DNA from: Methanotrichaceae archaeon
Lineage (GTDB): Archaea > Halobacteriota > Methanosarcinia > Methanotrichales > Methanotrichaceae
DNA: 64,000 nt
Reading direction: 5' to 3'
NCBI GenBank assembly: GCA_963754945.1
Contig: CAVWIG010000017.1
Span: 96,001 to 160,000, forward strand
The translations under genes and the position numbers were made by a program. Below are positions 1-64,000 of the stretch, piece by piece. Under the pieces are notes generated by a model. That model had not been told where the DNA came from. It worked only from the letters and a program-made list of their open reading frames with translations, and searched no databases. Numbering within the stretch: position 1 is the stretch's first letter; each line of letters starts with the position of its first letter.

Positions 1-28
1 GTCCAATCGTTTGTTCGGTCTTACATCT

Positions 29-1313
29 GAGGGTTTCGATTTAGTGTTGGTTAATGAAGCCTTAAATTCTTGCGTTAATATTTTCAATCTTTATAGTGGT
101 TTTTTAGCATATTTCACCCCTAAATTGGCTTATTAGATTTCAATTTACCTTGTTGTTTCTAATTTTTGCGCTTTTTTAGAGAGCTTCCGCTAGGCTGTTT
201 GTTTATGCACTAAATATTTCAACTGTTCCAGGTTGTAAACGACCGAATTCATCATGAATTTTACTCCAGCTCTTGCGACAGTTGTTACATAAACATGTGC
301 TCCCTTATGCCTCCGCTTCATAACAGCGAAGCATCTTTCGATGTGCGATCGCGTTTTACTGATTCTCTTATTCCTCAGAAGATCTATGATTCCAAGCTTG
401 TGACCTCTTGTAGCTTTTTTCATGGCTGCATCATATCCTCGAGTTTTTGCACCATCATATCCCTTATCGGCGTAACGTGGTAGCCCTTCAATTCCAAGAT
501 CTACCTGACTATCGTGTACAGAAGCAGTTGTAGTCTCAAAATATCTGATAAGGTGGTAATTGGTATCGATTGAGATATGACCTTTATATCCGAAAAAGGA
601 TTTGACACCCTTTTTTGCCCAACTTCCCTCATTTATTGGCTCTTCTTCGAGTCTCTGTGGTTTGGCCTTGTCATCAATAATATTATTTGAAATACCAATT
701 AGCTCTTTATCAAACTCCTGATTCAGGCTCGTACTGGTGGCTTCGGAATCTTGACCTTCCTTTTTGTCCCCGCCTTGCTCGTCTTTCTTGTTCCTCTTCC
801 GACCTGGGTCCGAAGTTATGAAGGTTGCATCCTGGATAGTGCCATTCTTTACAGTAAACCCCATCTCATCGAGCTGCCTTTGAAGCTCATTCCAAAGATC
901 ATCGTATACGTCGCACTTAATCAAACGTTCACGGAATAGCCAAACTGTGCTGAAATCAGGAATTACTTCAGTGGTGCCAAGGAAAATACGAAAAGAGATC
1001 CTATCCGCAACCTGTCGCTCCAGTTCTGGATCTGTTAGACCAAACCAATGCTGAATTACGAGAGCTTTCACCATAATCACGATGTCAATGTTCGGACGAC
1101 CTCCGCGGCTAGTTTTATTTTTGTGTATCAATGGTTCCAAAAATCTGAAACGCTCCCAATTGATCAACGATCCGATCTCGGATAGATCATCTCCGAGGGC
1201 TTTTACTCGAGCATATTCTGCTCGAATGGCAAAATCAATGAGAGTCCTCATGCATTATATTATAGTATTAATAGTATATAAGTATTTCGATTGATTAGTT
1301 TTTCGAAACTCTC
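29..1313 (-). mobile_element. IS5-family element, copy 1 (1285 bp)
   Basis: Terminal inverted repeats GAGGGTTTCGA / GAGAGTTTCGA; 4-bp target duplication ATCT (25-28, 1314-1317); same element occurs four times in the window. Confidence 0.95.
190..1251 (-). CDS. IS5-family DDE transposase
   Basis: N-terminal GRP...LTDPELE...PDFSTVWLFR domain; QDATFI, ADKGY and R-x2-IERCF DDE motifs. Confidence 0.93.
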   Translation of the reverse strand: MRTLIDFAIRAEYARVKALGDDLSEIGSLINWERFRFLEPLIHKNKTSRGGRPNIDIVIMVKALVIQHWFGLTDPELERQVADRISFRIFLGTTEVIPDFSTVWLFRERLIKCDVYDDLWNELQRQLDEMGFTVKNGTIQDATFITSDPGRKRNKKDEQGGDKKEGQDSEATSTSLNQEFDKELIGISNNIIDDKAKPQRLEEEPINEGSWAKKGVKSFFGYKGHISIDTNYHLIRYFETTTASVHDSQVDLGIEGLPRYADKGYDGAKTRGYDAAMKKATRGHKLGIIDLLRNKRISKTRSHIERCFAVMKRRHKGAHVYVTTVARAGVKFMMNSVVYNLEQLKYLVHKQTA

Positions 1314-1360
1314 ATCTATATATGTTCATAGCAACATTACACTCGATTGGAGAAACAAAG

Positions 1361-1999
1361 ATGAAATTGGAATTAGCAATAATCGGATTAGTGTCACTGG
1401 TATTGTTTTCTTCAATTCCAACAGATGGCGCTCAGTCTAACATGAGCATATCGATAGGCGGACATAAATTCACAACAGGATTAGATAATAATTGGACAGC
1501 TAATCAGGCAAATGTGATCGATTACAACCCACAAAAATACGTTACCGATAGTCGTTCACGCTTTGAAATGACTAACCAAGGAGACGGGGAAAATGCGTCC
1601 GCTGATCCTGTACCCAAATACGCAATCGATTGGACAGGAACCCAAGCCGTTAGCGCGTTTTCCTATAAAACAAAGCAATCTCCAGAATCAATAGCAAAGT
1701 ATGGCCTTACTAAATACGGCTTCTTGGACATCCGTGTATTAAAGCTGACCAATGATTACATAGAAGCCTATGGCTCCAGTCCTGATGATACTCTATCTCA
1801 TGCGACCGAGCTAATTTCTGGCAGGGTAATCGACACTGAATTCAATGGTAAACTAGCTATGAAAAGTAGAGATAATGACGAATCGCATAGCGTTATCGCC
1901 TTTCTCTTAGATAATACTACGGTTGCTTTGATCAATGTTCAGCTGAAACATATCGGCATAAGCGCTCAAGATATAATTAATCAGATGACTGTGAACTGA
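1361..1999 (+). CDS. Secreted hypothetical protein
   Basis: Long ORF with hydrophobic signal peptide MKLELAIIGLVSLVLFSS; start chosen at the ATG after GGAGA. Confidence 0.65.
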   Translation: MKLELAIIGLVSLVLFSSIPTDGAQSNMSISIGGHKFTTGLDNNWTANQANVIDYNPQKYVTDSRSRFEMTNQGDGENASADPVPKYAIDWTGTQAVSAFSYKTKQSPESIAKYGLTKYGFLDIRVLKLTNDYIEAYGSSPDDTLSHATELISGRVIDTEFNGKLAMKSRDNDESHSVIAFLLDNTTVALINVQLKHIGISAQDIINQMTVN

Positions 2000-2133
2000 C
2001 ACCAGGGCGGCCTAAATTGATGCAGTATGTATAACCTGTAAGCCTCCGTCTTCCTTTTTAGCTACTATTCTAGGTATAAATAATTTTTATAAAGGTCAAC
2101 TTGCTCTCGAACTCCAGCCTTTGCGCTCCAGGT

Positions 2134-2362
2134 TTAAACTGAAAGCCACTCTTCGCGGCTGATCTATCCTTCTTTCAAGATCTGCGCTAGAAGCCCAACA
2201 ACAAAATCCTTTCCATGATGAGGATCGGGAATGGCTACATATACACGCCCCTTGGCTAATCCTTAACAATATAGGCATGACCTGATCCTGGATAAGTCCC
2301 TCGAATCCCAACGTTTCGACGTCGGATAAGCTCTTGCCTAGAGACGAGAGTAGACGAGACAA
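2134..2362 (-). pseudogene. Degraded HicA-like toxin gene
   Basis: Joining frames gives SRQELIRR/TLGFEG/YPGSGHAYIVKD*/VAIPDPHHGKDFVVGLLAQILKEG*ISREEWLSV, a HicA-like pattern with stops and frameshifts. Confidence 0.6.
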
Positions 2363-2425
2363 TTGCTATCGGCTTTTAGCGGATAGGACAACATTACAAT
2401 GTATTTGGTCATGATGAACTGATAT

Positions 2426-3696
2426 GGTAGTGTGCCGAGATTTCTGTAATTTGGAGTTGCCCTGTATCCCAACATACTCAATCAGCATCCATAGATAAAT
2501 ACTTTTTAGCGGTCAGCCATTCTTCGTTGATATCGATGAGGATCGAAACCCCTAACCTCATGAACGAGCTCTCACTTGGGAAGGCACCGACTACCCTGGA
2601 TCTTCTTTTCAGCTCCTTGTTGATCCTCTCCAGCCCGTTTGTAGTCCGAATCCTTCTCCAGTGACCTCTGGGGAATGCCCTGTAATTCCACAGACTGAAT
2701 CTGAAGCGGTCGATAGTGTCAGCAGATTTCGCATAACCTCTTTCCCTCAATTCTTTCGCTAAGTCCTGTATCTTGATTTCGTCTTCCAGAGCGATCTTGA
2801 TCTTATCGGCGATCTCCTTATGATACTTCTTGGCAACGTTTCTCAAGACCGCTCTTGAAAAGTGAACGTGACACATTTGCCATGAAGCACCAAGAAATGA
2901 TTTCTCAACCGCTTTCTGGATTCCCTTATGACCATCTGATATCACGAGCTTTACTCCGGACAACCCACGATCCGCCAGATCTTGAAATAATCCCGACCAG
3001 AAGAGTTCATCTTCACTGTCAGCTATTCTTGCGCCAAGTATCTCGCGATAACCGTCATCTCTAACACCTGTGACGATCATGAAAGCTTTGGTAACATATC
3101 TTGATTCTGTTCTTACTTTGAAGTAGCTTGCATCTACATAAAGATAAGGAATAGGACGTTCGATAGGTTTCTTCAGGAATTCTTCTACCTTCTCGTCAAG
3201 CTCTTTGGATATCCTGGAAACGCTAGAGGCAGATAAATTCTCGATGCCAAATCGAGAGACAATATCTTGGATTCTCCTGGTTGAAACCCCCTGGAGATAC
3301 GATTCGAGTACAGCGTTGACCAAAGCCTTCTCTACGCGCGAAAATCTGTCGAACACCTTGGTTTCGAAGGAAATTTCACGGAATTGAGGTTTCTTGAGTC
3401 GGAGCTCTCCAACTCGCGTCTTCAGAGATCTTTCCTTGTAGCCATTCCTATGTGCCTTTCGGGATTCGACTCTCTGATACGGTTCTGCATCTGCCTGTTG
3501 CGCCGCTTCTAGCTGCATTACAAGGTTCAAGAACCAGGTCAGAAGCTTCTTTAGTCCATCTTCCTGATCGATAAGGTAATCTTCCAAGAGTGCTATGGGT
3601 ATCATGGTCCTGTGTCCTCCTTTTCTCAAGATTGGATAGGATACAGGGCCGATAATCATTCTTATTATCAAAGTACAGAAAAATCGTTACACTGCC
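2426..3696 (-). mobile_element. IS256-family element (1271 bp)
   Basis: Imperfect 28-bp TIRs GGTAGTGTGCCGAGATTTCTGTAATTTG / GGCAGTGTAACGATTTTTCTGTACTTTG; 8-bp target duplication ACTGATAT (2418-2425, 3697-3704). Confidence 0.95.
2478..3605 (-). CDS. IS256-family (Mutator-like) transposase
   Basis: RNGY, GVSTR, YLYVDA, ISDGHKG, QMCHVH, RTTNGLERINKELKRR motifs; start at MIPIALL after AGGAGG. Confidence 0.93.
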   Translation of the reverse strand: MIPIALLEDYLIDQEDGLKKLLTWFLNLVMQLEAAQQADAEPYQRVESRKAHRNGYKERSLKTRVGELRLKKPQFREISFETKVFDRFSRVEKALVNAVLESYLQGVSTRRIQDIVSRFGIENLSASSVSRISKELDEKVEEFLKKPIERPIPYLYVDASYFKVRTESRYVTKAFMIVTGVRDDGYREILGARIADSEDELFWSGLFQDLADRGLSGVKLVISDGHKGIQKAVEKSFLGASWQMCHVHFSRAVLRNVAKKYHKEIADKIKIALEDEIKIQDLAKELRERGYAKSADTIDRFRFSLWNYRAFPRGHWRRIRTTNGLERINKELKRRSRVVGAFPSESSFMRLGVSILIDINEEWLTAKKYLSMDAD

Positions 3697-3865
3697 ACTG
3701 ATATGAATGACTTTATCCAAAATAGAACATTCTTGAGACTTTGTTTGTTATTATTGCTCGAATGCACAACATTCTCTTGACTCTTTTCATCGTACCACGT
3801 CTTTAAAATGTTGAAGCCCAATATTGGGCTCAGGCAAAATTCAAAAGAATCCTGGAGGGAGATTA

Positions 3866-4567
3866 GTGAGAACTTATCGTCTATTTACGGTTTTATTGGC
3901 CATAATCGTAATTGCATGTTTATCTGTAGTCCAAGGGCAGATTAATGCCCCTTCAAGCATAGTTACACCAAATGCGACTTCGCAATATGCTCAGTACTAT
4001 ACCATGCCTACAGTATCGGCTCCGAGTACCCACATTAGTGCTCCCGCACAGACTCTGATCGTAGGCAAGACGGCTACCCTATATCTCGGCACCCAGCAAC
4101 AATCCGTGCCCTACTCGCAGTACCAGGCTAATGCCAACAATGCAGTCGTCCCCACCTTGTGGATACAAGGAACCGGGAGCTGGACACAATATGTAACGGT
4201 TCCTCAGGGTGCAACAGTACCGCTTATAGCGGTTTCTCCCACAGGAGGCAGCGGCTACCTCGGTGAGATACTAAATGGAATAACGTATAACTCCAACTTC
4301 TACTTCTATCCCAACAGTATACTAACCTTCTATGCAGACACAATCGGGCAACACACACTATCTGTCAGCATAAACGGCCAGCCAAGCAACCAGGTGACAA
4401 TAAATGTGGTAGCTTACGTGCCTCCACAAGCGTACCTGGCACCATATAATTATCCGGCATTTAGGTATTCAGAACCCACATACTATAACTATAACTCAGG
4501 CCATCATATAGGCGGTTTTGTAGGTCATGGGATCCGCGGATTTCATGGGAGGGAACATCATAAATAA
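3866..4567 (+). CDS. Secreted hypothetical protein (Tyr/Gln/Pro-rich, His/Gly tail)
   Basis: GTG start after GGAGGGAG; signal peptide; LWIQG...WTQY...F(Y)ADTIGQH beta-rich domain. Confidence 0.7.
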   Translation: MRTYRLFTVLLAIIVIACLSVVQGQINAPSSIVTPNATSQYAQYYTMPTVSAPSTHISAPAQTLIVGKTATLYLGTQQQSVPYSQYQANANNAVVPTLWIQGTGSWTQYVTVPQGATVPLIAVSPTGGSGYLGEILNGITYNSNFYFYPNSILTFYADTIGQHTLSVSINGQPSNQVTINVVAYVPPQAYLAPYNYPAFRYSEPTYYNYNSGHHIGGFVGHGIRGFHGREHHK

Positions 4568-4796
4568 CTACCACTAAGTACTCAAATCCTGATTTGGTGA
4601 GGCGGAAAAGTAAACTCTGAGTCCGGCGAGAAGTCAAAGAGTTTGAGGATTTGGATAACAAAGCGTAGTCTCGATGACCATCCTCCTCCATTCTGGCCCA
4701 ATTCTATTAGGTGAAAATGTCGAAGGCAGCGTATAAGGTCTTCCTGCCAGGTACGATGTATATGACGAAAAATATTGCTAACCTATAGAGGGATAT

Positions 4797-5285
4797 ATGG
4801 CAAAGGGATTAGTTAAGCAATACACAAATTTATCAGCGCTGGTAGCTTTGATGTTGCTTGTGTCGATAAGCACTGGGCTAGTTGGTGTTGTCATTGCCAA
4901 GCCTTATTTTAATATCACCCAGGACATGAATCTATCGCAGGTGCTTGGTAGATCGGATCTGAATAATTCGAACTCGACGAACGCGACCACTCCTCAGCAA
5001 CCGGTTCACTTGGTAGATGGCATTTACGGAGACTCAGACCAGTATCCAGAACATCCGGCGCATACAATCGATGGGACTGTACCCAACACAACGCTGCAGC
5101 AAGCAAATTGGATGGGGTCTGATAGCGGGCTACCGTCAACAGGATCTCCAGTTTCACAGTCACCAGGATCTCAGGCATGGGCTAATGATATACTACAGGA
5201 ATTGGGATTAGGGCCCCAAGGCACACAGTCGCCATCACAGTCACCAGGATCTCAGGGTTCGCAGTTGCCGGCTTTCTTGCAGTGA
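4797..5285 (+). CDS. Secreted/membrane-anchored hypothetical protein
   Basis: N-terminal hydrophobic helix, N-x-S/T sequons, repeated SQSPGSQ. Confidence 0.6.
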   Translation: MAKGLVKQYTNLSALVALMLLVSISTGLVGVVIAKPYFNITQDMNLSQVLGRSDLNNSNSTNATTPQQPVHLVDGIYGDSDQYPEHPAHTIDGTVPNTTLQQANWMGSDSGLPSTGSPVSQSPGSQAWANDILQELGLGPQGTQSPSQSPGSQGSQLPAFLQ

Positions 5286-5848
5286 ACTTAAGTAGTGTGG
5301 AACGTCTGGTAAACACCTCGAAGCTTTGGAACATCCAGAAAGATGGAACAGAAGAGGTTTAAAAAATGTGGTTGCGGTTTTTCTGTACTCTGTTTGTTCG
5401 GGGCAATCGTGGGAGGTGCAGCGTTTTACTTCCCATTACGGGTTTGGGTGTGTCGAAGCCTTATGGGACTGCGGGAGCCCCAGCGATTCAGACCGAAATG
5501 TGGTTAAAAGTGGTGATCACCCCGCTACTTGAAGCAATTGTTTTTGCGCTGTTGGATATAGGATGACAATTGAAAGAGGCACGGCAGGATGATCCGGATA
5601 CGTAGAAAAAAATAAGCTGCTAAGTGCGGCGGGTGGTACTGATGGAAATAAATCTTTTGCGGGCCGCAGTCTTAGTCATTATTTGGATCGTTGCTAATAG
5701 GATCAGCAACACGTTAACGCCTTGAAAAGGCTAGGAGACGAAACGAAAATGTCAACGGAAGCACCAACGAACTTGTACGAAAAGCTGGATGAGGTCGGCC
5801 CATTGGCTGGCAAAGTGACCATTATCGAGTGGGTAAAGGAGGGATGGG

Positions 5849-6115
5849 ATGAGCCTCCCTACTTTTGACGAGACCGCCGACAGCCTTAGGATGGTCTGCG
5901 ATGAAGCGCAAAAGGGGCTCTATCGGCTTGGACAGATACGGGAAAGAAATGATCTCCAATCCGAGAAGGAGCTTAGAATTTTCATATTAGCTACCAGCAA
6001 GGTGATTCTTGAAACGCTGCCATGTCTCCAGTTAGAAGAGGATGCAATCGCGGATATTGACAGCAAATATTCACATATCCTAAACGAATTCATCGAGAAA
6101 TCGGAACCGGTCTAA
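5849..6115 (+). CDS. Hypothetical protein
   Basis: 88-aa ORF with GGAGG RBS and globular-looking composition. Confidence 0.5.
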   Translation: MSLPTFDETADSLRMVCDEAQKGLYRLGQIRERNDLQSEKELRIFILATSKVILETLPCLQLEEDAIADIDSKYSHILNEFIEKSEPV

Positions 6116-6121
6116 TGGCCA

Positions 6122-6778
6122 GCTAGGCAAGCTGAAGATCTGGCGATAATCTTTTTTATCGTGTGGCTACTACTATCTCTCTGGCCGGGCTCTGGTCATA
6201 CCCCCTATATCCATTTAAGGTCGTCCCTGGCCATATCTCAAAATTTAGTTCTATTACATTTGCTAGGTCACCAATGAGAGGCCAGGCATGCACGGAATAG
6301 AGCGAAAGCGACCGAGATAGCCGCAGGCAATAGCCGCCAGGTAGCGAGGAGATGGAGACAGAAGACTATATCCCTCAAGCTCTCCTTTTGATCATGGCTG
6401 TGATATGTGTAGCCCGATCCATCCCTCCTAAATTTTGGGTCGTTGACCATACCCACTAATGCCTGGAAAGGTGGGATATGAGGAAAAAATGAGATCTAGT
6501 AGCAGAGACATGGAATTGAAGAAAAAGCTCAAAAAGAAGATTTTGGGAAAGAAGAAGGATGGCGTCCAAGACGAAAGTAACAACGCGAAGCGTAGCTCTT
6601 AGAAGAAGGCGAGCAGGGCCAACGATATCGAGTCCTGGCCAGCGGCAACCTAAGATGATCCTGAGACGCAGAAAGAACAATCTGCTAGGCAAGCTAAATA
6701 TCTAGCGATTACCCCCTATATCCTTTCAGACTATTCCTGGCTATCCCTTATCGATTAGTTCTATTACATCTGCTAGGT
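6122..6778 (+). repeat. Pair of degenerate direct repeats (6122-6268 and 6684-6778)
   Basis: Shared ordered blocks GCTAGGCAAGCT, ACCCCCTATATCC, CCTGG, TTAGTTCTATTACATYTGCTAGGT. Confidence 0.75.
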
Positions 6779-6830
6779 ACTTGGTGAAATGTCATAGAAA
6801 GCAATCATGAATCCTGATTCGCACCCAAAA

Positions 6831-8150
6831 CTATGAAAACGATTGCAGCGGATTGCAGTATTGATATGGGTAGTGAAGGCTGCTAATTAGTTCGGGACTT
6901 GGATCCCGTCATAGAAAGTAGCCAGACTTCTTGAGCACCCAAATGCGTCGCTGAACGCGAATGGCAATTCACCACCAGGGATTACTCATCTGCCCATATC
7001 GCAACTGCGAGGGCATAATGTCTGGAAAAAGAGAAATAGCTTGCGGAGTTGATGTACACAATAAGTTTATTGTGGCGACTATTCTTTCCAGCGACGGCTT
7101 GAAGCTTCAAGATCGATTTGAAACAAGCTTAGAAGAGCTTTTGAAGTTCAAGAATTGGCTAAAGGAGAATGGTTGCCATAAAGTGGCCGTGGAATCTACG
7201 GGCAATTACTGGCTTCCGATTTACAATGTCTTAGAGGGGTCTGTAAATTTTATTCTGGCAAATGCCTATCAGATTAAGCATATTCCAGGAAGAAAGACAG
7301 ACGCGCTGGATTCCGAGTGGATTGCGGAGATTTGTTTGAAGAATCTGATCTCTCCATCCCGAATCTTTCCCAGAGATCACCGCGAATTGAGATCTCTTAC
7401 AAGGACGAGAGAGAGCCTGATTAAAGTAAGAACCAAGATCAAGAATCGGGTTACTCACGAGCTAGAGGCTGCATGTATCAAGCTTTCCTCGGTGCTATCT
7501 GACGTTTTTGGCAAGTCAGGAAGACATATCGTCGATGGACTTCTTAACGGCATGGATTTGGAGAAGATATTGGAAAGCATACCTTCGAAAAGGGTAAGAG
7601 CGATTAAAGAGGAGATACGTGGAATCATCCAGGCTAACCTATCTCCTTCACAGATCTTTCTCCTTCGATCTCATCTGAATATGATTGATGCCATTACCAA
7701 ACAGATTGTAGAAATCGACGCTAAGATTTCGGATCAGATCTCTTCACGGAATGAAGACATGAGGATCGCTTTATCCATGCCGGGAATGGGAGTCGTTTCT
7801 GCATCTACTATCCTGGCAGAGGTCGGAGATTTCAGAGACTTCAGTTCCCCGAATAAGCTTGCTGCTTATTGCGGACTTGTGCCATCTGTTTATCAATCGG
7901 CAGGCAAGCAGATAAACGGCCATATCACAAAGCATGGTTCACCTCACATAAGAGGGATGATTATTGAGGTGGCACATGCCATTATTCGATCAAAGCGAAA
8001 CTCGAAACTCAAGAAGTTCTTCTTGAGGATCAAGGCAAGAAGAGGTACAAAAATTGGTGTCGTTGCTCTTGCAAGAAAAGTGCTCTGCATACTTTATCAT
8101 TTGCTGATCAGTCAAGAGCTCTATCAAGATGACCTGCTCAGCAAACCAAG
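6831..8150 (+). mobile_element. IS110-family element with its right end lost; left boundary tentative
   Basis: IS110 recombinase preceded by a structured non-coding end; the 3' end runs straight into IS5 copy 2. Confidence 0.75.
6853..7010 (+). ncRNA. Putative IS110 bridge-RNA-like non-coding RNA
   Basis: Closing stem 6853-6876/6986-7010 encloses two hairpins, each with a large internal loop; ends 7 nt before the recombinase ATG. Confidence 0.65.
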
Positions 8151-8166
8151 GAGGGTTTCGATTTAG
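7018..8166 (+). CDS. IS110-family DEDD recombinase/transposase; last residues read from IS5 DNA
   Basis: GVDVH, VESTG.YW, RKTD..D RuvC-like motifs; GLVPSVYQSAG serine loop; ALARK. Confidence 0.93.
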   Translation: MSGKREIACGVDVHNKFIVATILSSDGLKLQDRFETSLEELLKFKNWLKENGCHKVAVESTGNYWLPIYNVLEGSVNFILANAYQIKHIPGRKTDALDSEWIAEICLKNLISPSRIFPRDHRELRSLTRTRESLIKVRTKIKNRVTHELEAACIKLSSVLSDVFGKSGRHIVDGLLNGMDLEKILESIPSKRVRAIKEEIRGIIQANLSPSQIFLLRSHLNMIDAITKQIVEIDAKISDQISSRNEDMRIALSMPGMGVVSASTILAEVGDFRDFSSPNKLAAYCGLVPSVYQSAGKQINGHITKHGSPHIRGMIIEVAHAIIRSKRNSKLKKFFLRIKARRGTKIGVVALARKVLCILYHLLISQELYQDDLLSKPRRVSI

Positions 8167-9435
8167 TGTTGGTTAATGAAGCCTTAAATTCTTGCGTTAA
8201 TATTTTCAATCTTTATAGTGGTTTTTTAGCATATTTCACCCCTAAATTGGCTTATTAGATTTCAATTTACCTTGTTGTTTCTAATTTTTGCGCTTTTTTA
8301 GAGAGCTTCCGCTAGGCTGTTTGTTTATGCACTAAATATTTCAACTGTTCCAGGTTGTAAACGACCGAATTCATCATGAATTTTACTCCAGCTCTTGCGA
8401 CAGTTGTTACATAAACATGTGCTCCCTTATGCCCCCGCTTCATAACAGCGAAGCATCTTTCGATGTGCGATCGCGTTTTACTGATTCTCTTATTCCTCAG
8501 AAGATCTATGATTCCAAGCTTGTGACCTCTTGTAGCTTTTTTCATGGCTGCATCATATCCTCGAGTTTTTGCACCATCATATCCCTTATCGGCGTAACGT
8601 GGTAGCCCTTCAATTCCAAGATCTACCTGACTATCGTGTACAGAAGCAGTTGTAGTCTCAAAATATCTGATAAGGTGGTAATTGGTATCGATTGAGATAT
8701 GACCTTTATATCCGAAAAAGGATTTGACACCCTTTTTTGCCCAACTTCCCTCATTTATTGGCTCTTCTTCGAGTCTCTGTGGTTTGGCCTTGTCATCAAT
8801 AATATTATTTGAAATACCAATTAGCTCTTTATCAAACTCCTGATTCAGGCTCGTACTGGTGGCTTCGGAATCTTGACCTTCCTTTTTGTCCCCGCCTTGC
8901 TCGTCTTTCTTGTTCCTCTTCCGACCTGGGTCCGAAGTTATGAAGGTTGCATCCTGGATAGTGCCATTCTTTACAGTAAACCCCATCTCATCGAGCTGCC
9001 TTTGAAGCTCATTCCAAAGATCATCGTATACGTCGCACTTAATCAAACGTTCACGGAATAGCCAAACTGTGCTGAAATCAGGAATTACTTCAGTGGTGCC
9101 AAGGAAAATACGAAAAGAGATCCTATCCGCAACCTGTCGCTCCAGTTCTGGATCTGTTAGACCAAACCAATGCTGAATTACGAGAGCTTTCACCATAATC
9201 ACGATGTCAATGTTCGGACGACCTCCGCGGCTAGTTTTATTTTTGTATATCAATGGTTCCAAAAATCTGAAACGCTCCCAATTGATCAACGATCCGATCT
9301 CGGATAGATCATCTCCGAGGGCTTTTACTCGAGCATATTCTGCTCGAATGGCAAAATCAATGAGAGTCCTCATGCATTATATTATAGTATTAATAGTATA
9401 TAAGTATTTCGATTGATTAGTTTTTCGAAACTCTC
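8151..9435 (-). mobile_element. IS5-family element, copy 2
   Basis: Same TIRs and length as copy 1; flanks CAAG / ATAG do not match, so no target duplication. Confidence 0.95.
8312..9373 (-). CDS. IS5-family DDE transposase
   Basis: Translation identical to copies 3 and 4. Confidence 0.93.
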   Translation of the reverse strand: MRTLIDFAIRAEYARVKALGDDLSEIGSLINWERFRFLEPLIYKNKTSRGGRPNIDIVIMVKALVIQHWFGLTDPELERQVADRISFRIFLGTTEVIPDFSTVWLFRERLIKCDVYDDLWNELQRQLDEMGFTVKNGTIQDATFITSDPGRKRNKKDEQGGDKKEGQDSEATSTSLNQEFDKELIGISNNIIDDKAKPQRLEEEPINEGSWAKKGVKSFFGYKGHISIDTNYHLIRYFETTTASVHDSQVDLGIEGLPRYADKGYDGAKTRGYDAAMKKATRGHKLGIIDLLRNKRISKTRSHIERCFAVMKRGHKGAHVYVTTVARAGVKFMMNSVVYNLEQLKYLVHKQTA

Positions 9436-9737
9436 ATAGGATTGATTATCCGCAGAGATGAATAGCCGATACGCCTCCGATTGAAGGCATTTTGGCTCCG
9501 GACTATCTGCCAGAAGACGAACAAACTGAAAAATGGCGATCCATGAGAGTAAAATCGTCGGTTCAAATTGCGCATAGATCGTAAGTGCGTCGGGACGAAG
9601 AGTTGATTTAACCTTCAATACTATTAATATTTGAGAATTGTGTGACCTTGGCTGTAGTGTCAAGGAACAAAAAGATTGACCCAATCCCGAACAGGCATAC
9701 ATCGTACTGGCATCTAAATAGACTACAAGGGATACGA

Positions 9738-11087
9738 ATGGAAGGATCCGAGAGAACTTATGATTTAATCGTGATCGGCACAGGTAATGCAGGCACCGCG
9801 ATGTCACATGAGGCTCGACGTGCGGGATGGAAGGTTGCCATAGCCGATCAACTCCCCTTTGGCGGAACATGCGCTGTGAAAGGATGTATTCCGAAGAAGG
9901 TTTTGGTAAGTGCTGCGGAAGTAATCGTAAGAGCGAAATCCATGCAGAACAAGGGAATCGATGGGGACATTCGCATCAATTGGCCTGAACTGATAAGCTT
10001 CAAGCGAACGTTCACAGACCCAATCCCATCTACGCGTATCAGGACTTACGCCGAAAGAGGGATAGACACATACTGCGGTCACGCTCGATTTCTCGGAAGA
10101 AACATCCTTCGGGTAGGGGACGAAACGATGACCGCCCGATTCATCGGAATCGCGACTGGCGCGTCTCCCAGTAGACTAGGGATTCCAGGCGAGAGATTCG
10201 TCAGCTCTAGCGATGATTTCCTCGCAATGAAAACCATTCCCAAGCGAATCATCTTCATCGGTGGCGGTATCATCTCCTTTGAATTTGCACACGTGGCAGC
10301 CAGTGCTGGGGCGAAAGTTACGATCCTGCATAGGGGCGGTCGATTATTGAAGAACTTCGACCCATTCTTGGTTGATCTCCTTGTGAAAGCCTTTAGGGCA
10401 TCGGGAATCGAGATTCACATGAACATGCCAGTTAAATCGGTCGAGGAAGGTCCGGACCGACTGCTCGTTCATGCAGGCAAGGACGGTGAGCACATATTTG
10501 AGGCAGAGATGGTCGTGCATGGAGCTGGAAGAGCGCCGAACATCGAGAGCCTCGACCTGAAAGCAGGGGAAGTTTCAGTCGACGAAAAGGGAATAGCGAT
10601 CAACCAGCATCTACAGAGCATTTCAAACCCGTCCGTTTACGTGGCTGGAGACGCCAACGCAAGAGGAAAACCGCTCTCTTCTGTTGCAACGATGGATGGC
10701 AGGACCGCAGCTAGGAACATGATTAACGGCAACACGCTAACAACCGATTACAGGACTGTGCCTAGTGTAGTATTCACTTTTCCTTTGCTCGCATCTGTAG
10801 GGCTCGGGAAAGATGAGGCGATGAAGTGCGGAATTAAGACTGTTGTATATGAACGAGAGACTTCAGACTGGTTCTCTAGCCGCAGTGTCGACATTGCCCA
10901 TTCAGGGTACAGGATTCTCACAGATCAATCAGGTAGGATCATTGGGGCACATCTTTTGGGATACAACGCCGACGAGACCATTAACATCTTTGCACTTGCA
11001 ATGAGGGCGGGCATGAAGCTCGCTGATTTGCAGGAAGTAGCTTGGGCGTACCCCACAGCAGCCTACGACATCAATCGGATACGGTAA
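9738..11087 (+). CDS. Pyridine nucleotide-disulfide oxidoreductase (glutathione/mercuric reductase-like)
   Basis: IGTGNAG FAD site, GGTCAVKGCIP redox disulfide, GGGIISFE NAD(P)H site, dimerisation domain. Confidence 0.88.
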   Translation: MEGSERTYDLIVIGTGNAGTAMSHEARRAGWKVAIADQLPFGGTCAVKGCIPKKVLVSAAEVIVRAKSMQNKGIDGDIRINWPELISFKRTFTDPIPSTRIRTYAERGIDTYCGHARFLGRNILRVGDETMTARFIGIATGASPSRLGIPGERFVSSSDDFLAMKTIPKRIIFIGGGIISFEFAHVAASAGAKVTILHRGGRLLKNFDPFLVDLLVKAFRASGIEIHMNMPVKSVEEGPDRLLVHAGKDGEHIFEAEMVVHGAGRAPNIESLDLKAGEVSVDEKGIAINQHLQSISNPSVYVAGDANARGKPLSSVATMDGRTAARNMINGNTLTTDYRTVPSVVFTFPLLASVGLGKDEAMKCGIKTVVYERETSDWFSSRSVDIAHSGYRILTDQSGRIIGAHLLGYNADETINIFALAMRAGMKLADLQEVAWAYPTAAYDINRIR

Positions 11088-11375
11088 CCTTTGGATTTTA
11101 GGCCTTTGATGAACTGATCTTTTGTTCACAATGTCGTTTATAGCGAACAGCTCTATTCTATAGATCGGTCATATCTGATAGATTCGAGAAGAAGCTAGAT
11201 TTTCAGCAGCCGGTTTGCCTTCATGCAGAGCGATGTAATGAACCTTGCCGCTACCACTAACGCCTTATACATAGCATTGCTTTATTCCCCAATCCTCGGC
11301 AAGAATGCTAGCACTTGAATAGTTTCCGTGTATTAAAAAGAGACAAATCACCGATTTGAAGATGTGTGAACAGAA

Positions 11376-12110
11376 ATGCTAACGGAAAGAGAGCTGGACA
11401 GGTACGACAGGCAGATCCGACTGCTGGGAGAAGATGGCCAGGAAAAGCTGAAAGATGCAAAGGTCTTCATCGCAGGTGCCGGCGGCCTCGGCTCCCCAAT
11501 ATCGATATATCTCACGGCCGCGGGTATCGGTAAAATCAAACTCGTCGATAAAGATACTGTAGCCCTGAGCAACCTCAACCGTCAGATCCTTCACTGGGAG
11601 AAGGACGTAGACAGGGAAAAAGCGATATCCGCCCGGGATAAGCTCACGGAGATCAACAGTGACATCAAAATAGATGCGAAATCAGAGACAATAACGGAAG
11701 ACAATGCCTCCGATCTAGTTGCCGATGCAGACCTGGTAATCGATGCCATGGACAACTTTCCCACCAGGTATCTGCTGAACAGAACTGCTCTGGAGAAGGG
11801 CATACCCTTCATTCACGGAGCTATCAATGGATTCCACGGCCAAGCCACCACTGTGCTTCCCGGAGAGTCTGCCTGTCTTCGATGTATCTTTAGAGAAGCT
11901 CCTCCGCCATCGGTCTTCCCCGTTCTTGGAGTTACACCCGGCATCATCGGTTTAATTCAGGCATCCGAGGCCATTAAATACATCGTCGGTATCGGCGAGC
12001 TGCTTTCCGGAAAGCTTCTTCTCTGGGACGGGCTGACATCTCAGACAGAAATCGTACAGGTAGACAAAAATGCCCATTGCCAGGATTGCGGAACTGGCGG
12101 ACGAAGGTAA
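11376..12110 (+). CDS. ThiF/MoeB/HesA-family E1-like adenylyltransferase
   Basis: RYDRQI, GAGGLG, SNLNRQ, CLRC and CQDC zinc motifs. Confidence 0.92.
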   Translation: MLTERELDRYDRQIRLLGEDGQEKLKDAKVFIAGAGGLGSPISIYLTAAGIGKIKLVDKDTVALSNLNRQILHWEKDVDREKAISARDKLTEINSDIKIDAKSETITEDNASDLVADADLVIDAMDNFPTRYLLNRTALEKGIPFIHGAINGFHGQATTVLPGESACLRCIFREAPPPSVFPVLGVTPGIIGLIQASEAIKYIVGIGELLSGKLLLWDGLTSQTEIVQVDKNAHCQDCGTGGRR

Positions 12111-12126
12111 GAAGGAGTAGCCCAAA

Positions 12127-13293
12127 ATGTACTTGGTCAGGTACTCGGAGATTGCCCTGAAGTCTGAGCCGGTAAGAAGGCGCTGGGAAGATGTTTTGAT
12201 CTCCAGCATCCAGAAGGTCCTTCCGGGAGTGAAAGTCAGCAAGGAACGAGGCAGAATCTGGCTGGATGGTCCAGTGGACCCGGAGAAGCTCAGAAAAGTC
12301 TTCGGAATAGTCTCCTTCTCCGAGGTCGAGCACTGCAAGCTGGAAGAGCTGAACTCCTATATCCTGGATTTCTGCATAAGATCTGGCCTTGAGACGGCTA
12401 GGACCTTCGCCCTGAGGCTCCGGAGAGTGGGCAACCATCCCTTCAAATCACAGGAGAAGACCATCGAGCTGGCTGATCTTATCCTGGCAAGGTTCAAGAA
12501 CCTCGGAGTGGATCTTGACGAACCGGAGGCCACAGTCTATGTGGAGATCAGGGATGACGATGTCTACCTTTACCGAAATGCGGTTAAAGGTCCGGGAGGC
12601 ATTCCCCTGGGAGTGGAGGGCAAACTGGTAGCCCTCTTCTCCGGCGGCATAGACTCGCCAGTCGCAGCCTGGATGATGATGAAGCGAGGCTGCAAGATAA
12701 TTCCCGTTTACGCTGACCTGGAATCCTTCGCTAGCGTTAGCGCGCTGGATCGCGCCCAGGCAGTCATCGAAGCCTTGAGAGCTTACCAACCGGATCTGGA
12801 GCTTCTGGTTGTGAAAGACGGCTTCCTGATGAGGGCTGTGGAAGTCCTGAGGAAAAAGGATCTGGAGAACTATACCTGCATCTTGTGCAAGCGCAGGATG
12901 TACCGCTTGGCGGAGTCTGTGGCAAGGGAAGTGGGTGCCAAGGGGATTGTAACAGGCGAGTCCCTTGGCCAGGTTGCATCTCAGACCCTGGACAATCTCT
13001 TTGTCCTCGATGACTGTGCCTCAATGCCGGTTTACCGGCCCCTAATCGGTTTTGACAAGGTTGAGGCGGAGAAGATCGCCAGGGAGATCGGGACCTACGA
13101 GCCGTCCATTCTTAAGGCCGAAGGCTGCAAAGCGGTTCCCTACAAGCCTTCCACCAAGGCCAAGCTTGAGAAGGTGTTGGCGGTGGAGAAAACACTATCA
13201 GTGGAAGACCAAGTAGCTGAGGGTTCAACCTCTGGGCCAGAACATAATGATGGTCACGCCGATCAGGGAGATGACGCCTCCAAGGATATCTAA
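12127..13293 (+). CDS. thiI: tRNA 4-thiouridine sulfurtransferase ThiI
   Basis: THUMP domain, SGGIDS PP-loop, [21 protein letters not shown]. Confidence 0.93.
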
Positions 13294-13554
13294 CCTGTCA
13301 GGAACTACCTTATCTATCTGCCAGCCCCACAGGATGGAGAGAGCTATGAAAATGCCGCCGTAGGCAGCATAAACTCGGCCGAAGTTTGCGGGTTGGAAGG
13401 TTGGTATGATTCCATAGAGGATCAAGACCAGCGCGCCAAGCACAGCAAACCAGATTCCTCTTCCATCTCTGACCCACAGCCACATGAGATACCCGCCGCC
13501 TATCTCGCAGAGTCCTGCGAGAACGAATAAAAATAGAGATCGAGCTATGTCCAT
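13225..13554 (-). CDS. YnfA/UPF0060 small membrane protein
   Basis: [11 protein letters not shown] and [10 protein letters not shown] signatures. Confidence 0.9.
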
Positions 13555-13688
13555 TGTAGCCTCCAGATTCTTCTATTAACAAAGACTCAAGCCTGATATG
13601 AAAAGTGCACGCTAGATTTAGACACAATCCCAAATATCGAATCTGAGGACAGAGATGCACAAAGGAAAATGTTTATACAATACATCAA

Positions 13689-14255
13689 ATGAATATGGTC
13701 GAACGTAATAGAGATGATGACATGCAAGACGCTAAGCCGAAGTTCATATTCACTTGCCAAGAGTGCGGGCAGTGCTGCGAACGAGAAGTCGCGATTTATT
13801 TGAGCGACGTTGAGAGATGGTCAAAGGATGGAACCATCTACCAGGTATTTCCAAATCTAACAGTATCAGGTGAATCTATGCCGTTGTCGCTACATCTGGA
13901 AAGAGAGGACGGCAAATGCAAGATGTTCGATCCGGACAGCAAAAAATGCAAGATCTACGACAATCGCCCGTTATCATGCAGGGCATATCCTCTGAGGCAC
14001 GATGGAACAGGCTTTCTCTTGAGGGATGAGGAATGTCCCGGATTGAATAAAGGCGAGATGAGCCGGGAGAACCTGGAAGAGATCAGGAAAGATGCCATCC
14101 AGGAACATGAGGCAGAGGTTCACACAGCCGCTGTCCTGCCCACAATACAAGCGCTCTTGTTGAGCGACATGGCCAAGAAGTCTGAGGAAGCCTACAGCAA
14201 ACTGTCCGATGAAGAGAAGGCGAAGCTGGAAGAAATTTTGAAAAAGGAGAAATAA
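13689..14255 (+). CDS. YkgJ-family cysteine-cluster protein
   Basis: CQECGQCC, C..CKIYDNRPLSCRAYP. Confidence 0.85.
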   Translation: MNMVERNRDDDMQDAKPKFIFTCQECGQCCEREVAIYLSDVERWSKDGTIYQVFPNLTVSGESMPLSLHLEREDGKCKMFDPDSKKCKIYDNRPLSCRAYPLRHDGTGFLLRDEECPGLNKGEMSRENLEEIRKDAIQEHEAEVHTAAVLPTIQALLLSDMAKKSEEAYSKLSDEEKAKLEEILKKEK

Positions 14256-14337
14256 CTGCTTGCCATCAATCTCGCTACTACGGTCGCACGAAGCAAGATT
14301 TCTGGACCTACAACTCTTGCTCTCGGCTAAATCTCCC

Positions 14338-15291
14338 TTAGCGTTCCTTTTTCTGCTGTTTAACGAAACGGTCCCAGTCCCATGGCTCGTCCAGGACCTT
14401 CACCTCAACGCTTCGGATCCCGTTGATCCCCTCGACCCGGCGCTTGACCTGATCCGTAAGATGGTCCACCAGAGGGCAGGCCTGGGTAGTCAGGACCATG
14501 TCCACTTCGGCATGGTCGTCTCTCACGATTATATCCTTGATCAGGCCAAGATCCACGATATCGATTCCCACCTCAGGATCTATGACATCCCTCAAGGCCG
14601 CCCTGATCTCATCCTCAATTACCAGCTCAGCCCTGATCTTTTCGGCCTCAGGTCCCGGCAGAGACTTCTCTATGCCTCTCAGCCGCTCCTCAAGCCGGTT
14701 CTGCCGGTCCAGCAACCTGCTAACAACCCTGAGCATTGGGTCTGGTAAGTTGCCATAGTCCAGGTCGGTTCGTGTCGTCGGGCACTCGGGCTCCGCTATT
14801 CTCCCAGGAACGCCCACAACCGTAGCCCCTGGCGGAACAGATCTCACAACTACGGAACCGGCTCCTATCTTTGCCCCTCTTCCAACGGTTATCGGACCAA
14901 GGACTATGGACCCTGCGCCTATCACTACTTCGTCCTCAATTGTAGGATGACGCTTCACCTTTTCGAGACTAGTTCCACCCAGGACCGTTCCCATGTACAT
15001 CAGGACGTCGTTGCCGATCTCTGCCGTCTCTCCGATCACCACACCCATGCCGTGGTCTATGAAGAACCTCCGACCGATCTTAGCTCCAGGGTGAATCTCC
15101 ACTCCGGTGAGGAAACGCGATATATGGGAGCTGAAACGGGCCAGGAAGAACAGATTATGAGTCCACAGAAAATGAGACATCCTGTGCAGCCAGACAGCAT
15201 GTAGCCCAGGATAGCAAAAGACGACTTCCCAGACAGTCTTGGCTGCTGGGTCTTTGGCAAAGACAGTCTGGATGTCTTCTCTGATGCTCAT
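14338..15291 (-). CDS. cysE: Serine O-acetyltransferase fused to a C-terminal DUF59 (SufT/PaaD-like) domain
   Basis: [23 protein letters not shown] hexapeptide domain; C-terminal [14 protein letters not shown]...LTTQACP. Confidence 0.9.
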
Positions 15292-15308
15292 CTTCCGGTT
15301 ACCTCACC

Positions 15309-16239
15309 TCAAAACTCGAAGAGCTCTGTGCTCAGGTATCGCTCGCCAGTATCTGGCATTATTGCTACAACGAGCTTTCCCTTATTCTCCGGCCTGGCAG
15401 CCACCTGAAGGGCAGCCCAGGCTGCTGCGCCAGAAGAGATTCCGACAAGTATCCCTTCTTCTTTGGCCAGCCTTCGGGCAGTTTTTATTGCGTCCTCGTA
15501 CTCTACCTTTACAATCTCATCCACTAGATCGCGTCGTAGCACATCCGGCACGAAGCCTGCTCCGATTCCCTGGATCTTGTGCGGTCCAGGCTTGCCTCTT
15601 GAGAGGACCGGAGATGCTGCGGGCTCGACTGCGATGGTGCGAAATCCCGGTCGGCGGGACTTGATGACTTCGGCTATACCGGTTATTGTTCCGCCAGTGC
15701 CCACGCCCGCCACAACGAAGTCCACCTTTCCGTCTGTGTCTCTCCAGATCTCCTCTGCTGTAGTCTTGCGATGGATCTCAGGATTGGCCGGGTTCCTGAA
15801 CTGCTGGGGAATGTAGTAATAGCGCGGGATCCTTTGCCAACATTTCTTCTGCAGTTGCTATCGCTCCTTTCATCCCTTGACTTCCTGGGGTCAACACCAG
15901 ATCGGCTCCCAAGGCTTTGAGCAATTTCCGCCGCTCGATCGACATGGTCTCCGGCATCACCAGGACCAGCTTGTAGCCCCTGGCGGCGGCGACGAAGGCC
16001 AGGGCGATGCCTGTGTTTCCGCTGGTTGGTTCCAGGATGATGGTGTCTGGTTTGATGTGTCCTGCTTTTTCAGCGGCGTCGATCATGGACACTCCGATTC
16101 TGTCTTTTACACTGCTCAGGGGATTAAAAGACTCCAACTTGACTACCACTGTGGCGTCTATGCCTTTAGTTACTCTATTTAGTTTGACCAGAGGCGTATT
16201 GCCGATGGTCTTGGTTAGATCCTCGTAGATCCTTACCAT
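15309..16239 (-). pseudogene. cysK: Cysteine synthase A with one frameshift near 15825 (real or sequencing error)
   Basis: [20 protein letters not shown] in one frame; [32 protein letters not shown] in another. Confidence 0.88.
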
Positions 16240-16908
16240 GAATTAACATCTCCATTCTATTAGCTGTTAAGAGCAGACACTCCGAAAGAAGGCAAATCTT
16301 GAACCATGCATAGCTACATTATGCGTAAATTGTTCTGCGACCAGCATACTCGATTCCAACTTTTGGCTTATGACTAAGCTTCGCCTAACATGTCTTTTGA
16401 GCGGTCTCTTTCAGATCAGTTATTCCTGAAACCCAAAGGCTCTAATCGGGGCGATTTCATGTACGTTTTTAGTTAAGACATCAAGCATTAAGGACGTATT
16501 CATTGCGGCAATTTCCATCCGAATTAATCATCACGATTGTTATTATGCCCTGGAGATATAAGACTTCTCCGGAGCGTGAGCTTCTGGAATATTGAAGGAG
16601 GCATCGAGCATACGATCTTCCTTTGAGTCCCATTATGAGCCATGCAGGTGTAGTTACGGAAAGAGTACGGGATTCGAGCGAGAGCTCAATCTCTGTGATG
16701 AACAGTTCAGGAGATGTCAGCTGCCCGGTGAGAATGTAGGATTTAACTCAGAGATCGGAGATATGCGAAGGATTATCTCCCGATGCTGAAAACGTTGCCA
16801 GCTCCGTTGTTGCCCACAAACGTCAGAACTTAGATAGTGATTAAAGAATAAGAAGCGGATGCGCAGTAGGTATAAGAATGCCGCTTCTCGGGAATTTATT
16901 CTGTAAAT

Positions 16909-17259
16909 TTATTCCACCAGCTCATACAGTATCTTCATGGCCTTGGTAAAGGGAGGCATACCTGAAGTCAGAAGAACCACCCTCAGAACATCAACTATTT
17001 CGTCCTTGGTGATTTTGAACTCCTTCATTGCGCTAATCATCTGCTTTTTTGTTGCCCTGTCGTCTGAGGCAGAAGCATTTATGCCCAGGGCTATCAACTT
17101 CTGTGTTTTGTAGTCTATGACCTTCCCGGTGTAGGCGGCCTCGTTCAAACCTACAATCGCATTGTAAAGGTCAGGGTATTCATTTTTTACTTTTGCCATT
17201 CCTTCGCCAAAGAACACTTCGTCTTTCATTTTGTCCACCAACTTTACTTCTTTCCGCAT
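16909..17259 (-). CDS. Carboxymuconolactone decarboxylase/AhpD-like protein
   Basis: IDYKTQKLIALGI and EI.DVL.V...TSGMP helical pattern. Confidence 0.75.
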   Translation of the reverse strand: MRKEVKLVDKMKDEVFFGEGMAKVKNEYPDLYNAIVGLNEAAYTGKVIDYKTQKLIALGINASASDDRATKKQMISAMKEFKITKDEIVDVLRVVLLTSGMPPFTKAMKILYELVE

Positions 17260-17794
17260 ATTTTATAGCTCATTCCGTATAGCCTTTTCTAAAGTTGTGT
17301 TATAGATTTATGTTCACATTGCCATCTATGAGGTCCGAAATGGTCGAGATGGCATAAGAAAAAGAGACAAAAAATCCATCGGAGATGAACTTACCTCATA
17401 AAACGCAAGTGATGGCAACCACCGACAAATCAACCGTCATCAGGAGATGCGCCATGTGGCATCCAAGGCAGGAAAAGGACACAAAGACGGAAGGATTGGG
17501 CAAGCCGATCAGACCTGTCTTGTAGCGCATAACTGGCATTATCTATCATAATTAAGTGATTCTAGTTTCATTGTTGGGCACAATAATCCTTGAGCTATGG
17601 ACGCATGCGAGAGTTCAGATTCTCGAACATCCGGTTCTTGGAGTTTTTTTGACTATATTGGCACCATCGATTCCAATTTGTGCTTGGAGTCATCAATACA
17701 ACAATATTAATTATTATTCATAGTCCAAAATTTAAAATACGAACAAAACTATTTAGATCAATAAAAGCTAATAGAACTACAGGATAGTGATGAT

Positions 17795-17938
17795 GTGAAA
17801 GTTATTGACCCCGCCTGCAAAATGGAAATAGAGGACAAATGGGCAGCATACAAATCTGAGTATAAAGGAAAGACGTATTATTTCTGCTGCGATTCCTGCA
17901 AGAAGAGGTTCGATTTAAGTCCAGAGAAGTATCTCTGA
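17795..17938 (+). CDS. YHS-domain small protein 1 (47 aa; not in ORF track)
   Basis: MKVIDPACKMEIEDKWAAYKSEYKGKTYYFCCDSCKKRFDLSPEKYL, GTG start. Confidence 0.85.
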   Translation: MKVIDPACKMEIEDKWAAYKSEYKGKTYYFCCDSCKKRFDLSPEKYL

Positions 17939-18015
17939 GCATTGCAGGGATGCTTGTTCGCGCGAATACTTCTAAGGAAATTTTTTTGTTTAATCCAGAA
18001 AGGAGGACGAATATA

Positions 18016-20121
18016 ATGGCAGTGGAAGAAGTGGCACCGAACCTACCTGAGATCGGCAAAGAGCCAGAGATGCCTGGCATGGGTAGGATGGGTATGGATC
18101 ATGAAGCGCAAAAAACAAGTCATGAGCACAAAATGCATGACATGGACCTGCGCCCTAACGAACCCCATAAAACACATCGAGGCAGACACGAAGGCCACGT
18201 CACTGAGGACTTTAAAAGAAGATTCATAATATCTTTAATTTTGACCCTCCCCATCCTTGCCCTCTCTCCGTTTATTCAGGACCTATTTAGATTTAAATTA
18301 GAGTTTCCGGGCTCTATTTATGCTCTGTTCCTGCTTTCCACATTCGTCTATTTCTATGGCGGCTATCCATTCCTGAAGGGTTTCTTGAATGAGATCAGGG
18401 ACAACAACATCGGAATGATGACCCTGATCGCAACGGCCATAAGCGCCGCCTATTTTTACAGCTCGGCAGTGGCCTTCGGCCTGCGAGGAGAGATCTTCTT
18501 CTGGGAGCTTGCCACGCTGATTGATATCATGCTTCTCGGCCACTGGATCGAGATGCGCTCCGTGCTGGGAGCCTCACGTGCTTTAGAGGAGCTGGTCAAA
18601 ATAATGCCCTCCGAAGCCCACCTGCTAAAAAACGGGCAGACTGTGGACGTCAAGGTTGAAATGCTGAAGCCAGGAGACCGAGTTCTGGTCAAGCCCGGAG
18701 AGAAAATACCTGTCGATGGGGCTGTGATAGAGGGAGAGACGAGCGTCAATGAGTCGATGCTGACCGGAGAATCCAAGCCGGTTACGAAAAAGGCTGAGGA
18801 CAACGTGATAGGCGGCTCCATCAATGGTGAGGGCTCGATATCGGTGGAGGTAAGAAAGATTGGCTCAGAGACTTACCTCAATCAGGTCATTGAACTGGTC
18901 AGGCAGGCTCAGGAGAGCAAGTCAAAGACCCAGGATCTGGCCGACAATGCTGCTCGCTTGCTCACAATCATATCGCTCAGCGTCGGAGCCATCACTCTGG
19001 CAACCTGGCTTTACATTGGCAAGGACTCCTCCTTCGCCGTCGAGAGGGCGGTTACAGTCATGGTCATATCCTGTCCACATGCTTTAGGTCTGGCTGTCCC
19101 ACTGGTGGTTGCAGTCTCGACTTCTCTAGCAGCAAAATCAGGACTGCTGATCCGGAATAGACAGGCATTTGAGAGGGCCAAAGACCTTCAGGCTGTGGTC
19201 TTCGACAAGACAGGAACGCTGACCGAGGGCCGGTTCGGAGTAACTGATATCGTACCCCTTTCGGAGTCAGATGAGAAGGAAATCCTAAGATTGACTGCAT
19301 CCCTGGAAGCAAACTCAGAGCATCCCATAGCCGCAGGAATTGTGAACGACTCGTTGGAGAAAGGGATCGAGCTTGTCCACGTTCATGAGTTCAAAGCAAT
19401 CCCCGGAAAGGGCGTAGAGGGCCAGGTCCATGGAAAAAGATGGAGTGTCGCTAGCCCCGGATACCTGCGGGAAAGCAAGATCGAACTTAAGGACGAGAGG
19501 GTAGAGAAGCTGGAGCAACAGGGAAAGACCGTTGTTTTCCTGCTCGAAGAAGACCGCCCCATCGGGGCCATAGCCCTGGCTGACATCATAAGGAAGGAGT
19601 CCCGAGAGGCCATCGAGAAGCTTAAGGCGATGGGCATAAAGTGCATGATGCTCACCGGGGACAACAGGTTTGTGGCCAAGTGGGTCGCCGAGGAGCTGGG
19701 GCTGGACGATTTCTTCGCCGAGGTGCTGCCTCACGAAAAGGCGGAGGCCATAAAAAAGGTCCAGAAGGATTACATTGTGGCCATGGTAGGAGACGGGGTC
19801 AACGACGCTCCTGCCCTCGTGCAGGCTGACATTGGAATAGCCATTGGCGCGGGTACTGACGTAGCGGTCGAGTCGGCTGACATAGTTCTCGTCAGGAACG
19901 ATCCCAGAGACGTCGTGAACATAGTCGGCCTGTCGAAGAAAACTTACACGAAGATGTTTCAGAACCTTGTCTGGGCTACGGGTTACAACGCCTTTGCAAT
20001 TCCCTTGGCGGCCGGAGTTCTGTACAGCTACGGCGTACTCCTCAGCCCTGCCATCGCTGCAATCTTCATGAGCGCGAGCACTGTAATTGTGGCCATAAAT
20101 GCGAGATTGCTTAAAATGTAG
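18016..20121 (+). CDS. copB: Copper-translocating P1B-3 ATPase (CopB type)
   Basis: His/Met-rich N-terminus, TGES, CPH, DKTGT, SEHP, GDGVNDAP, GYN and MSAST motifs; AGGAGG RBS. Confidence 0.92.
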   Translation: MAVEEVAPNLPEIGKEPEMPGMGRMGMDHEAQKTSHEHKMHDMDLRPNEPHKTHRGRHEGHVTEDFKRRFIISLILTLPILALSPFIQDLFRFKLEFPGSIYALFLLSTFVYFYGGYPFLKGFLNEIRDNNIGMMTLIATAISAAYFYSSAVAFGLRGEIFFWELATLIDIMLLGHWIEMRSVLGASRALEELVKIMPSEAHLLKNGQTVDVKVEMLKPGDRVLVKPGEKIPVDGAVIEGETSVNESMLTGESKPVTKKAEDNVIGGSINGEGSISVEVRKIGSETYLNQVIELVRQAQESKSKTQDLADNAARLLTIISLSVGAITLATWLYIGKDSSFAVERAVTVMVISCPHALGLAVPLVVAVSTSLAAKSGLLIRNRQAFERAKDLQAVVFDKTGTLTEGRFGVTDIVPLSESDEKEILRLTASLEANSEHPIAAGIVNDSLEKGIELVHVHEFKAIPGKGVEGQVHGKRWSVASPGYLRESKIELKDERVEKLEQQGKTVVFLLEEDRPIGAIALADIIRKESREAIEKLKAMGIKCMMLTGDNRFVAKWVAEELGLDDFFAEVLPHEKAEAIKKVQKDYIVAMVGDGVNDAPALVQADIGIAIGAGTDVAVESADIVLVRNDPRDVVNIVGLSKKTYTKMFQNLVWATGYNAFAIPLAAGVLYSYGVLLSPAIAAIFMSASTVIVAINARLLKM

Positions 20122-20215
20122 CTTTAGCTTGGATACTCTGCCGATCTATAAATACTAAGAGCTGGTCATAGTTACATGTTGAAAATTTCATAAAATAGAG
20201 AGTGAGGATGATAGA

Positions 20216-20517
20216 ATGGCTAAATCGGGAAGAAACGCGCTGGTCTCACTGCTGGCATGCATAGGGTTATTGATCGCAATGATTAGCCTCACCGCAGGAA
20301 GTATGATGGGGCAAGGTGGCATGATGGGAAAGACGATGGGTCAGTGCATGAGCAAAGAATGTGACACCATGATGAATACCTGCCGGACAACATGACCTGT
20401 ATGGTGGCACAATCCATGATGGGAACCTGTCCCGCCAACAAGACCTGCTACAAGATAGAGGCCCAGAAATCGGTCGCATCTGGCAACGTATCAACTAAAG
20501 ATCAGCACGTCCACTAA
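20216..20517 (+). pseudogene. Secreted Met/Cys-rich small protein with one frameshift near 20383
   Basis: Signal peptide then MMGQGGMMGKTMGQCMSKECDTMMNTC / PDNMTCMVAQSMMGTCPANKTCY...HVH; the internal repeat spans the frame change. Confidence 0.65.
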
Positions 20518-20658
20518 CTTGAACGCCGGACTGAAGGCCAAATTACCGCGATCAGTTCGAGAGGTGTGCAGATTCTCTCCTGTATGCCCTCGTTAATTGG
20601 AGAACATTAGATCACATTTTTAATAATTGATAGTATTAGTTTTGCTGAGTTGAGATTC

Positions 20659-22431
20659 ATGATTGCAAAAGACCCAATCTGCGGGATGCCGGTGGATGCC
20701 CAAACTGCGAAGTTCAAGGCTGAGATCAGGGGCGGTGAATATTATTTCTGCAGCGAAGGCCACATGCGCAGCTTTCTTGAAGCCTCCAGGATCGCCTACT
20801 TCTCCATGGAGATAGGCATAAAGAGCGATATACCGACTTACAGCGGCGGGCTTGGCGTGCTGGCAGGCGACTCGGTGCGTTCCTGCGCGGATCTAAGGAT
20901 TCCCCTCGTAGCAGTAACCCTCGTCAGCAGGAAAGGCTATCTGAGGCAGCAGATAACCGAATGGGGCGATCAGCTAGAACATCCCGACGAGTGGGAGCCA
21001 TCCAAGTTCATGAGGCTGCTTCCTGATACAGTAAAGGTGTGGATCGACGGCAGAGATGTAAAGATAAAATCCTGGCTCTACGACCTTCAGAGTCCGACGG
21101 GTGGGCTGGTTCCTGTGCTTTTCCTGGATACGGATGTCCCAGAGAACGATCCCGAAGATAGAGAGATCACCAGCTTCCTCTATGGAGGCGATGAGAGGTA
21201 CAGGCTGAAACAGGAGATGGTCCTGGGAATCGGCGGCATGAGGATGCTCGAAGCACTGAGCCTCAAGATCAGCAAGTACCACATGAACGAGGGACATTCG
21301 GGCCTCTTGACTCTGGAGCTGCTGAAGAAGAACGACATGAACGCTGACAAGACAAGGGATCTATGTATCTTCACGACCCATACACCAGTCGAAGCGGCCT
21401 TTGATAAGTTCTCTTACGATGATGCTCAAGCCTTCTTAGGAGATGAATTCCCACTGGAAGAGCTGAAAAAGTACGCTGGATCGGATAGGCTAAACATGAC
21501 CCTTCTCGCCTTGAACCTGAGCAAGTACGTGAACGGAGTAACCAAAGCTCACATGGAGTATTCCAAAAATCTCTTCCCAGGTTATCATTTAAGCGCTATA
21601 ACCAACGGCGTTCACCCTTACACCTGGACTTGCCAGCCTTTCAGGGATCTCTTTGACAAGCACATCCCTGGATGGGCAAACGAGCCCGAGCTGCTGGTCA
21701 GGGTCGATGAGATTCCCCACCAGAAAATCTGGGATGCTCATATTAAAGCCAAGAAATTGCTGATCGATTACATCAACGAGAACACCGAAGCGGGCATGGA
21801 TATTAATGCTCTCACGTTGGGTTTCGCACGGAGGGCTGCGTCCTACAAGCGTGCAACGCTGATCTTCTCGGATCTGAACAGGCTGAGGGACATAAACAGG
21901 AGTGGAAAGTTACAGCTCATCTTCGCGGGAAAGGCACATCCGAGAGACGAGGCAGGTAAGCGCATTATCAAAGAGATATACAACTACAGCTCTCAGTTGA
22001 GAGGAGATCTTAACATAATCTACCTCGAAAATTACAATATGAAACAGGCGGGCAGGCTCACCTCTGGCGTCGATCTATGGCTGAACACGCCGCTACCGCC
22101 TAACGAAGCATCGGGAACGAGCGGCATGAAAGCGGCCTACAACGGCGTAATAAATTTCAGCGTCCTAGACGGCTGGTGGATCGAGGGCTGCATCGAGGGC
22201 ATCACTGGATGGGCGATAGGCCCGAAGCCGAGAGAACTTATGGTAGAAAGAGAAAAAAGGGCTCGCGAGCTGAAAGATCTGTACAATAAACTGGAATATC
22301 TGGTAGTTCCAATGTTCTACGATAACAGAGATGCCTGGACGAACATGATGAGGAACTCTATAGGAAAGATTGCCTATTACTTCCACAGTCACAGGATGAT
22401 GCGAAGATACGCTACGGAGGCTTATCTGTAG
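20659..22431 (+). CDS. glgP: Alpha-glucan (glycogen) phosphorylase with N-terminal YHS domain
   Basis: DPICGM...YYFCSEGH YHS domain; AYFSME, YSGGLG, NEGH, FARR..YKR, EASGTSGMK PLP site. Confidence 0.92.
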   Translation: MIAKDPICGMPVDAQTAKFKAEIRGGEYYFCSEGHMRSFLEASRIAYFSMEIGIKSDIPTYSGGLGVLAGDSVRSCADLRIPLVAVTLVSRKGYLRQQITEWGDQLEHPDEWEPSKFMRLLPDTVKVWIDGRDVKIKSWLYDLQSPTGGLVPVLFLDTDVPENDPEDREITSFLYGGDERYRLKQEMVLGIGGMRMLEALSLKISKYHMNEGHSGLLTLELLKKNDMNADKTRDLCIFTTHTPVEAAFDKFSYDDAQAFLGDEFPLEELKKYAGSDRLNMTLLALNLSKYVNGVTKAHMEYSKNLFPGYHLSAITNGVHPYTWTCQPFRDLFDKHIPGWANEPELLVRVDEIPHQKIWDAHIKAKKLLIDYINENTEAGMDINALTLGFARRAASYKRATLIFSDLNRLRDINRSGKLQLIFAGKAHPRDEAGKRIIKEIYNYSSQLRGDLNIIYLENYNMKQAGRLTSGVDLWLNTPLPPNEASGTSGMKAAYNGVINFSVLDGWWIEGCIEGITGWAIGPKPRELMVEREKRARELKDLYNKLEYLVVPMFYDNRDAWTNMMRNSIGKIAYYFHSHRMMRRYATEAYL

Positions 22432-22581
22432 GGCTGAAACTCCTGGATGCCTCTGAGATGAACCCTATATGTTTAATCCCTTAGTACGATACAAATTTAT
22501 TCTCAGTTCGATACAAATTAAGCTACTAAAGGGCTTCAAGTTTCGAGGCAGCTTAATATAATTCTGGATATTGGTGATAAA

Positions 22582-22725
22582 ATGCGGGTTATAGATCCTA
22601 TTTGCAAGATGGAGATGGAAGATAAGTGGGCAGGCTTCAAAAGCGAGTACAAAGGGAAAACTTACTACTTCTGCAGCCTTGATCATAAAAAGATGTTCGA
22701 TGAGAACCCGGAAAAGTACCTCTAG
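22582..22725 (+). CDS. YHS-domain small protein 2 (47 aa; not in ORF track)
   Basis: MRVIDPICKMEMEDKWAGFKSEYKGKTYYFCSLDHKKMFDENPEKYL; GGTGA RBS. Confidence 0.85.
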   Translation: MRVIDPICKMEMEDKWAGFKSEYKGKTYYFCSLDHKKMFDENPEKYL

Positions 22726-22764
22726 CGATTGAAATGAAGTAAGAATGGCAGTAAGGAATGGGAA

Positions 22765-23130
22765 ATGAGAGGACGTAATTCAGCAATCATTGCTATAGCA
22801 TTAATCTCAATCATAAGCTTATCCGGATGCATCAATCAGGAAAAGCTTCCGCCGAACACAGTTGAGATCAAGAACTATAACTACAGTCACTATGCCTTCA
22901 CTCCGGAGACGATCACAGTGCCTGCAGGTACGGAAGTAACTTGGATAAACCGCGATTCAGGTAACCATACCGTTACAAGTGACCTTATATTAACAAGTAC
23001 AAAGGAGATGTTCGACTCTGGAATCATAAGGCCAGGTGAAAACTACAGCCACGCTTTCAATGATCCTGGATATTACAGTTACCACTGCAAGGTTCATACA
23101 TACATGAAGGGCTATGTAATTGTGAAATAG
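22765..23130 (+). CDS. Cupredoxin (plastocyanin/azurin-like) lipoprotein
   Basis: LSGC lipobox; HTVT and YHCKVHTYM type-1 copper ligands. Confidence 0.88.
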   Translation: MRGRNSAIIAIALISIISLSGCINQEKLPPNTVEIKNYNYSHYAFTPETITVPAGTEVTWINRDSGNHTVTSDLILTSTKEMFDSGIIRPGENYSHAFNDPGYYSYHCKVHTYMKGYVIVK

Positions 23131-23323
23131 GCTCTGATTCTTCGAGCTAAATATTTGGACTAAGCGCCTTATATTTTTAAAACTGGAAAAAGTGAGCCTG
23201 GTTTCATAATAGTACGAAGATATCTGAAATGGAATTTTTTAAAATTGAGCAATTGCCTCTCCGCAATCCATGATTATAAATAGTTTAAGAAGTCAACTAT
23301 ATCAGAAAGTAGGAGAGATTCCG

Positions 23324-23578
23324 ATGAGCTTGAAGTTGGATGTAAAAGCATTTACCATAGCCAGTGGTATTGTAACGGGGCTAGCCAATCTCGTAGTGTC
23401 TCTGTTTGCCGTAGCTACCGGTCAGGGATTGCAGTACTTTGAAATACTCGCGCCCTTCCACCCAGGGTATACACCAACAGTAGCGGGTGCCGTGATAGGC
23501 TCCATCTGGATGCTCATCTACGGCGCGATAATTGGAGCACTTCTGGCTTATATCTATAACTACTTTGTGAAGGAGTAG
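23324..23578 (+). CDS. Small two-helix membrane protein
   Basis: AGGAGAG RBS, two hydrophobic helices, PGY turn, C-terminal YN. Confidence 0.7.
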   Translation: MSLKLDVKAFTIASGIVTGLANLVVSLFAVATGQGLQYFEILAPFHPGYTPTVAGAVIGSIWMLIYGAIIGALLAYIYNYFVKE

Positions 23579-23804
23579 CTGCCTTCAGCAGGATGAATAA
23601 GCGATGGAGACACGGTCACTATTTTTTCACTTCAATAGCCGGATCTGACTAAGCTCTTGATAATTTTTTCCCTACAATCAGAAGAACGAGAATATTGGGT
23701 GCAACATGTAGAAATGGCCAATGAGGCCTTATCAGCTATCGAACAATATTGCCACAAGGATAAGCTATTTAGGCAAAGATGGGTAGAACAATTACCCTGT
23801 TTAT

Positions 23805-23850
23805 TTTAGATTGAGTACCCCCGTAGCTTGTTTCGGGGTGCCTATTTGAC
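23805..23850 (-). mobile_element. Minimal palindromic IS200/IS605-derived element (46 bp)
   Basis: On + strand follows TTTAT, carries a CCCCG-TAGCTTGTTT-CGGGG hairpin and ends TTGAC, like the 150-bp relatives. Confidence 0.65.
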
Positions 23851-23864
23851 TTATTGGTGATAGA

Positions 23865-24014
23865 ATGACGATGAAAGATCCTGTCTGCAAAATGGAGCTG
23901 GATGAGAAGGAAGCGAAGTTCAAGGCCGAATACCAGGGAAAAACTTACTACTTCTGCAACCTCTCCGATAAGAAGAAGTTTGAAGCGAATCCGAAGAAAT
24001 ACCTGGAGTCCTGA
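23865..24014 (+). CDS. YHS-domain small protein 3 (49 aa; not in ORF track)
   Basis: MTMKDPVCKMELDEKEAKFKAEYQGKTYYFCNLSDKKKFEANPKKYLES; GGTGA RBS. Confidence 0.85.
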   Translation: MTMKDPVCKMELDEKEAKFKAEYQGKTYYFCNLSDKKKFEANPKKYLES

Positions 24015-24026
24015 TTGGGAGCCAAA

Positions 24027-24986
24027 ATGAAGATAGTTGTAGCAGACCCGATCTTCCTTCCTAATGATTATAGAGCCAGGTTGAGAGCCCTTGGCGAGCT
24101 TGAGGTCTACGACAGCGTGCCCTCTTCACTGGATGAGTTCATGGGAAGGATAAAGGATGCAGAGATAGTCGTAGTGGGAAGATATGGTGTTTCTGCCGAA
24201 GCATTCCGAAATGCACCTAGGCTAAAGTTGATATCCCTTTGGCAGACCGGCTACGACAACGTCGATCTGAAAGCCGCAAATGAACATGGTGTGATCGTAT
24301 CCAACGTTCCCAACTACGCCTTCGACTCCGTAGCAGAATTCACCTTCGCCCTTGCCCTCAATCTGCTCAGAAAAGTCCACATAGCTGATATGAACTTACG
24401 CAAGGGCAAGTTCAATTGGAAAGACTACATCGGCAATGAGCTTATGAGCAAGACTCTGGGAGTGCTCGGAACAGGCAATATAGGAAAAAGGGTAATACAG
24501 ATCGCTCAGGGGTTCAACATGAATGTGCTCTCAACTTCTGCTCACCCTAGCCCAGAGAAGGCAAAGAAGCTGGGGGCAAAGTTCGTTGACCTCGACACCC
24601 TGCTTTCAGAGAGCGATATTGTGACTTTGCATCTCCCGCTCACGCCAGAGACCGAGCACATGATAGGTGCCTTACAACTGGCCAAGATGAAACCAACTTC
24701 AATCCTGATAAACACTGCAAGAGGTAAAATAATTGATGAAGAGGCCCTTGTGGAAGCGCTCAGGGAGAAGAAGATTGCGGGAGCTGGCCTGGATGTCTTC
24801 GAGAAGGAGCCGCTACCTTTGGACAGTCCTCTTCTGGAGCTGGACAACGTTGTTCTTACGCCGCATATAGCCTTCCTGTCCGAGGAATCTATAGACGAAT
24901 GCACCTACGTGTGCGTAGAGAACATCGAGATGTTCGCAACAGGCCAGCCTCAGAATGTTGTTAACCCCCGCGGGCTAGCGGCATAA
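24027..24986 (+). CDS. D-isomer-specific 2-hydroxyacid dehydrogenase
   Basis: GTGNIG, INTARG, LDVFEKEP, TPHIA. Confidence 0.92.
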   Translation: MKIVVADPIFLPNDYRARLRALGELEVYDSVPSSLDEFMGRIKDAEIVVVGRYGVSAEAFRNAPRLKLISLWQTGYDNVDLKAANEHGVIVSNVPNYAFDSVAEFTFALALNLLRKVHIADMNLRKGKFNWKDYIGNELMSKTLGVLGTGNIGKRVIQIAQGFNMNVLSTSAHPSPEKAKKLGAKFVDLDTLLSESDIVTLHLPLTPETEHMIGALQLAKMKPTSILINTARGKIIDEEALVEALREKKIAGAGLDVFEKEPLPLDSPLLELDNVVLTPHIAFLSEESIDECTYVCVENIEMFATGQPQNVVNPRGLAA

Positions 24987-25002
24987 TTATGGTTGGGCGA
25001 TA

Positions 25003-25224
25003 ATGTCTAGGCGATCTCTCTTTGCAGTCAATGCGACCATGGCCATTTTTTTCCTAGCGCAGGTGGCTACAGGCATAAGACTTTGGCTTATCGATCTCAT
25101 AGGATGGAAGCAGTCCAATATATGGATGAACGTTCATCTTATCACAGGCTTCGGCTTACTTGTGCTCATCGCAATACACCTTTACATAAACCGGGAATGG
25201 ATTAAGGCGCAGTTCTCAAGATAA
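25003..25224 (+). CDS. Small membrane protein with two His-bearing helices (DUF4405-like)
   Basis: Q.ATG, W..VH...G, IHL..N..W pattern. Confidence 0.65.
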   Translation: MSRRSLFAVNATMAIFFLAQVATGIRLWLIDLIGWKQSNIWMNVHLITGFGLLVLIAIHLYINREWIKAQFSR

Positions 25225-25295
25225 AGGCCCATGCATAAAAGAAAAAAAACCTAGCCGGAGTCGACTTCGACCTCACCTAGCCGCTTCCAAGAATC

Positions 25296-26793
25296 TTATG
25301 CCTGCTGAATGCTGTTTGCTGCACCCGAGCCAGCTATCTTTATCTCCAGGACATCCCTGAAGGTCTTAGATGCGCCTGATGCAGATGCGACTATGGTTAT
25401 CCTGTAAACTCCAGAAGCAACTCTGGCCTTCCAGGTTCCAGCGTACTCATCTCCTGAGACCTGCTGCATACTCACTTTGGCAACCTCCTCGCCCTTGGAG
25501 TCCTCAATGACTGCCTCGCTCTTGAAGGTCTCAACCGCAGTTTTGCCTATGGAGCCCAGCTTTACACCTCCTTCTTTCGTGCTCGTTAGACTGCCACCAG
25601 TGTAGATAGTGATGGGTTCGCACGTTGCACATCCCTTGGTCGTGAGTTTGATCTCCTTAGACGTTGCTGAAAGCCTTGAATTCGTAGAGTTGTTTGCTGG
25701 AGTTGCATCTGTGGGTCTCACAGAAGATTCATTCGATCTGCCCTCTCCAAAGATTGCGACAATCTTGATGGGAGTGCCGGATGCCGCAGGATTCGGTTCT
25801 GCATGCACTTCTTTTATGCCTAGGTTAAGAGTGGGCTGGCTCTCCAGCCAGTTCTGCCAGGAGTAAAGCCGAGCGTCATAGCCGGTAAGAGTCAGCCCGT
25901 ACCAGACCAGCGATGCCTTCACACCAGTGTTGGTGAAGACCACTACAGGCTTATCCCTGCTCAATCCAGAGAATAGCTCCTTGAGGGCCGATTCGTTCTT
26001 GATCTTTTCATTATCAAGAATCTCATCGAAAGGTATGTTAATAGCGCGTGGTATAGAGCCTGCACTGTAGTCCGATGCTGCCCTAGCGTCCACTATCTGC
26101 GCGCCGCTGTTCTTCACATAGTCAAAGGTTGCGAACAGGTTTGCCTTGAGCTGAGGAATGTAGATCGTTCGGGATCGCACTTCAGATTTATTTTAAAACG
26201 CAATACCCCGCAGCTTGCTGCGGCTGGGATAAAGAGCATGTAACTCCAACTTAAGGATGCTTCAGATTTCGTAGAGCATTTTTATGCGTCGGCGGGAACA
26301 TGCCCCGCTGCTTGCAGCGGGGTCCGCCGACGCAACGTTGACTTGAGGTCGGCTTTCCCAAAGCAACCCAATCTTTTATGCCTCCATCTAACACCTTTAC
26401 CTTTTCGTGACCAAGGTACTTCAGAATCCAGTATACGTAAGTAGAGGTCGAAGGTCCTCCGCCACAAGGCATGCACTCACCATAGATCACAACAGAATCG
26501 TCTCTGGAGATTCCGGTATCACCAAGTATCTGCGCTATCTCTGAAACCGGTTTCATTACTCCCCCATCGTTTACAAATTTAGTGTATGGGATGCCGATTG
26601 CTCCTTGGATGTAGCTCGTAGCATTGGGGGACACATCCACCAGGACGTCTGTTCCGGAGATATTCGAAGGCGAGGCAAGCATCGATGAGATGCTTCCGGC
26701 TTCCATACCCATTGCGCCTGCGGTTAGCGCGGCCAAAAGAAAAAGTGCTGCAAAGATACAACTTAAGGCTAAATTAGATCTGACGTTTCTCAT
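25296..26793 (-). pseudogene. Secreted tandem-rhodanese protein interrupted by a 151-bp element
   Basis: Removing 26192-26342 restores one frame (...GKPTSNKSEVRSRTIY...); LDGG..DW and VDAR..DY..G.IP.A rhodanese motifs. Confidence 0.85.
26192..26342 (-). mobile_element. Non-autonomous palindromic IS200/IS605-derived element A (151 bp)
   Basis: Two subterminal CCCCG-CWGCAAGCWG-CGGGG-type hairpins; GTCAA end; ATAAA/TTTAT target; no target duplication; boundaries fixed by ORF restoration. Confidence 0.85.
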
Positions 26794-27152
26794 GATTTCA
26801 CCTATTTAACAAGATTGAACTATGTGCTTCGCAAACTGTCGATGATGAATTCGCATAGCTTGCTCGGGGGTTCCCAAATCCTCTTAAGAGGGCTTCCATA
26901 TTATTATCAATCGCCGTAGTAACACTTGTTATTGAAGCGGACATTAATCGATCGACATATAAACCTATTGAAAGGAAGAACGTTGAGAAGTTTGTTCAGC
27001 AAAAAGAAATCGGTTTCTGGCTCCCGCATACTAAAAGTAAGAGCTTGCGCCATCTCAACATTAGAGGCTAATTTATTTTGCCTTTTAATTGATGGCCTTA
27101 AGCGCTGATATTGTCCTTAAGGACCTGGTTACATCCGAATAGATACTCGACA

Positions 27153-29049
27153 TCATCTCTTCGCCACCCGCAGACCATTCATCACAGCTAGTATCTCAGA
27201 GGTCTCGTGGAAGAAGACCGCAGCAGCAACGCTCAAAATTCCGATGAGCGCAGATGGGATCATCACAGCCAGGACGAGCAACGAGAAAGCAATATTCTGG
27301 CTGCTAATCTTCCTAGCCTTCTTGCCGATATTTATTGCAAACGAAATTTTCGCTAGGTCATCAGCCATAAGCGCGACATCCGCTGCCTCAATAGCGGCGT
27401 CCGTGCCCGCAGCTCCCATAGCAATTCCCACAGTAGCCTGGGCCAGAGCAGGCGCATCATTTATTCCATCTCCCACCATGGCAACAGCGCCATATTTCTG
27501 CTCTAGCTCCTTCACAGCTTGGGTCTTTTCATCAGGCTTGAGGTTTGCCCTGATCTCATTCACACCTAACTCCTGTGAGATTGCCTTGGCTACTAAATCG
27601 CTATCACCAGTTAGCATTACCACCTTGAGCCCCATTCTATTGAGCTCCTCTATGACCTCTTTTGCCTTGGGCCTTATCTCATCTCTTATACCGATGATAC
27701 CCTCGATGCCTTCAGAGGTTCCCACGAGGATCGTGGTCTTTCCCTCGCGTCTCAGCCGCTCAATCTCGGTACCCTCGGGAATGCTCAATCCCAGCCCTGC
27801 GAAAAACTCGGGTTTGCCTGCATAAACGGTCTTACCTTCTATATTGCCGCTGACACCCGAACCTATGAGGCACGCGAAGTTTTCCACTGCCAGGGGTTCG
27901 AGTTTCATCTCCGTGGACCTTTCAACAATCGCCTGGGCCAGGGGATGCTCCGAAAGATGCTCAACGCTATAGGCCCGCCGCAGAACATCGGTCTCTCCTC
28001 CCTTCAGTGCCAGGATATCGGTAACTACTGGCTTGCCCCTGGTAAGGGTTCCCGTTTTGTCGAAGGCTACTGCCTTGATCTTGCCTAAATTCTCAAGGTG
28101 AACTCCGCCCTTAATGAGTACGCCTTTCTTTCCGGCCATTCCGATTCCTGCTGCTATGGCCACGGGAGTCGACATTACCAGAGCACAGGGCGCCGCTGCA
28201 ACCAGGAGGACGACGGCTCTTCTACCCCACTCGGATATACCGCCATCGAAGAAGAGAGAGGCTGCGACCAAGAGAGCCGCACTCAGGAGGACCAGCGGAG
28301 AATACCTATCGCCGAAACGCTCGATGAAAAGCTGAGCCTTGCCCTTCTCTTCGTGGGCCTCCTCAACCAGACGAATTATCTTTGATAAGGTGTTATCTTC
28401 GAAGGCCGTAGCGGCTCTGATTTCCAGAGCGCCTTCTCTGTTGATGGTGCCTGCAAAGACTCTCATGCCCTCGTTCTTCTCGACCGGAATGGATTCCCCT
28501 GTAACTGGAGCTTCATCAATACTGGATTTTCCTCTTTCGATTACTCCATCTGTTGGAACGGCTTCACCAGGCCTGACAACGAACAGATCTCCCACTTTAA
28601 GGTCTTTCACAGGTACAGTTACTTCTTTTCCATCGATGAGAATCCTGGCCTCCTTTGGGGCAAGGTCGAGAAGTTCCCTTATGGAGCCCCTGGTCCTGGC
28701 ATAGGTATATTCCTCCAATCCCTCTGCAGCGCTGTAAAGGAAAACCAGGAATGCTGCTTCATCCCAAATGCCCAGCAGCACCGAGCCAATAGCGGCTGCC
28801 ATCATGAGGATCTCAATTCCGACCCTCTTCTCCTCAAGAAACTCCTCGATGCCCTCTCTGGACCAGTGATAACCGCCTAGCAGGATGGCAACAATGAATA
28901 CCGCGTTCTCGGAATACGCCGTGATTAATCCCAGGTGCGCTAACCCAAATGCGGATACTGATACTGTTAGCAAACCGGAGATCAAGGCATTGCGCATTAT
29001 AAGGGTACTCGTACCATTTCCCATCAGAGATATCTTCCACTTCGCTCAT
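27153..29049 (-). CDS. Heavy-metal P1B-4-type ATPase (Co/Zn/Cd); apparent frameshift near 29001 in the N-terminus
   Basis: TGES, APC, DKTGT, SEHP, GDGINDAP, HETSE; the RBS-preceded ATG at 29049 is out of frame with the body, in-frame ATG at 29024. Confidence 0.88.
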
Positions 29050-29106
29050 TCTTGCTCTCCTTTGCATTCTAAAAGTCAATCATTTTATAATATTCAACCT
29101 TATATT

Positions 29107-29478
29107 TCAACTTTCATTGATGTGTTTTAACCCTTCATGGAAAAGCGCAACCACATGTTCATCATCGAGGCTATAGTATGCGATTTTACCTTCTTTACGA
29201 AGCTTGACTATGCGTCTATCCTTAAGAATTCTTAACTGGTGGGATATTGCCGAGTTTTCCATGCCAAGCACGAAAGATAGATCGCAGACGCACATTTCCC
29301 CGGATAACAGAGTATTTATTATTCTTAGCCGGGTAGGATCGCCCATCGTCTTAAATATCTCAGATAAGCGCTGCACTGCCTTATCGCCGAGCTCTCTCGT
29401 TTTTGCCTTTTTTACTAGCTCTGGATGTATGCAATAGACTTCACAATTTTCGTCTATACTGGTATTATGCATGACCAT
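29107..29478 (-). CDS. ArsR/SmtB-family metal-responsive repressor
   Basis: CEVYCIH, DPTRLRI, EMCVCDL, SAISHQLR, DDEHV...LKH. Confidence 0.92.
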   Translation of the reverse strand: MVMHNTSIDENCEVYCIHPELVKKAKTRELGDKAVQRLSEIFKTMGDPTRLRIINTLLSGEMCVCDLSFVLGMENSAISHQLRILKDRRIVKLRKEGKIAYYSLDDEHVVALFHEGLKHINES

Positions 29479-29496
29479 CTCCTATCCATATTAGCG

Positions 29497-29522
29497 AACA
29501 TATGAACATGTGTTCATACGTG
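29497..29522. promoter_or_regulatory. SmtB/ArsR-type operator
   Basis: TATGAACA-TG-TGTTCATA core in a 12-2-12 inverted repeat, between a TATA-like TTTAAATA on the minus strand and the repressor start. Confidence 0.8.
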
Positions 29523-29607
29523 CAACAATGTAGTGGTATTTAAAGATTTAGATTAAGGATTAAGGCGGCTTTGCAAAATAGTAGTTCGAAGAGGAATAAA
29601 AATTTAG

Positions 29608-30375
29608 TTAGATAATGCGGAATTCAGGTGAAGGTCCACCTGTTTCTGAGGCCTCCCGTTTAACTGCATTTTGCCAGCCTTTCATGAAGGTCTCCCAATC
29701 CTGGTAGTGATCCCTTAGGACGGTGCAAATATCCTCCATCATCCCGAAGGGTATTCCAACCACTACGCTGTCATCATCAAGGCCGGAATACCACGAAGAT
29801 CCATCACACCCTAGAGATACGTTCAACTCGCCCTTCAGGTAGGGAGAAACGGTGGCATCCATGCAGAACGACTGAGCCCCTGTCGTGCTGAAGGTGGACT
29901 TGACTCCCGATTTGTAAATCATTGCCTGGGTTATCCTGCGAGCCTGGATGGGAGTGCCCACAAATATCACTACGTCAGGATTGACAACCATCTTGTCCAG
30001 AGGTGCAACATAGGTCGCGACTATGCTACTTTCATCGTGAAGGAGAATGCTTTCATAGATGCTGGCGCCCGTCTCTCTGCTCTCGCATTTCATGAGTTTG
30101 TCGAAGTACAGAGATCCAGAGGATACATCCTCCGGACAGTTTACTAGGCCAAGACTTGATGCCCCGAGCTTGCATTCATGGTAATCCGCATGGGCGAGAA
30201 AGCTGTCGCCGTGCAGCCTCGCAGTCTGGATCATCTGGCAGTACATGAAAGGTCTCTCCAGGGATTCCAGATCCTTGGGGATGTCCTCCTCACGCTTGAA
30301 CAGGGCCACGCCCACAATGTTATCCTCTATTCCCAGGGCGGTCTTCATTATATCCGACATCTCTTCAAGATTCAT
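29608..30375 (-). CDS. DUF169-family protein
   Basis: YCQMI..AR, C.LG..LG, PDVVIF, QSFC.DA, SLGCDGS; GGAGG RBS before MNLEE. Confidence 0.8.
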   Translation of the reverse strand: MNLEEMSDIMKTALGIEDNIVGVALFKREEDIPKDLESLERPFMYCQMIQTARLHGDSFLAHADYHECKLGASSLGLVNCPEDVSSGSLYFDKLMKCESRETGASIYESILLHDESSIVATYVAPLDKMVVNPDVVIFVGTPIQARRITQAMIYKSGVKSTFSTTGAQSFCMDATVSPYLKGELNVSLGCDGSSWYSGLDDDSVVVGIPFGMMEDICTVLRDHYQDWETFMKGWQNAVKREASETGGPSPEFRII

Positions 30376-30499
30376 CGCAAAACCTCCTGAAGAATTACGT
30401 CGAGATGGCATTTCTTCCTTTCGTTTACTGTCTCGAAGTTTAGGAAAATTTAATAACAATAGTTACCATAGATATTCTAGATTTAATGGAGGTTAGTAT

Positions 30500-30850
30500 A
30501 TGAATAAAGCAGAGTGCAATCTTTCCTTGGATGAGCTTCTGGAATTTGAGGGCGTAAGGGAAGCGGGGATATTCAGCCCTGAGGGAAAGCTTGTAGAGTA
30601 TAAATCCAAAGTTGGTATGCCAAAAGAGATGGCCCAGATGACCGCCAAGTTCTGCGGGGCTGTAAACACAATGTTCGATGCCCTGGCTAGCGCCTACACA
30701 GATCTCTACAAGATGAACTGGGTACCTCAGCACAACTGGATATACAGCGGAGGCGACTGGACTGTTATAATCTCTGGCAATAGGGGCGTCTTCGTTGAAA
30801 CCTCCGAGGCCGATTTAGAGAAGCTCCTTAAAGCCCTGGGTGTGTGTTAA
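30500..30850 (+). CDS. Roadblock-like hypothetical protein (DUF2173-like)
   Basis: L.ELL..EGV..AG.FS.EGKL..Y, A.FC, W.P...W.YSGGDW. Confidence 0.7.
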   Translation: MNKAECNLSLDELLEFEGVREAGIFSPEGKLVEYKSKVGMPKEMAQMTAKFCGAVNTMFDALASAYTDLYKMNWVPQHNWIYSGGDWTVIISGNRGVFVETSEADLEKLLKALGVC

Positions 30851-30948
30851 TTTTCCGTAAACTAGATGTCAAGACCTAGCTAGCCGCTTGCTAGCTAAAC
30901 CATATTTAGTCAGCCCGTTAGCATTTCAGGCAAAAGAGGTTAACTCAA

Positions 30949-31287
30949 ATGGATGCCAGTAATCTCAATTCAAAAGAAGGATTCGGATGGGCCTATAAGA
31001 TAGCGTTGCTCTGTATTTTGGCTATAGTTGCATTTTACCTGATTGAGGAGCACAGAGCACATCTCATAGCCTATTCGGGCACTATATTATTCGTAATCTT
31101 CATTCTACTACACCTCTTCATGCATAGTGGGCATGGAGGACATGGTGGCCACGGAGATCACGGAGGTAGTGATGGAGCCCATCATGAGCACGACAGCGGA
31201 AGAGAGGAAATGCCTGAAGCCGATAAAGCAGGAGAACCTATAGACGCGCACCAGCATGAGAACAGACAGGTGGAGAACAAGCTATGA
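30949..31287 (+). CDS. DUF2933-like membrane protein with His/Gly-rich tail
   Basis: FYLIEEHRAH, LHLFMHSGHGGHGGHG; overlaps the next gene's start. Confidence 0.75.
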   Translation: MDASNLNSKEGFGWAYKIALLCILAIVAFYLIEEHRAHLIAYSGTILFVIFILLHLFMHSGHGGHGGHGDHGGSDGAHHEHDSGREEMPEADKAGEPIDAHQHENRQVENKL

Positions 31288-31952
31288 CCGGAATGCCCAT
31301 GAGCGAGGCACCAGCATATGGCCTCTGGTCTTTGGTCGTAATCAACTCCCTGATATTCATAATCTTCGCCTTCAGCTTTACAAGACCTAAAACAAAACGT
31401 GACTGGCGCTCATTAGGGGGGTTCGCAGCTTTCATAGTTGCACTGTTCACAGAGATGTACGGCTTTCCTCTGACCATTTATCTGCTCTCGGGCTGGCTGG
31501 CAAGCCGCTATCCTGGGCTGGACCTGTACTCCCACAACTCCGGGCACCTCTGGAGCGATCTACTGGGCTCAACAGGGAACCCCCACCTGGCCCCGATTCA
31601 CATAATCAGCGATATCATGATCCTGGGTGGGCTGTATCTCCTGGCCTCGGCATGGGAAGTGCTGTACAAGGCGCAGAAGAACCATACGCTTGCGACGACA
31701 GGGCCTTATGCCCACGTCCGCCACCCTCAGTACGACGCTTTCATACTGGTCATGCTCGGATTTCTGGTTCAGTGGCCCACAATAATTACCTTGATCATGT
31801 TTCCCATACTAGTCTGGATGTACAAGAGACTTGCAGGCCAGGAGGAAAAAGAGATCCTTGCGGAATTTGGGGAGGAGTATTCCAAATACGCTGCTGTTAC
31901 TCCCGCGTTCATTCCGCGATTTGGATCAAAATCGAATAAATCCGCTGAATAA
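31284..31952 (+). CDS. Isoprenylcysteine carboxyl methyltransferase-family membrane protein
   Basis: ALFTEMYGFPLTIY, GPYAHVRHPQY, EE...AEFGEEY..Y...PAF. Confidence 0.88.
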   Translation: MTGMPMSEAPAYGLWSLVVINSLIFIIFAFSFTRPKTKRDWRSLGGFAAFIVALFTEMYGFPLTIYLLSGWLASRYPGLDLYSHNSGHLWSDLLGSTGNPHLAPIHIISDIMILGGLYLLASAWEVLYKAQKNHTLATTGPYAHVRHPQYDAFILVMLGFLVQWPTIITLIMFPILVWMYKRLAGQEEKEILAEFGEEYSKYAAVTPAFIPRFGSKSNKSAE

Positions 31953-31982
31953 GAGGTGGTGGTGTACCTCAAAACTGGTATA

Positions 31983-32036
31983 GTCAAAACTGCGACAGCG
32001 CACCCCGCTGCAGAGAAGCGGGGTATTACGATAAAA
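31983..32036 (+). mobile_element. Minimal palindromic IS200/IS605-derived element (54 bp)
   Basis: GTCAAA...GCGCACCCCGCTGCAGAGAAGCGGGGTATTACGATAAAA then ATAAA; both ends match element B. Confidence 0.8.
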
Positions 32037-32125
32037 ATAAATATAACACTTTAAGATATTAAAAATGTGCCTTTGGCGAGAAAAAGGATAATGGTAGGGA
32101 ACCTGAAGGCGATCCTCTTTGCAAT

Positions 32126-32489
32126 CTACTTATCACTCTTGAGCCAGGCCCAAGCCTTGTCGATATTGTCAGAGTGGAAGAATTTTACGTTACGAGCATA
32201 GAAGGGTCTGGCCAGGTGTGATATCCACTTCTCCCATGTCCTATTGCCGACTATTGCCAGTTTTTGGATCTTTTTATGAAACTCAATTCCAAATTCCAGA
32301 TCCTGTAACCAGGTCTCCAATTTTTCCCATTCGAAATCGGTCAGATCAATCAACATGCATACGTTTCCTTCCTTTTCTACTAAATCTCTGACCTCAGGCT
32401 CTAACTTCAGGTAGTTCGGTAGCCGTTATCACTCCAATTGCTTTATAGCCTACTACATTTCCCGAACTTTCAGATAATTTTTCGATCAT
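32126..32489 (-). pseudogene. SpoIIAA-like (STAS/SEC14) protein with frameshift near 32416
   Basis: MIEKLSESSGNVVGYKAIG.IT / YLKLEP...MLIDLTDF...KLAIVG..W...AWAWL. Confidence 0.75.
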
Positions 32490-32680
32490 TTCGTATCCCT
32501 CTAATATACTTAGCTATAACTTGTCGAAACTATTTAGTGTTGTCGCAATATATTCTGTTGCGCCCTATGGTGTTGTAGCATAATGGTATAGTTGATTGAT
32601 TTTTGATAGAACTTTCAGCACTTTCAAAGCAAAATTCAATCAAGGCAATAGTAAGTAAGATGAAGGTTCAAAAAAGATTA

Positions 32681-33002
32681 ATCGGCAACGTTATGATTCT
32701 GGGCGGGTTGTCTGTTAGCCACATCCTGGGACGTGCTATACAAGGCGCAGAAGAACCATGTGCTGGCAACGACTGGGTCATATGCCCACGTCCGTCACCC
32801 TCAGTACGACGCCTTCATACTGGTCATGCTGGGATTCCTTGTGCAGTGGCCGACGATTCCAACCGTGATCATGTTTCCCATTCTCGTATGGATGTACAAG
32901 AGACTCGCAAGCCGGGAAGAAAAAGAGATTCTCGCGGAATTTGGGGAGGAATATTCCAAATACGCTGCGATAACGCCTGCATTCATTCCGCGGTTTAGAT
33001 AG
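32681..33002 (+). pseudogene. Partial second copy (3' half) of the ICMT-family gene
   Basis: Collinear with about 31604-31922; lacks the 5' half and has a frameshift at its start. Confidence 0.8.
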
Positions 33003-33016
33003 ATGTTAGGCTTGGC

Positions 33017-33280
33017 CTACATCTTTTCCATCATTTTCAGCGCGTCTTCAAGTGGCAACGCGGGGGCTACATGAGGTACCCCAATTTCTCTGAAAGGGTG
33101 TGTTATCTTTAGGATCGCCTCTTCACTAGGAGCTTCGAATATCGCTACAGAGATGTGCCTTCCTATCAGAAGGTATCTGCCGATCAATTTCACTTCTTTA
33201 GGAAACTTGAATTCTTTCCACGCGGTCAGAAGTTTCGCTGTGTTCTCCGGCTTCCACTCGAACCATAGTACAAATAACAT
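33017..33280 (-). CDS. DUF3303/GYD-like small protein
   Basis: MLF...WKPE, K.IGRY...G, I.EA.SEEA, P.L..E pattern; GGAGGTGA RBS. Confidence 0.65.
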   Translation of the reverse strand: MLFVLWFEWKPENTAKLLTAWKEFKFPKEVKLIGRYLLIGRHISVAIFEAPSEEAILKITHPFREIGVPHVAPALPLEDALKMMEKM

Positions 33281-33373
33281 AGTTTCACCTCCGTATCGTA
33301 TATGTAATGTATGTATATGATGTACAAGATTTAAAAACTTTTCTTAATGCGATCACAAATATTGAGGGAAATC

Positions 33374-33595
33374 TCAGGAAACGTGGATTACCTCGGCTGG
33401 GCAGTTATCAGAGGCTTTTATCACGCAATCTATTAGATCATCAGGCGCCTCGCCTTCACCCAATTCCCCCGACCTGTATTTCGCTACAATCTCGCTGAAG
33501 TTGTCGTCCGTATTTTGCTCAAAAAATTCTGGGCAGCTTTCCCAGCATGCACCGCAGCTTATGCAGCCATCGCGATCTATCACTACCTTCGTCAT
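33374..33595 (-). CDS. Single-cluster ferredoxin
   Basis: CISCGAC...CP and C-terminal CP; AGGAGG RBS. Confidence 0.9.
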   Translation of the reverse strand: MTKVVIDRDGCISCGACWESCPEFFEQNTDDNFSEIVAKYRSGELGEGEAPDDLIDCVIKASDNCPAEVIHVS

Positions 33596-33611
33596 GAATT
33601 GCCTCCTTAAG

Positions 33612-33666
33612 ATACAGATCTGTATACCGTATTTATGCGCAAATAGTATTTTCGCGAAAATATAAA
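33612..33666 (-). promoter_or_regulatory. Ferredoxin promoter with stacked palindromes
   Basis: TTTATA box (33661-33666, minus) followed by TATTTTCGCGAAAATA, TATTTATGCGCAAATA and ATACAGATCTGTAT. Confidence 0.55.
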
Positions 33667-33712
33667 GTGATCGGGATTCGAAAGGGTCGTACCTCGAATC
33701 TATTCAGTTTGC

Positions 33713-33856
33713 TTATTTCAGATATTTCTCGGGCGCTTCTTCAAACGCCTTCTTGCATCCAGGCGCGCAGAAGAGTGAGGTCTTTCCCTTATACTCGCTT
33801 TTGAGCTTCGCGGTCTTCTCATCCACGGACATCTTACATACTGGATCTATGGCCAT
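33713..33856 (-). CDS. YHS-domain small protein 4 (47 aa; not in ORF track)
   Basis: MAIDPVCKMSVDEKTAKLKSEYKGKTSLFCAPGCKKAFEEAPEKYLK. Confidence 0.85.
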   Translation of the reverse strand: MAIDPVCKMSVDEKTAKLKSEYKGKTSLFCAPGCKKAFEEAPEKYLK

Positions 33857-34071
33857 ATTAGCTCAACTCTTGTCATTTTTTAGTTTCACAAGCGGTATAT
33901 ACATTTCGACACCAAATGCAAATTGCTGTGTTCGAAGAGCCAAGAGTTATCGCCGAAAGGGCCGTTCCCGTCAGCCACAAATTCCTCCTTCACGGGTGAT
34001 TGTGCGTTTGTTGACCATTTTCTTGCCGAAATAGAAAGCTTTATATCTCGACGATTGACGTATGTAGTATT

Positions 34072-34150
34072 GGCAGAAGTCTAATCTCATTTCGTTCCCC
34101 CTTCCTGTGATTAAGGCTTTTGCCCCTCCTAATCAATGCAAAGCGTTTTT
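34072..34150 (+). ncRNA. Candidate small RNA with CU-rich loop
   Basis: BRE/TATA GAAAGC-TTTATAT at 34034-34046; 15-bp stem 34072-34086/34109-34124; T-run at 34146-34150; no ORF. Confidence 0.45.
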
Positions 34151-34527
34151 ATATAATTATCGAGCCAGAGAACCGTCACTTCCAGGATTGAAGACGAAGA
34201 ACCTATACCCACTCATCCATCCAAAATCAAAGCTGCTATGCTAGTGAGGCTGTTCAAAGCGATTGATGCCTTTGGAGGAATTTAAGCCACTTACATCCCG
34301 TCTTCAGAAAATAGAGAATGCCATTAATTGTTTCTGCGTACTTGGCTCTTTTCTTCCAACCCTTGGTTGCGGGGCAAGAAACACTTAATGTACTGCCACT
34401 GATCCTCAGTCAAGTCTGAGAACTTCAAGCTACCCCTTCGAGGGAGATTATAAAGGGATACAAATAGTTTTGAAAAGGGGTTCTATAGATGATGTGATTA
34501 TGCATGGATGATCAGCACGAATACAGG

Positions 34528-35556
34528 TCATCTTACGATACTGACATCCCACTTAGTGTCTTTCCACCATGAGCCTTCCAGAAGGGTTACATTGTAGCCC
34601 ATGAGCTTCAGGGCATAGAATAGCGAGTATGCTGCGGGAGTGCCGTAGACAAGCTGGGTCTTTTTCTTGTCCAGCCTTATACCAAAGATGTCGTCGAGGG
34701 TTTTGGCGTCCTTGATCTTGAAGTTGTCCTGGTAGAGCTTTGGAGCGTCCAGCGGTAAGGCGGCATTGGTCAATTTGGCTAGACCGTACTCCGAGAAGTC
34801 CCGGGCGTCGAGGATCTGAATGTCAGTTCGGTTTAACCACCTGCTCAACTGGTTCTCGGTTACCAGAAGGCTTGGGACAACATGAGACGTGTAGTTGGAC
34901 TCCTTGAGGTTGGGCACGAATTTAACCAGTCCTTGCCCTGCCTTGGTTGCTTCGTCTATGCTTCCATCCATCTTGGTCAGGTTTTTATGCCCTAGGTAGC
35001 TCAGTGCCCAGAGGATGTACGAACCCTTATCGTCATTACCACCGTATATCAGAATATGATCTGAATCATTCACGCCGATCTTCTGCAGCGCCCGTTCCAT
35101 CATGGTCGGATTCAGATTTCCATTTGATTGGGTGTCCATCCAATTCAGGTTCCTAGCTCCAGGAAGGTGGCCCTTCGCATATTCCTCGGGTGTGCGGACG
35201 TCTATTATTACCATGCCATCCGTCTTCGAACCAGCCGAGAAGATGAGCTCTGGCTTTGCAAATTCAATGGCTTTTCCCGCGGTGGCATCTTTGCCTCCTT
35301 TGGAAGGCGTACTCGCTGGAGTTATTATGTTCCCGGCGTTATCGCATATCTGGGCCTTCTTGGCCAACCAGGCATCGAAATTGGCGTAGTCAGGGCAGGT
35401 ACAGCAGAACGAACCGTCCTCGGTCCCCGCCTGGACTGGGCCTATTATCATATTCAAGTTCAGGACGGCCAGAACAAGCTGAAACATTACTGCCCCAGCT
35501 ACGATAGAATTCTTGGTATGCACGCCATCGATGAATCTCTGTTTGCTGTGGTCCAT
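34528..35556 (-). CDS. Secreted tandem-rhodanese protein
   Basis: Signal peptide; IDVR.PEEY..GHLPGA and LDAR..EY motifs. Confidence 0.85.
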   Translation of the reverse strand: MDHSKQRFIDGVHTKNSIVAGAVMFQLVLAVLNLNMIIGPVQAGTEDGSFCCTCPDYANFDAWLAKKAQICDNAGNIITPASTPSKGGKDATAGKAIEFAKPELIFSAGSKTDGMVIIDVRTPEEYAKGHLPGARNLNWMDTQSNGNLNPTMMERALQKIGVNDSDHILIYGGNDDKGSYILWALSYLGHKNLTKMDGSIDEATKAGQGLVKFVPNLKESNYTSHVVPSLLVTENQLSRWLNRTDIQILDARDFSEYGLAKLTNAALPLDAPKLYQDNFKIKDAKTLDDIFGIRLDKKKTQLVYGTPAAYSLFYALKLMGYNVTLLEGSWWKDTKWDVSIVR

Positions 35557-35686
35557 GCTCACTCTCCTAGACAGAGGACCTTCGTCCGCCAGCATTGTAT
35601 TTTAGGCTTACAGTAACGACAAGATATAAATACATATGATCTGACATTATAGTAGAACAAAGTACTATAATGTACTTGTTTATACA

Positions 35687-36508
35687 TTGATTGGGGTTGA
35701 GACCTTGCAGGGAAAATCGATAAGGATGGAGCGGATCTTCAACAGAAGCACAGGCAAAACCGTCATCGTTCCCATGGACCACGGCGTGACTGTAGGACCA
35801 ATAAAGGGCATCAAGAGCGTTAAAGCTATTGCGGAGGCCGTAGCATCCGGGGGTGCCGACGCGGCCATAGTTCACAAAGGCTCTGCCATCTTTGGGCACA
35901 GAGGATATGGCCGAGATCTAGGCCTGATAATCCATCTCTCAGCCAGCACCAGCCTTGGCCCCGACCCAAACAGCAAAGTCCTGGTGGCCACCGTAGAGGA
36001 GGCCCTCAAGCTGGGAGCCGATGGCGTAAGTGTACACGTCAATATCGGAGCCGATGACGAGGGCAGTATGCTGACCACTTTCGGAGAGATCTCACGAAAG
36101 TGCAATGAGTGGGGTATGCCTCTACTTGCCATGATGTACCCTCGCGGAAAGAAGATCAGCGATGAGTACTCCCCTGAGGCCGTTGCCCACGCCACCCGCG
36201 TAGGGGCAGAGCTAGGCGCCGATATTGTCAAGACCAACTACACCGGAGATCAGGACAGCTTCTCCCAGGTGGTTGAAGGCTGCCCGGTCCCCGTGGTCAT
36301 AGCAGGCGGTCCCAGAGTTGAGTCGGAGATGGATCTTCTGTCTATGGTCGAGGGGGCCATTGACGGAGGGGCCAGAGGCGTGGCCATAGGACGAAACATC
36401 TTCCAGGCCGTTGACCCAACTTTGATCACAAGAAGGATCTGTGCAGTGGTCCACGACGGAATGAGTGCAAAGGAGGCCATGGGGATCTCAGCTCCTCACA
36501 AGATCTGA
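35687..36508 (+). CDS. aroA': 2-amino-3,7-dideoxy-D-threo-hept-6-ulosonate synthase (DhnA-type aldolase, AroA')
   Basis: PMDHG, HLSAST, MMYPRG, ADIVKT, AGG, GRNIFQ. Confidence 0.85.
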
Positions 36509-36624
36509 CAATTTATGAGCCCATCCCTTTTGTAAGACAATGAAATGGTCTGCATTGACTGATACGGATTGACCCCCACAGACTATGTGGAGGATTAAAA
36601 TTAAGAAGAAAAAGCGCAACCTTA

Positions 36625-37587
36625 TTGGCAATGAGCTTGTTGCTAGGCCCCCTCATTTTTATCTTGGTCGTGGTAATCCCTTCCGGAGGGACCGATTACA
36701 CTTCTATGCAAAGTGGTCCTCATCTCATCATCTCCTCAATAAACGGGACACTGGAGATAGACAGGCCAGGAACAATCTGGTTCGATATTAAGAACGATGC
36801 CAATGCATCTGCTGTTGGCCAGAACGCGTCGGGCCAAAGGTTTCCTGCCTGGTTACAACCGGGTTATGGAACCAACGTCTCAGATGCCATTGGTGTTTCT
36901 GTGGAGCTACTGCCAAAAGATGCTATGTTCGAGATGCTCACAGGTCCTCAGCTTGCTGGATCGCTCGAAAGCGGGAAAAACCGGACTGTCGAGTTTAACT
37001 TGCGAACAGGCGGGACGGCAGTGCCGGGAGTCTATCCCGTTGACTTATTGGTTACATATCGCAGACTCTCGGGGGTGCAGACATCTGGTGATCCTGAACA
37101 GCCGGATGTGGCCTTTCAATATGCAAATGTTTCTGAAACTATTCCGGAGGAGGTGAATGTAGTTCAGGGGCCAAGGATACTAGTCGATGAGGTCAAGGAC
37201 GGTGTACCAGCAGGCACAGAATCAGAGTTAAACCTCATCTTAGCCAATAGTGGCGATCTCCCTGCAACAAATCTTCGAGCCAAAATTTTATCAAAGGCGC
37301 CTTTCAGCTCTGCTGAAGGAGCGTTACTTCTTGGAAGTCTAGCTCCTGGACATTCCGCCTTAGCCAAGTTCATGGTCAAGACAGAGAACACGACAGTCCC
37401 TGACACTTATGCTCTCCAGATCAGCGTCGACTACCTGGATGGCAAGACCCTACAGAAGGAGGAGCTGGCAGCCATCGTACCAGTGAAGAGCCAGTCGGAG
37501 ACTGGGTCTGTGCTTGCTCCTGCAGCGGGAGCACTGGTTCTGATATCCGCTGCATATGTCCTCGCCAGGAAGTACCAGGGAGGGTGA
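36625..37587 (+). CDS. COG1361-type S-layer/Ig-like surface protein
   Basis: Signal peptide, repeated GSL..G...F.L/V...PG.Y beta modules, C-terminal TM helix plus basic residues. Confidence 0.7.
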   Translation: MAMSLLLGPLIFILVVVIPSGGTDYTSMQSGPHLIISSINGTLEIDRPGTIWFDIKNDANASAVGQNASGQRFPAWLQPGYGTNVSDAIGVSVELLPKDAMFEMLTGPQLAGSLESGKNRTVEFNLRTGGTAVPGVYPVDLLVTYRRLSGVQTSGDPEQPDVAFQYANVSETIPEEVNVVQGPRILVDEVKDGVPAGTESELNLILANSGDLPATNLRAKILSKAPFSSAEGALLLGSLAPGHSALAKFMVKTENTTVPDTYALQISVDYLDGKTLQKEELAAIVPVKSQSETGSVLAPAAGALVLISAAYVLARKYQGG

Positions 37588-37677
37588 GGAAGAAAAAGAA
37601 AGAGACGATGGTGAGGAAGAAAAAGAGTGCATAGGCTGCAAAAGCGGAGCTGGCCAGCCAAGAAAAGTGACTGCCAA

Positions 37678-38916
37678 TCAAGCTGTCAGCCGTTCGAACT
37701 GAGCCTGGGCTCTTTCAAGAATCATCTCCTCGCCCGGGATGACACCGCCTGTCATAAGGGCGCGGCCATTGACAATTGTTGTGTCTACTCCGCCTGCCAT
37801 GCTATAGATCAGGTGGGAAATGATGCTCGTCTCCGGTGTAAACCAGGGCTTCTTGAGATCAATCAGGGATAGATCAGCCAGAGCTCCCTCTCGCAGTCCT
37901 AAGTCGAGCCCAAAGGCCTTGTAGGCGTTTTCCGTCGCGATCTGCCATACCTCCTCTGCCAGCATGACATCGGGCCTTCTGCAGGCTGTCTTCTGGACGA
38001 TCGCCATGGTCTTCATCTCCTCGAAGAGGCTTAGGTTGTTGTTGCTCGAAGCCCCGTCTGCCCCGAGGCACACGTTGGCTCCTGCCTTCAATAGGCTAAC
38101 TACCGGGGCTATTCCCGCAGCCAGCTTAAGATTGCTAACCGGGCAGTGGGCTACGTTAACCCCGCGCCGTGCGAGTAACGTTATGTCCTTTTCAGACAGC
38201 CAGACGCAGTGAGCGGCCACCAATCTATTGCTCAGGAGCCCGAGAGCGTCCAGGTACTCCACCGGGCTTTGGCCGTGCTTTTTGATGGACTCCTCCACCT
38301 CCCCCTTCGTCTCCGACAGGTGGGTATGAAGCATTGCATCGTACTTCTCCGCCAGATCACTGGCGCGCAGCAGAGTCTCCTCCGAGCAAGTGTAGATGGC
38401 ATGGGGGCCAACAGCGGGATGGATCAGATCGTCTCCGCTCCAGTCTTTGAGAAACGACTCTGCCTCGACCTTCAACTCGGGCCGAGCATCGAAGAGCACT
38501 CCGGATAGGAATGCCCGAAGACCCATCTCCTTTGTCGCAGCCGCAGTCTCATTCATGAAATAGTACATGTCGTTGTAGCAGGTTATGCCGAACCTGATCA
38601 TCTCTAAGCAACCAAGCTTTACTCCCCAGCGTATGTCCTCTGACGTAAGCCGGGCCTCCATGGGCCAGATCTTCTCCGTGAGCCAGGGCATGAGGGCCAT
38701 GTCGTCAGCGTAACCACGGAAGAGGGTCATGGCAAGGTGGGTGTGAGAGTTTACGAGGCCGGGAATCGCCAGCTTGCCGTGACCATTGATGGTTTCATCA
38801 TCGTTTTCGTCCTTGAGGTCGCGACCTATCTTGGAGATCCTGTTCCCCTCGATCAGGATGTCGCGGCCTTTAAGGAGAGCGCAGGACTGCAGAAGCGAGA
38901 CGTCTTTGATCAGCAT
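37678..38916 (-). CDS. 5'-methylthioadenosine/S-adenosylhomocysteine (5'-deoxyadenosine) deaminase-like amidohydrolase
   Basis: HTH, GPHAIYTC, HLSET, AAHCV, SNLKL, DG.SSNN. Confidence 0.88.
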   Translation of the reverse strand: MLIKDVSLLQSCALLKGRDILIEGNRISKIGRDLKDENDDETINGHGKLAIPGLVNSHTHLAMTLFRGYADDMALMPWLTEKIWPMEARLTSEDIRWGVKLGCLEMIRFGITCYNDMYYFMNETAAATKEMGLRAFLSGVLFDARPELKVEAESFLKDWSGDDLIHPAVGPHAIYTCSEETLLRASDLAEKYDAMLHTHLSETKGEVEESIKKHGQSPVEYLDALGLLSNRLVAAHCVWLSEKDITLLARRGVNVAHCPVSNLKLAAGIAPVVSLLKAGANVCLGADGASSNNNLSLFEEMKTMAIVQKTACRRPDVMLAEEVWQIATENAYKAFGLDLGLREGALADLSLIDLKKPWFTPETSIISHLIYSMAGGVDTTIVNGRALMTGGVIPGEEMILERAQAQFERLTA

Positions 38917-39047
38917 AGGCTACTAGCAACGAAGAGATGAATATTAAAATTATCGAAATGGTGGACGATGGAATAGAAACTGAGAAATAGGATGCATACC
39001 GGACATCGCTAGGCTTAAAAGGCATGGACATAATGGAATGCAAATGA

Positions 39048-39153
39048 GCTGAGGTAGCCAAGCGGCCTACGGCGCTGGTCTTGAGGTCCGAAATCTTGGA
39101 CATGAAAACCAGTGGTGCATCGCACCTCGTGAGTTCAAATCTCACCCTCAGCG
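39048..39153 (+). tRNA. tRNA-Ser(UGA) with a 21-nt intron (39086-39106)
   Basis: GCTGAGG/CCTCAGC acceptor stem, G discriminator, long variable arm, GTTCAAATC T-loop, anticodon TGA 39082-39084, bulge-helix-bulge at 37/38, TTAAAA box upstream. Confidence 0.9.
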
Positions 39154-39414
39154 TAATTTTATTGGTAACTTGCTCTTGAGTCCTAGGCCGAGGAGTTATT
39201 GCCGCCCTGGCTCCAGGCAAGTCGCGTCTAAATCGCCGCCATATTCTGACTGATGCCCAGAAATACTGTCCGATGGCCGGAGTGCGTGTAACTTGCAAAA
39301 ATCTCCTCCAAAATAGAGCCCTGTACCGACTAGGCTCGAAACTCCGTGAGGCAAACTCGATATTCCATTAGTTTATGGGCACGGATTGGGCCCGTTGCGC
39401 GATCTCGATTAACC

Positions 39415-40941
39415 GTACTTGCTCAATATTACGTTGAATTCCCCAATCGAGTGAGTGCATGGACCAAAAATTATTAATACATATATCTAAAATATTTTGT
39501 TTGTGCCAGATATCATACACGAGGCCATAATCAACCTCGATGTAGACAAGATCAACTTCGACGATAAAGAAGCGATGAAAGAATTGATCCTCCAGCTTCT
39601 AAGCACAATAGAGCAATTAGCCCAGTCAAATCAAGAACTCCGCAAAGACAATCAACAGCTAAAGGATGAAATAAACCGCTGAAAGGTGAGAAAGGCCGTC
39701 CTAAAATACTGCCGGACAATCCTGAATACCAGGCTAATGTGCCGAAGGAAAAACCCAAAAAATGGCATAAAGATAGCAAGAAACCAAAGATAAAAATCGA
39801 CAGGACAGAATACATTAAAATTGATAAATCGATTCTTCCACATGATGCCAAGCATAACGGCTATAGACGGGTCATAAAGCAGAACATAAAATTTGAAACC
39901 GACAACGTGGAATATTGGTTGGAACGCTACTATTCGCCGTCCCTGAAAAAGACCTATGAAGCAGAACTTGCCGAGTCCCTTAAGAACACGGAATTTGGAA
40001 GTCATCTGAAAGCATTCATCGCTTACCTCTACTATGCGGGAAGGGTTACTGAGAATAGGATCCACAAGATCCTAGAAGAGATCGGCATAATAATCTCGGA
40101 AGGCGAGATCTCAAACATACTGACCAAGGAAAAGAGCAATGCATATGCGATAGAGAAGCAGGCCTTATTTGAAACTGGTGTGAATCGGGCTGATTATCTT
40201 AACATTGATGAGACAGGCGCGAGGCATAAAGGCAATAACCATTATTTGCACGTTGTCTGCAACAAGTTCTTTAGTGCTTTCTTTATCAGGCAAACCAAAG
40301 GAAGTGATACAATCAGACATTTCTTTGGGCTAAATGATGAGGAGCAGATAGATTTACCCATTATCTCGGATGATGCCGGGCAGTACATAGATGTATCGTC
40401 ACACCATGCTCTGTGCTGGATACATGAAATACGACACTACAAAAAGATGAATCCTTTTCTAATTCATCATAAGTCGGTTCTTAATATGTTTTTAACTGAG
40501 CTTTGGAAGTTCTATGAATTGCTTACACAATATAAGGAGAATCCTAATAAAATTATGAGTAAGTATGTCCAGGAGAGGTTTGATTCGATATTCTCGACAG
40601 TAACTGGTTACGGGACGTTGGATGATCGCATTACAAAGACTAAGAAAAAGAAACAAGAGTTGTTGCTGGTGTTGGATTTTCCAAATGTTCCGCTTCATAA
40701 CAATCTCGCAGAGATAGCTGTGCGAGAAGGTGTGATCAAGAGAAAAATCAGTTATGGAACAAGAAGTGAACTCGGCAAGCTTGCATGGGAAAACATGCTC
40801 TCTATAATCGATACTTGCAGGAAGCTCGGAATAAGCTTTTACAAATATCTTTATGATATATTCTCAGATAGTTATTCTATGCCAAAGTTATCCGATCTCA
40901 TTCTCAGTGCTAGTAAAATCAACTGATTATTGAGCAAGTAC
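39415..40941 (+). mobile_element. IS66-family (single-ORF, ISBst12-like) element
   Basis: TIRs GTACTTGCTCAATA / TATTGAGCAAGTAC; near-perfect 8-bp duplication GATTAACC / GATTAAAC. Confidence 0.85.
39497..40926 (+). pseudogene. IS66-like transposase with frameshift near 39679
   Basis: Coiled-coil ORF (..EINR) continues as LKGEKGRP in another frame; IDETG, ISDDA, LCWIH, HNN.AE motifs. Confidence 0.8.
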
Positions 40942-41505
40942 GATTAAACCACGATCGGCTATTCTGTAGAACCTGGAGCGTAAAGGTCCCCGGGTAATGA
41001 GGTCAGAAGTGTATTTATAAAAATTACGAGGCTTCCAAGCTGGCCTCGACTTTTGTATATTGAGCTATGTATAACCAATAGGAATTGCACATACATGCCG
41101 GGGCCCAGCAAGTATGCCAGAGTTAGGCCAATGTTTATTGATCTGAGTTAGCTGTTAGGCGGTCGTCATTCGACCCAATGTAAGACATCTCTTATGATGC
41201 ACCACCTTTGCGACTTATTCTCTGTGTTTTCTCCCAGCACCCAGTATTTGTATTTTTTATCAAGCGATCCGTATTCCTCTTCCATCTTGAGCCAATAGTC
41301 AAGAAACATTAAGGATGCATCATCGCAATTCTTGGATACGACATAAACACACATAATCTTATACGTGTCAGCAGGCTGCAAGATCGCTACTTTATAGAAA
41401 GGATGGAGAAGGGTCAGAGATGTTCCTGTTTCGGCTGTTGTCAGAAGGACATCGGCGTTTGTCAGATTGAAGAACTGATTGGGGTGGTCCAGGGGAATTA
41501 CTTTA

Positions 41506-42790
41506 GAGAGTTTCGAAAAACTAATCAATCGAAATACTTATATACTATTAATACTATAATATAATGCATGAGGACTCTCATTGATTTTGCCATTCGAGCA
41601 GAATATGCTCGAGTAAAAGCCCTCGGAGATGATCTATCCGAGATCGGATCGTTGATCAATTGGGAGCGTTTCAGATTTTTGGAACCATTGATATACAAAA
41701 ATAAAACTAGCCGCGGAGGTCGTCCGAACATTGACATCGTGATTATGGTGAAAGCTCTCGTAATTCAGCATTGGTTTGGTCTAACAGATCCAGAACTGGA
41801 GCGACAGGTTGCGGATAGGATCTCTTTTCGTATTTTCCTTGGCACCACTGAAGTAATTCCTGATTTCAGCACAGTTTGGCTATTCCGTGAACGTTTGATT
41901 AAGTGCGACGTATACGATGATCTTTGGAATGAGCTTCAAAGGCAGCTCGATGAGATGGGGTTTACTGTAAAGAATGGCACTATCCAGGATGCAACCTTCA
42001 TAACTTCGGACCCAGGTCGGAAGAGGAACAAGAAAGACGAGCAAGGCGGGGACAAAAAGGAAGGTCAAGATTCCGAAGCCACCAGTACGAGCCTGAATCA
42101 GGAGTTTGATAAAGAGCTAATTGGTATTTCAAATAATATTATTGATGACAAGGCCAAACCACAGAGACTCGAAGAAGAGCCAATAAATGAGGGAAGTTGG
42201 GCAAAAAAGGGTGTCAAATCCTTTTTCGGATATAAAGGTCATATCTCAATCGATACCAATTACCACCTTATCAGATATTTTGAGACTACAACTGCTTCTG
42301 TACACGATAGTCAGGTAGATCTTGGAATTGAAGGGCTACCACGTTACGCCGATAAGGGATATGATGGTGCAAAAACTCGAGGATATGATGCAGCCATGAA
42401 AAAAGCTACAAGAGGTCACAAGCTTGGAATCATAGATCTTCTGAGGAATAAGAGAATCAGTAAAACGCGATCGCACATCGAAAGATGCTTCGCTGTTATG
42501 AAGCGGGGGCATAAGGGAGCACATGTTTATGTAACAACTGTCGCAAGAGCTGGAGTAAAATTCATGATGAATTCGGTCGTTTACAACCTGGAACAGTTGA
42601 AATATTTAGTGCATAAACAAACAGCCTAGCGGAAGCTCTCTAAAAAAGCGCAAAAATTAGAAACAACAAGGTAAATTGAAATCTAATAAGCCAATTTAGG
42701 GGTGAAATATGCTAAAAAACCACTATAAAGATTGAAAATATTAACGCAAGAATTTAAGGCTTCATTAACCAACACTAAATCGAAACCCTC
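41506..42790 (+). mobile_element. IS5-family element, copy 3
   Basis: Same TIRs; 4-bp target duplication TTTA. Confidence 0.95.
41568..42629 (+). CDS. IS5-family DDE transposase
   Basis: Translation identical to copies 2 and 4. Confidence 0.93.
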   Translation: MRTLIDFAIRAEYARVKALGDDLSEIGSLINWERFRFLEPLIYKNKTSRGGRPNIDIVIMVKALVIQHWFGLTDPELERQVADRISFRIFLGTTEVIPDFSTVWLFRERLIKCDVYDDLWNELQRQLDEMGFTVKNGTIQDATFITSDPGRKRNKKDEQGGDKKEGQDSEATSTSLNQEFDKELIGISNNIIDDKAKPQRLEEEPINEGSWAKKGVKSFFGYKGHISIDTNYHLIRYFETTTASVHDSQVDLGIEGLPRYADKGYDGAKTRGYDAAMKKATRGHKLGIIDLLRNKRISKTRSHIERCFAVMKRGHKGAHVYVTTVARAGVKFMMNSVVYNLEQLKYLVHKQTA

Positions 42791-44889
42791 TTTAGCCTGG
42801 GGGAAGATGGTGCCAACAGCCTTGTAATATTCTGACCCCGCGGCGATGGCGATCTTAAGGTCTTTCATCTTTACAACATTATCAAGCTTCTCGAAGTCAT
42901 TTTTTCTGTAATCCTCGGTTACTAAGGCTAGATGAAGGTCAATATAGGGTGATGTAAACCTGCCCATTCCTATCATTCCCGGAACCAGAGGTACACCGGC
43001 CATAATTATGTCACAGCTACCGTTGTTGACCGAGTCGTACTCAGTTCTCCGATTTACTGGCACGAATTCTATCCTGGATACATTCAGGATCTCTGCCAGA
43101 TCATAGGCCATATGGATATCATAGCCTACTAGCTCGCCGTATTTATTTAAGAAGGCAAAAGGCATGATATCCGGAACATATCCAACCCGCAGGACATTTC
43201 TGCTCTTAATCTTCGCCATTAGGTTGCCGTTTTCCAGGGCATTCGGTTTATATGGAACTCTAGGGACATCAGAGAAGTTTTTGTAGACCTTAGTCTCGAC
43301 GATCTGATCGATACTCTTTCCATTGGTGTCCAAGGGCATCTTCATGCTCAAAATGGTCTCATACCCCTGTGAAGAATTACCCAGCATAGTGGCGAACCAC
43401 AGCCTGAGTCCAAGGACAACAGAAGATAGAATCACAAGCACTATAATTATCGAGAAAAGAGCCCTCCTAAATCTTAGCCCGCCGCACCCTGTGAGGAAAG
43501 CTGTGCAGATGGTGGAGAAGGAAAAGATGGCCATGCATGTCAGAGATGTGGCGAAGTAAATGGTGAACGGGTTGGATATGATAAATAGCTGCATAGCATC
43601 TGAAGGTAGATGGGTCATTTGAAGAAGGAATTGAAGGGCTAGCTTGGAGGAGCCAAAGAAGCTGGGCACACCAACCACAGCTAGATTGACCTGATCTTTA
43701 AGCCCAAGTGGATTGTTGTAGTACCAGCCTGTGAACAGAACAAATAGCAGGACCATGAAATCCCCCATTGGCGGAAAGCTGTAGGCTAGAGGGACTAAAA
43801 CTCCGCTGTACGACCTAGCCTTCTCCTCGGTCCGAGGCTCCTTAAACAGGTTAGCAACGCCCTCTGATAATAAGGGCAAAGTGATGAAGACCAGGGCTGT
43901 GGAAAATGCCAGTATGACCGCTTTATTTGCAGCCGAAAGTATTTCTCTATAACCAAAGGGGGTAAGGCTGTACACTAACAGAGGTAGAACAAGAAGAATC
44001 AATAAAACTGAAAGAACTACTGCGGATATTAAGTAGACCTGGATTTGAAGGAGCTGCGTTAAGGTGATGGATCCTGTCGTGTTTGCCGTGATAACAAAAA
44101 TGCCCAAGGGAGCGATCTTTATCAGCAGGTTAGTTATTTTAGAGAGAGTAGAAGAGAGACCTTTAAGCAGTTCAACAAAAGGCTTGTTCCTTTCATCCCC
44201 AATTAAGGCAAATCCGATCAACAGGCAGAATAGAACGATGCCCGGCATGAGCCCTTCCGAAAGGGATTTGAACGGGTTGGATGGAATGAAAAGTTCGATA
44301 AGATCGGTCCCATTTGCAGTCGAGAGCTGAGTGGTGCTGAAAAAAGAGGTGTTTTGCACATAGGGAAATGCGAACTGCATGAAGGAGAAGATTGCCACTC
44401 CTAAAGACCACATCATCAGCATGATCAATGCTGCTTTTTTGAGGAATTCCTTAGCATCAGCCTGATTAATGCTGCCGATACCTGTGATAATAAAGATCAC
44501 GACTGAAGGTAAGACAGTAACCTGCATCAGCTTGATGAAGGTCGTCCCTATGGGAGCCAGAATATGAGCTCTTTCCCCAAAGAACAGTCCGCAGATGGCT
44601 CCTGCGATGAGGCTTGCGAAGACCTGTGCTGCAAAGCTTAGCTTGGGTGAATCCATCTTGCTGCCTCAGAATGTCTTATCTCAAGACGAATTGCTTGCAA
44701 CCTTCGCCCCACTCAGGGAAGGCGCCGGACACATCTAATATTTAGTTACAATAGACCTGCCAGCTAACGAATCCAGATTGCAATAAGGTCTACTAGTTCA
44801 GTCGAGATCATTGCTCAATGAATATTGAGTTTACGGTCCCCCCAAAAAAGCCATACTCATAAGTTCTGGAAGCCTAGTGCACCATAACA

Positions 44890-46157
44890 TTAATTTTGCA
44901 AATTAATATAATGCCTGTTTAGCTTTAATCTTGCATCATTCTTCGTGAATTTCCATCTTACAGTAGTTTTTTTTGCGTTACGTTCTTGTGCCCACACCGA
45001 AGCCTCTTTGGTTAAAGTATCGATGTCTCCAATCCGACGATCGAGGCATTGCTTCGATAGGGCTGAGAGTTCTATCTCAGCCATGTTGAGCCAGCTACCT
45101 TTCTTTGGCGTATAATAATATTCGAACTCCTTAGCCAGCTCAAACGCCTCTTCAGGCGCAAAAGCATTATAAAATGAGCCTGAAGTATGCGTATTGAGAT
45201 TATCCTGGACCAATCGAATGGATTCTACACCTGGATATTGCTGGGTAAGTTCTTTCATGAAATGGGCGTAGTCCACCCTTGTCCTGTGCTCCATGACACG
45301 AATCATTCTTTTTCCTGCATGAAGATCAAAAGCAATAAGGATGCAACATGTCCCGTTACGGACGTATTCATAATGCACCTTCTTCGGACTGCCTGGTTTC
45401 ATGGGTATAGGCACTAAGACATCGCCTATCAGTTGGCATGGCCTCTCGTCGAAACAAACCACAGGATGCCTCGGATCATATGGTTGCTCGTACAGAGTTA
45501 ATACATTTTCCATGTTCCAGATATATTCGCTCGTCATGCTCCCTATGCACCATCGCTGTTTGAGCCATGGCTTTATTTTTATCGTAATACCCCGATGCTT
45601 GCATCGGGGATAAAGGGCATCCGTGTCCGACTTAGGAATTGATCAGATCGATTTAGTATCAACTTCATGCGGCGGCGCCTCGCATGCCCCGCCTGCTTGC
45701 AGCGGGGTGCGCCGCCGCCGTTTGACTTCATTTTTTTTAACGCTCTGCAAACGCTCATTCCTGAGATCGAGTCCACTTCCCCCAGCTCAACAAGCTTGTC
45801 GGCCAATAGATTCAGCGTCCATCTCGATCTGCCTTCAGGCGGATCTGAGCAAGCAATGCCGGTCAGTTTAGCCTCAACTCGTGCATCTATCTTCGGAGGC
45901 GCTCCACTGCGAGATCTTTCATTCAATGCAGATTCCAGGCCACCCTCGAAATATCTATTTCTTATCCTCACTATTGTCGTTCTGCTCGCCTTCAATGCAT
46001 CAATGATCTCCGCATCGGATTGCCCTCCATCGGCCAGGAGCAGTATTCTTGCGCGAGTTAAACTCCTTGCAGACGACTTCCCACGACGGATGTACTGGTT
46101 CAACTCTTCTCGTTCTTTCTCTTCCAGTTTCACACAGAATATTGTTTTTCTTGCCAC
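44890..46157 (-). pseudogene. IS630 transposase (OrfA/OrfB joined by an A8 slippery site), interrupted
   Basis: HTH OrfA (RARILL, GRSRWT), DDE OrfB (FDE, QDNL, SWLNMAE); LKKNEIKPW restored after removing 45577-45726 and a -1 shift. Confidence 0.88.
45577..45726 (-). mobile_element. Non-autonomous palindromic IS200/IS605-derived element B (150 bp)
   Basis: GTCAA end, two CCCCG-..GCAAGC..-CGGGG hairpins, ATAAA target, no duplication. Confidence 0.85.
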
Positions 46158-46309
46158 GATCTATATTCTAGACCTTTTATAAGATTTAAAACTTGCGTTA
46201 TGGTGCACTAGGGGATAACTTAGTAGCGATCAGGCATGCTGCCCAATACAAAGCAGGTCTGATTAATGCCGCCGCCATAAAGCTGTATACGAGTTATAAA
46301 GAAGGCGAG

Positions 46310-46708
46310 ATGATTCAGATCCTGGCTAGCACTGATTATCATGCCTGCTGCAACGCTTTACATAAACTCGTCCCGCACATGCGTCATAAAGGGTTGCTGA
46401 GAGAAGGAATGATAGGCAATGCTCATTCTATCCTAGTCGATACCAAGGAAGCGCTTGATGCCATGACGGAAGTCTTGGTAAGGAACCCCGCGCTGACACT
46501 CTGCGATGAGATCTCATGCGTATGGTGCAGGGAACTGGAGCGAAATTTGGAGCTTTACGATTCAATAGAAGACCCAAAGATATTTCAGGGCAACGTGATT
46601 CTAAGGGAACTCTTGAAGATGATCAATGCTCGCCGCATGAGTGGTTCAGATAATGCAGAGAGGGTTATGGGCATAGTCAAGAGAGCATACCGTATTTGGC
46701 AGGCGTGA
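46310..46708 (+). CDS. Hypothetical protein
   Basis: Open frame beyond the IS630 end; start uncertain. Confidence 0.5.
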   Translation: MIQILASTDYHACCNALHKLVPHMRHKGLLREGMIGNAHSILVDTKEALDAMTEVLVRNPALTLCDEISCVWCRELERNLELYDSIEDPKIFQGNVILRELLKMINARRMSGSDNAERVMGIVKRAYRIWQA

Positions 46709-46946
46709 TGCGAAAATTATATGTGCCGGCTGTGGTGCCGGAGTAGCTCTGCAGATGTGGTGGACCTTCAACGCCGCAGGTTCAGTTTGTGGTTGAGGTG
46801 GGCCCTTGACGAACATCTCATTCGGGGCTAACGGGGCTTTGAATGACTTGGTATGAAGAGGGACAGAGGGAGAAATTCGAAGTCCATACTAAAGGCTGAA
46901 CGGTTTGGAGGATTAAAGGGCAAGCTGGACGCGGACTTGTACCGTA

Positions 46947-47510
46947 CTATATCGGCATCCCCCACATGGGATACCACTTAGCTTCATCCTTTTCGATTGG
47001 CAGCTCTCTAGCCATCACCGACTTCAGCCTGAACTCTAAGGATGTGTTCCTCTGCTGGTTGCCGCTAGGCACGAATGGATAGTATGAGCCAAGCTTGAAA
47101 TTGTAAATCCAGTAAACGGTATTCTCGCCCTTGAAGCGGTATACAGCGGCTAAAAGTTGGGTGCCGAATCCCTGCTCCATCAGGATCTGGCTCACCATCT
47201 GGATGTTCGTAACCAGGTCGTCGAAGTCCTTGTCCTTCAGAACTACCCAGACGTAGTTGAACTCGTCCTTCTGGATACTGTACTCGGTTCCTGTCTCCTT
47301 GAAGCTGAGCTTTAGGAGATCCTCGACTTCAGCACGAGCTGCTTCGTATCTGGACGAATCCATTGGCTTGATGCACACCGCTGCTGCGCCATCGGGCCGC
47401 AGGCCCAGGTTTGCCTCAAGAGTTATGGCAGCGGTTGAAATGGCAAAGAGCTTATCCGTCTTTGCCTCGGGCAGCTTGGTCTTTCCGAGGATTGAGTCGA
47501 GGAAGCCCAT
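46947..47510 (-). CDS. PspA-associated (PspAB-like) conserved protein
   Basis: MGFLD.ILG, LFAI..A..TL, GFG.QLL, YNFK.G.YYPF.P, W.P.WG.P; abuts htpX. Confidence 0.75.
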   Translation of the reverse strand: MGFLDSILGKTKLPEAKTDKLFAISTAAITLEANLGLRPDGAAAVCIKPMDSSRYEAARAEVEDLLKLSFKETGTEYSIQKDEFNYVWVVLKDKDFDDLVTNIQMVSQILMEQGFGTQLLAAVYRFKGENTVYWIYNFKLGSYYPFVPSGNQQRNTSLEFRLKSVMARELPIEKDEAKWYPMWGMPI

Positions 47511-47511
47511 C

Positions 47512-48393
47512 TCAGGCCTCCAGCTCCTTCTCTAACCGCTCCAGGGCTGCGATCCTGGCCTCCGTCGATGGATGGGTGGAGAACAGGTTCCAGACGGAAG
47601 AGCCTGAGATGGCAGGCACTATGAATAGAGCCCTGACAGGTCCTTCCACCTTTCGCAGGTCCTGGGTCGGTACTTTGTAGCCGCTTATCTTCATCAGTGC
47701 CGAAGCCAGATTGGATGGCTGACCTGTGATTATGGCCGAGCCCCTGTCAGCCGCAAACTCGCGGTACCTGGACAGAGCCATTATGAGGATGTAGCTAACT
47801 ATCCAGACCACCAGGGAGACCAGGAACATGACTATGAAGCTGTCTCCCCCGTTCCTGTCGCGCTGGTTTCCTCCACCGAAGAAAGGCAGCCACCGAACCA
47901 GGAGCATGGCCACCGAGGACAGGAAGGTTGCTATGGTCATCACCATCATATCCCTGTTCTTCACGTGGGTCAGCTCATGGGCCAGAACAGCCTCAAGCTC
48001 ACTTCTGTTGAGCTGATTCATTATGCCGGTTGTAACCGCCACCACGGCGTTTTTCTGATTCCGGCCTGTAGCGAAGGCATTGGGCATGCTGGTGTTCACT
48101 ATTGCGATCTTCGGCATGGGCAGGTTGGCTATGGCGCACAGCCTCGACACAATCTGGTGAAGCTCAGGAGCCTCGCTCTCCGAGACCATCTTGGCTCCCA
48201 TGGACATCAGGATCATCTTATCCGAAAAGAAGTACTGCAGGAACATGAATCCGCCCATGAACAGGACTATCCCCACACTGCCGGTACCCCTGGCCAACAA
48301 GAAAGCCAGAAACGCCAGATAGATCACTGCCAGGAGTATCATGGTAATGAACATCCTGGCCTCAAGCCCAAGATCGGATTTCCATTTTCTCAT
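47512..48393 (-). CDS. htpX: Membrane zinc protease HtpX (M48)
   Basis: PNAFATG, AHELTH, SRYREFAAD, STHP. Confidence 0.93.
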   Translation of the reverse strand: MRKWKSDLGLEARMFITMILLAVIYLAFLAFLLARGTGSVGIVLFMGGFMFLQYFFSDKMILMSMGAKMVSESEAPELHQIVSRLCAIANLPMPKIAIVNTSMPNAFATGRNQKNAVVAVTTGIMNQLNRSELEAVLAHELTHVKNRDMMVMTIATFLSSVAMLLVRWLPFFGGGNQRDRNGGDSFIVMFLVSLVVWIVSYILIMALSRYREFAADRGSAIITGQPSNLASALMKISGYKVPTQDLRKVEGPVRALFIVPAISGSSVWNLFSTHPSTEARIAALERLEKELEA

Positions 48394-48748
48394 ATATTCT
48401 TAACACCTTTAATTTCTGCTAAGCTATCTCTTCTAATCCTTAGTTACGTCTCTTATCGGGTCCTTTCTCTTATGACGTTATTAGGTAAGACGTTTCTAGG
48501 ATATTATCTTTCTCGCTAACTGTTGTAGTACAGGCAATGTAACTCATCTTTCAGAACCACTTGACTGCCTCGTTGACTTGGTCTTCAATCAATGCATACA
48601 ATGCATACGGTTGCTCGAAAGGTCCTCCAAGAGCAATGTGGAGAAGGGATGAAATAAAATAGTTGAAGATAAAATATTTGAAGATACAGAGATAATAGTA
48701 GATAGCTCTAAAAGTAACGCAAAATCAAAATCATTTGAGGCGGTATAA

Positions 48749-49183
48749 ATGGTACAGGCAAAGGAAGGAGACACTGTAAAGGTCCACTACACGGGCAAGT
48801 TTAAGAACGGCACAGCCTTTGACTCATCCGCTGGAGCAGACCCACTGGAGTTCAAAATAGGGTCTGGCCGTCTGATCCCTGGTTTCGAAGAGGCTGTAGT
48901 AGGTATGAGCCCCGGAGAATCCAAGACAGCGAACATCCCGGCAGAGAAGGGCTACGGGCGATATCAAGAGGACCGCGTAATAAATGTAGACCGAACGGAC
49001 ATGCCTCCGGAAGTCGAGCCTGAGATTGGCATGACCCTGGAGGTCTGCGGCCCTAAAGGACAGGTGATTCCCGTTGAGGTCACCGATATCCAAGGCACAA
49101 CGGTTACCCTGGATGCCAACCATCCCCTGGCCGAGCAGGACCTGATATTTGATATTCAGCTTATCGAAATTGTCTCCGAATAA
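48749..49183 (+). CDS. FKBP-type (SlyD-like) peptidyl-prolyl isomerase
   Basis: VHYTG, FDSS, LIPGFEEA, LDANHPLA. Confidence 0.92.
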   Translation: MVQAKEGDTVKVHYTGKFKNGTAFDSSAGADPLEFKIGSGRLIPGFEEAVVGMSPGESKTANIPAEKGYGRYQEDRVINVDRTDMPPEVEPEIGMTLEVCGPKGQVIPVEVTDIQGTTVTLDANHPLAEQDLIFDIQLIEIVSE

Positions 49184-49487
49184 CAAAGCAATTGATATAA
49201 GCAATTAAAATAAACCCTTCTGAGGTAGTATCAGAAGGGTGACTCAAATTCTTTCATAGCGGCCTCACTGGCATCTATGATTGGGAACTCTTCTTTTCTT
49301 GTTCCGGGCAATTTTGGCTTGCTTTTGCTGGCTATATTGAAGGTTAAGCTCAGCATTAATCTCGGAAAGGCTGGATGGATGATTATGTCAAAGGGGAGTG
49401 TGCGACGTTTGCCCATTTCCATTTTTCGAGTCTAATCGCACCTTGAAGACGTGAGTACAGCCTTAATAGAATTGCAAAGGATGCAAT

Positions 49488-49733
49488 TCACTGGACTTTT
49501 TTCAAGTCTTCCTTCATCTGCATGTACTGCTCTCTGGTCAGCTCTCCCTTTGCATACCTCTCAGCCAGAATATTCTCTGCACCTGCGCCTCTGCTGGGCG
49601 CTAAGATCCTCTCGCTTTTGATCAGCTTGTAGACAAAATATGCTACCACTATCAGGAATATCAGCCAAATTAAACCCATCCCGAATCCCATGAAAGGATA
49701 CGAGCCCATGTGATAATACGGCATTTTGCTCAC
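49488..49733 (-). CDS. SHOCT-domain membrane protein
   Basis: TM helix then ILAERYAKGELTREQY. Confidence 0.8.
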   Translation of the reverse strand: MSKMPYYHMGSYPFMGFGMGLIWLIFLIVVAYFVYKLIKSERILAPSRGAGAENILAERYAKGELTREQYMQMKEDLKKVQ

Positions 49734-50009
49734 CTCTTAATCTGAGTTTTCAAAGGATCTTATAGGTGCTAAAACGATATAAGGACGTGGTACGGGCCTT
49801 CAAGTATCGCTTGTTGCTTTTCTCAAAGGGACTCAAATTCGTTCGTAGCGGCCGATCCGAGCAGAGGCGATAAAATGGGTAGAATATGAACACTGGTTTG
49901 ATGAGCCACCATTTCCGGCTTTGTGACATTAATGGGCAGGAAGATTCAAGGCTAGAGCGGTTGGTTGATCTCAGGGGCATCGTATTCGTAGAACGAAAAG
50001 ATAAGTATC

Positions 50010-50312
50010 CTAATCCTCCACGCAGTTGACAATCGCAATATATACTTTAACGAGATTGGCATCCTTAACAATCACGAAAGAGTCATCAAGCGTTATCCTA
50101 AGACTATCCTCGGTTTCACGACTTATTTTAAATCCCTCTGCGTGAAGCGATCCTTTGAATCCAGCGAGCTTGTTTGCTCGCATTAATATATCAAGTGGCC
50201 CCAACAATCTCTTATCTTTGAGTGTTATGGCTTGCCCGGTGCTGGGATTCTCGATTTCAATGCATCCATTTGGCAGATCTTCAATAATTAAGTCCTCGCC
50301 AATATTGTTCAA
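50010..50312 (-). CDS. Hypothetical protein
   Basis: 100-aa ORF with GGAGG RBS and TTG start. Confidence 0.5.
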   Translation of the reverse strand: MNNIGEDLIIEDLPNGCIEIENPSTGQAITLKDKRLLGPLDILMRANKLAGFKGSLHAEGFKISRETEDSLRITLDDSFVIVKDANLVKVYIAIVNCVED

Positions 50313-50750
50313 TCTTCCTCCCCGTATAATTCAATTAATCTCTGTGGGATGAGATAATAACTTTTCTCAATGCCCAAAGGATGCCGAAAACTAAACGATC
50401 AATTCTAGCTGAATATTCATCCTCGCACGTAATCTTAATTTTGCCCATCTGACAAATTATGCTGATAATAAGGATACATTTAAGCGGAAGCTCTGTAGTA
50501 TTCTCATAGTCTATGGATGAATGATTTTAGCAAAAAACACCCTGCGTGCATGCAACCTGCAAGAATTCACCCGCTTTTTTCGGCTATTACTTGATAGGCC
50601 ATAATCGCTTCTGGCAACTGGCCATCACATTACTTTGTGGAATGACTTATCTGACAATTATCCGTTATCGATTGGTCCGTATTGGCCAAAACTAAATGCG
50701 CTGTGGAACCTGGAGCTAAACCCATGCTCACGGCATCAAACAATAAATAA

Positions 50751-52035
50751 GAGAGTTTCGAAAAACTAATCAATCGAAATACTTATATACTATTAATACT
50801 ATAATATAATGCATGAGGACTCTCATTGATTTTGCCATTCGAGCAGAATATGCTCGAGTAAAAGCCCTCGGAGATGATCTATCCGAGATCGGATCGTTGA
50901 TCAATTGGGAGCGTTTCAGATTTTTGGAACCATTGATATACAAAAATAAAACTAGCCGCGGAGGTCGTCCGAACATTGACATCGTGATTATGGTGAAAGC
51001 TCTCGTAATTCAGCATTGGTTTGGTCTAACAGATCCAGAACTGGAGCGACAGGTTGCGGATAGGATCTCTTTTCGTATTTTCCTTGGCACCACTGAAGTA
51101 ATTCCTGATTTCAGCACAGTTTGGCTATTCCGTGAACGTTTGATTAAGTGCGACGTATACGATGATCTTTGGAATGAGCTTCAAAGGCAGCTCGATGAGA
51201 TGGGGTTTACTGTAAAGAATGGCACTATCCAGGATGCAACCTTCATAACTTCGGACCCAGGTCGGAAGAGGAACAAGAAAGACGAGCAAGGCGGGGACAA
51301 AAAGGAAGGTCAAGATTCCGAAGCCACCAGTACGAGCCTGAATCAGGAGTTTGATAAAGAGCTAATTGGTATTTCAAATAATATTATTGATGACAAGGCC
51401 AAACCACAGAGACTCGAAGAAGAGCCAATAAATGAGGGAAGTTGGGCAAAAAAGGGTGTCAAATCCTTTTTCGGATATAAAGGTCATATCTCAATCGATA
51501 CCAATTACCACCTTATCAGATATTTTGAGACTACAACTGCTTCTGTACACGATAGTCAGGTAGATCTTGGAATTGAAGGGCTACCACGTTACGCCGATAA
51601 GGGATATGATGGTGCAAAAACTCGAGGATATGATGCAGCCATGAAAAAAGCTACAAGAGGTCACAAGCTTGGAATCATAGATCTTCTGAGGAATAAGAGA
51701 ATCAGTAAAACGCGATCGCACATCGAAAGATGCTTCGCTGTTATGAAGCGGGGGCATAAGGGAGCACATGTTTATGTAACAACTGTCGCAAGAGCTGGAG
51801 TAAAATTCATGATGAATTCGGTCGTTTACAACCTGGAACAGTTGAAATATTTAGTGCATAAACAAACAGCCTAGCGGAAGCTCTCTAAAAAAGCGCAAAA
51901 ATTAGAAACAACAAGGTAAATTGAAATCTAATAAGCCAATTTAGGGGTGAAATATGCTAAAAAACCACTATAAAGATTGAAAATATTAACGCAAGAATTT
52001 AAGGCTTCATTAACCAACACTAAATCGAAACCCTC
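50751..52035 (+). mobile_element. IS5-family element, copy 4
   Basis: Same TIRs; flanks ATAA / ATAG differ at one base. Confidence 0.95.
50813..51874 (+). CDS. IS5-family DDE transposase
   Basis: Translation identical to copies 2 and 3. Confidence 0.93.
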   Translation: MRTLIDFAIRAEYARVKALGDDLSEIGSLINWERFRFLEPLIYKNKTSRGGRPNIDIVIMVKALVIQHWFGLTDPELERQVADRISFRIFLGTTEVIPDFSTVWLFRERLIKCDVYDDLWNELQRQLDEMGFTVKNGTIQDATFITSDPGRKRNKKDEQGGDKKEGQDSEATSTSLNQEFDKELIGISNNIIDDKAKPQRLEEEPINEGSWAKKGVKSFFGYKGHISIDTNYHLIRYFETTTASVHDSQVDLGIEGLPRYADKGYDGAKTRGYDAAMKKATRGHKLGIIDLLRNKRISKTRSHIERCFAVMKRGHKGAHVYVTTVARAGVKFMMNSVVYNLEQLKYLVHKQTA

Positions 52036-52397
52036 ATAGATGTTTCCCTTTAAGGAGTTCATATGGCATTTTGACAGAACTTCTAGTTATATGCATTAAT
52101 TATACAACATTCGAAATTAAAGCTTATCGCCTGTGCCTCGGCCTTCAATTGGCCAGAATTTAATAGGTCATTTAATAGGTCGAATCTACTTCTACGTACT
52201 TTATGCGGGAGACAGGCCGCCAAAAAATTGACATTGATGAAGTCGAGAAACAGATTCGACTATTGGAGATGATGTCATTGCACGCAGAAAATGGCCCATT
52301 TCCATTTCGGGCTATCTGCCCAATTAGGGCTTCGTGCAGTTCTGCACTAGGCCTAAGCAGATTGTTTTTTGCATTGATTGCCTTTCTAATTTGGCCT

Positions 52398-52850
52398 TTA
52401 GATCTTCTCCCTCATCATCTTGCCGAAGAAGCCGTTCACCACGGCTCCATCAGGTGCTGCAAGAACCTCGAGGCCGTTAAACTCCTCTGAGCCACACAGT
52501 ACGTCCTGCTCAGGGTGAGTTCCCGGCTGGATCTCACAGCTCATTTTAATCCTCTGTCCGATGGAGACAACGGACTTAAGCCTGGGGGAGGCAGGATGGT
52601 CTTTAGGGAGCACTATTAATGGTGAATTTAGCTCCCTTATCTGAAAAATAGTACACCTGAGCCCTCGCCTGATCCTTTCGCCAATGCCGAAGGCCGAAGC
52701 AACAATGAGATCCTGGTGCTCTGTGAACAGCACGACCTCTTCCACATCAGAGTCGAGATAAAAAAAGTTGCCTAGGGTCTTAGCCAAGGCTACTGTCCCG
52801 GTTTGACCGAGAAGATAGGCGATTTCGTCGTCTTTAAGTTGAACACGCAT
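52398..52850 (-). CDS. Hypothetical protein
   Basis: 150-aa ORF 3 nt downstream of the zinc-ribbon gene; HP.S..L and PGTHPEQD motifs. Confidence 0.7.
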   Translation of the reverse strand: MRVQLKDDEIAYLLGQTGTVALAKTLGNFFYLDSDVEEVVLFTEHQDLIVASAFGIGERIRRGLRCTIFQIRELNSPLIVLPKDHPASPRLKSVVSIGQRIKMSCEIQPGTHPEQDVLCGSEEFNGLEVLAAPDGAVVNGFFGKMMREKI

Positions 52851-52853
52851 GAT

Positions 52854-53006
52854 TTAAACAGACTTTACATTCCGGGATTTACAAGAAGGACACATCGCCT
52901 TCCTTCCCATGGCCTTGAACTTGTTCTTGCAGTCAAGGCACTCGAAATCTTTCGTGGCCAAGGACTCGATATTTCCGATATCAGGCCCACCACCAACTGT
53001 GCACAT
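52854..53006 (-). CDS. Small zinc-ribbon protein (50 aa; not in ORF track)
   Basis: MCTVGGGPDIGNIESLATKDFECLDCKNKFKAMGRKAMCPSCKSRNVKSV; GAGGTGA RBS. Confidence 0.8.
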   Translation of the reverse strand: MCTVGGGPDIGNIESLATKDFECLDCKNKFKAMGRKAMCPSCKSRNVKSV

Positions 53007-53200
53007 TCCGCCTTCACCTCTTTTCCTTTGTATGGTTTGTATGAATATTTAAATCAGGCGGCCCCCGGTCTCAATATCCTGGGCCCCAAAGGCAACCGTT
53101 TTAACATCTCATGATCGCTTGCCCGATGTACCAAGACAAATGGTGGAATGTGCCAATGTATCAAACTGCCGATGGTCAGTGCAGCTCGGGTTTTAAGCCG

Positions 53201-53812
53201 CTACGAACGATTCTCAATCTCTTTCAGAAAAGCCTCTATCTTTGCCTTAAACTCGTCGAGATCGCCATTGTTATCTATTCTCAGATCCGCCTCATTAAAG
53301 GCCTCGCACATCCCCCACCCCAGCTCACGGCACTCGCGCTTCCCCAGAGCCTCGGCGGTCTTTTGAAGGCGGTCTTCGCAGGATCGGACGATCTTTGAGC
53401 CCTGTGCAGTTCTATCCTCGGAGTTTGCGTCGTCGGATCTTCCGCGATTAGCTATGCGGCTAAGCCTGGCCTCCTCAGACGCAGACACCTCCACCAGCAT
53501 GAAATCATCCGAGTTTTCCCTGAAGAACTCGACTTCCTCCTTTGACCTAAGCCCGTCGATCACGACAAGATCTTTCCCGGACCTTCTGGCCAGCTCAAAG
53601 GTTCGTTTGGCTACGGCCTCTGGCCCTTCACGAGCCCTTAGAGCGTTGCCAACGTTGCCCAGGTTCTCATCCGTAAGCGGAAGGCCCATGCGTGCAGCCT
53701 CACAGCGGATGACATCCCCCATCACCACCACTTCCAACCCTGCGGTTCGAGCGACGTTTGAAGCCACGCTCTTCCCCGAGCCGGGCATGCCCACAAAGCC
53801 GATGATCTTCAA
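53201..53812 (-). CDS. UPF0200 P-loop kinase (dephospho-CoA kinase-like)
   Basis: GMPGSGKS, MGD.IR, IDGLRS, RGRSDD. Confidence 0.8.
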   Translation of the reverse strand: MKIIGFVGMPGSGKSVASNVARTAGLEVVVMGDVIRCEAARMGLPLTDENLGNVGNALRAREGPEAVAKRTFELARRSGKDLVVIDGLRSKEEVEFFRENSDDFMLVEVSASEEARLSRIANRGRSDDANSEDRTAQGSKIVRSCEDRLQKTAEALGKRECRELGWGMCEAFNEADLRIDNNGDLDEFKAKIEAFLKEIENRS

Positions 53813-54672
53813 TGTTCAGCCCTCTCGTTCCCCAGCATAGCTACACAAGGGTCTTTTGACTCGTCTATCTTCCCTTTGGGGATAGGTCTTATTTGCACGT
53901 CGATCAAGTCTTTCAAGGATTCGGCCATAAGTCTTAATCTATCCAAAGATACCGGTTCGAACTCTTTTTTCCTAGGTAAACCTTGCTGGAGCACCATTAG
54001 GTCTAGCTTGTTTCCTGGATTCTCTGATTTCAGCGCGTTGAGTGCCCTTGCAATTTCTACGACCTCAGGATCAGATGGCATCTCTGGGAATACTGTTGTA
54101 CGGATCTCCAGGTTGACTCCGGAGACGATGCAGGTTCTCAGGCTCTCTTGAACAAGAGGAGCTATGCCCTTCATGCCTGTAGCTTTTCCGTACTCGTGTT
54201 CACGAAGAACCGCCTTGACATCTAGAAAGACTTTGTCCACCAGATTTTCTCGAAGAATTTTCGATAGCTGGTCTGGGTAGCACCCGGATGTCTCCAGGCC
54301 GGTTTTCAGCCCCAAGTCCCTTGCAACGCGAAACATAGCTGCTGCTTGCTTTGGCTGCATCAAGGGCTCACCTCCTGAGATAACAAGAGCGTTCACGAAT
54401 GGCTTTGTTGTAACACGATCGCAGGCCTCATTCAGGTCGATCTGTCCTGAATTGTCGAAAAAGGTGCTTGTATTTTTCATCTCTCCCTTGACCTGGGATA
54501 CAATCTGGGACATGATCTCATGAAGCTCGACCATGTTCTCCCCTTCTTGAAGCTCGCGGTTCTGGCAGTGGGGGCATCTCAGGGGACAGCCCCGAAAGAA
54601 AACCACAGTAGTTGCCGATCCCGTCCAGTCCACGGTCGATAGGCTCACAACCCCGCCCAGATTAATTTGCAT
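53809..54672 (-). CDS. Anaerobic ribonucleotide reductase activase-like radical SAM protein
   Basis: STVDW, GCPLRCPHCQN, SGGEP, EIRTT. Confidence 0.85.
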   Translation of the reverse strand: MQINLGGVVSLSTVDWTGSATTVVFFRGCPLRCPHCQNRELQEGENMVELHEIMSQIVSQVKGEMKNTSTFFDNSGQIDLNEACDRVTTKPFVNALVISGGEPLMQPKQAAAMFRVARDLGLKTGLETSGCYPDQLSKILRENLVDKVFLDVKAVLREHEYGKATGMKGIAPLVQESLRTCIVSGVNLEIRTTVFPEMPSDPEVVEIARALNALKSENPGNKLDLMVLQQGLPRKKEFEPVSLDRLRLMAESLKDLIDVQIRPIPKGKIDESKDPCVAMLGNERAEH

Positions 54673-55996
54673 CGTGCATTTCCGACTTTTCTATTTCCAG
54701 CGCCACAGGTCTGCCCGCTATTCTATCCAGCATGGCCTTCAGCTCCGTCTCACTCCTTGAGACGAGTTCTTCCATAGTCGAGAGGGACTTCGTGTTCTGT
54801 TCCATGCTGGCCTTGGTCATCTCAATTTGCTTTGATGTTTGCTTTAGCGTCTCTTCCAGCCGGGTCATCTCCTGAGAGCTTTCAGAAAGCTTCTCCAATA
54901 GACCTTTTGAGATTTCTGAGATCTCAGAGTGTTCGGCCTTCAGCGTCTCCAGGGGTTTGTCCTTGATGAGCCTGTCCAGGTGTTCCACGATCTTCTCTCG
55001 CTTCTTGTCCTTGAGTCCAAGTAGGTCCACTTTCGACCTCAGCTCCAGCAACGTACCGGAAATGTCGCTGTCCATGACCTCCTGCGGCGACCTGATAAGA
55101 AGATCGAAGGCACTCCTGTTTCCGAGATCCAGCCGGTCACTCGAATCCTGCTTTACGAGCCTTGCCAGGGCTTTCGTTAGAGGAAAGACCAGATCAGCCA
55201 TCTCTGTCTCGATTTTGGTCAGCTCAATGAGCTTGATATCGAGGGATTCCTTCAGAGCCTTTGTTCTCCGCCCTTTTTCGCTTGACTCCAGCACTTCCAG
55301 ATCTGATTGGGCTTTTATCGCATAATCCTGGAGCTCAACCAGCTTCTTCTCCAAGTCCTGCAGCTTCTTCTTCAGTTCCCTGATCTGGCGAACCTTATCC
55401 GAAACTTCACATCCAAGCTTCTTGGAGGCGTTGATATCCAGTAGCTCACTCTGGCGTTTATCGACGGCCTCGTTCAGGTACACGAGCATATGGCTGGTTC
55501 TGTTCAAGTCGGATTTCAGCTTCTCGGCCTGGCCAGGAAAGAGGGCAGCAACATAGTTCTGAGCCCTGCCAAACTTGAGAACGGTGTTCCCCAGGCCTTT
55601 GACCATTCTGGAATGGTATTCCGCAGCAGAACTGACATCCATAGCCGAGGGCGGGGCTAGCTTCTCCATAAGGCCCTTCATCTGAACAATAAGAGCTTCT
55701 TTGGCGGCTAGGCTGGCGTTTAGAAGTCTGGGTGGAGCAGACTTTTCCGGAGCTGCGCATCTCAGTGCCTCTATATCCACGGCCAGATCCACTGCCACAG
55801 ATCCAATCTTGGCATAAATATCGTTGATCTTCTGTTCGAACTCTGGATTCTCTGCCCTCTGGTCTAGCCAGACTTCAAGATCGGATAGGGCTAGCCTCGA
55901 AGCCGGGTTGGCAGAATTGTCTCTCTTGAATATGTTGTTAAGCCATTTCAACTCGTCTTCACCCGATCTCTTCCATTGATTTTGCTCTTGCTCCAT
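54662..55996 (-). CDS. Coiled-coil hypothetical protein
   Basis: Long E/K/L-rich ORF overlapping the radical SAM gene start. Confidence 0.75.
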   Translation of the reverse strand: MEQEQNQWKRSGEDELKWLNNIFKRDNSANPASRLALSDLEVWLDQRAENPEFEQKINDIYAKIGSVAVDLAVDIEALRCAAPEKSAPPRLLNASLAAKEALIVQMKGLMEKLAPPSAMDVSSAAEYHSRMVKGLGNTVLKFGRAQNYVAALFPGQAEKLKSDLNRTSHMLVYLNEAVDKRQSELLDINASKKLGCEVSDKVRQIRELKKKLQDLEKKLVELQDYAIKAQSDLEVLESSEKGRRTKALKESLDIKLIELTKIETEMADLVFPLTKALARLVKQDSSDRLDLGNRSAFDLLIRSPQEVMDSDISGTLLELRSKVDLLGLKDKKREKIVEHLDRLIKDKPLETLKAEHSEISEISKGLLEKLSESSQEMTRLEETLKQTSKQIEMTKASMEQNTKSLSTMEELVSRSETELKAMLDRIAGRPVALEIEKSEMHDAN

Positions 55997-56180
55997 TCTA
56001 AGCTCGAACGACTTGCAGGAATTATTTATGAATTACCGAAATTGCCCTTGCTCATCCAATATCCGCCATTATATTCCAGATTTGTCATGATAATTTTAAC
56101 ATCTGATAAGATCCGTCTTAATCCCTCTACAGGGCCCCATTCTGCCAAGGATCCCTTTCGATCTCGCGCCAGAGGTACAA

Positions 56181-57353
56181 TCATACCCGCCAGATCTCCT
56201 GCGGCAAACTGGTCAGCCTCTCGGCCCCATTCGGAGTAGTCAAGTAGGTATCTTCTACTCCCAGTACGCCCCTGTCTGGATAGATCATCTTCGGCTCTAC
56301 GGCGATTGTCATATTGCTTTGAATGGCGTGATCAAGAGGACCAATGACAGGATACTCATCCAGCTCCAGGCCCACCCCGTGACCAACAAAGCCGCATTTA
56401 TTACCCGGTGGGCCGCCCAGGTAATCCTTGTAGCCGAGCTTCTCTCCAATCGCCTCGGATAGCTCGAACAACTCTTTTCCTGTCCTGCCCGGCCGGAGTT
56501 CTCTGGCTATAGCATTCTCGATCTCCAGTGCTGCACCGTAGGCGTCTTCCAGCTCTGAGTCAAGCTTGCCCAAGGAGAAGATCCTGGTGGCATCGGCGAT
56601 GTATCCGTTGTATATGCCCACAGTGTCCACAAAAATAGGCTCGTTCCGCTTGATCTTGTTGAACCCAGCTCCTTGAGGAAAGATTAGGGACGTTCCTTTC
56701 CCGCCTGTAGGCGAAGCCAGGAAACTTGGGAACGCTGCTTCAGAACCGCACATGACATGGCCCAGGGGGACGATGCTGTTGAACCTTCTGAAGCGCAAAG
56801 AACCCTGATGGCCCATAGACCTCATCACGGATTCGAGACGGCAGATCAGGTCTACTTCCTTCATTCCCTCTTCAATGTAATCTGGAACCGATGAGATCCC
56901 GGCATCCAGGATTCTGGCAGCCTCCCTGACCAGGCCAAGCTCGAATTCTGACTTTACGGATCTTATGTGTCTGATTCTTTCAGAAACGTCAACGAACTTG
57001 ACATCCTGCAGGACGCTGGCAATACGGAAATAAAAGCTGCAGGGAAGAACATCCATCTCCAGGCCGACGGTTGCACCCTCTGGTATTCCGAGGTCCGAAC
57101 TCAGGTTTCTCATATTCTTGAGCGGTCTGACGTTTAGAGGTGACTCCTGAATAGCTCGCTCTAGGCTCCTCCTCATCATCACAGCAGGTTCGCCACTCTT
57201 TGGTACATAGACAAGACCGTCCTGGGCTGTTCCTGAAAAGTAGCATACGTCCGCGGATTGAAATAGCAATGCTCCGTTGATATCGCCCATCTGGGACTGA
57301 AAGGCCTTTATCCTGTCATCTATCTCCGACTTCGGGGTAAGAACGTACTCCAT
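56181..57353 (-). CDS. Xaa-Pro peptidase (M24) family protein
   Basis: RSVKS..E, GYIADATR, GHGVGLE..E.P, VEPK, GVED. Confidence 0.9.
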   Translation of the reverse strand: MEYVLTPKSEIDDRIKAFQSQMGDINGALLFQSADVCYFSGTAQDGLVYVPKSGEPAVMMRRSLERAIQESPLNVRPLKNMRNLSSDLGIPEGATVGLEMDVLPCSFYFRIASVLQDVKFVDVSERIRHIRSVKSEFELGLVREAARILDAGISSVPDYIEEGMKEVDLICRLESVMRSMGHQGSLRFRRFNSIVPLGHVMCGSEAAFPSFLASPTGGKGTSLIFPQGAGFNKIKRNEPIFVDTVGIYNGYIADATRIFSLGKLDSELEDAYGAALEIENAIARELRPGRTGKELFELSEAIGEKLGYKDYLGGPPGNKCGFVGHGVGLELDEYPVIGPLDHAIQSNMTIAVEPKMIYPDRGVLGVEDTYLTTPNGAERLTSLPQEIWRV

Positions 57354-57541
57354 TCGATCTGCCTCTGCTATTCATCCTCACTTTTGGAACGAATCCCTTG
57401 ATACAATGCTCAACTATTTAGAGGTCTTCCCAAAAAGACACGATTAAGAACTCGTTGTCGATATAGTCGCAGGAGTCGAAAGGCATCGAGAATAAAGTCT
57501 AAATTATTTGCATCATAACCACATTTCAAGAGGCGAAGCTT

Positions 57542-58057
57542 ATGCTCGACATATTAAGGAAAAGGCGCAGTATCCGAAAGTACGAAGATAAAAAGATCGA
57601 ACCGGAGACCATCGAACTCTTAAAGGAAGCAGTACTACGCGCTCCAACTTCGCGTGGCATCAAGCCCTGGCGATTCGTGTTTGTTACCGACAAAGCCTTG
57701 CTGGAAGAGCTGTCCAAAGCCAAAAAGAGCGGTTCTGGTTTCTTAAAGGGCGCGAGCTTAGGCGTTGTGGTGTGCGCCTATGAGAACGAATCTGACGTCT
57801 GGATCGAGGATTGTTCCATCGCCTCCATAATCCTGCAGCTTGCTGGCCTTAGCCATGGACTAGGATCCTGCTGGATTCAGATCAGGAACAGGATGTACAG
57901 CAGTGACATGTCTTCGGAAGAGTACATAAGGAGCATTATGGATTTATCGAAGAACATGCAAGTGGAATCGATGATATCGTTCGGTTACCCAGATGAGGTG
58001 AAATCGCCCGTGCTCAAAGAACAGCTTGATTACCACAAAATAATTTCAATGGATTGA
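57542..58057 (+). CDS. Nitroreductase-family protein
   Basis: RRSIRKY, APTS....PW.F, GLGSCW, FGYP. Confidence 0.9.
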   Translation: MLDILRKRRSIRKYEDKKIEPETIELLKEAVLRAPTSRGIKPWRFVFVTDKALLEELSKAKKSGSGFLKGASLGVVVCAYENESDVWIEDCSIASIILQLAGLSHGLGSCWIQIRNRMYSSDMSSEEYIRSIMDLSKNMQVESMISFGYPDEVKSPVLKEQLDYHKIISMD

Positions 58058-58183
58058 AAGTAGCTGTTGGCAGAACAATTAGGAAGCAAGCGCAGAATGG
58101 CGAGTAGATTCTCGGTCAAAAGATATTCAAGGTTGGCTTTCATAGATCAGACAAATCAGGGAATTCGACATTAGGAGTTTGAC

Positions 58184-59221
58184 ATGACAGCTTCGAGGAA
58201 CCAACAAGCAGAGACAGTCGGAATTGCTTCCATCGGCTACTACATTCCACCTGACACCATCACCAGCGAAGAGATGTCGAGACTCTCGGGCATTCCCCTC
58301 CAGGTCTTCATAGACAAGATAGGAATGGAGCAAAAGCACATTGCATCGGATGACGAGCAGCCGTCAGAGATGGGAATTCGCGCGACCAAGGAGGCAATTA
58401 GGAAGGCCGGCATCGACTCCAACGAGATTGATATAATAGCCTATTGCGGAGCAGGTTTTTACGACTACAGGATCTGGTCTCCAGCGGCTAGGATTCAGGA
58501 TGCCATCGGTGCTAACGACTGCTATGCTTTTGAGGTCAAGAACGGCTGCAATGGAGGAAACCTTGGGGTTAATATCTGCAAAAATCTTCTTTTAGGCGAC
58601 CCCGGCAAGAAATATGCCCTGGTGGTCTGCGCCGAGAAGCTTTCCAAGTCCATCGATTATACCAATTCCGACTCTCTTTCCCTATTCATGGCCGCAGATG
58701 GGGCCGCAGCAGCAGTCCTTAAGAAAGGAGAGGCCGCCAACAGATTGCTCTCCTACGCTTCTATGACAGACGGTTCAACCGTCGACTGTGTCAAGGTTCC
58801 CCTTGGAGGAACGAAGTTCCCCTACAATCCTACCAGTTTCGATAGCAAGCATAACTACATTTGTGTGGACGATCCCGAAGGCCTGGATCGCATTTTGTCT
58901 CAGACGTATTTGAATAACTATGTGAAGGTAATATCAAGGGCAGTTGAAAATAGCGGCTATTCCCTGGAAGACATCGATTTCCTATTCACCAATCAAGTGA
59001 AGAAGAGCCTACTTAAGGACATCCTTCAATCTGTAGGACTAAAAAAAGACAAAACTATGATCTCCATAAGGGAGTACGGACACATGGGTACCGTCGATAC
59101 ACTATTCAATCTCTCCAGAGCGATTGATTCCGGAAATCTTGGGCAAGGCTGCCTTGCAGTTCTGGCCAGCAGCGGTGCCGGGTTTACCTGGGCTGCTATG
59201 GCTATAGAATTCTGGCACTAG
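58184..59221 (+). CDS. 3-oxoacyl-ACP synthase III-like condensing enzyme
   Basis: NGCNGG active-site Cys, DGAAA, YGHMG..D, G.GFTW. Confidence 0.82.
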   Translation: MTASRNQQAETVGIASIGYYIPPDTITSEEMSRLSGIPLQVFIDKIGMEQKHIASDDEQPSEMGIRATKEAIRKAGIDSNEIDIIAYCGAGFYDYRIWSPAARIQDAIGANDCYAFEVKNGCNGGNLGVNICKNLLLGDPGKKYALVVCAEKLSKSIDYTNSDSLSLFMAADGAAAAVLKKGEAANRLLSYASMTDGSTVDCVKVPLGGTKFPYNPTSFDSKHNYICVDDPEGLDRILSQTYLNNYVKVISRAVENSGYSLEDIDFLFTNQVKKSLLKDILQSVGLKKDKTMISIREYGHMGTVDTLFNLSRAIDSGNLGQGCLAVLASSGAGFTWAAMAIEFWH

Positions 59222-59848
59222 GCGCTTACTTAAGTATTTAGGGTCTCTCAAGCTCTTGATGCTCTAGAGATATCAAGACCCGGATCGAGTTGCTGTCGCG
59301 TTGCCCTTTCCGGTCATCACATCCGAATTGTACAACTCATAGCTCCCATTGAGTGTACCTTTAATCATGAATAGTCTCAGAACATATTTTTCAATCGATT
59401 TACTGGCTACGGCACCAAACCCCAGCTTGAGATCCATATCGAGAGTATCATTAGAAAGAAACCCTGTTCCAGTTATTGGAATCGCCAAGTCGTTCCCTTT
59501 TAGGTTGCCGTAGCCCTGAACCCGATCTTTGCCATCTTCTGCAGAATCCGTTGATTGGACAAGGATGAGATCTATAGAGGTATTAGCGGCACTGTTGAGC
59601 TTGACGTACCATTTACCGGATAAGTCCGGATTTGGCGTGGCATTTGAACGGTTTGCGCCACTTTGGGTTTTCACATCGGTTACAACAGCGCTACCCTGTG
59701 TCGCCGTGAGATTGGGCGCATCCGTAGCGGGATCGTTCACGTCCATGAGCGGGTCCTTGAGATAGTCTGTGTTGTCTCTGACAACCCACCTTCCACAGCC
59801 CGCTGATGCATTAAAGCAGAGAACTCCTACCACAAAAGCAGCAAGAAT

Positions 59849-60837
59849 TGCTGTGTCGCATGATTATTATAGTATTATTTCGTTATTCAAGAATTCATAA
59901 TTTATTTTAACTAATTACTTATATGCTCCTAAGTATATTATACAAAATGAATGCTCTTTTAATCTCGGCGACCATTCCTTCGGGTGAAGATGCCCGAACC
60001 GTCTCACCAAAGATACGCTTGATCGATGAGAAGAAGCCTTCAACTGCCCACCTTCTACCGTACTGATGCATTTGCTTCCAACCCTTGTAGCCCATTTTTT
60101 TGAATTCCAGAACAGCTGTTGACCTGGCTGATGCATCTTTACCTACTATCGCGTTCTCTCTGATCTTAATCCCTGGACAATCTACACCTTTCGATTTCAT
60201 AAATTCAAATGCGTCGTTTGTGTCATATGCGCCATCCATCAACCCCTCCTCAATATTGACGTCTTTCAACAAAGGGCGCAAAACCTCGCTATCCGAGGTG
60301 TCTTCTTCTGTAATTTCCATAGACAATAATCTCTTTGATTCAACGTCGACTGCCACATGAACTTTAAGCCATCCTCGCCGCTGCTTTCCGTGTTTCTCGC
60401 GCATCCAATCCCCTCTATTTGTTACCTTTATCCCAGTTGAATCAACTGCAACAACAGCGTCGTTCTCTGGTATCTCTATTCCAAGATCTTGCTTAGAGAT
60501 TCGCTTATGGAGGGTGGTATAATCTGCCGCCACCAATCCTGGTTCATAGGTCGAAAGTCGTCCAAAGAATCCTTCAAGTTGACGATATGGCATTCGAAAA
60601 AAAGAGTATATTATTGATGCAAAAGTTATAAAAGTGTTAGGGTATTTGTATGGAGCGCCTGTTTTCTTTCTATTCATTTCTCTTAATTCCCAACTCCAGT
60701 TCTTCACACAACTCAAATCGAGATAGAATTCGCCTCTTCGAACAAGTTGGGCATTATATTCTGGCCAGTCTCTATTATCAACATAGTTCATGATATAATA
60801 TTTATATTTAAACTATTTAAGCTTAATCGACACAGCA
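59849..60837 (-). mobile_element. IS5-family (IS903-like) element (989 bp)
   Basis: TIRs TGCTGTGTCG / CGACACAGCA; 8-bp duplication GCAAGAAT (59841-59848, 60838-60845). Confidence 0.92.
59919..60791 (-). CDS. IS903-like DDE transposase
   Basis: WPEYN..LVRRG, VDSTGIK...G.W, W.K.H.AVD, DGAYD, Y..R..VE..FS..K. Confidence 0.9.
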   Translation of the reverse strand: MNYVDNRDWPEYNAQLVRRGEFYLDLSCVKNWSWELREMNRKKTGAPYKYPNTFITFASIIYSFFRMPYRQLEGFFGRLSTYEPGLVAADYTTLHKRISKQDLGIEIPENDAVVAVDSTGIKVTNRGDWMREKHGKQRRGWLKVHVAVDVESKRLLSMEITEEDTSDSEVLRPLLKDVNIEEGLMDGAYDTNDAFEFMKSKGVDCPGIKIRENAIVGKDASARSTAVLEFKKMGYKGWKQMHQYGRRWAVEGFFSSIKRIFGETVRASSPEGMVAEIKRAFILYNILRSI

Positions 60838-60938
60838 GCAAGAATCGCAGCTTTGTAACTCATCCTTTCTTCCATGGGACTATTCCTTAATTCTTAATTT
60901 TCTAAAATAAGGATGGTCTAATTTGGCCAAACCTAATC

Positions 60939-61667
60939 CTACTGCCTTACTACGGTAGCGTTTCCCTTACCCAAGAACTTCCCCCCAGACTTCAGTACAT
61001 AAGTTCCAGATAAGGCATTGTTTGACATAAAGAGGTCGAGGTCGTATTCTCTGTCTATCTGGTTGACATACTTTCCCACTACGGTTTTTGTGCTCAATGT
61101 GACCTCCTGATCGGCTATGGCTCCGCTGGCGATCACAGGTATCTTTATGCCATCTTCTACAAGAGTTCCTGTACCCATGGCTCTGTCTGAGCCTGCTGAT
61201 AATAGGATCAGGTCTAGCGATTTGCCAGTGCTGTCATTGAATTTGACCGACCACTTGCCGCTCAAGTCTATTGGTTTGGCCTCGGTTTGAGGCTGACTGG
61301 AGCTTTGGTTACCGGTTTGATTAAGGGTCTGATTGGAATTGTTGTTTGGATTGACCAGTGGTTTGGGGCCGGGGTCTGGCATGTTCATGTTAGGACCAGT
61401 GGATACAGGCTTGATAGGTCCCCTTTCATCCGGCGCCACTCTCGGTTTCGCTGTTGGGGTCTTGATTGGAACCGCCAGATCGGAAGATGGCTTCACTAAA
61501 GAGCCCAGCTCGTGAGCTGAGACGCTGAAGTCCGGATCGTTCCCTACCGCATCGTTTCCCAGCCAGTTAGTGCCGCAGTCCTTCGAGGCACCAAGCTGAA
61601 CGGATAAAAATGAAAGTAATAAACCTAAGAAGAGTATGCTCAACGATCTCATTCTACTAACCACCAC
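60939..61667 (-). CDS. Secreted beta-rich hypothetical protein
   Basis: Signal peptide, CG.NW, Pro/Asn-rich linker, DLSGKW...G.Y...GKGNAT domain shared with its neighbour. Confidence 0.75.
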   Translation of the reverse strand: MVVSRMRSLSILFLGLLLSFLSVQLGASKDCGTNWLGNDAVGNDPDFSVSAHELGSLVKPSSDLAVPIKTPTAKPRVAPDERGPIKPVSTGPNMNMPDPGPKPLVNPNNNSNQTLNQTGNQSSSQPQTEAKPIDLSGKWSVKFNDSTGKSLDLILLSAGSDRAMGTGTLVEDGIKIPVIASGAIADQEVTLSTKTVVGKYVNQIDREYDLDLFMSNNALSGTYVLKSGGKFLGKGNATVVRQ

Positions 61668-61803
61668 CTGCGAATAGTTATTGGCTAACAGCTTTAAAGA
61701 TTGCCCTAAATCCTTGGTTCAAAACCGGGCGGAAAACATACAGCAATCTTCTGGCTCATCAAACACACTTGGTTCCTCGTTGATGTAAATTATCGTTTGC
61801 GAT

Positions 61804-63210
61804 TCAGGCACTGACGCCTTGCAACCAGGCGTCGATATCTGCAGCCGAGCGTCTTCCTGCGGCAATTGCGCTGATGACAGTTGCCCCGCCGGTGACTATA
61901 TCGCCTCCAGCCCATACACCTTCCTTGGACGTCCTGCCGTTTTCGTCAGCTTTGATGGTGCCGTACTTGGTGGTCTCCAAGCCCGGAGTGTTCATCGGGA
62001 TCAAGGGATTTGGCTTGGTTCCCAGGGCCAAGATTGCCACGTCCACCTCTATGATGTGCTCTGATCCAATTTTAGGCACGGGACGCCTTCTACCGCTAGC
62101 ATCAGGTTCTCCCAGTTCCATCTCGATGCACTCCACAGCCTTGAGCCTTCCGCGATCGTCGCCGATGAATCTCACAGGCGTTGTGAGGAACTTGAAGATT
62201 ATGCCCTCTTCCTTGGCGTTCTCGATCTCTTCCCTGTTGGCTGGCATCTCCTTCTCGGAGCGCCTGTAGATCACGTACACTTTCTCTGCACCGCTGATCC
62301 TCAGAGCACACCTGGCAGAGTCCATTGCCACGTTTCCGCCTCCGACGACTGCGACGCGTTTGCCAGTCATGATGGGAGTGTCGTACTCGGGAAACCGGTA
62401 GGCCTTCATCAGGTTGATCCTGGTCAAGTACTCGTTTGCGAAGTATATTCCGCTCAGGTTTTCTCCTGGAACGTTCAGGAAAATAGGAGCGCCTGCACCA
62501 ATTCCAAGGAAAACAGCGTCGTACTCCTCTAAAAGCTCATCAACCTGCTGGAGCCTTCCCACTACTGAATCCATTCGGACGTCGACACCAAGCGTCCGGA
62601 TGTAATCCACCTCCGACCTGACGATATCTTTGGGCAGCCTAAACTCAGGAATTCCGTAAACCAGAACGCCTCCCGGTGTGTGGAGCGCTTCGAAGATGGT
62701 AACCTGATGGCCCCTGCCTGCCAGAAATGCGGCGCAGGTCAGACCCGCCGGGCCGGAGCCTACAACAGCAACCTTTTTACCTGTTGGTTTGACCTCCTGC
62801 CTCTCCGTTCCGCCCTGAGCAAGATCCCAGTCGGCCACAAACCGTTCCAGGCAGCCTATAGCTACGGCAGATCCTTCTCTCTTCTTCTCCAGAATACAGC
62901 CATGCTGGCACTGGACCTCTTTGGGGCAAACCCGGCCTGTGACTCCGGGAAGCCTGTTCTCTGTCTTGAGGATCTTTACCGCTCTAGGAAAATCGCCTTC
63001 CTCTATAGCTGCAATGAATCCTGGAATGTCAACGGAGATCGGACACTCGGAAACGCATCCAGGATCCTTGCACCTGAGGCATCTCCTTGCCTCTTCTCGG
63101 GCCTGATCCTCTGTGTAGCCCAGGGCAACCTCATCGAAGTTATAAATCCTCGTCTCAGGAGGTTGTTTCGGGATGGGTACACGGTTTAAGTTCAGCCGCC
63201 TCTTTGCCAT
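61804..63210 (-). CDS. NADPH-dependent glutamate synthase small-chain-like oxidoreductase (GltD/NfnB/SudA family)
   Basis: RCLRCKDP.C...CP, GRVCP...QC, GSGPAG, YGIPEFRL, GGGNVAMD. Confidence 0.9.
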   Translation of the reverse strand: MAKRRLNLNRVPIPKQPPETRIYNFDEVALGYTEDQAREEARRCLRCKDPGCVSECPISVDIPGFIAAIEEGDFPRAVKILKTENRLPGVTGRVCPKEVQCQHGCILEKKREGSAVAIGCLERFVADWDLAQGGTERQEVKPTGKKVAVVGSGPAGLTCAAFLAGRGHQVTIFEALHTPGGVLVYGIPEFRLPKDIVRSEVDYIRTLGVDVRMDSVVGRLQQVDELLEEYDAVFLGIGAGAPIFLNVPGENLSGIYFANEYLTRINLMKAYRFPEYDTPIMTGKRVAVVGGGNVAMDSARCALRISGAEKVYVIYRRSEKEMPANREEIENAKEEGIIFKFLTTPVRFIGDDRGRLKAVECIEMELGEPDASGRRRPVPKIGSEHIIEVDVAILALGTKPNPLIPMNTPGLETTKYGTIKADENGRTSKEGVWAGGDIVTGGATVISAIAAGRRSAADIDAWLQGVSA

Positions 63211-63280
63211 TCAGCCTCGCAAAGATCCGCGTGAGATTAAATCAACGAATAGTGATGGCCTAGCGTGATGTGACAAGGGT

Positions 63281-64000
63281 CTACCTCACAGCGACAGGCT
63301 GTGATCTCAAGGGAGTTGCAGATCCATGAGCTTCTCCGAGTATGAACTTCTCCAACAGCTCTTTCGCCACCTCGTCGGGGTATTGGACAGGAGGATGCTT
63401 CATGGTGTACGCGGATATCTCGAGCAGAGGTCCGGCGATCTCTCTTTCCATTGCTAGCTTGCACACTCTTATGGCATCGATGGAGCACCCACCGCTGTTG
63501 GGGGAGTCCTCCACTGAGAGCCTAAGCTCCAGGTTTATGGGCACATCTCCGAAGATCCGACCCTCCATGCGTAGGAAGCAGACCTTGTTGTCCTTCTGCC
63601 ATGGCACGTAATCAGAAGGTCCGATGTGGATGTCGTCTTCATCAAGGGGCGTATCCAGAACGGACTGAACAGCCTCGGTCTTGGAGATCTTCTTGGACTT
63701 TAGACGCTCTCTGTTGAGCATGTTCAGGAAATCTGTGTTCCCGCCGATGTTGAGCTGGTAGGTCCGGTCTAGGGTGCACGCCCTGTCCTGGAAGAGCTGA
63801 GTCAGGGTTCTATGAACGATGGTGGCACCGATCTGGGATTTGATGTCGTCTCCGACAATTGGAACTCCTCCATCCTTGAACCTCTTGCCCCATTCGGGGT
63901 TAGATGCTATGAATACCGGCATGCAGTTGATGAATCCCACTCCTGCGTCCAGAGCTGCCTCTGCATAGAAGCGGGTGGCCTGCTCTGAGCCAACAGGCAT
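63281..64000 (-). CDS. Myo-inositol-1-phosphate synthase (5' part outside the window)
   Basis: [33 protein letters not shown]. Confidence 0.92.

Follow-up and report, generated by a model that had tools for sequence, protein, structure and literature searches.

A highly probable bridge (seek) RNA of an archaeal IS110-family element, with a donor-loop strand that copies a box in the element's own left end

The element, its copies and its recombinase

The window analysed here, a stretch of 64,000 nucleotides from the genome of a Methanotrichaceae archaeon, carries on its + strand an IS110-family insertion sequence (6800-8150), which is truncated at its 3' end and is 100% identical over 6793-8150 to two intact copies located elsewhere in the genome. 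The element comprises a left end of 218 nt (6800-7017), within which an RNA gene is located (6853-7010), and a recombinase ORF (7018-8166); in the intact copies it is closed by a right end of approximately 60 nt. It is preceded by host DNA consisting of the left target half GTCATAG and the core AA (together 6791-6799, + strand, with the core at 6798-6799). This boundary was placed by comparison of three copies, which to the left of AGCAATC have only xCATAGAA in common, a flank that corresponds to the 3' strand of hairpin 1 of the RNA (GTCATAGAA). In one of the copies (L002), excision of AGCAATC...GGCAA reopens the reading frame of the host as judged by eye, and both L002 and a further copy (L003) carry the core AA at either junction, the insertion being scarless. 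The idea that the left tip of approximately 30 nt represents target DNA (a REP-like repeat) was discarded, since the flanks of the three copies diverge immediately left of xCATAGAA and the host ORF is restored when the whole element is removed.

The donor junction reads CATGGC-AA-AGCAATC, and at a locus with two elements in tandem (L061) the right end, AA and the left end abut directly; in one subfamily the core is apparently AG. Recombination would proceed via a circle or a tandem junction, as in IS621 and ISEc11. A TATA-like sequence (TTTTATTTA) is located approximately 17 nt from the right end in the window's subfamily and is not conserved in the other subfamilies; it might conceivably act as a circle-junction promoter.

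The window copy lacks the final ~165 bp, right end included, a truncation that had escaped the preliminary description of this locus. It is cut off at 8151 by an IS5-like element on the - strand (8151-9373, where 9373 is the edge of the ORF), which encodes a transposase with DUF772 and DDE_Tnp_1 domains (ORF 8312-9373) and whose end recurs at 37 other genomic positions. The window lacks the 3' tail by which the intact copies are completed, a sequence that occurs only twice genome-wide, and the missing remainder of the window copy was found neither in the window nor in the rest of the assembly (87.7% complete). The recombinase, which has 416 aa in the intact copies, has its C-terminus replaced here after approximately residue 377, with the stop codon lying within the IS5-like DNA. 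Having kept its RNA gene intact and lost its right end and the C-terminus of its recombinase, the window copy is probably immobile by itself.

The recombinase displays the RuvC-like DEDD domain (PF01548, 3.4e-26) and the Tnp domain with its serine (PF02371, 3.6e-23), and scores 269 bits against NCBIfam NF033542, 'IS110 family RNA-guided transposase' (cut-off 140); its relatives belong to Methanotrichaceae/Methanothrix. The proposal of an RNA-guided IS110 recombinase in a methanogen, made earlier from the letters of the sequence, is in agreement with both results. The catalytic residues D, E, D, D and S were aligned to IS621 (chain 8wt6_A), with a low similarity (E 6e-11) and with the IS621 residue numbers as they are given in PMC11208158. 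Position 7018, likewise proposed before, is a plausible start: the Pfam match begins at residue 9, a GAGGG motif is located at 7009-7013, and homologous ORFs begin just past the closing stem of the RNA.

Structure of the RNA gene and reading of the target

The RNA gene (6853-7010, + strand) was delineated by its fold, a covariance model and pair covariation, and is composed of a closing stem enclosing a target hairpin (hairpin 1, 6878-6923) and a donor hairpin (hairpin 2, 6928-6981). The 5' arm of the closing stem contains TTGCAGT (6853-6859) and GATATGGGTAG (6863-6873), then TGA, and pairs with a 3' arm containing TCA (6986-6988), CTGCCCATATC (6990-7000) and ACTGCGA (7004-7010). Hairpin 1 is made up of GGCTGCT (6878-6884), the internal strand AATTAGTT (6885-6892), the stem CGGGA/TCCCG, the internal strand TCATAGAA (6909-6916) and AGTAGCC (6917-6923), and hairpin 2 of TTCTTG (6928-6933), the internal strand AGCACCCAAAT (6934-6944), the stem GCGT/ACGC, the internal strand GAATGGCAATTCACCAC (6959-6975) and CAGGGA (6976-6981). 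All stems listed in the preliminary description are present where it had placed them.

Minimum free energy folding of the single sequence recovered the closing stem and hairpin 1 (z = -3.06; 2 of 200 shuffles were as good). The archaeal bridge-RNA family is well populated, being found in over half of the Methanotrichaceae genomes that were examined; the covariance model R1, built from 8 homologous 5' ends, gave full-length matches in 57 of the 105 genomes of the order and in 44 of the 151 genomes of a class sample, among these 5 of the 18 genomes of one genus belonging to a second family. Covariation, which had been proposed as a check on the structure, is present: compensatory changes were observed in 16 of the 30 modelled pairs over 34 distinct sequences, as counted in alignments fitted to the model, and none of the 500 shuffles scored that high. 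In hairpin 2, the inner stem does not vary and so is uninformative in this respect, and the outer stem TTCTTG/CAGGGA was examined by eye only. The G-U pairs at columns 51/67 and 110/126 are invariant in 34 of 34 sequences, which points to the + strand. Rfam returned no match at E <= 10 for positions 6000-9000 of the window. Contigs from RNA libraries covered 6861-7025 in three of four runs, an indication of presence only, given that they carry neither strand nor ends and that DNA carry-over is possible; 6700-6852 is uncovered in the four runs, which consist of contigs only and are uninformative on the 5' end of the RNA.

We consider it highly probable that 6853-7010 is the bridge (seek) RNA of an IS110-family insertion sequence, with two internal-loop hairpins in a long closing stem, and such an RNA would be transcribed and bound by the recombinase. 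Its presence is in itself expected, because bridge and seek RNAs are an established class of molecules and the protein family is already named 'RNA-guided' by NCBI. A structured 5' UTR that controls translation of the recombinase, with no guide RNA involved, would be in line with a closing stem that stops 7 nt before the start codon and whose 3' arm adjoins the ribosome-binding-like GAGGG; it would not predict loop strands that follow the flanks of independent insertions and the ends of the element, as these do, and is in our view extremely improbable.

The 5' strand of the target loop (AATTAGTT) is the complement of the core and the right target half (AA-CTAATT). Its 3' strand (TCATAG-AA, in 6909-6918, + strand) has the same sense as the left target half and the core, and the AG that follows is identical to the first two bases of the element, in a handshake-like manner. 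Each strand of the loop is directed at one target half, the two pairing with opposite DNA strands, and the core AA is read by both. The real target is TCATAG-AA-CTAATT; the preliminary description had the site right and had spelled it as the reverse complement, AATTAG-TT-CTATGA.

Among relatives, the target 3' strand matched the left flank in the same sense at >=7/8 positions in 45 of 55 insertions, compared with 10.0% of 2290 cross-paired combinations, and the match was always located 59-72 nt upstream of the RNA. The target 5' strand matched the core and right flank in antisense at >=6/8 positions in 15 of 28 cases, compared with 5.6% of 666 cross-paired combinations, in a set from which five loci without a clear right end were left out and in which the right end of L083 is mis-assigned. 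This right-target match is weak, and in L002 it amounts to only 3/8, a half-matched insertion; right flanks of relatives include CTGATA, CTATAG and CTAAAT. In G034, a complete genome of 3.0 Mb with 22 matches, nine copies have xCACAAAG in common as left flank, six have ATTGAAA followed by AC, and three have AGTGAAA followed by ACGG, each group fitting its own guides. The family has been naturally reprogrammed to very different targets, which in one genome comprise sites resembling the ends of CRISPR repeats and the 5' portion of tnpB-like genes. Two near-cognate target sites on the minus strand of the window (6243-6256 and 6753-6766, 2 mismatches each) were rejected as not above chance, 17 of 100 shuffles giving two or more such sites.

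The donor loop and the subterminal left-end box

The 3' strand of the donor loop (GAATGGC-AA, 6959-6967, + strand) runs in the same sense as the right-end tip (CATGGC) and the core AA of the intact copies, and matched them at >=7/8 positions in 25 of 30 cases, with no match among 106 cross-paired combinations. Together with the two target strands, it bears out the earlier expectation of a guide RNA with a long closing stem and two loops, which follow flanks and element ends. The 5' strand (AGCACCCAAAT, 6934-6944, + strand) behaves otherwise, being a same-sense copy of a subterminal box in the left end (GCACCCAAA, 6821-6829, + strand; 9/9 identity with 6935-6943). At >=8/9 positions this correspondence holds in 41 of 55 cases, compared with 0.9% of 2228 cross-paired combinations. 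Many of the sequences are related or are copies of one element, so that such counts overstate independence, and the fairer donor numbers are 21 and 12 distinct pairs; of the 21 distinct pairs of donor 5' strand and box, 15 agree at >=8/9 positions and 7 perfectly. The box, which is next to a subterminal inverted repeat of 9 bp and is set 19-27 nt in from the left end, covaries with its guide across subfamilies in at least ten distinct sequence variants; one large clade consistently carries, in the donor 5' strand, an A/C mismatch (ATGCCAGAA versus ATGCCCGAA).

The fourth guide, as a same-sense copy of the subterminal left-end box, follows a robust and covarying rule, and it thereby differs from the bacterial models, for which no such reading of the element's own end has been described. 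The preliminary description had treated loop 2 as a single two-strand site, GCACCCAA-AT-TGCCATTC. No such contiguous site exists, as the core is AA in both loops and the junction is CATGGC-AA-AGCAATC, which is read by the 3' strand alone. The canonical IS621 reading, in which the 5' strand or the preceding linker is the reverse complement of the left tip, was also abandoned after a formal test, in which the donor 5' strand was antisense to the left-end DNA preceding the RNA, tip included, in 0 of 55 cases. A resemblance of UUCNUGA to CATGAA, seen by eye, is conserved and does not covary. For 15 of 15 variants the donor 5' strand had no antisense partner anywhere in the element, and for 15 of 15 no intramolecular partner in the RNA at <=1 mismatch.

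Several further parts are associated with the box. The left inverted repeat (ATGAAAACG, 6833-6841) pairs 9/9 with CGTTTTCAT, which in the intact copies is separated from the right end by 5 nt, and equivalents are found in all subfamilies. The tip itself can form a hairpin, GCAATCA/TGATT-GC (6801-6822), which in the window's subfamily is weak (DNA fold -2.6 kcal/mol), in other subfamilies far more stable (-6.5 to -9.8 kcal/mol) and in the clade of L031 nearly absent; a consensus over 22 left ends has it at the same place, 2 of its 5 pairs showing covariation. In G034, a miniature derivative of 85 bp has kept exactly the left tip, the hairpin, the box and both inverted repeats. By eye, the same guide grammar was recognized in 6 of 6 copies from the second archaeal family and in one relative on an Alicyclobacillus plasmid (39% aa identity), whose RNA was read by eye only, the best R1 score there being 6 bits, with none significant. 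The box was also considered as a second crossover site leaving solo footprints and was rejected as such: the 33-nt tip pattern in G034 occurs at 11 places (nine full copies, one 85-bp miniature and one decayed derivative) with no clean footprint among them, and one subfamily has AC, not the core, before the repeat.

A tentative explanation of what the 5' donor strand may do in the mechanism is that both donor guides are taken from one and the same DNA strand, complementary to the RNA. The left tip would fold at its hairpin or loop out a spacer of ~21 nt, the box would take the place of the second DNA strand of IS621, and the donor would be read, and perhaps transferred, as a single strand. This possibility is favoured by the element top-strand sense of both donor strands, by the lack of the canonical antisense match and of an antisense partner described above, by the constancy of the 19-27 nt spacer with a hairpin of <= -5 kcal/mol in 15 of 31 left ends, by covarying hairpin arms (ATGATCC/GGATCAT, ATGAGCC/GGCTCAT, GCAATCA/TGATTGC), by the retention of all these parts in the miniature element, and by the predominantly top-strand integration of CazIS110-1 stated in 10.1101/2025.10.25.684509. 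The weakness or absence of the hairpin in the window's clade and in that of L031, and the conserved internal mismatch of one clade, argue against it. Its extension to the whole clade, with both guides coming from a single strand folded or looped at the conserved left-tip hairpin in Methanotrichaceae, the second family and at least one Bacillota plasmid, is a conjecture from sequence comparison that we hold to be rather unlikely. If correct, it would imply an effectively single-stranded donor, with self-recognition unlike that of the duplex donor of IS621, and would fit the disputed models of single-strand transfer. A literature search, supplements excluded, for fold-back, cruciform or single-stranded donors in connection with IS110 and bridge RNA did not return this arrangement.

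The ends might instead be read by the protein, an explanation we regard as doubtful, in which, as has been proposed for elements of the IS1111 type, recognition is mainly by the recombinase through the 9-bp inverted repeats and CATGA, and the donor 5' strand serves only to anchor the RNP in cis at the left end of its own element; as a variant, the strand would form an R-loop ~20-30 bp upstream of the RNA gene and feed back on transcription. The repeat is indeed perfect over 9 bp, and all 22 aligned left ends have CATGA at their tip. Box and repeat are located 10-39 nt upstream of the start of the RNA model, and an archaeal promoter is expected at such a distance upstream of an RNA start. The constant mismatch in one clade also speaks against a strict need for pairing. 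For ISEc11, short seekRNAs with the target-matching part alone are described as sufficient, and end recognition in the IS1111 family is said to differ possibly (Siddiquee et al., PMC11187229). On the other hand, covariation of box and guide over at least ten variants is hard to explain unless pairing matters, and since the right-end tip and core are clearly read by the donor 3' strand, the donor loop does take part in end recognition.

It is very improbable, in our judgement, that the box is a relic of boundary expansion, in which an ancestral left boundary beside the inverted repeat, with short IS1111-like extensions, was later enlarged by a tip of ~30 nt through a half-matched event, the identity of box and guide being merely historical. 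The extensions beyond the repeats would suit such a history, since in IS1111 elements they measure 6-7 bp (left) and 3 bp (right) (PMC11187229), compared with ~33 nt and 3 nt plus core, respectively, in the present element; one-sided donor matches and element growth are also known for IS110 (10.64898/2026.08.14.744561). A relic should decay, yet box and guide co-vary across two archaeal families and one bacterial relative, and, given this strand order, a former right-donor guide would be antisense to the box, not same-sense as it is here.

Should the fourth guide read a folded single strand, as in the fold-back explanation set out first, this would bear on end recognition by elements with subterminal inverted repeats and on the question of one- versus two-strand movement of IS110 elements. 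The system is small, with an RNA of ~160 nt and a protein of 416 aa, and thus tractable in vitro.

Comparison with known systems

With IS621 and the bridge RNAs of the IS110 group (Durrant et al. 2024, PMC11208160; Hiraizumi et al. 2024, PMC11208158), the present element shares a DEDD and serine recombinase, an RNA located upstream of the gene in a long left end opposite a short right end, the loop order of target followed by donor, and a 2-nt core that is covered by each target guide and present at both junctions; the handshake-like bases of the window copy's target 3' strand are a further likeness. Relative to IS621, the strand order is reversed: in the target loop it is the 5' strand that pairs with the top DNA strand, and the bottom one is paired by the 3' strand. 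In addition, both donor-loop strands of this element are same-sense, the subterminal inverted repeat measures 9 bp as opposed to the 2-3 bp given for IS621, and the donor 5' strand does not read the core-adjacent left tip but a box 19-27 nt further in, on the DNA strand of the 3' guide.

The guide order, with the top-strand complement first, is the one described for the seekRNAs of the IS1111 group, such as that of ISEc11 (Siddiquee et al. 2024, PMC11187229). The perfect subterminal inverted repeat, whose 9 bp fall within the IS1111 range of 7-17 bp, and the 3-nt extension beyond the right repeat (GGC plus core here) are also as in that group. The RNA, in contrast, is located upstream of the recombinase gene and not downstream as in IS1111, although according to the same source a few IS1111 relatives, for example ISMtsp17, likewise have an upstream non-coding region, and the left extension (6800-6832) is far longer than in IS1111.

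For ISPpu10, a 'sequence-structure dual match' has been proposed (10.64898/2026.03.19.712850), in which a DNA stem-loop by the left half-site provides a second layer of recognition, and the same may apply here; that stem-loop is in the target, whereas the present hairpin is in the left tip of the donor, with an RNA guide reading DNA on its far side. The single-strand (top-strand) transfer proposed for CazIS110-1 (10.1101/2025.10.25.684509) would fit a donor loop that reads one strand; CazIS110-1 is bacterial and has a canonical donor loop, and the abstract draws no link to a fold-back end. The COMPASS preprint (10.64898/2026.10.21.760802) describes 86 bridge-RNA models, among which the present family may be included. 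In a tblastn comparison of the protein against plasmids, IS5075 and IS4321, which are of the IS1111 type according to PMC11208160, aligned over residues 226-370 only (35% of the protein), with 28% identity. The element combines mixed traits, the guide order and the repeat being IS1111-like and the placement of the RNA IS110-like.

Guide RNA and recombinase

The guide RNA of the IS110-family copy (6800-8150, plus strand) occupies 6853-7010. It is followed by an ORF, with its likely start at 7018, that has DEDD_Tnp_IS110 and Transposase_20 domains, which matches NCBIfam NF033542 ('IS110 family RNA-guided transposase') with 269 bits, and whose D, E, D, D and S residues align with the catalytic residues of the IS621 chain 8wt6_A (residue list from the available text of PMC11208158). 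Every stem listed in the preliminary description was found in place, and the minimum free energy fold of 6840-7020 recovers the closing stem and hairpin 1 (z = -3.06; 2 of 200 shuffles fold equally well). Eight homologous 5' ends align well, with a consensus fold comprising the two inner stems as well as the closing stem. The covariance model built from them (R1) matched at full length in 57 of the 105 genomes searched in the order, all belonging to one family. A class-level sample gave matches in 44 of 151 genomes, and these include weaker ones from a single genus of a second family (5 of 18 genomes). The covariation check proposed earlier was run with R1: pairing holds in 91.5% of cells across 34 distinct sequences, and both partners have changed in 16 of 30 pairs, a number reached by none of 500 shuffles and dropping to 1-7 pairs in slid controls, these being counts from related sequences in an alignment fitted to the model. 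Two U-G pairs are invariant in 34/34 sequences, which points to the plus strand as the probable RNA strand. RNA-library contigs, here indicating presence in RNA libraries only, cover 6861-7025 in three of four runs from three studies, and among them an 82-nt contig matches the window exactly. Rfam contains no family for this RNA.

Relatives of the recombinase are found in Methanotrichaceae/Methanothrix MAGs and on one contig of 2.65 kb that was binned as Syntrophomonas, a bacterium that partners Methanothrix. This contig (L031; JAQVXF010000281.1, 2650 nt) carries a complete relative with 59% amino acid identity and the best-scoring RNA match, and reflects either mis-binning or transfer. The source genome has two further divergent R1 matches (G000:C15:47595-47760, 71.6 bits; G000:C7:68133-68297, 57.8 bits), which presumably represent other subfamilies of this element.

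Element ends and condition of the copies

Three copies, 100% identical across window positions 6793-8150, are present in the genome, and comparison of their flanks gives the layout xCATAG-AA (left flank) | AGCAATCATG... ...CGTTTTCATGGC-AA | right flank. When AGCAATC...GGCAA is removed from the intact copy L002 (G000:C17:252926-257283), the flanks fuse, by eye, into a single open frame. This layout and the rejoined frame place the element start at 6800 and make AA its duplicated core. The small ORF interrupted by L002 and restored by its removal may encode a HicB-type antitoxin, which it resembles by eye; L002 looks like a half-matched insertion, given the poor agreement of its right flank with the guide. 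In intact copies (L002, L034, L048) a TATA-like motif, TTTTATTTA or TTTTATATA, is found some 17 nt from the right end. This candidate, which is not conserved in other subfamilies, could promote transcription through a circle junction towards the left end. At L061 (G094:C139:1-2944) two IS110 copies stand in direct tandem, right end-AA-left end abutting, as a circle junction would look; the arrangement equals such a junction fixed in the chromosome.

The window copy ends at 8150, at the start of an IS5-like element (8151-9373, minus strand; transposase of 353 aa with DUF772 and DDE_Tnp_1) that adjoins and truncates it, and its missing ~165 bp are absent from the window and from the rest of the assembly. 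The copy therefore retains an intact RNA gene, has lost its right end and carries a foreign recombinase C-terminus. The end of the IS5-like element, an IS far more abundant than any other observed in the source assembly, recurs at 37 further places in its 2.97 Mb. Upstream, 6199-6268 and 6710-6778 form a local repeat (~77% identity, ~510 bp apart), each copy of which contains TTAGTTCTATTACAT, a near-cognate target site in inverted orientation with two mismatches; the count of such sites is not above chance.

DNA partners of the loop strands

The 5' and 3' strands of the target loop (hairpin 1, 6878-6923) and the donor loop (hairpin 2, 6928-6981) were taken from the R1 alignment of 58 matches and compared with the upstream 130 nt and the 140 nt after the ORF of their own element, cross-pairings between elements with different guides serving as control. 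The target 3' strand matches left flank plus core in the same sense (45 of 55 at 7/8 or better; cross-paired, 10.0% of 2290), always 59-72 nt upstream of the RNA, and the target 5' strand matches core plus right flank in antisense (15 of 28 at 6/8 or better; 5.6% of 666). The donor 3' strand matches right-end tip plus core in the same sense (25/30 at 7/8 or better; 0/106), the tips GGCAA, GGTAA, GTGAA, AGGAA, GGGAA and GCGAA each being paired with their own donor guide. The donor 5' strand matches, in the same sense, a box 29-39 nt upstream of the RNA (41 of 55 at 8/9 or better; 0.9% of 2228), at 6821-6829 in the window. Among 21 distinct guide-box pairs, which include GCACCCAAA, ACACCCGAA, GCACCGAAA, ATGCCCAAA, ATGCAAGAA and ATACACAGA, 15 agree at 8/9 or better and 7 perfectly. 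Judged from these correspondences, all four loop strands track DNA, but otherwise than in IS621; they show that hairpin 1 selects the target and that the 3' strand of hairpin 2 reads the right end. A plain UTR structure with no guide, which does not predict such tracking, is scarcely credible.

The complete genome G034 allowed this tracking of flanks, a check proposed in the preliminary description, to be followed across copies, and each copy group there matches its own guides. Nine identical copies have in common a left flank xCACAAAG and, mostly, a right flank (G)TC[A/T]CAGA; six copies of a second subfamily have ATTGAAA | AC in common, and three of a third AGTGAAA | ACGG. The subfamily with its target loop programmed to ATTGAAA|C includes L089, L090 (G034:C1:2745429-2749850), L076 and L078; several of its copies, two of them adjacent insertions 2.26 kb apart, lie inside repeats ending ...GGATTGAAAC, which by eye resemble CRISPR repeats. 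In another subfamily, five of the nine copies (L073, L079, L082, L085, L093) lie in one repeated context that by eye resembles the 5' portion of an IS605-type tnpB/orfB gene, which suggests either that another transposon is targeted repeatedly or that the copies are mobilised together with it. An 85-bp miniature derivative (L100, G034:C1:1948610-1949110) has the left tip, hairpin, box and both inverted repeats and is flanked by cognate target halves; with its decayed version (L099, G034:C1:2912733-2913233) it is a candidate non-autonomous element.

The donor 5' strand and known systems

Under the IS621 rule, with strand order reversed, the donor 5' strand is expected to be the reverse complement of core plus left-end tip (PMC11208160, available text), and it departs from this. 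The preliminary description holds in substance, for the guide RNA and its structure, but not for the donor loop, whose 5' strand copies the box and has antisense matches to upstream DNA in 0 of 55 cases. No antisense copy was found within the element for 15/15 variants, and the bottom strand of the box is the sole detectable partner. The left 9-bp subterminal inverted repeat, ATGAAAACG, is partnered by CGTTTTCAT near the right end and has the box immediately on its outer side. The core-to-box spacer (19-27 nt) contains a hairpin: of 31 distinct left ends, 15 have a fold of -5 kcal/mol or below (a few rows being mis-delimited). This hairpin has a 5-bp consensus with two covarying pairs across 22 aligned left ends, and is weak in the window's own subfamily. 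Both donor guides would sit on one and the same DNA strand, flanking this tip hairpin, and the tip, if it folds back, would give the box the place and polarity of the second DNA strand of the IS621 complex, a reading that we hold possible, though less likely than not. Alternatively, the protein may mainly read the ends through the inverted repeats, the guide being a cis-anchor or an autoregulatory R-loop; we hold this about as likely as the fold-back. That the guide-box identity is a relic of boundary expansion is improbable. The donor grammar found here is readable also in 6/6 copies fetched from a second archaeal family and in one Alicyclobacillus plasmid element (39% amino acid identity), whose RNA is not detected by R1.

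Archaeal IS110 recombinases are already known (662; Vaysset et al., preprint 10.1101/2024.06.21.599552), and the available text of that preprint yielded no analysis of archaeal bridge RNAs. No description of this donor arrangement was found in the literature, the search covering texts outside figures and supplements. We consider the significance of the element moderate, and greater should the single-strand fold-back reading hold. The element would act as bridge/seek RNA systems do. Where its RNA lies and how its loops are ordered agree with the IS110 group, its guide strand order and subterminal repeat with the IS1111 group. According to the available text of Siddiquee et al. (PMC11187229), top- and bottom-strand matches come in opposite orders in the two families, IS1111 elements have 11-13-bp repeats with extensions of 6-7 bp and 3 bp, and the IS1111 relative ISMtsp17 has a non-coding region upstream. 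The ~33-nt left extension and same-sense fourth guide (the donor 5' strand) of the present element fit neither description; the element belongs to a known kind and has a variant donor-reading rule.

Follow-up and report, generated by a model that had tools for sequence, protein, structure and literature searches.

Four hairpin elements in the window

The window, a 64,000-nt stretch of the draft genome of a Methanotrichaceae archaeon, contains four short hairpin elements, e1 to e4 (Table 1). Two of these interrupt other features, e2 splitting a tandem-rhodanese gene and e4 an IS630-like element; e1 and e3 are intergenic. An initial annotation had placed the elements at these coordinates, and re-reading of the window sequence confirms the positions and motifs of all four. 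Read on its top strand, each element is immediately preceded by TTTAT and ends in ...TTGAC (GTCAA on the other strand). The annotation had described the opposite orientation, in which an element starts with GTCAA and is followed by ATAAA; the motifs are correct, but the meaningful direction is reversed and runs from TTTAT through the left end to a right end finishing in TTGAC. TIRs, target duplications and ORFs, which had been reported as lacking, are indeed absent from e1, e2, e3 and e4. Hairpins near both ends had been ascribed to every element; they are present in e2 and e4, but e1 and e3 have one hairpin each.

Table 1. Hairpin elements of the window, their target motifs and the features that they interrupt
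Feature	Position	Strand	Parts	Evidence
TTTAT target motif 5' of e1	23800..23804	+		
e1, decayed single-hairpin (terminal-only) mini, 46 nt	23805..23850	+	left leader; hairpin 23819-23838 with two mismatches; right tail ending TTTGAC	motif order; weak profile scores; fold z
Tandem-rhodanese host gene, split by e2	25296..26793	-	ORFs 25296-26180 and 26251-26793	
TTTAT target motif 5' of e2	26187..26191	+		
e2, two-hairpin PATE, 151 nt	26192..26342	+	left hairpin 26206-26228; outer GC stem 26286-26295 with 26324-26333; guide CATG 26299-26302; right hairpin 26303-26322; cleavage tetranucleotide TGAC 26339-26342	8 copies; empty allele; covariation; fold z
e3, single-hairpin (terminal-only) mini, 54 nt	31983..32036	- (top strand = minus)	e4-type left leader; hairpin 32003-32023; right tail ending TTTTGAC	profile scores; fold z
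TTTAT target motif of e3 (ATAAA on plus strand)	32037..32041	-		
IS630-like element hosting e4	44890..46157	-	HTH_32 ORF 45579-46157; DDE_3 ORF 44890-45537	
TTTAT target motif 5' of e4	45572..45576	+		
e4, two-hairpin PATE, 150 nt	45577..45726	+	left hairpin 45590-45609; right hairpin 45687-45707 within outer GC stem; end TTTGAC	4 copies; paralogous empty sites; fold z

DNA folding gives z-scores of -2.2, -4.7, -3.2 and -4.1 for e1, e2, e3 and e4, respectively; pairing is imperfect in the left hairpin of e2 (CCCCGCAGC..GCTGCGG-CT-GGG). The e3 sequence matches the left-end and right-end profiles of the family at E=5e-11 and E=5e-10. Statistically, e1 is marginal (E=0.77 with the left-end profile and E=0.34 with a profile built on 9 other minis), and it is the ordered combination of its motifs that suggests membership in the family. 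Across the genome, 47 of 57 hairpins of the form CCCCG-N6-16-CGGGG lie inside the family, by our reading of the listing.

Boundaries, scarless insertion and target

The boundaries of e2 can be read from its host gene. Removal of 151 nt joins the two rhodanese-domain ORFs into a 452-aa frame, and removal of 152 nt does not. A search for empty alleles also found one for e2: a contig from a public metagenome joins position 26191 to 26343, with exactly 151 nt absent. Other public-contig runs cover the multi-copy element only and are uninformative on the e2 locus. Restoration of a host gene had been claimed for a second boundary as well, but this does not hold for e4: its host, an IS630-like element, consists of two ORFs, so that no frame is lengthened when 150 or 151 nt are removed. 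For e4, paralogous copies that lack the insert were compared instead. The site is empty in all 23 of the 23 other IS630-like copies, in which the flanks are separated by exactly one base (T) and read TTTAT-T. The boundaries of e2 and e4 and their duplication-free insertion are proven, save for an ambiguity of this one T. When the DNA flanking e1 and e3 was searched against 30 relatives, all matches lay in coding regions (66-94% identity) and none was a syntenic junction.

At 40 of 40 right ends of the source genome the base after TGAC is T, so that the element could finish one base farther on, or TTTAT-T could be the target. Among 43 related right ends, 7 have C or A at this position, which favours TGAC as the likelier end, also in the source genome. 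The conserved T as the last base of the element was rejected as less likely on this ground and because the predicted guide pairing described below is compatible with the TGAC register only.

A fixed TTTAT target, as had been proposed, is not borne out. TTTAT is preferred, being found before 20 of 31 left ends compared with a background of 0.0015 per position; the other left-junction flanks are ATTAT (5), TTGAT (4), TTCAT (1) and CTTAT (1). What does not vary is T-N-A-T, present at 31 of 31 scored left junctions (TTAT 26, TGAT 4, TCAT 1), such that the left end adjoins a 4-5-nt target in fixed orientation, as in the IS200/IS605 family. The left junction is anomalous in one e2-type copy, C53:1-148, which lies at the end of a contig. 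Taken together, hairpin family membership, TTTAT at the left ends and folding are beyond chance.

These junctions also bear on the idea that the elements are structural or regulatory hairpins of the host, such as terminators or protein-binding sites, which spread by duplication and not by transposition. The elements are GC-rich stable hairpins, and the intergenic positions of e1 and e3 would suit such a role. However, the gene split by e2 and the IS630-like element split by e4 each have an exact empty allele, the flanks of family copies are unrelated except for T-N-A-T, and the ends of the elements are identical to those of a transposase-bearing IS. The probability of a host-hairpin origin is consequently negligible.

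The parent insertion sequence and its gene-less derivatives

The source genome, whose relatives are Methanothrix-family archaea, is a 2.97-Mb draft (87.7% complete, 54 contigs), in which copy numbers are lower bounds. A search of this genome for both ends recovered an autonomous parent with identical ends, an IS200-type element of 592-593 nt present in 12 copies elsewhere in the genome, together with about 18 PATEs that have two hairpins and about 11 terminal-only minis that have one (e1 and e3 among the latter). The parent encodes a 155-aa Y1/HUH TnpA, for which residue 6 is the probable ATG start; the frame is intact in 6 of the 12 copies, and the parent is without tnpB. This protein matches PF01797 at E=1.2e-32 and the model NF033573 (transpos_IS200) at 131 bits, with a cut-off of 55. 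When it is aligned with the solved TnpAs 2EC2, 2XM3 (ISDra2) and 2A6M (IS608), its HUH motif (DHIHIF) is in register, as is the Tyr near the C-terminus (..nYvEmQ); the ISDra2 and IS608 proteins are matched at only E=1e-14 to 1e-19. Thus, the parent carries the Y1 HUH transposase of the IS200/IS605 family. Its subterminal hairpins, one at either end, have the same orientation; it lacks TIRs, and covariation backs its right-end structure. The parent is unambiguously an IS200-group member of this family. Each of its copies lies at a different T-N-A-T site. Four copies (C4, C12, C15 and C28) are mutually identical, have in common a +1 frameshift that deletes the Tyr-bearing C-terminus, and occupy four different sites; like the near-identical PATE copies below, they are evidence of mobilization in trans. 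The copies with an intact frame are the predicted working source of transposase for the gene-less elements.

It might be argued that the elements are instead REP/BIME-type repeats, handled by a domesticated RAYT and not derived from a mobile IS. Such enzymes are typically encoded by a single gene copy with REPs on either side. The single-hairpin minis do resemble REPs, and the parent TnpA has a weak match to the RAYT model NF047646, but at 24 bits this is far below the cut-off of 80, while the same protein passes the IS200 equivalog model. Furthermore, tnpA is not a single-copy gene among REPs; each of its 12 copies sits between its own left and right ends at a different target, and elements of the family interrupt genes and another IS. 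A RAYT-based origin is exceedingly improbable.

Among the PATEs, the e2 type is represented by 8 copies at 98.6-100% identity and the e4 type by 4 copies at 98.7-100% identity. Both e2 and e4 have the ends of the autonomous element, are too short for a transposase, are multi-copy, and lack TIRs and target duplications. The left leader, one palindrome and right tail of a terminal-only PATE are present in e3 and, marginally, in e1. The near-identical copies and the polymorphic empty allele indicate that the family has been active recently.

A possible IscB or TnpB partner had also been suggested. The PATEs would then partner an RNA-guided nuclease, with an omega-RNA or with a common TAM and ends, and the nuclease would aid their retention. 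According to Meers et al. (2023, PMC10055086), the TAM is TTTAT for TnpB2 of ISGst2 and TTCAT for the ISGst5 IscB, and Geobacillus PATEs often encode omega-RNAs. The source genome has 10 TnpB genes, and some right ends of TnpB elements finish in ..GGTAGTTGAC, whose last five bases are as in the PATEs. However, neither the parent IS nor any of the 80 related loci carries tnpB within the element; comparison of the 10 TnpB proteins with these loci gave one match, partial and outside the IS. The left-end and right-end profiles, which recover IS copies, PATEs and minis, have no match (E<=1) at any TnpB locus. The hairpins of the TnpB elements differ (CCCCGCCCTTTAGGGCGGGG or ..CATGTCCTTCAGGGCATGG), and their left flanks are ..TTTTAAC.. 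and TAATCT.., not TTTAT. Searches of the source genome (87.7% complete) for IscB gave no match with NF040563, nor with PF14239, for which control genomes were equally silent. An Rfam scan of the window found one tRNA only, located elsewhere, and no other family reached its gathering score. A typical omega-RNA scaffold is longer than the ~70-nt PATE right end, which again counts against a nuclease partner. An association with TnpB/IscB (OMEGA) is not supported by these comparisons, and we regard it as very unlikely.

The elements e1 to e4 are, with a probability of about 0.93, gene-less, internally deleted PATEs of the tnpA-only IS200-group IS in the same genome, moved in trans. The proposal of non-autonomous IS200/IS605 derivatives mobilized by a TnpA encoded elsewhere is upheld by the 12-copy parent, which has the same ends and target, and by scarless insertion.

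Predicted guide pairing, proposed mechanism and relation to known systems

On the top strand of each element, a T-N-A-T target (mostly TTTAT) is followed by a 12-14-nt leader ending in AATA, the left hairpin, the core, CATG, the right hairpin within a GC-rich outer stem, and 7-10 nt ending in TGAC. By analogy with IS608 and ISDra2, single-stranded DNA would be bound by TnpA dimers at both hairpins, and a four-base guide located 5' of each hairpin foot would pair with the cleavage tetranucleotide (AATA with TTAT on the left, CATG with TGAC on the right). The top strand would leave as a circle, the donor would be resealed precisely, and the circle would be pasted 3' of another T-N-A-T without duplication. 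PATEs and frameshifted IS copies alike would be moved in trans by the intact TnpA copies. We infer this single-strand "peel and paste" and its guide pairing from homology and covariation.

At the left ends the guide AATA would pair with TTAT. Related IS copies provide 41 distinct right ends, and in all 41 the first guide base is Watson-Crick complementary to site base -3 (C:G 39, G:C 2) and the fourth to site base -1 (G:C 27, A:T 14); as the sequences are related, this covariation amounts to only ~3-4 independent changes. Position -4 of the site is always T and position -2 always A. The guide bases of 6 right ends of the source genome and 6 related ones were read by eye. In an Altiarchaeales relative, AATA is combined with TTAT at the left end and the right end alike. 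Guide-tetranucleotide pairing of the IS200/IS605 type is predicted at both ends. The right-end outer stem has compensatory changes at 7 of its 10 pairs, with 91.7% of cells pairing, a score reached by 0 of 500 shuffles.

Deletion between the two near-identical hairpins most likely gave rise to the terminal-only forms e1 and e3, which have probably lost their mobility, since the one guide that they retain, AATA, mismatches the right cleavage site TGAC. That the terminal-only minis (42-60 nt) are a mobile REP-like class in their own right and not dead deletion scars is unlikely, although two findings point that way. In one related genome, the minis L109 and L135 are identical but for one base, although their flanks and targets are not the same, and 2 of the 11 minis of the source genome end in TGAT, a better match to the AATA guide. 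If minis are mobile, an IS200 TnpA would be able to excise and insert an element with one hairpin and a guide mismatched to TGAC. About 11 minis occur in the source genome, and more across Methanothrix-family genomes.

PATEs of Haloquadratum walsbyi, including 52-bp "terminal-only" versions, were described by Dyall-Smith et al. (2011, PMC3119063), who already raised the possibility that a 52-bp PATE is mobile. These elements, like those in the window, are too short for a transposase and have no TIR or target duplication; they are related to IS200/IS605, with similar near-terminal palindromes at both ends and a 4-6-bp targeting oligonucleotide on the 5' side. They likewise form homogeneous (>90% identical) and heterogeneous subfamilies, and core deletion between the palindromes yields ~52-bp single-palindrome forms comparable to e1 and e3. 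The host here is a Methanothrix-family methanogen and not a haloarchaeon, and the sequences are unrelated beyond architecture. In addition, the parent here is tnpA-only with several intact copies, whereas the Haloquadratum partners are mostly TnpB (IS1341-type) and intact tnpA is rare. PATEs, 52-bp terminal-only PATEs and a TTTAT target are already published, and gene-less offshoots of an IS200-type element are a familiar form of selfish DNA. For annotation, the present elements matter in that they split genes (here a tandem-rhodanese gene) and other insertion sequences, and in that they point to recent changes in the genome of a methanogen lineage of environmental importance; annotators would otherwise see unexplained structured repeats in place of PATEs.

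The ISGst elements of Geobacillus stearothermophilus offer a second parallel, for according to Meers et al. (PMC10055086) one TnpA serves many non-autonomous elements with common ends, TTTAT is the transposon-adjacent motif of ISGst2, and gene-less PATE-like copies are present. Those families carry tnpB/iscB and omega-RNAs, neither of which is found here. The minis share with the REPs of REP/RAYT (TnpA-REP) systems, as outlined in PMC3333891 and PMC8266576, a single GC-rich hairpin, a conserved 5' tetranucleotide and a Y1 HUH enzyme. Unlike in those systems, the enzyme is a bona fide multi-copy IS200 transposase; the minis are not numerous, no two are alike, and stems are decayed in several.

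Unlike IS608 and ISDra2, the parent is without tnpB. The target of ISDra2 is TTGAT. IS608 has a target of TTAC, compared with TTAT/TTTAT here, and 19 nt from the left site to the hairpin, compared with 12-14 nt (PMC3201880). The right hairpin also differs from those of IS608 and ISDra2 in being nested in a co-varying 4-11-bp outer stem, which places the right site 13-23 nt from the inner hairpin and 7-10 nt from the outer stem. The common features are a Y1/HUH TnpA, subterminal hairpins and precise excision (PMC3201880; PDB 2A6M, 2XM3). In those models, and by prediction here, the left cleavage site lies outside the element and is the target, the element's final four bases form the right site, and each site (T at -4, A at -2 unpaired) pairs with a guide tetranucleotide located 5' of the hairpin foot (PMC3201880). 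In IS608 this third base, A-2, contacts T-4 (PMC3201880). The comparative data suggest that the IS608 guide/site rule extends to a distant archaeal IS200 clade through compensatory changes. Together with the co-varying outer stem, this would be a small mechanistic addition that leaves the current picture of IS200/IS605 transposition unchanged.

The elements and their IS200-type parent

In the meaningful orientation, each of the four small palindromic elements under study (e1 to e4) has TTTAT just 5' and a terminal ...TTGAC, as the initial annotation had described, and its set of four is complete: searches with left- and right-end profiles add no copy in the window. Folded as single-stranded DNA, all four are more stable than shuffled sequences, with z-scores of -2.2 (e1), -4.7 (e2, computed without the first base of the element), -3.2 (e3), and -4.1 (e4).

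Positions, strands, and lengths of the four elements in the window
Element	Type	Position	Strand	Length (nt)
e1	single-hairpin	23805-23850	+	46
e2	hairpin near each end	26192-26342	+	151
e3	single-hairpin	31983-32036	top strand = minus	54
e4	hairpin near each end	45577-45726	+	150

The source genome, a 2.97-Mb draft of 54 contigs (designated C plus a number) with 48% GC and 87.7% completeness, contains 96 BLAST matches of e1 to e4; the window corresponds to C17:96001-160000. e2 and e4 are PATEs, gene-less, non-autonomous derivatives of IS200/IS605 elements. By BLAST, the e2 type has eight copies at 98.6-100% identity and three diverged ones at 88-93%, and the e4 type four copies at 98.7-100%; three more copies (C14, C39, and C42) form a third type, with ~80% identity to e4. 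Single-hairpin "minis", such as e1 and e3, number about 11 by profile searches; their sequences are all different and several of their stems are decayed. Of only 57 CCCCG-N6-16-CGGGG hairpins genome-wide, 47 belong, by visual inspection, to the IS200/PATE family. e3-like ends are present in 22 of 41 sampled Methanothrix-family genomes, representing 11 of 16 genera (this genome counted).

Three diverged e2-like PATEs (C17:77375-77566, C24:34837-35051, and C42:32463-32682) have a common extra 76-nt 5' extension that begins directly after TTTAT or CTTAT; the unit is found once solo, at C39:14294. It may be a nested repeat, or flanking DNA captured via an upstream T-N-A-T. At C53:1-148, a contig end, 8 odd bases separate TTTAT from the leader of an e2-type copy whose right end is scrambled; misassembly at a repeat is the probable cause. 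A second PATE-like hairpin family (C39:63287, C49:13972, and C49:14156) has the hairpin CCCCGACCTTCAGGTCGGGG, and its right end terminates in GCAGTTTGAT; in one case it immediately adjoins an e2-type PATE.

At about a dozen places in the genome, left- and right-end matches lie ~600 nt apart. These are the parent, a 592-593-nt element with a single ORF of 155 aa, present in 12 copies; two more tnpA-bearing copies, of a second subtype (C21 and C22), have a damaged tnpA. The ORF scores E=1.2e-32 against Pfam Y1_Tnp and 131 bits against the NCBIfam equivalog transpos_IS200 (cut-off 55), and does not pass the model for REP-associated tyrosine transposases (24 bits, threshold 80). An alignment of this TnpA with the solved structures 2EC2, 2XM3 (ISDra2), and 2A6M (IS608) brings both its HUH motif and its C-terminal tyrosine into register. 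One parent copy (C29:34000-37000, locus L002) is broken by a Mutator/IS256-family transposase gene (ORF 1083-2276, minus strand; PF00872, E=9e-103). Among the 11 uninterrupted main-type copies, tnpA is intact in five identical copies and a sixth (C46), and broken in C17:178k. The other four (C4:1356, C12:5132, C15:22147, and C28:79213) are mutually identical and have in common one inserted G, a frameshift that loses the tyrosine-bearing C-terminus; they occupy four different target sites. Because the same dead tnpA variant is found at four sites, these copies are direct evidence for mobilisation in trans of a dead IS200 copy. The proposal that the PATEs are mobilised by a TnpA encoded elsewhere is thus borne out, both by the tnpA-bearing parent and by its trans-mobilised dead copies.

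Insertion boundaries and target choice

The host of e4 is an IS630-like element, in which the insertion lies between the HTH and DDE ORFs. The flanks of e4, 300 nt on each side, both recur at about 23 further genomic places, and in 23/23 other IS630-like copies the two matches are exactly one base apart, the empty site reading ...GGCTTTAT-T-TCATTTT. This one-base gap in all the empty copies establishes an insertion of 150 nt without target duplication; the boundary is ambiguous only as to which of two T's belongs to the element. The host (window 44890-46157; HTH_32 and DDE_3 ORFs), with at least 24 near-identical genome copies (99-100%, 300-nt probes), is the most abundant IS noticed in the genome.

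e2 interrupts a two-domain rhodanese gene. In silico, removal of 151 nt yields a 452-aa open frame, versus 298 and 184 aa with the element in place; removal of 152 nt does not. The empty alleles that the initial annotation had suggested seeking in reads exist for e2: of four public metagenome runs compared at this locus, one contains a 217-nt contig in which 26191 is directly followed by 26343, with exactly the 151 nt missing. Since its flank contains four differences, the contig comes from a related strain with an empty allele. No syntenic empty site for e1 or e3 was found among 30 relatives. The AT-rich sequence that borders e3 on the outer side of its left end (window 32034-32070) recurs at C28:87408-87444 (92% identity) and in a same-genus genome (89%); it is either a promoter region common to these loci or a short repeat of another kind.

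A left-junction script located six leader types at 32 junctions, including one solo 76-nt repeat without a PATE. At the remaining 31, the target is TTTAT in 20, ATTAT in 5, TTGAT in 4, TTCAT in 1, and CTTAT in 1, all conforming to T-N-A-T (TTAT 26, TGAT 4, TCAT 1). Given a TTTAT background of 0.0015 per position and the use of other targets, TTTAT is strongly preferred rather than "fixed", as first claimed. Immediately after the terminal TGAC, all 40 right ends of this genome have T, whereas the 43 from other genomes comprise 36 with T, 5 with C, and 2 with A; the TnpA of this genome may require T at +1, the base expected to bear the 5'-phosphotyrosine link.

Head-to-tail junctions, in which a right end (..TTGAC) is directly followed by a left end, were also seen: two IS copies are linked in this way in a related genome (L017:1972-2060), and in a public contig of metagenome run X2, at a loose end corresponding to window 26339, an e2-type right end runs into an e4-type left end. 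Either the element's own TTGAC end may have served as target, or these may be circle-like junctions.

The question of a nuclease partner

The suggested IscB or TnpB partner found no support. The parent IS lacks tnpB. The genome has 10 TnpB matches, but their elements have hairpins and left flanks unlike those of the PATEs and other right ends (..AGCRTTCAC or ..GGTAGTTGAC); none has a left- or right-end profile match, and their proteins gave a single partial match, outside the IS, in the 80 related loci. NF040563 detected no IscB in the genome (87.7% complete); PF14239 (IscB) likewise gave no match, and was equally silent in control genomes. In an Rfam scan of the whole window, no family reaches its gathering score except one tRNA elsewhere (39048-39153, +), probably an intron-containing archaeal tRNA because the 71-position model is matched over 106 nt. 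Five TnpB genes cluster within 17 kb (C31:1-17900), together with a TnpA of 186 aa (C31:4382-4744); the right ends there terminate in ..GGTAGTTGAC, and those of a second TnpB type (C18 twice, C44, and C49) in ..CCCCGCCCTTTAGGGCGGGGAGCRTTCAC. Two statements in the initial annotation have real counterparts that do not apply here: TTTAT is the transposon-adjacent motif of ISGst2 TnpB2, according to the available text of PMC10055086, and one ISC element is reported to have a 5'-GTCA terminus.

The initial annotation therefore stands in its observation and interpretation, and fails in its "fixed" target and nuclease partner. The literature already covers PATEs and how they arise from IS200/IS605 elements, insertion without a scar 3' of a 4-5-nt motif, mobilisation in trans, terminal-only forms, and TTTAT as a target; a literature search on Methanothrix or Methanosaeta with IS200, IS605, or MITE listed nothing on the present family.

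Probable guide pairing and the single-hairpin minis

IS608 recognises its cleavage sites through a guide of four bases located 5' of the hairpin foot at each end; A-2, the third base of the site, stays unpaired and makes contact with T-4 (available text of PMC3201880). Here, the left guide is AATA with target TTAT, and the right guide is CATG with terminal TGAC. TnpA relatives at 80 loci (46-77% identity), mainly in Methanothrix-family, Methanoperedens, and Methanosarcina genomes, provide 41 distinct right ends: CATG with TGAC (25), CATA with TGAT (11), CGCA, CAAA, or CAGA with TGAT (3), and GATG with TCAC (2). All 41 show complementarity between guide base 1 and site -3 and between guide base 4 and site -1, and the site always has T at -4 and A at -2. 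Both ends of an Altiarchaeales relative combine an AATA guide with a TTAT site. These compensatory changes support guide-site pairing short of statistical proof, since they represent few events (about 3-4). The GAC end initially proposed is favoured because only the TGAC register fits the pairing. By analogy with the IS200/IS605 family, excision would yield a single-strand circle and insertion would target the lagging strand.

A GC-rich outer stem encloses the right hairpin. Across 44 right ends, 7/10 of its pairs have two-sided changes and 91.7% of cells pair, a covariation score reached by 0/500 shuffles. With this stem formed, 7-10 nt are left to the cleavage point, which resembles the 10 nt of IS608.

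In e1, e3, and about nine other minis, a left leader is followed by one hairpin and then a right tail, the product expected of deletion between two near-identical hairpins. Their guide, AATA in 7 parsed cases, mismatches the right site TGAC at both Watson-Crick positions; on this sequence evidence, they are expected to be immobile relics. The mini at C17:68007-68062 is old, since it occupies apparently the same site, with the same flanks, in a same-genus genome (L106). Two minis of a related genome (G004) differ by one base and have different flanks, compatible with either mobility or repeated identical deletions. In Haloquadratum, 52-bp terminal-only PATEs are ascribed to repeat-mediated deletion, with possible mobility left open (available text of PMC3119063); e1 and e3 are like these forms.
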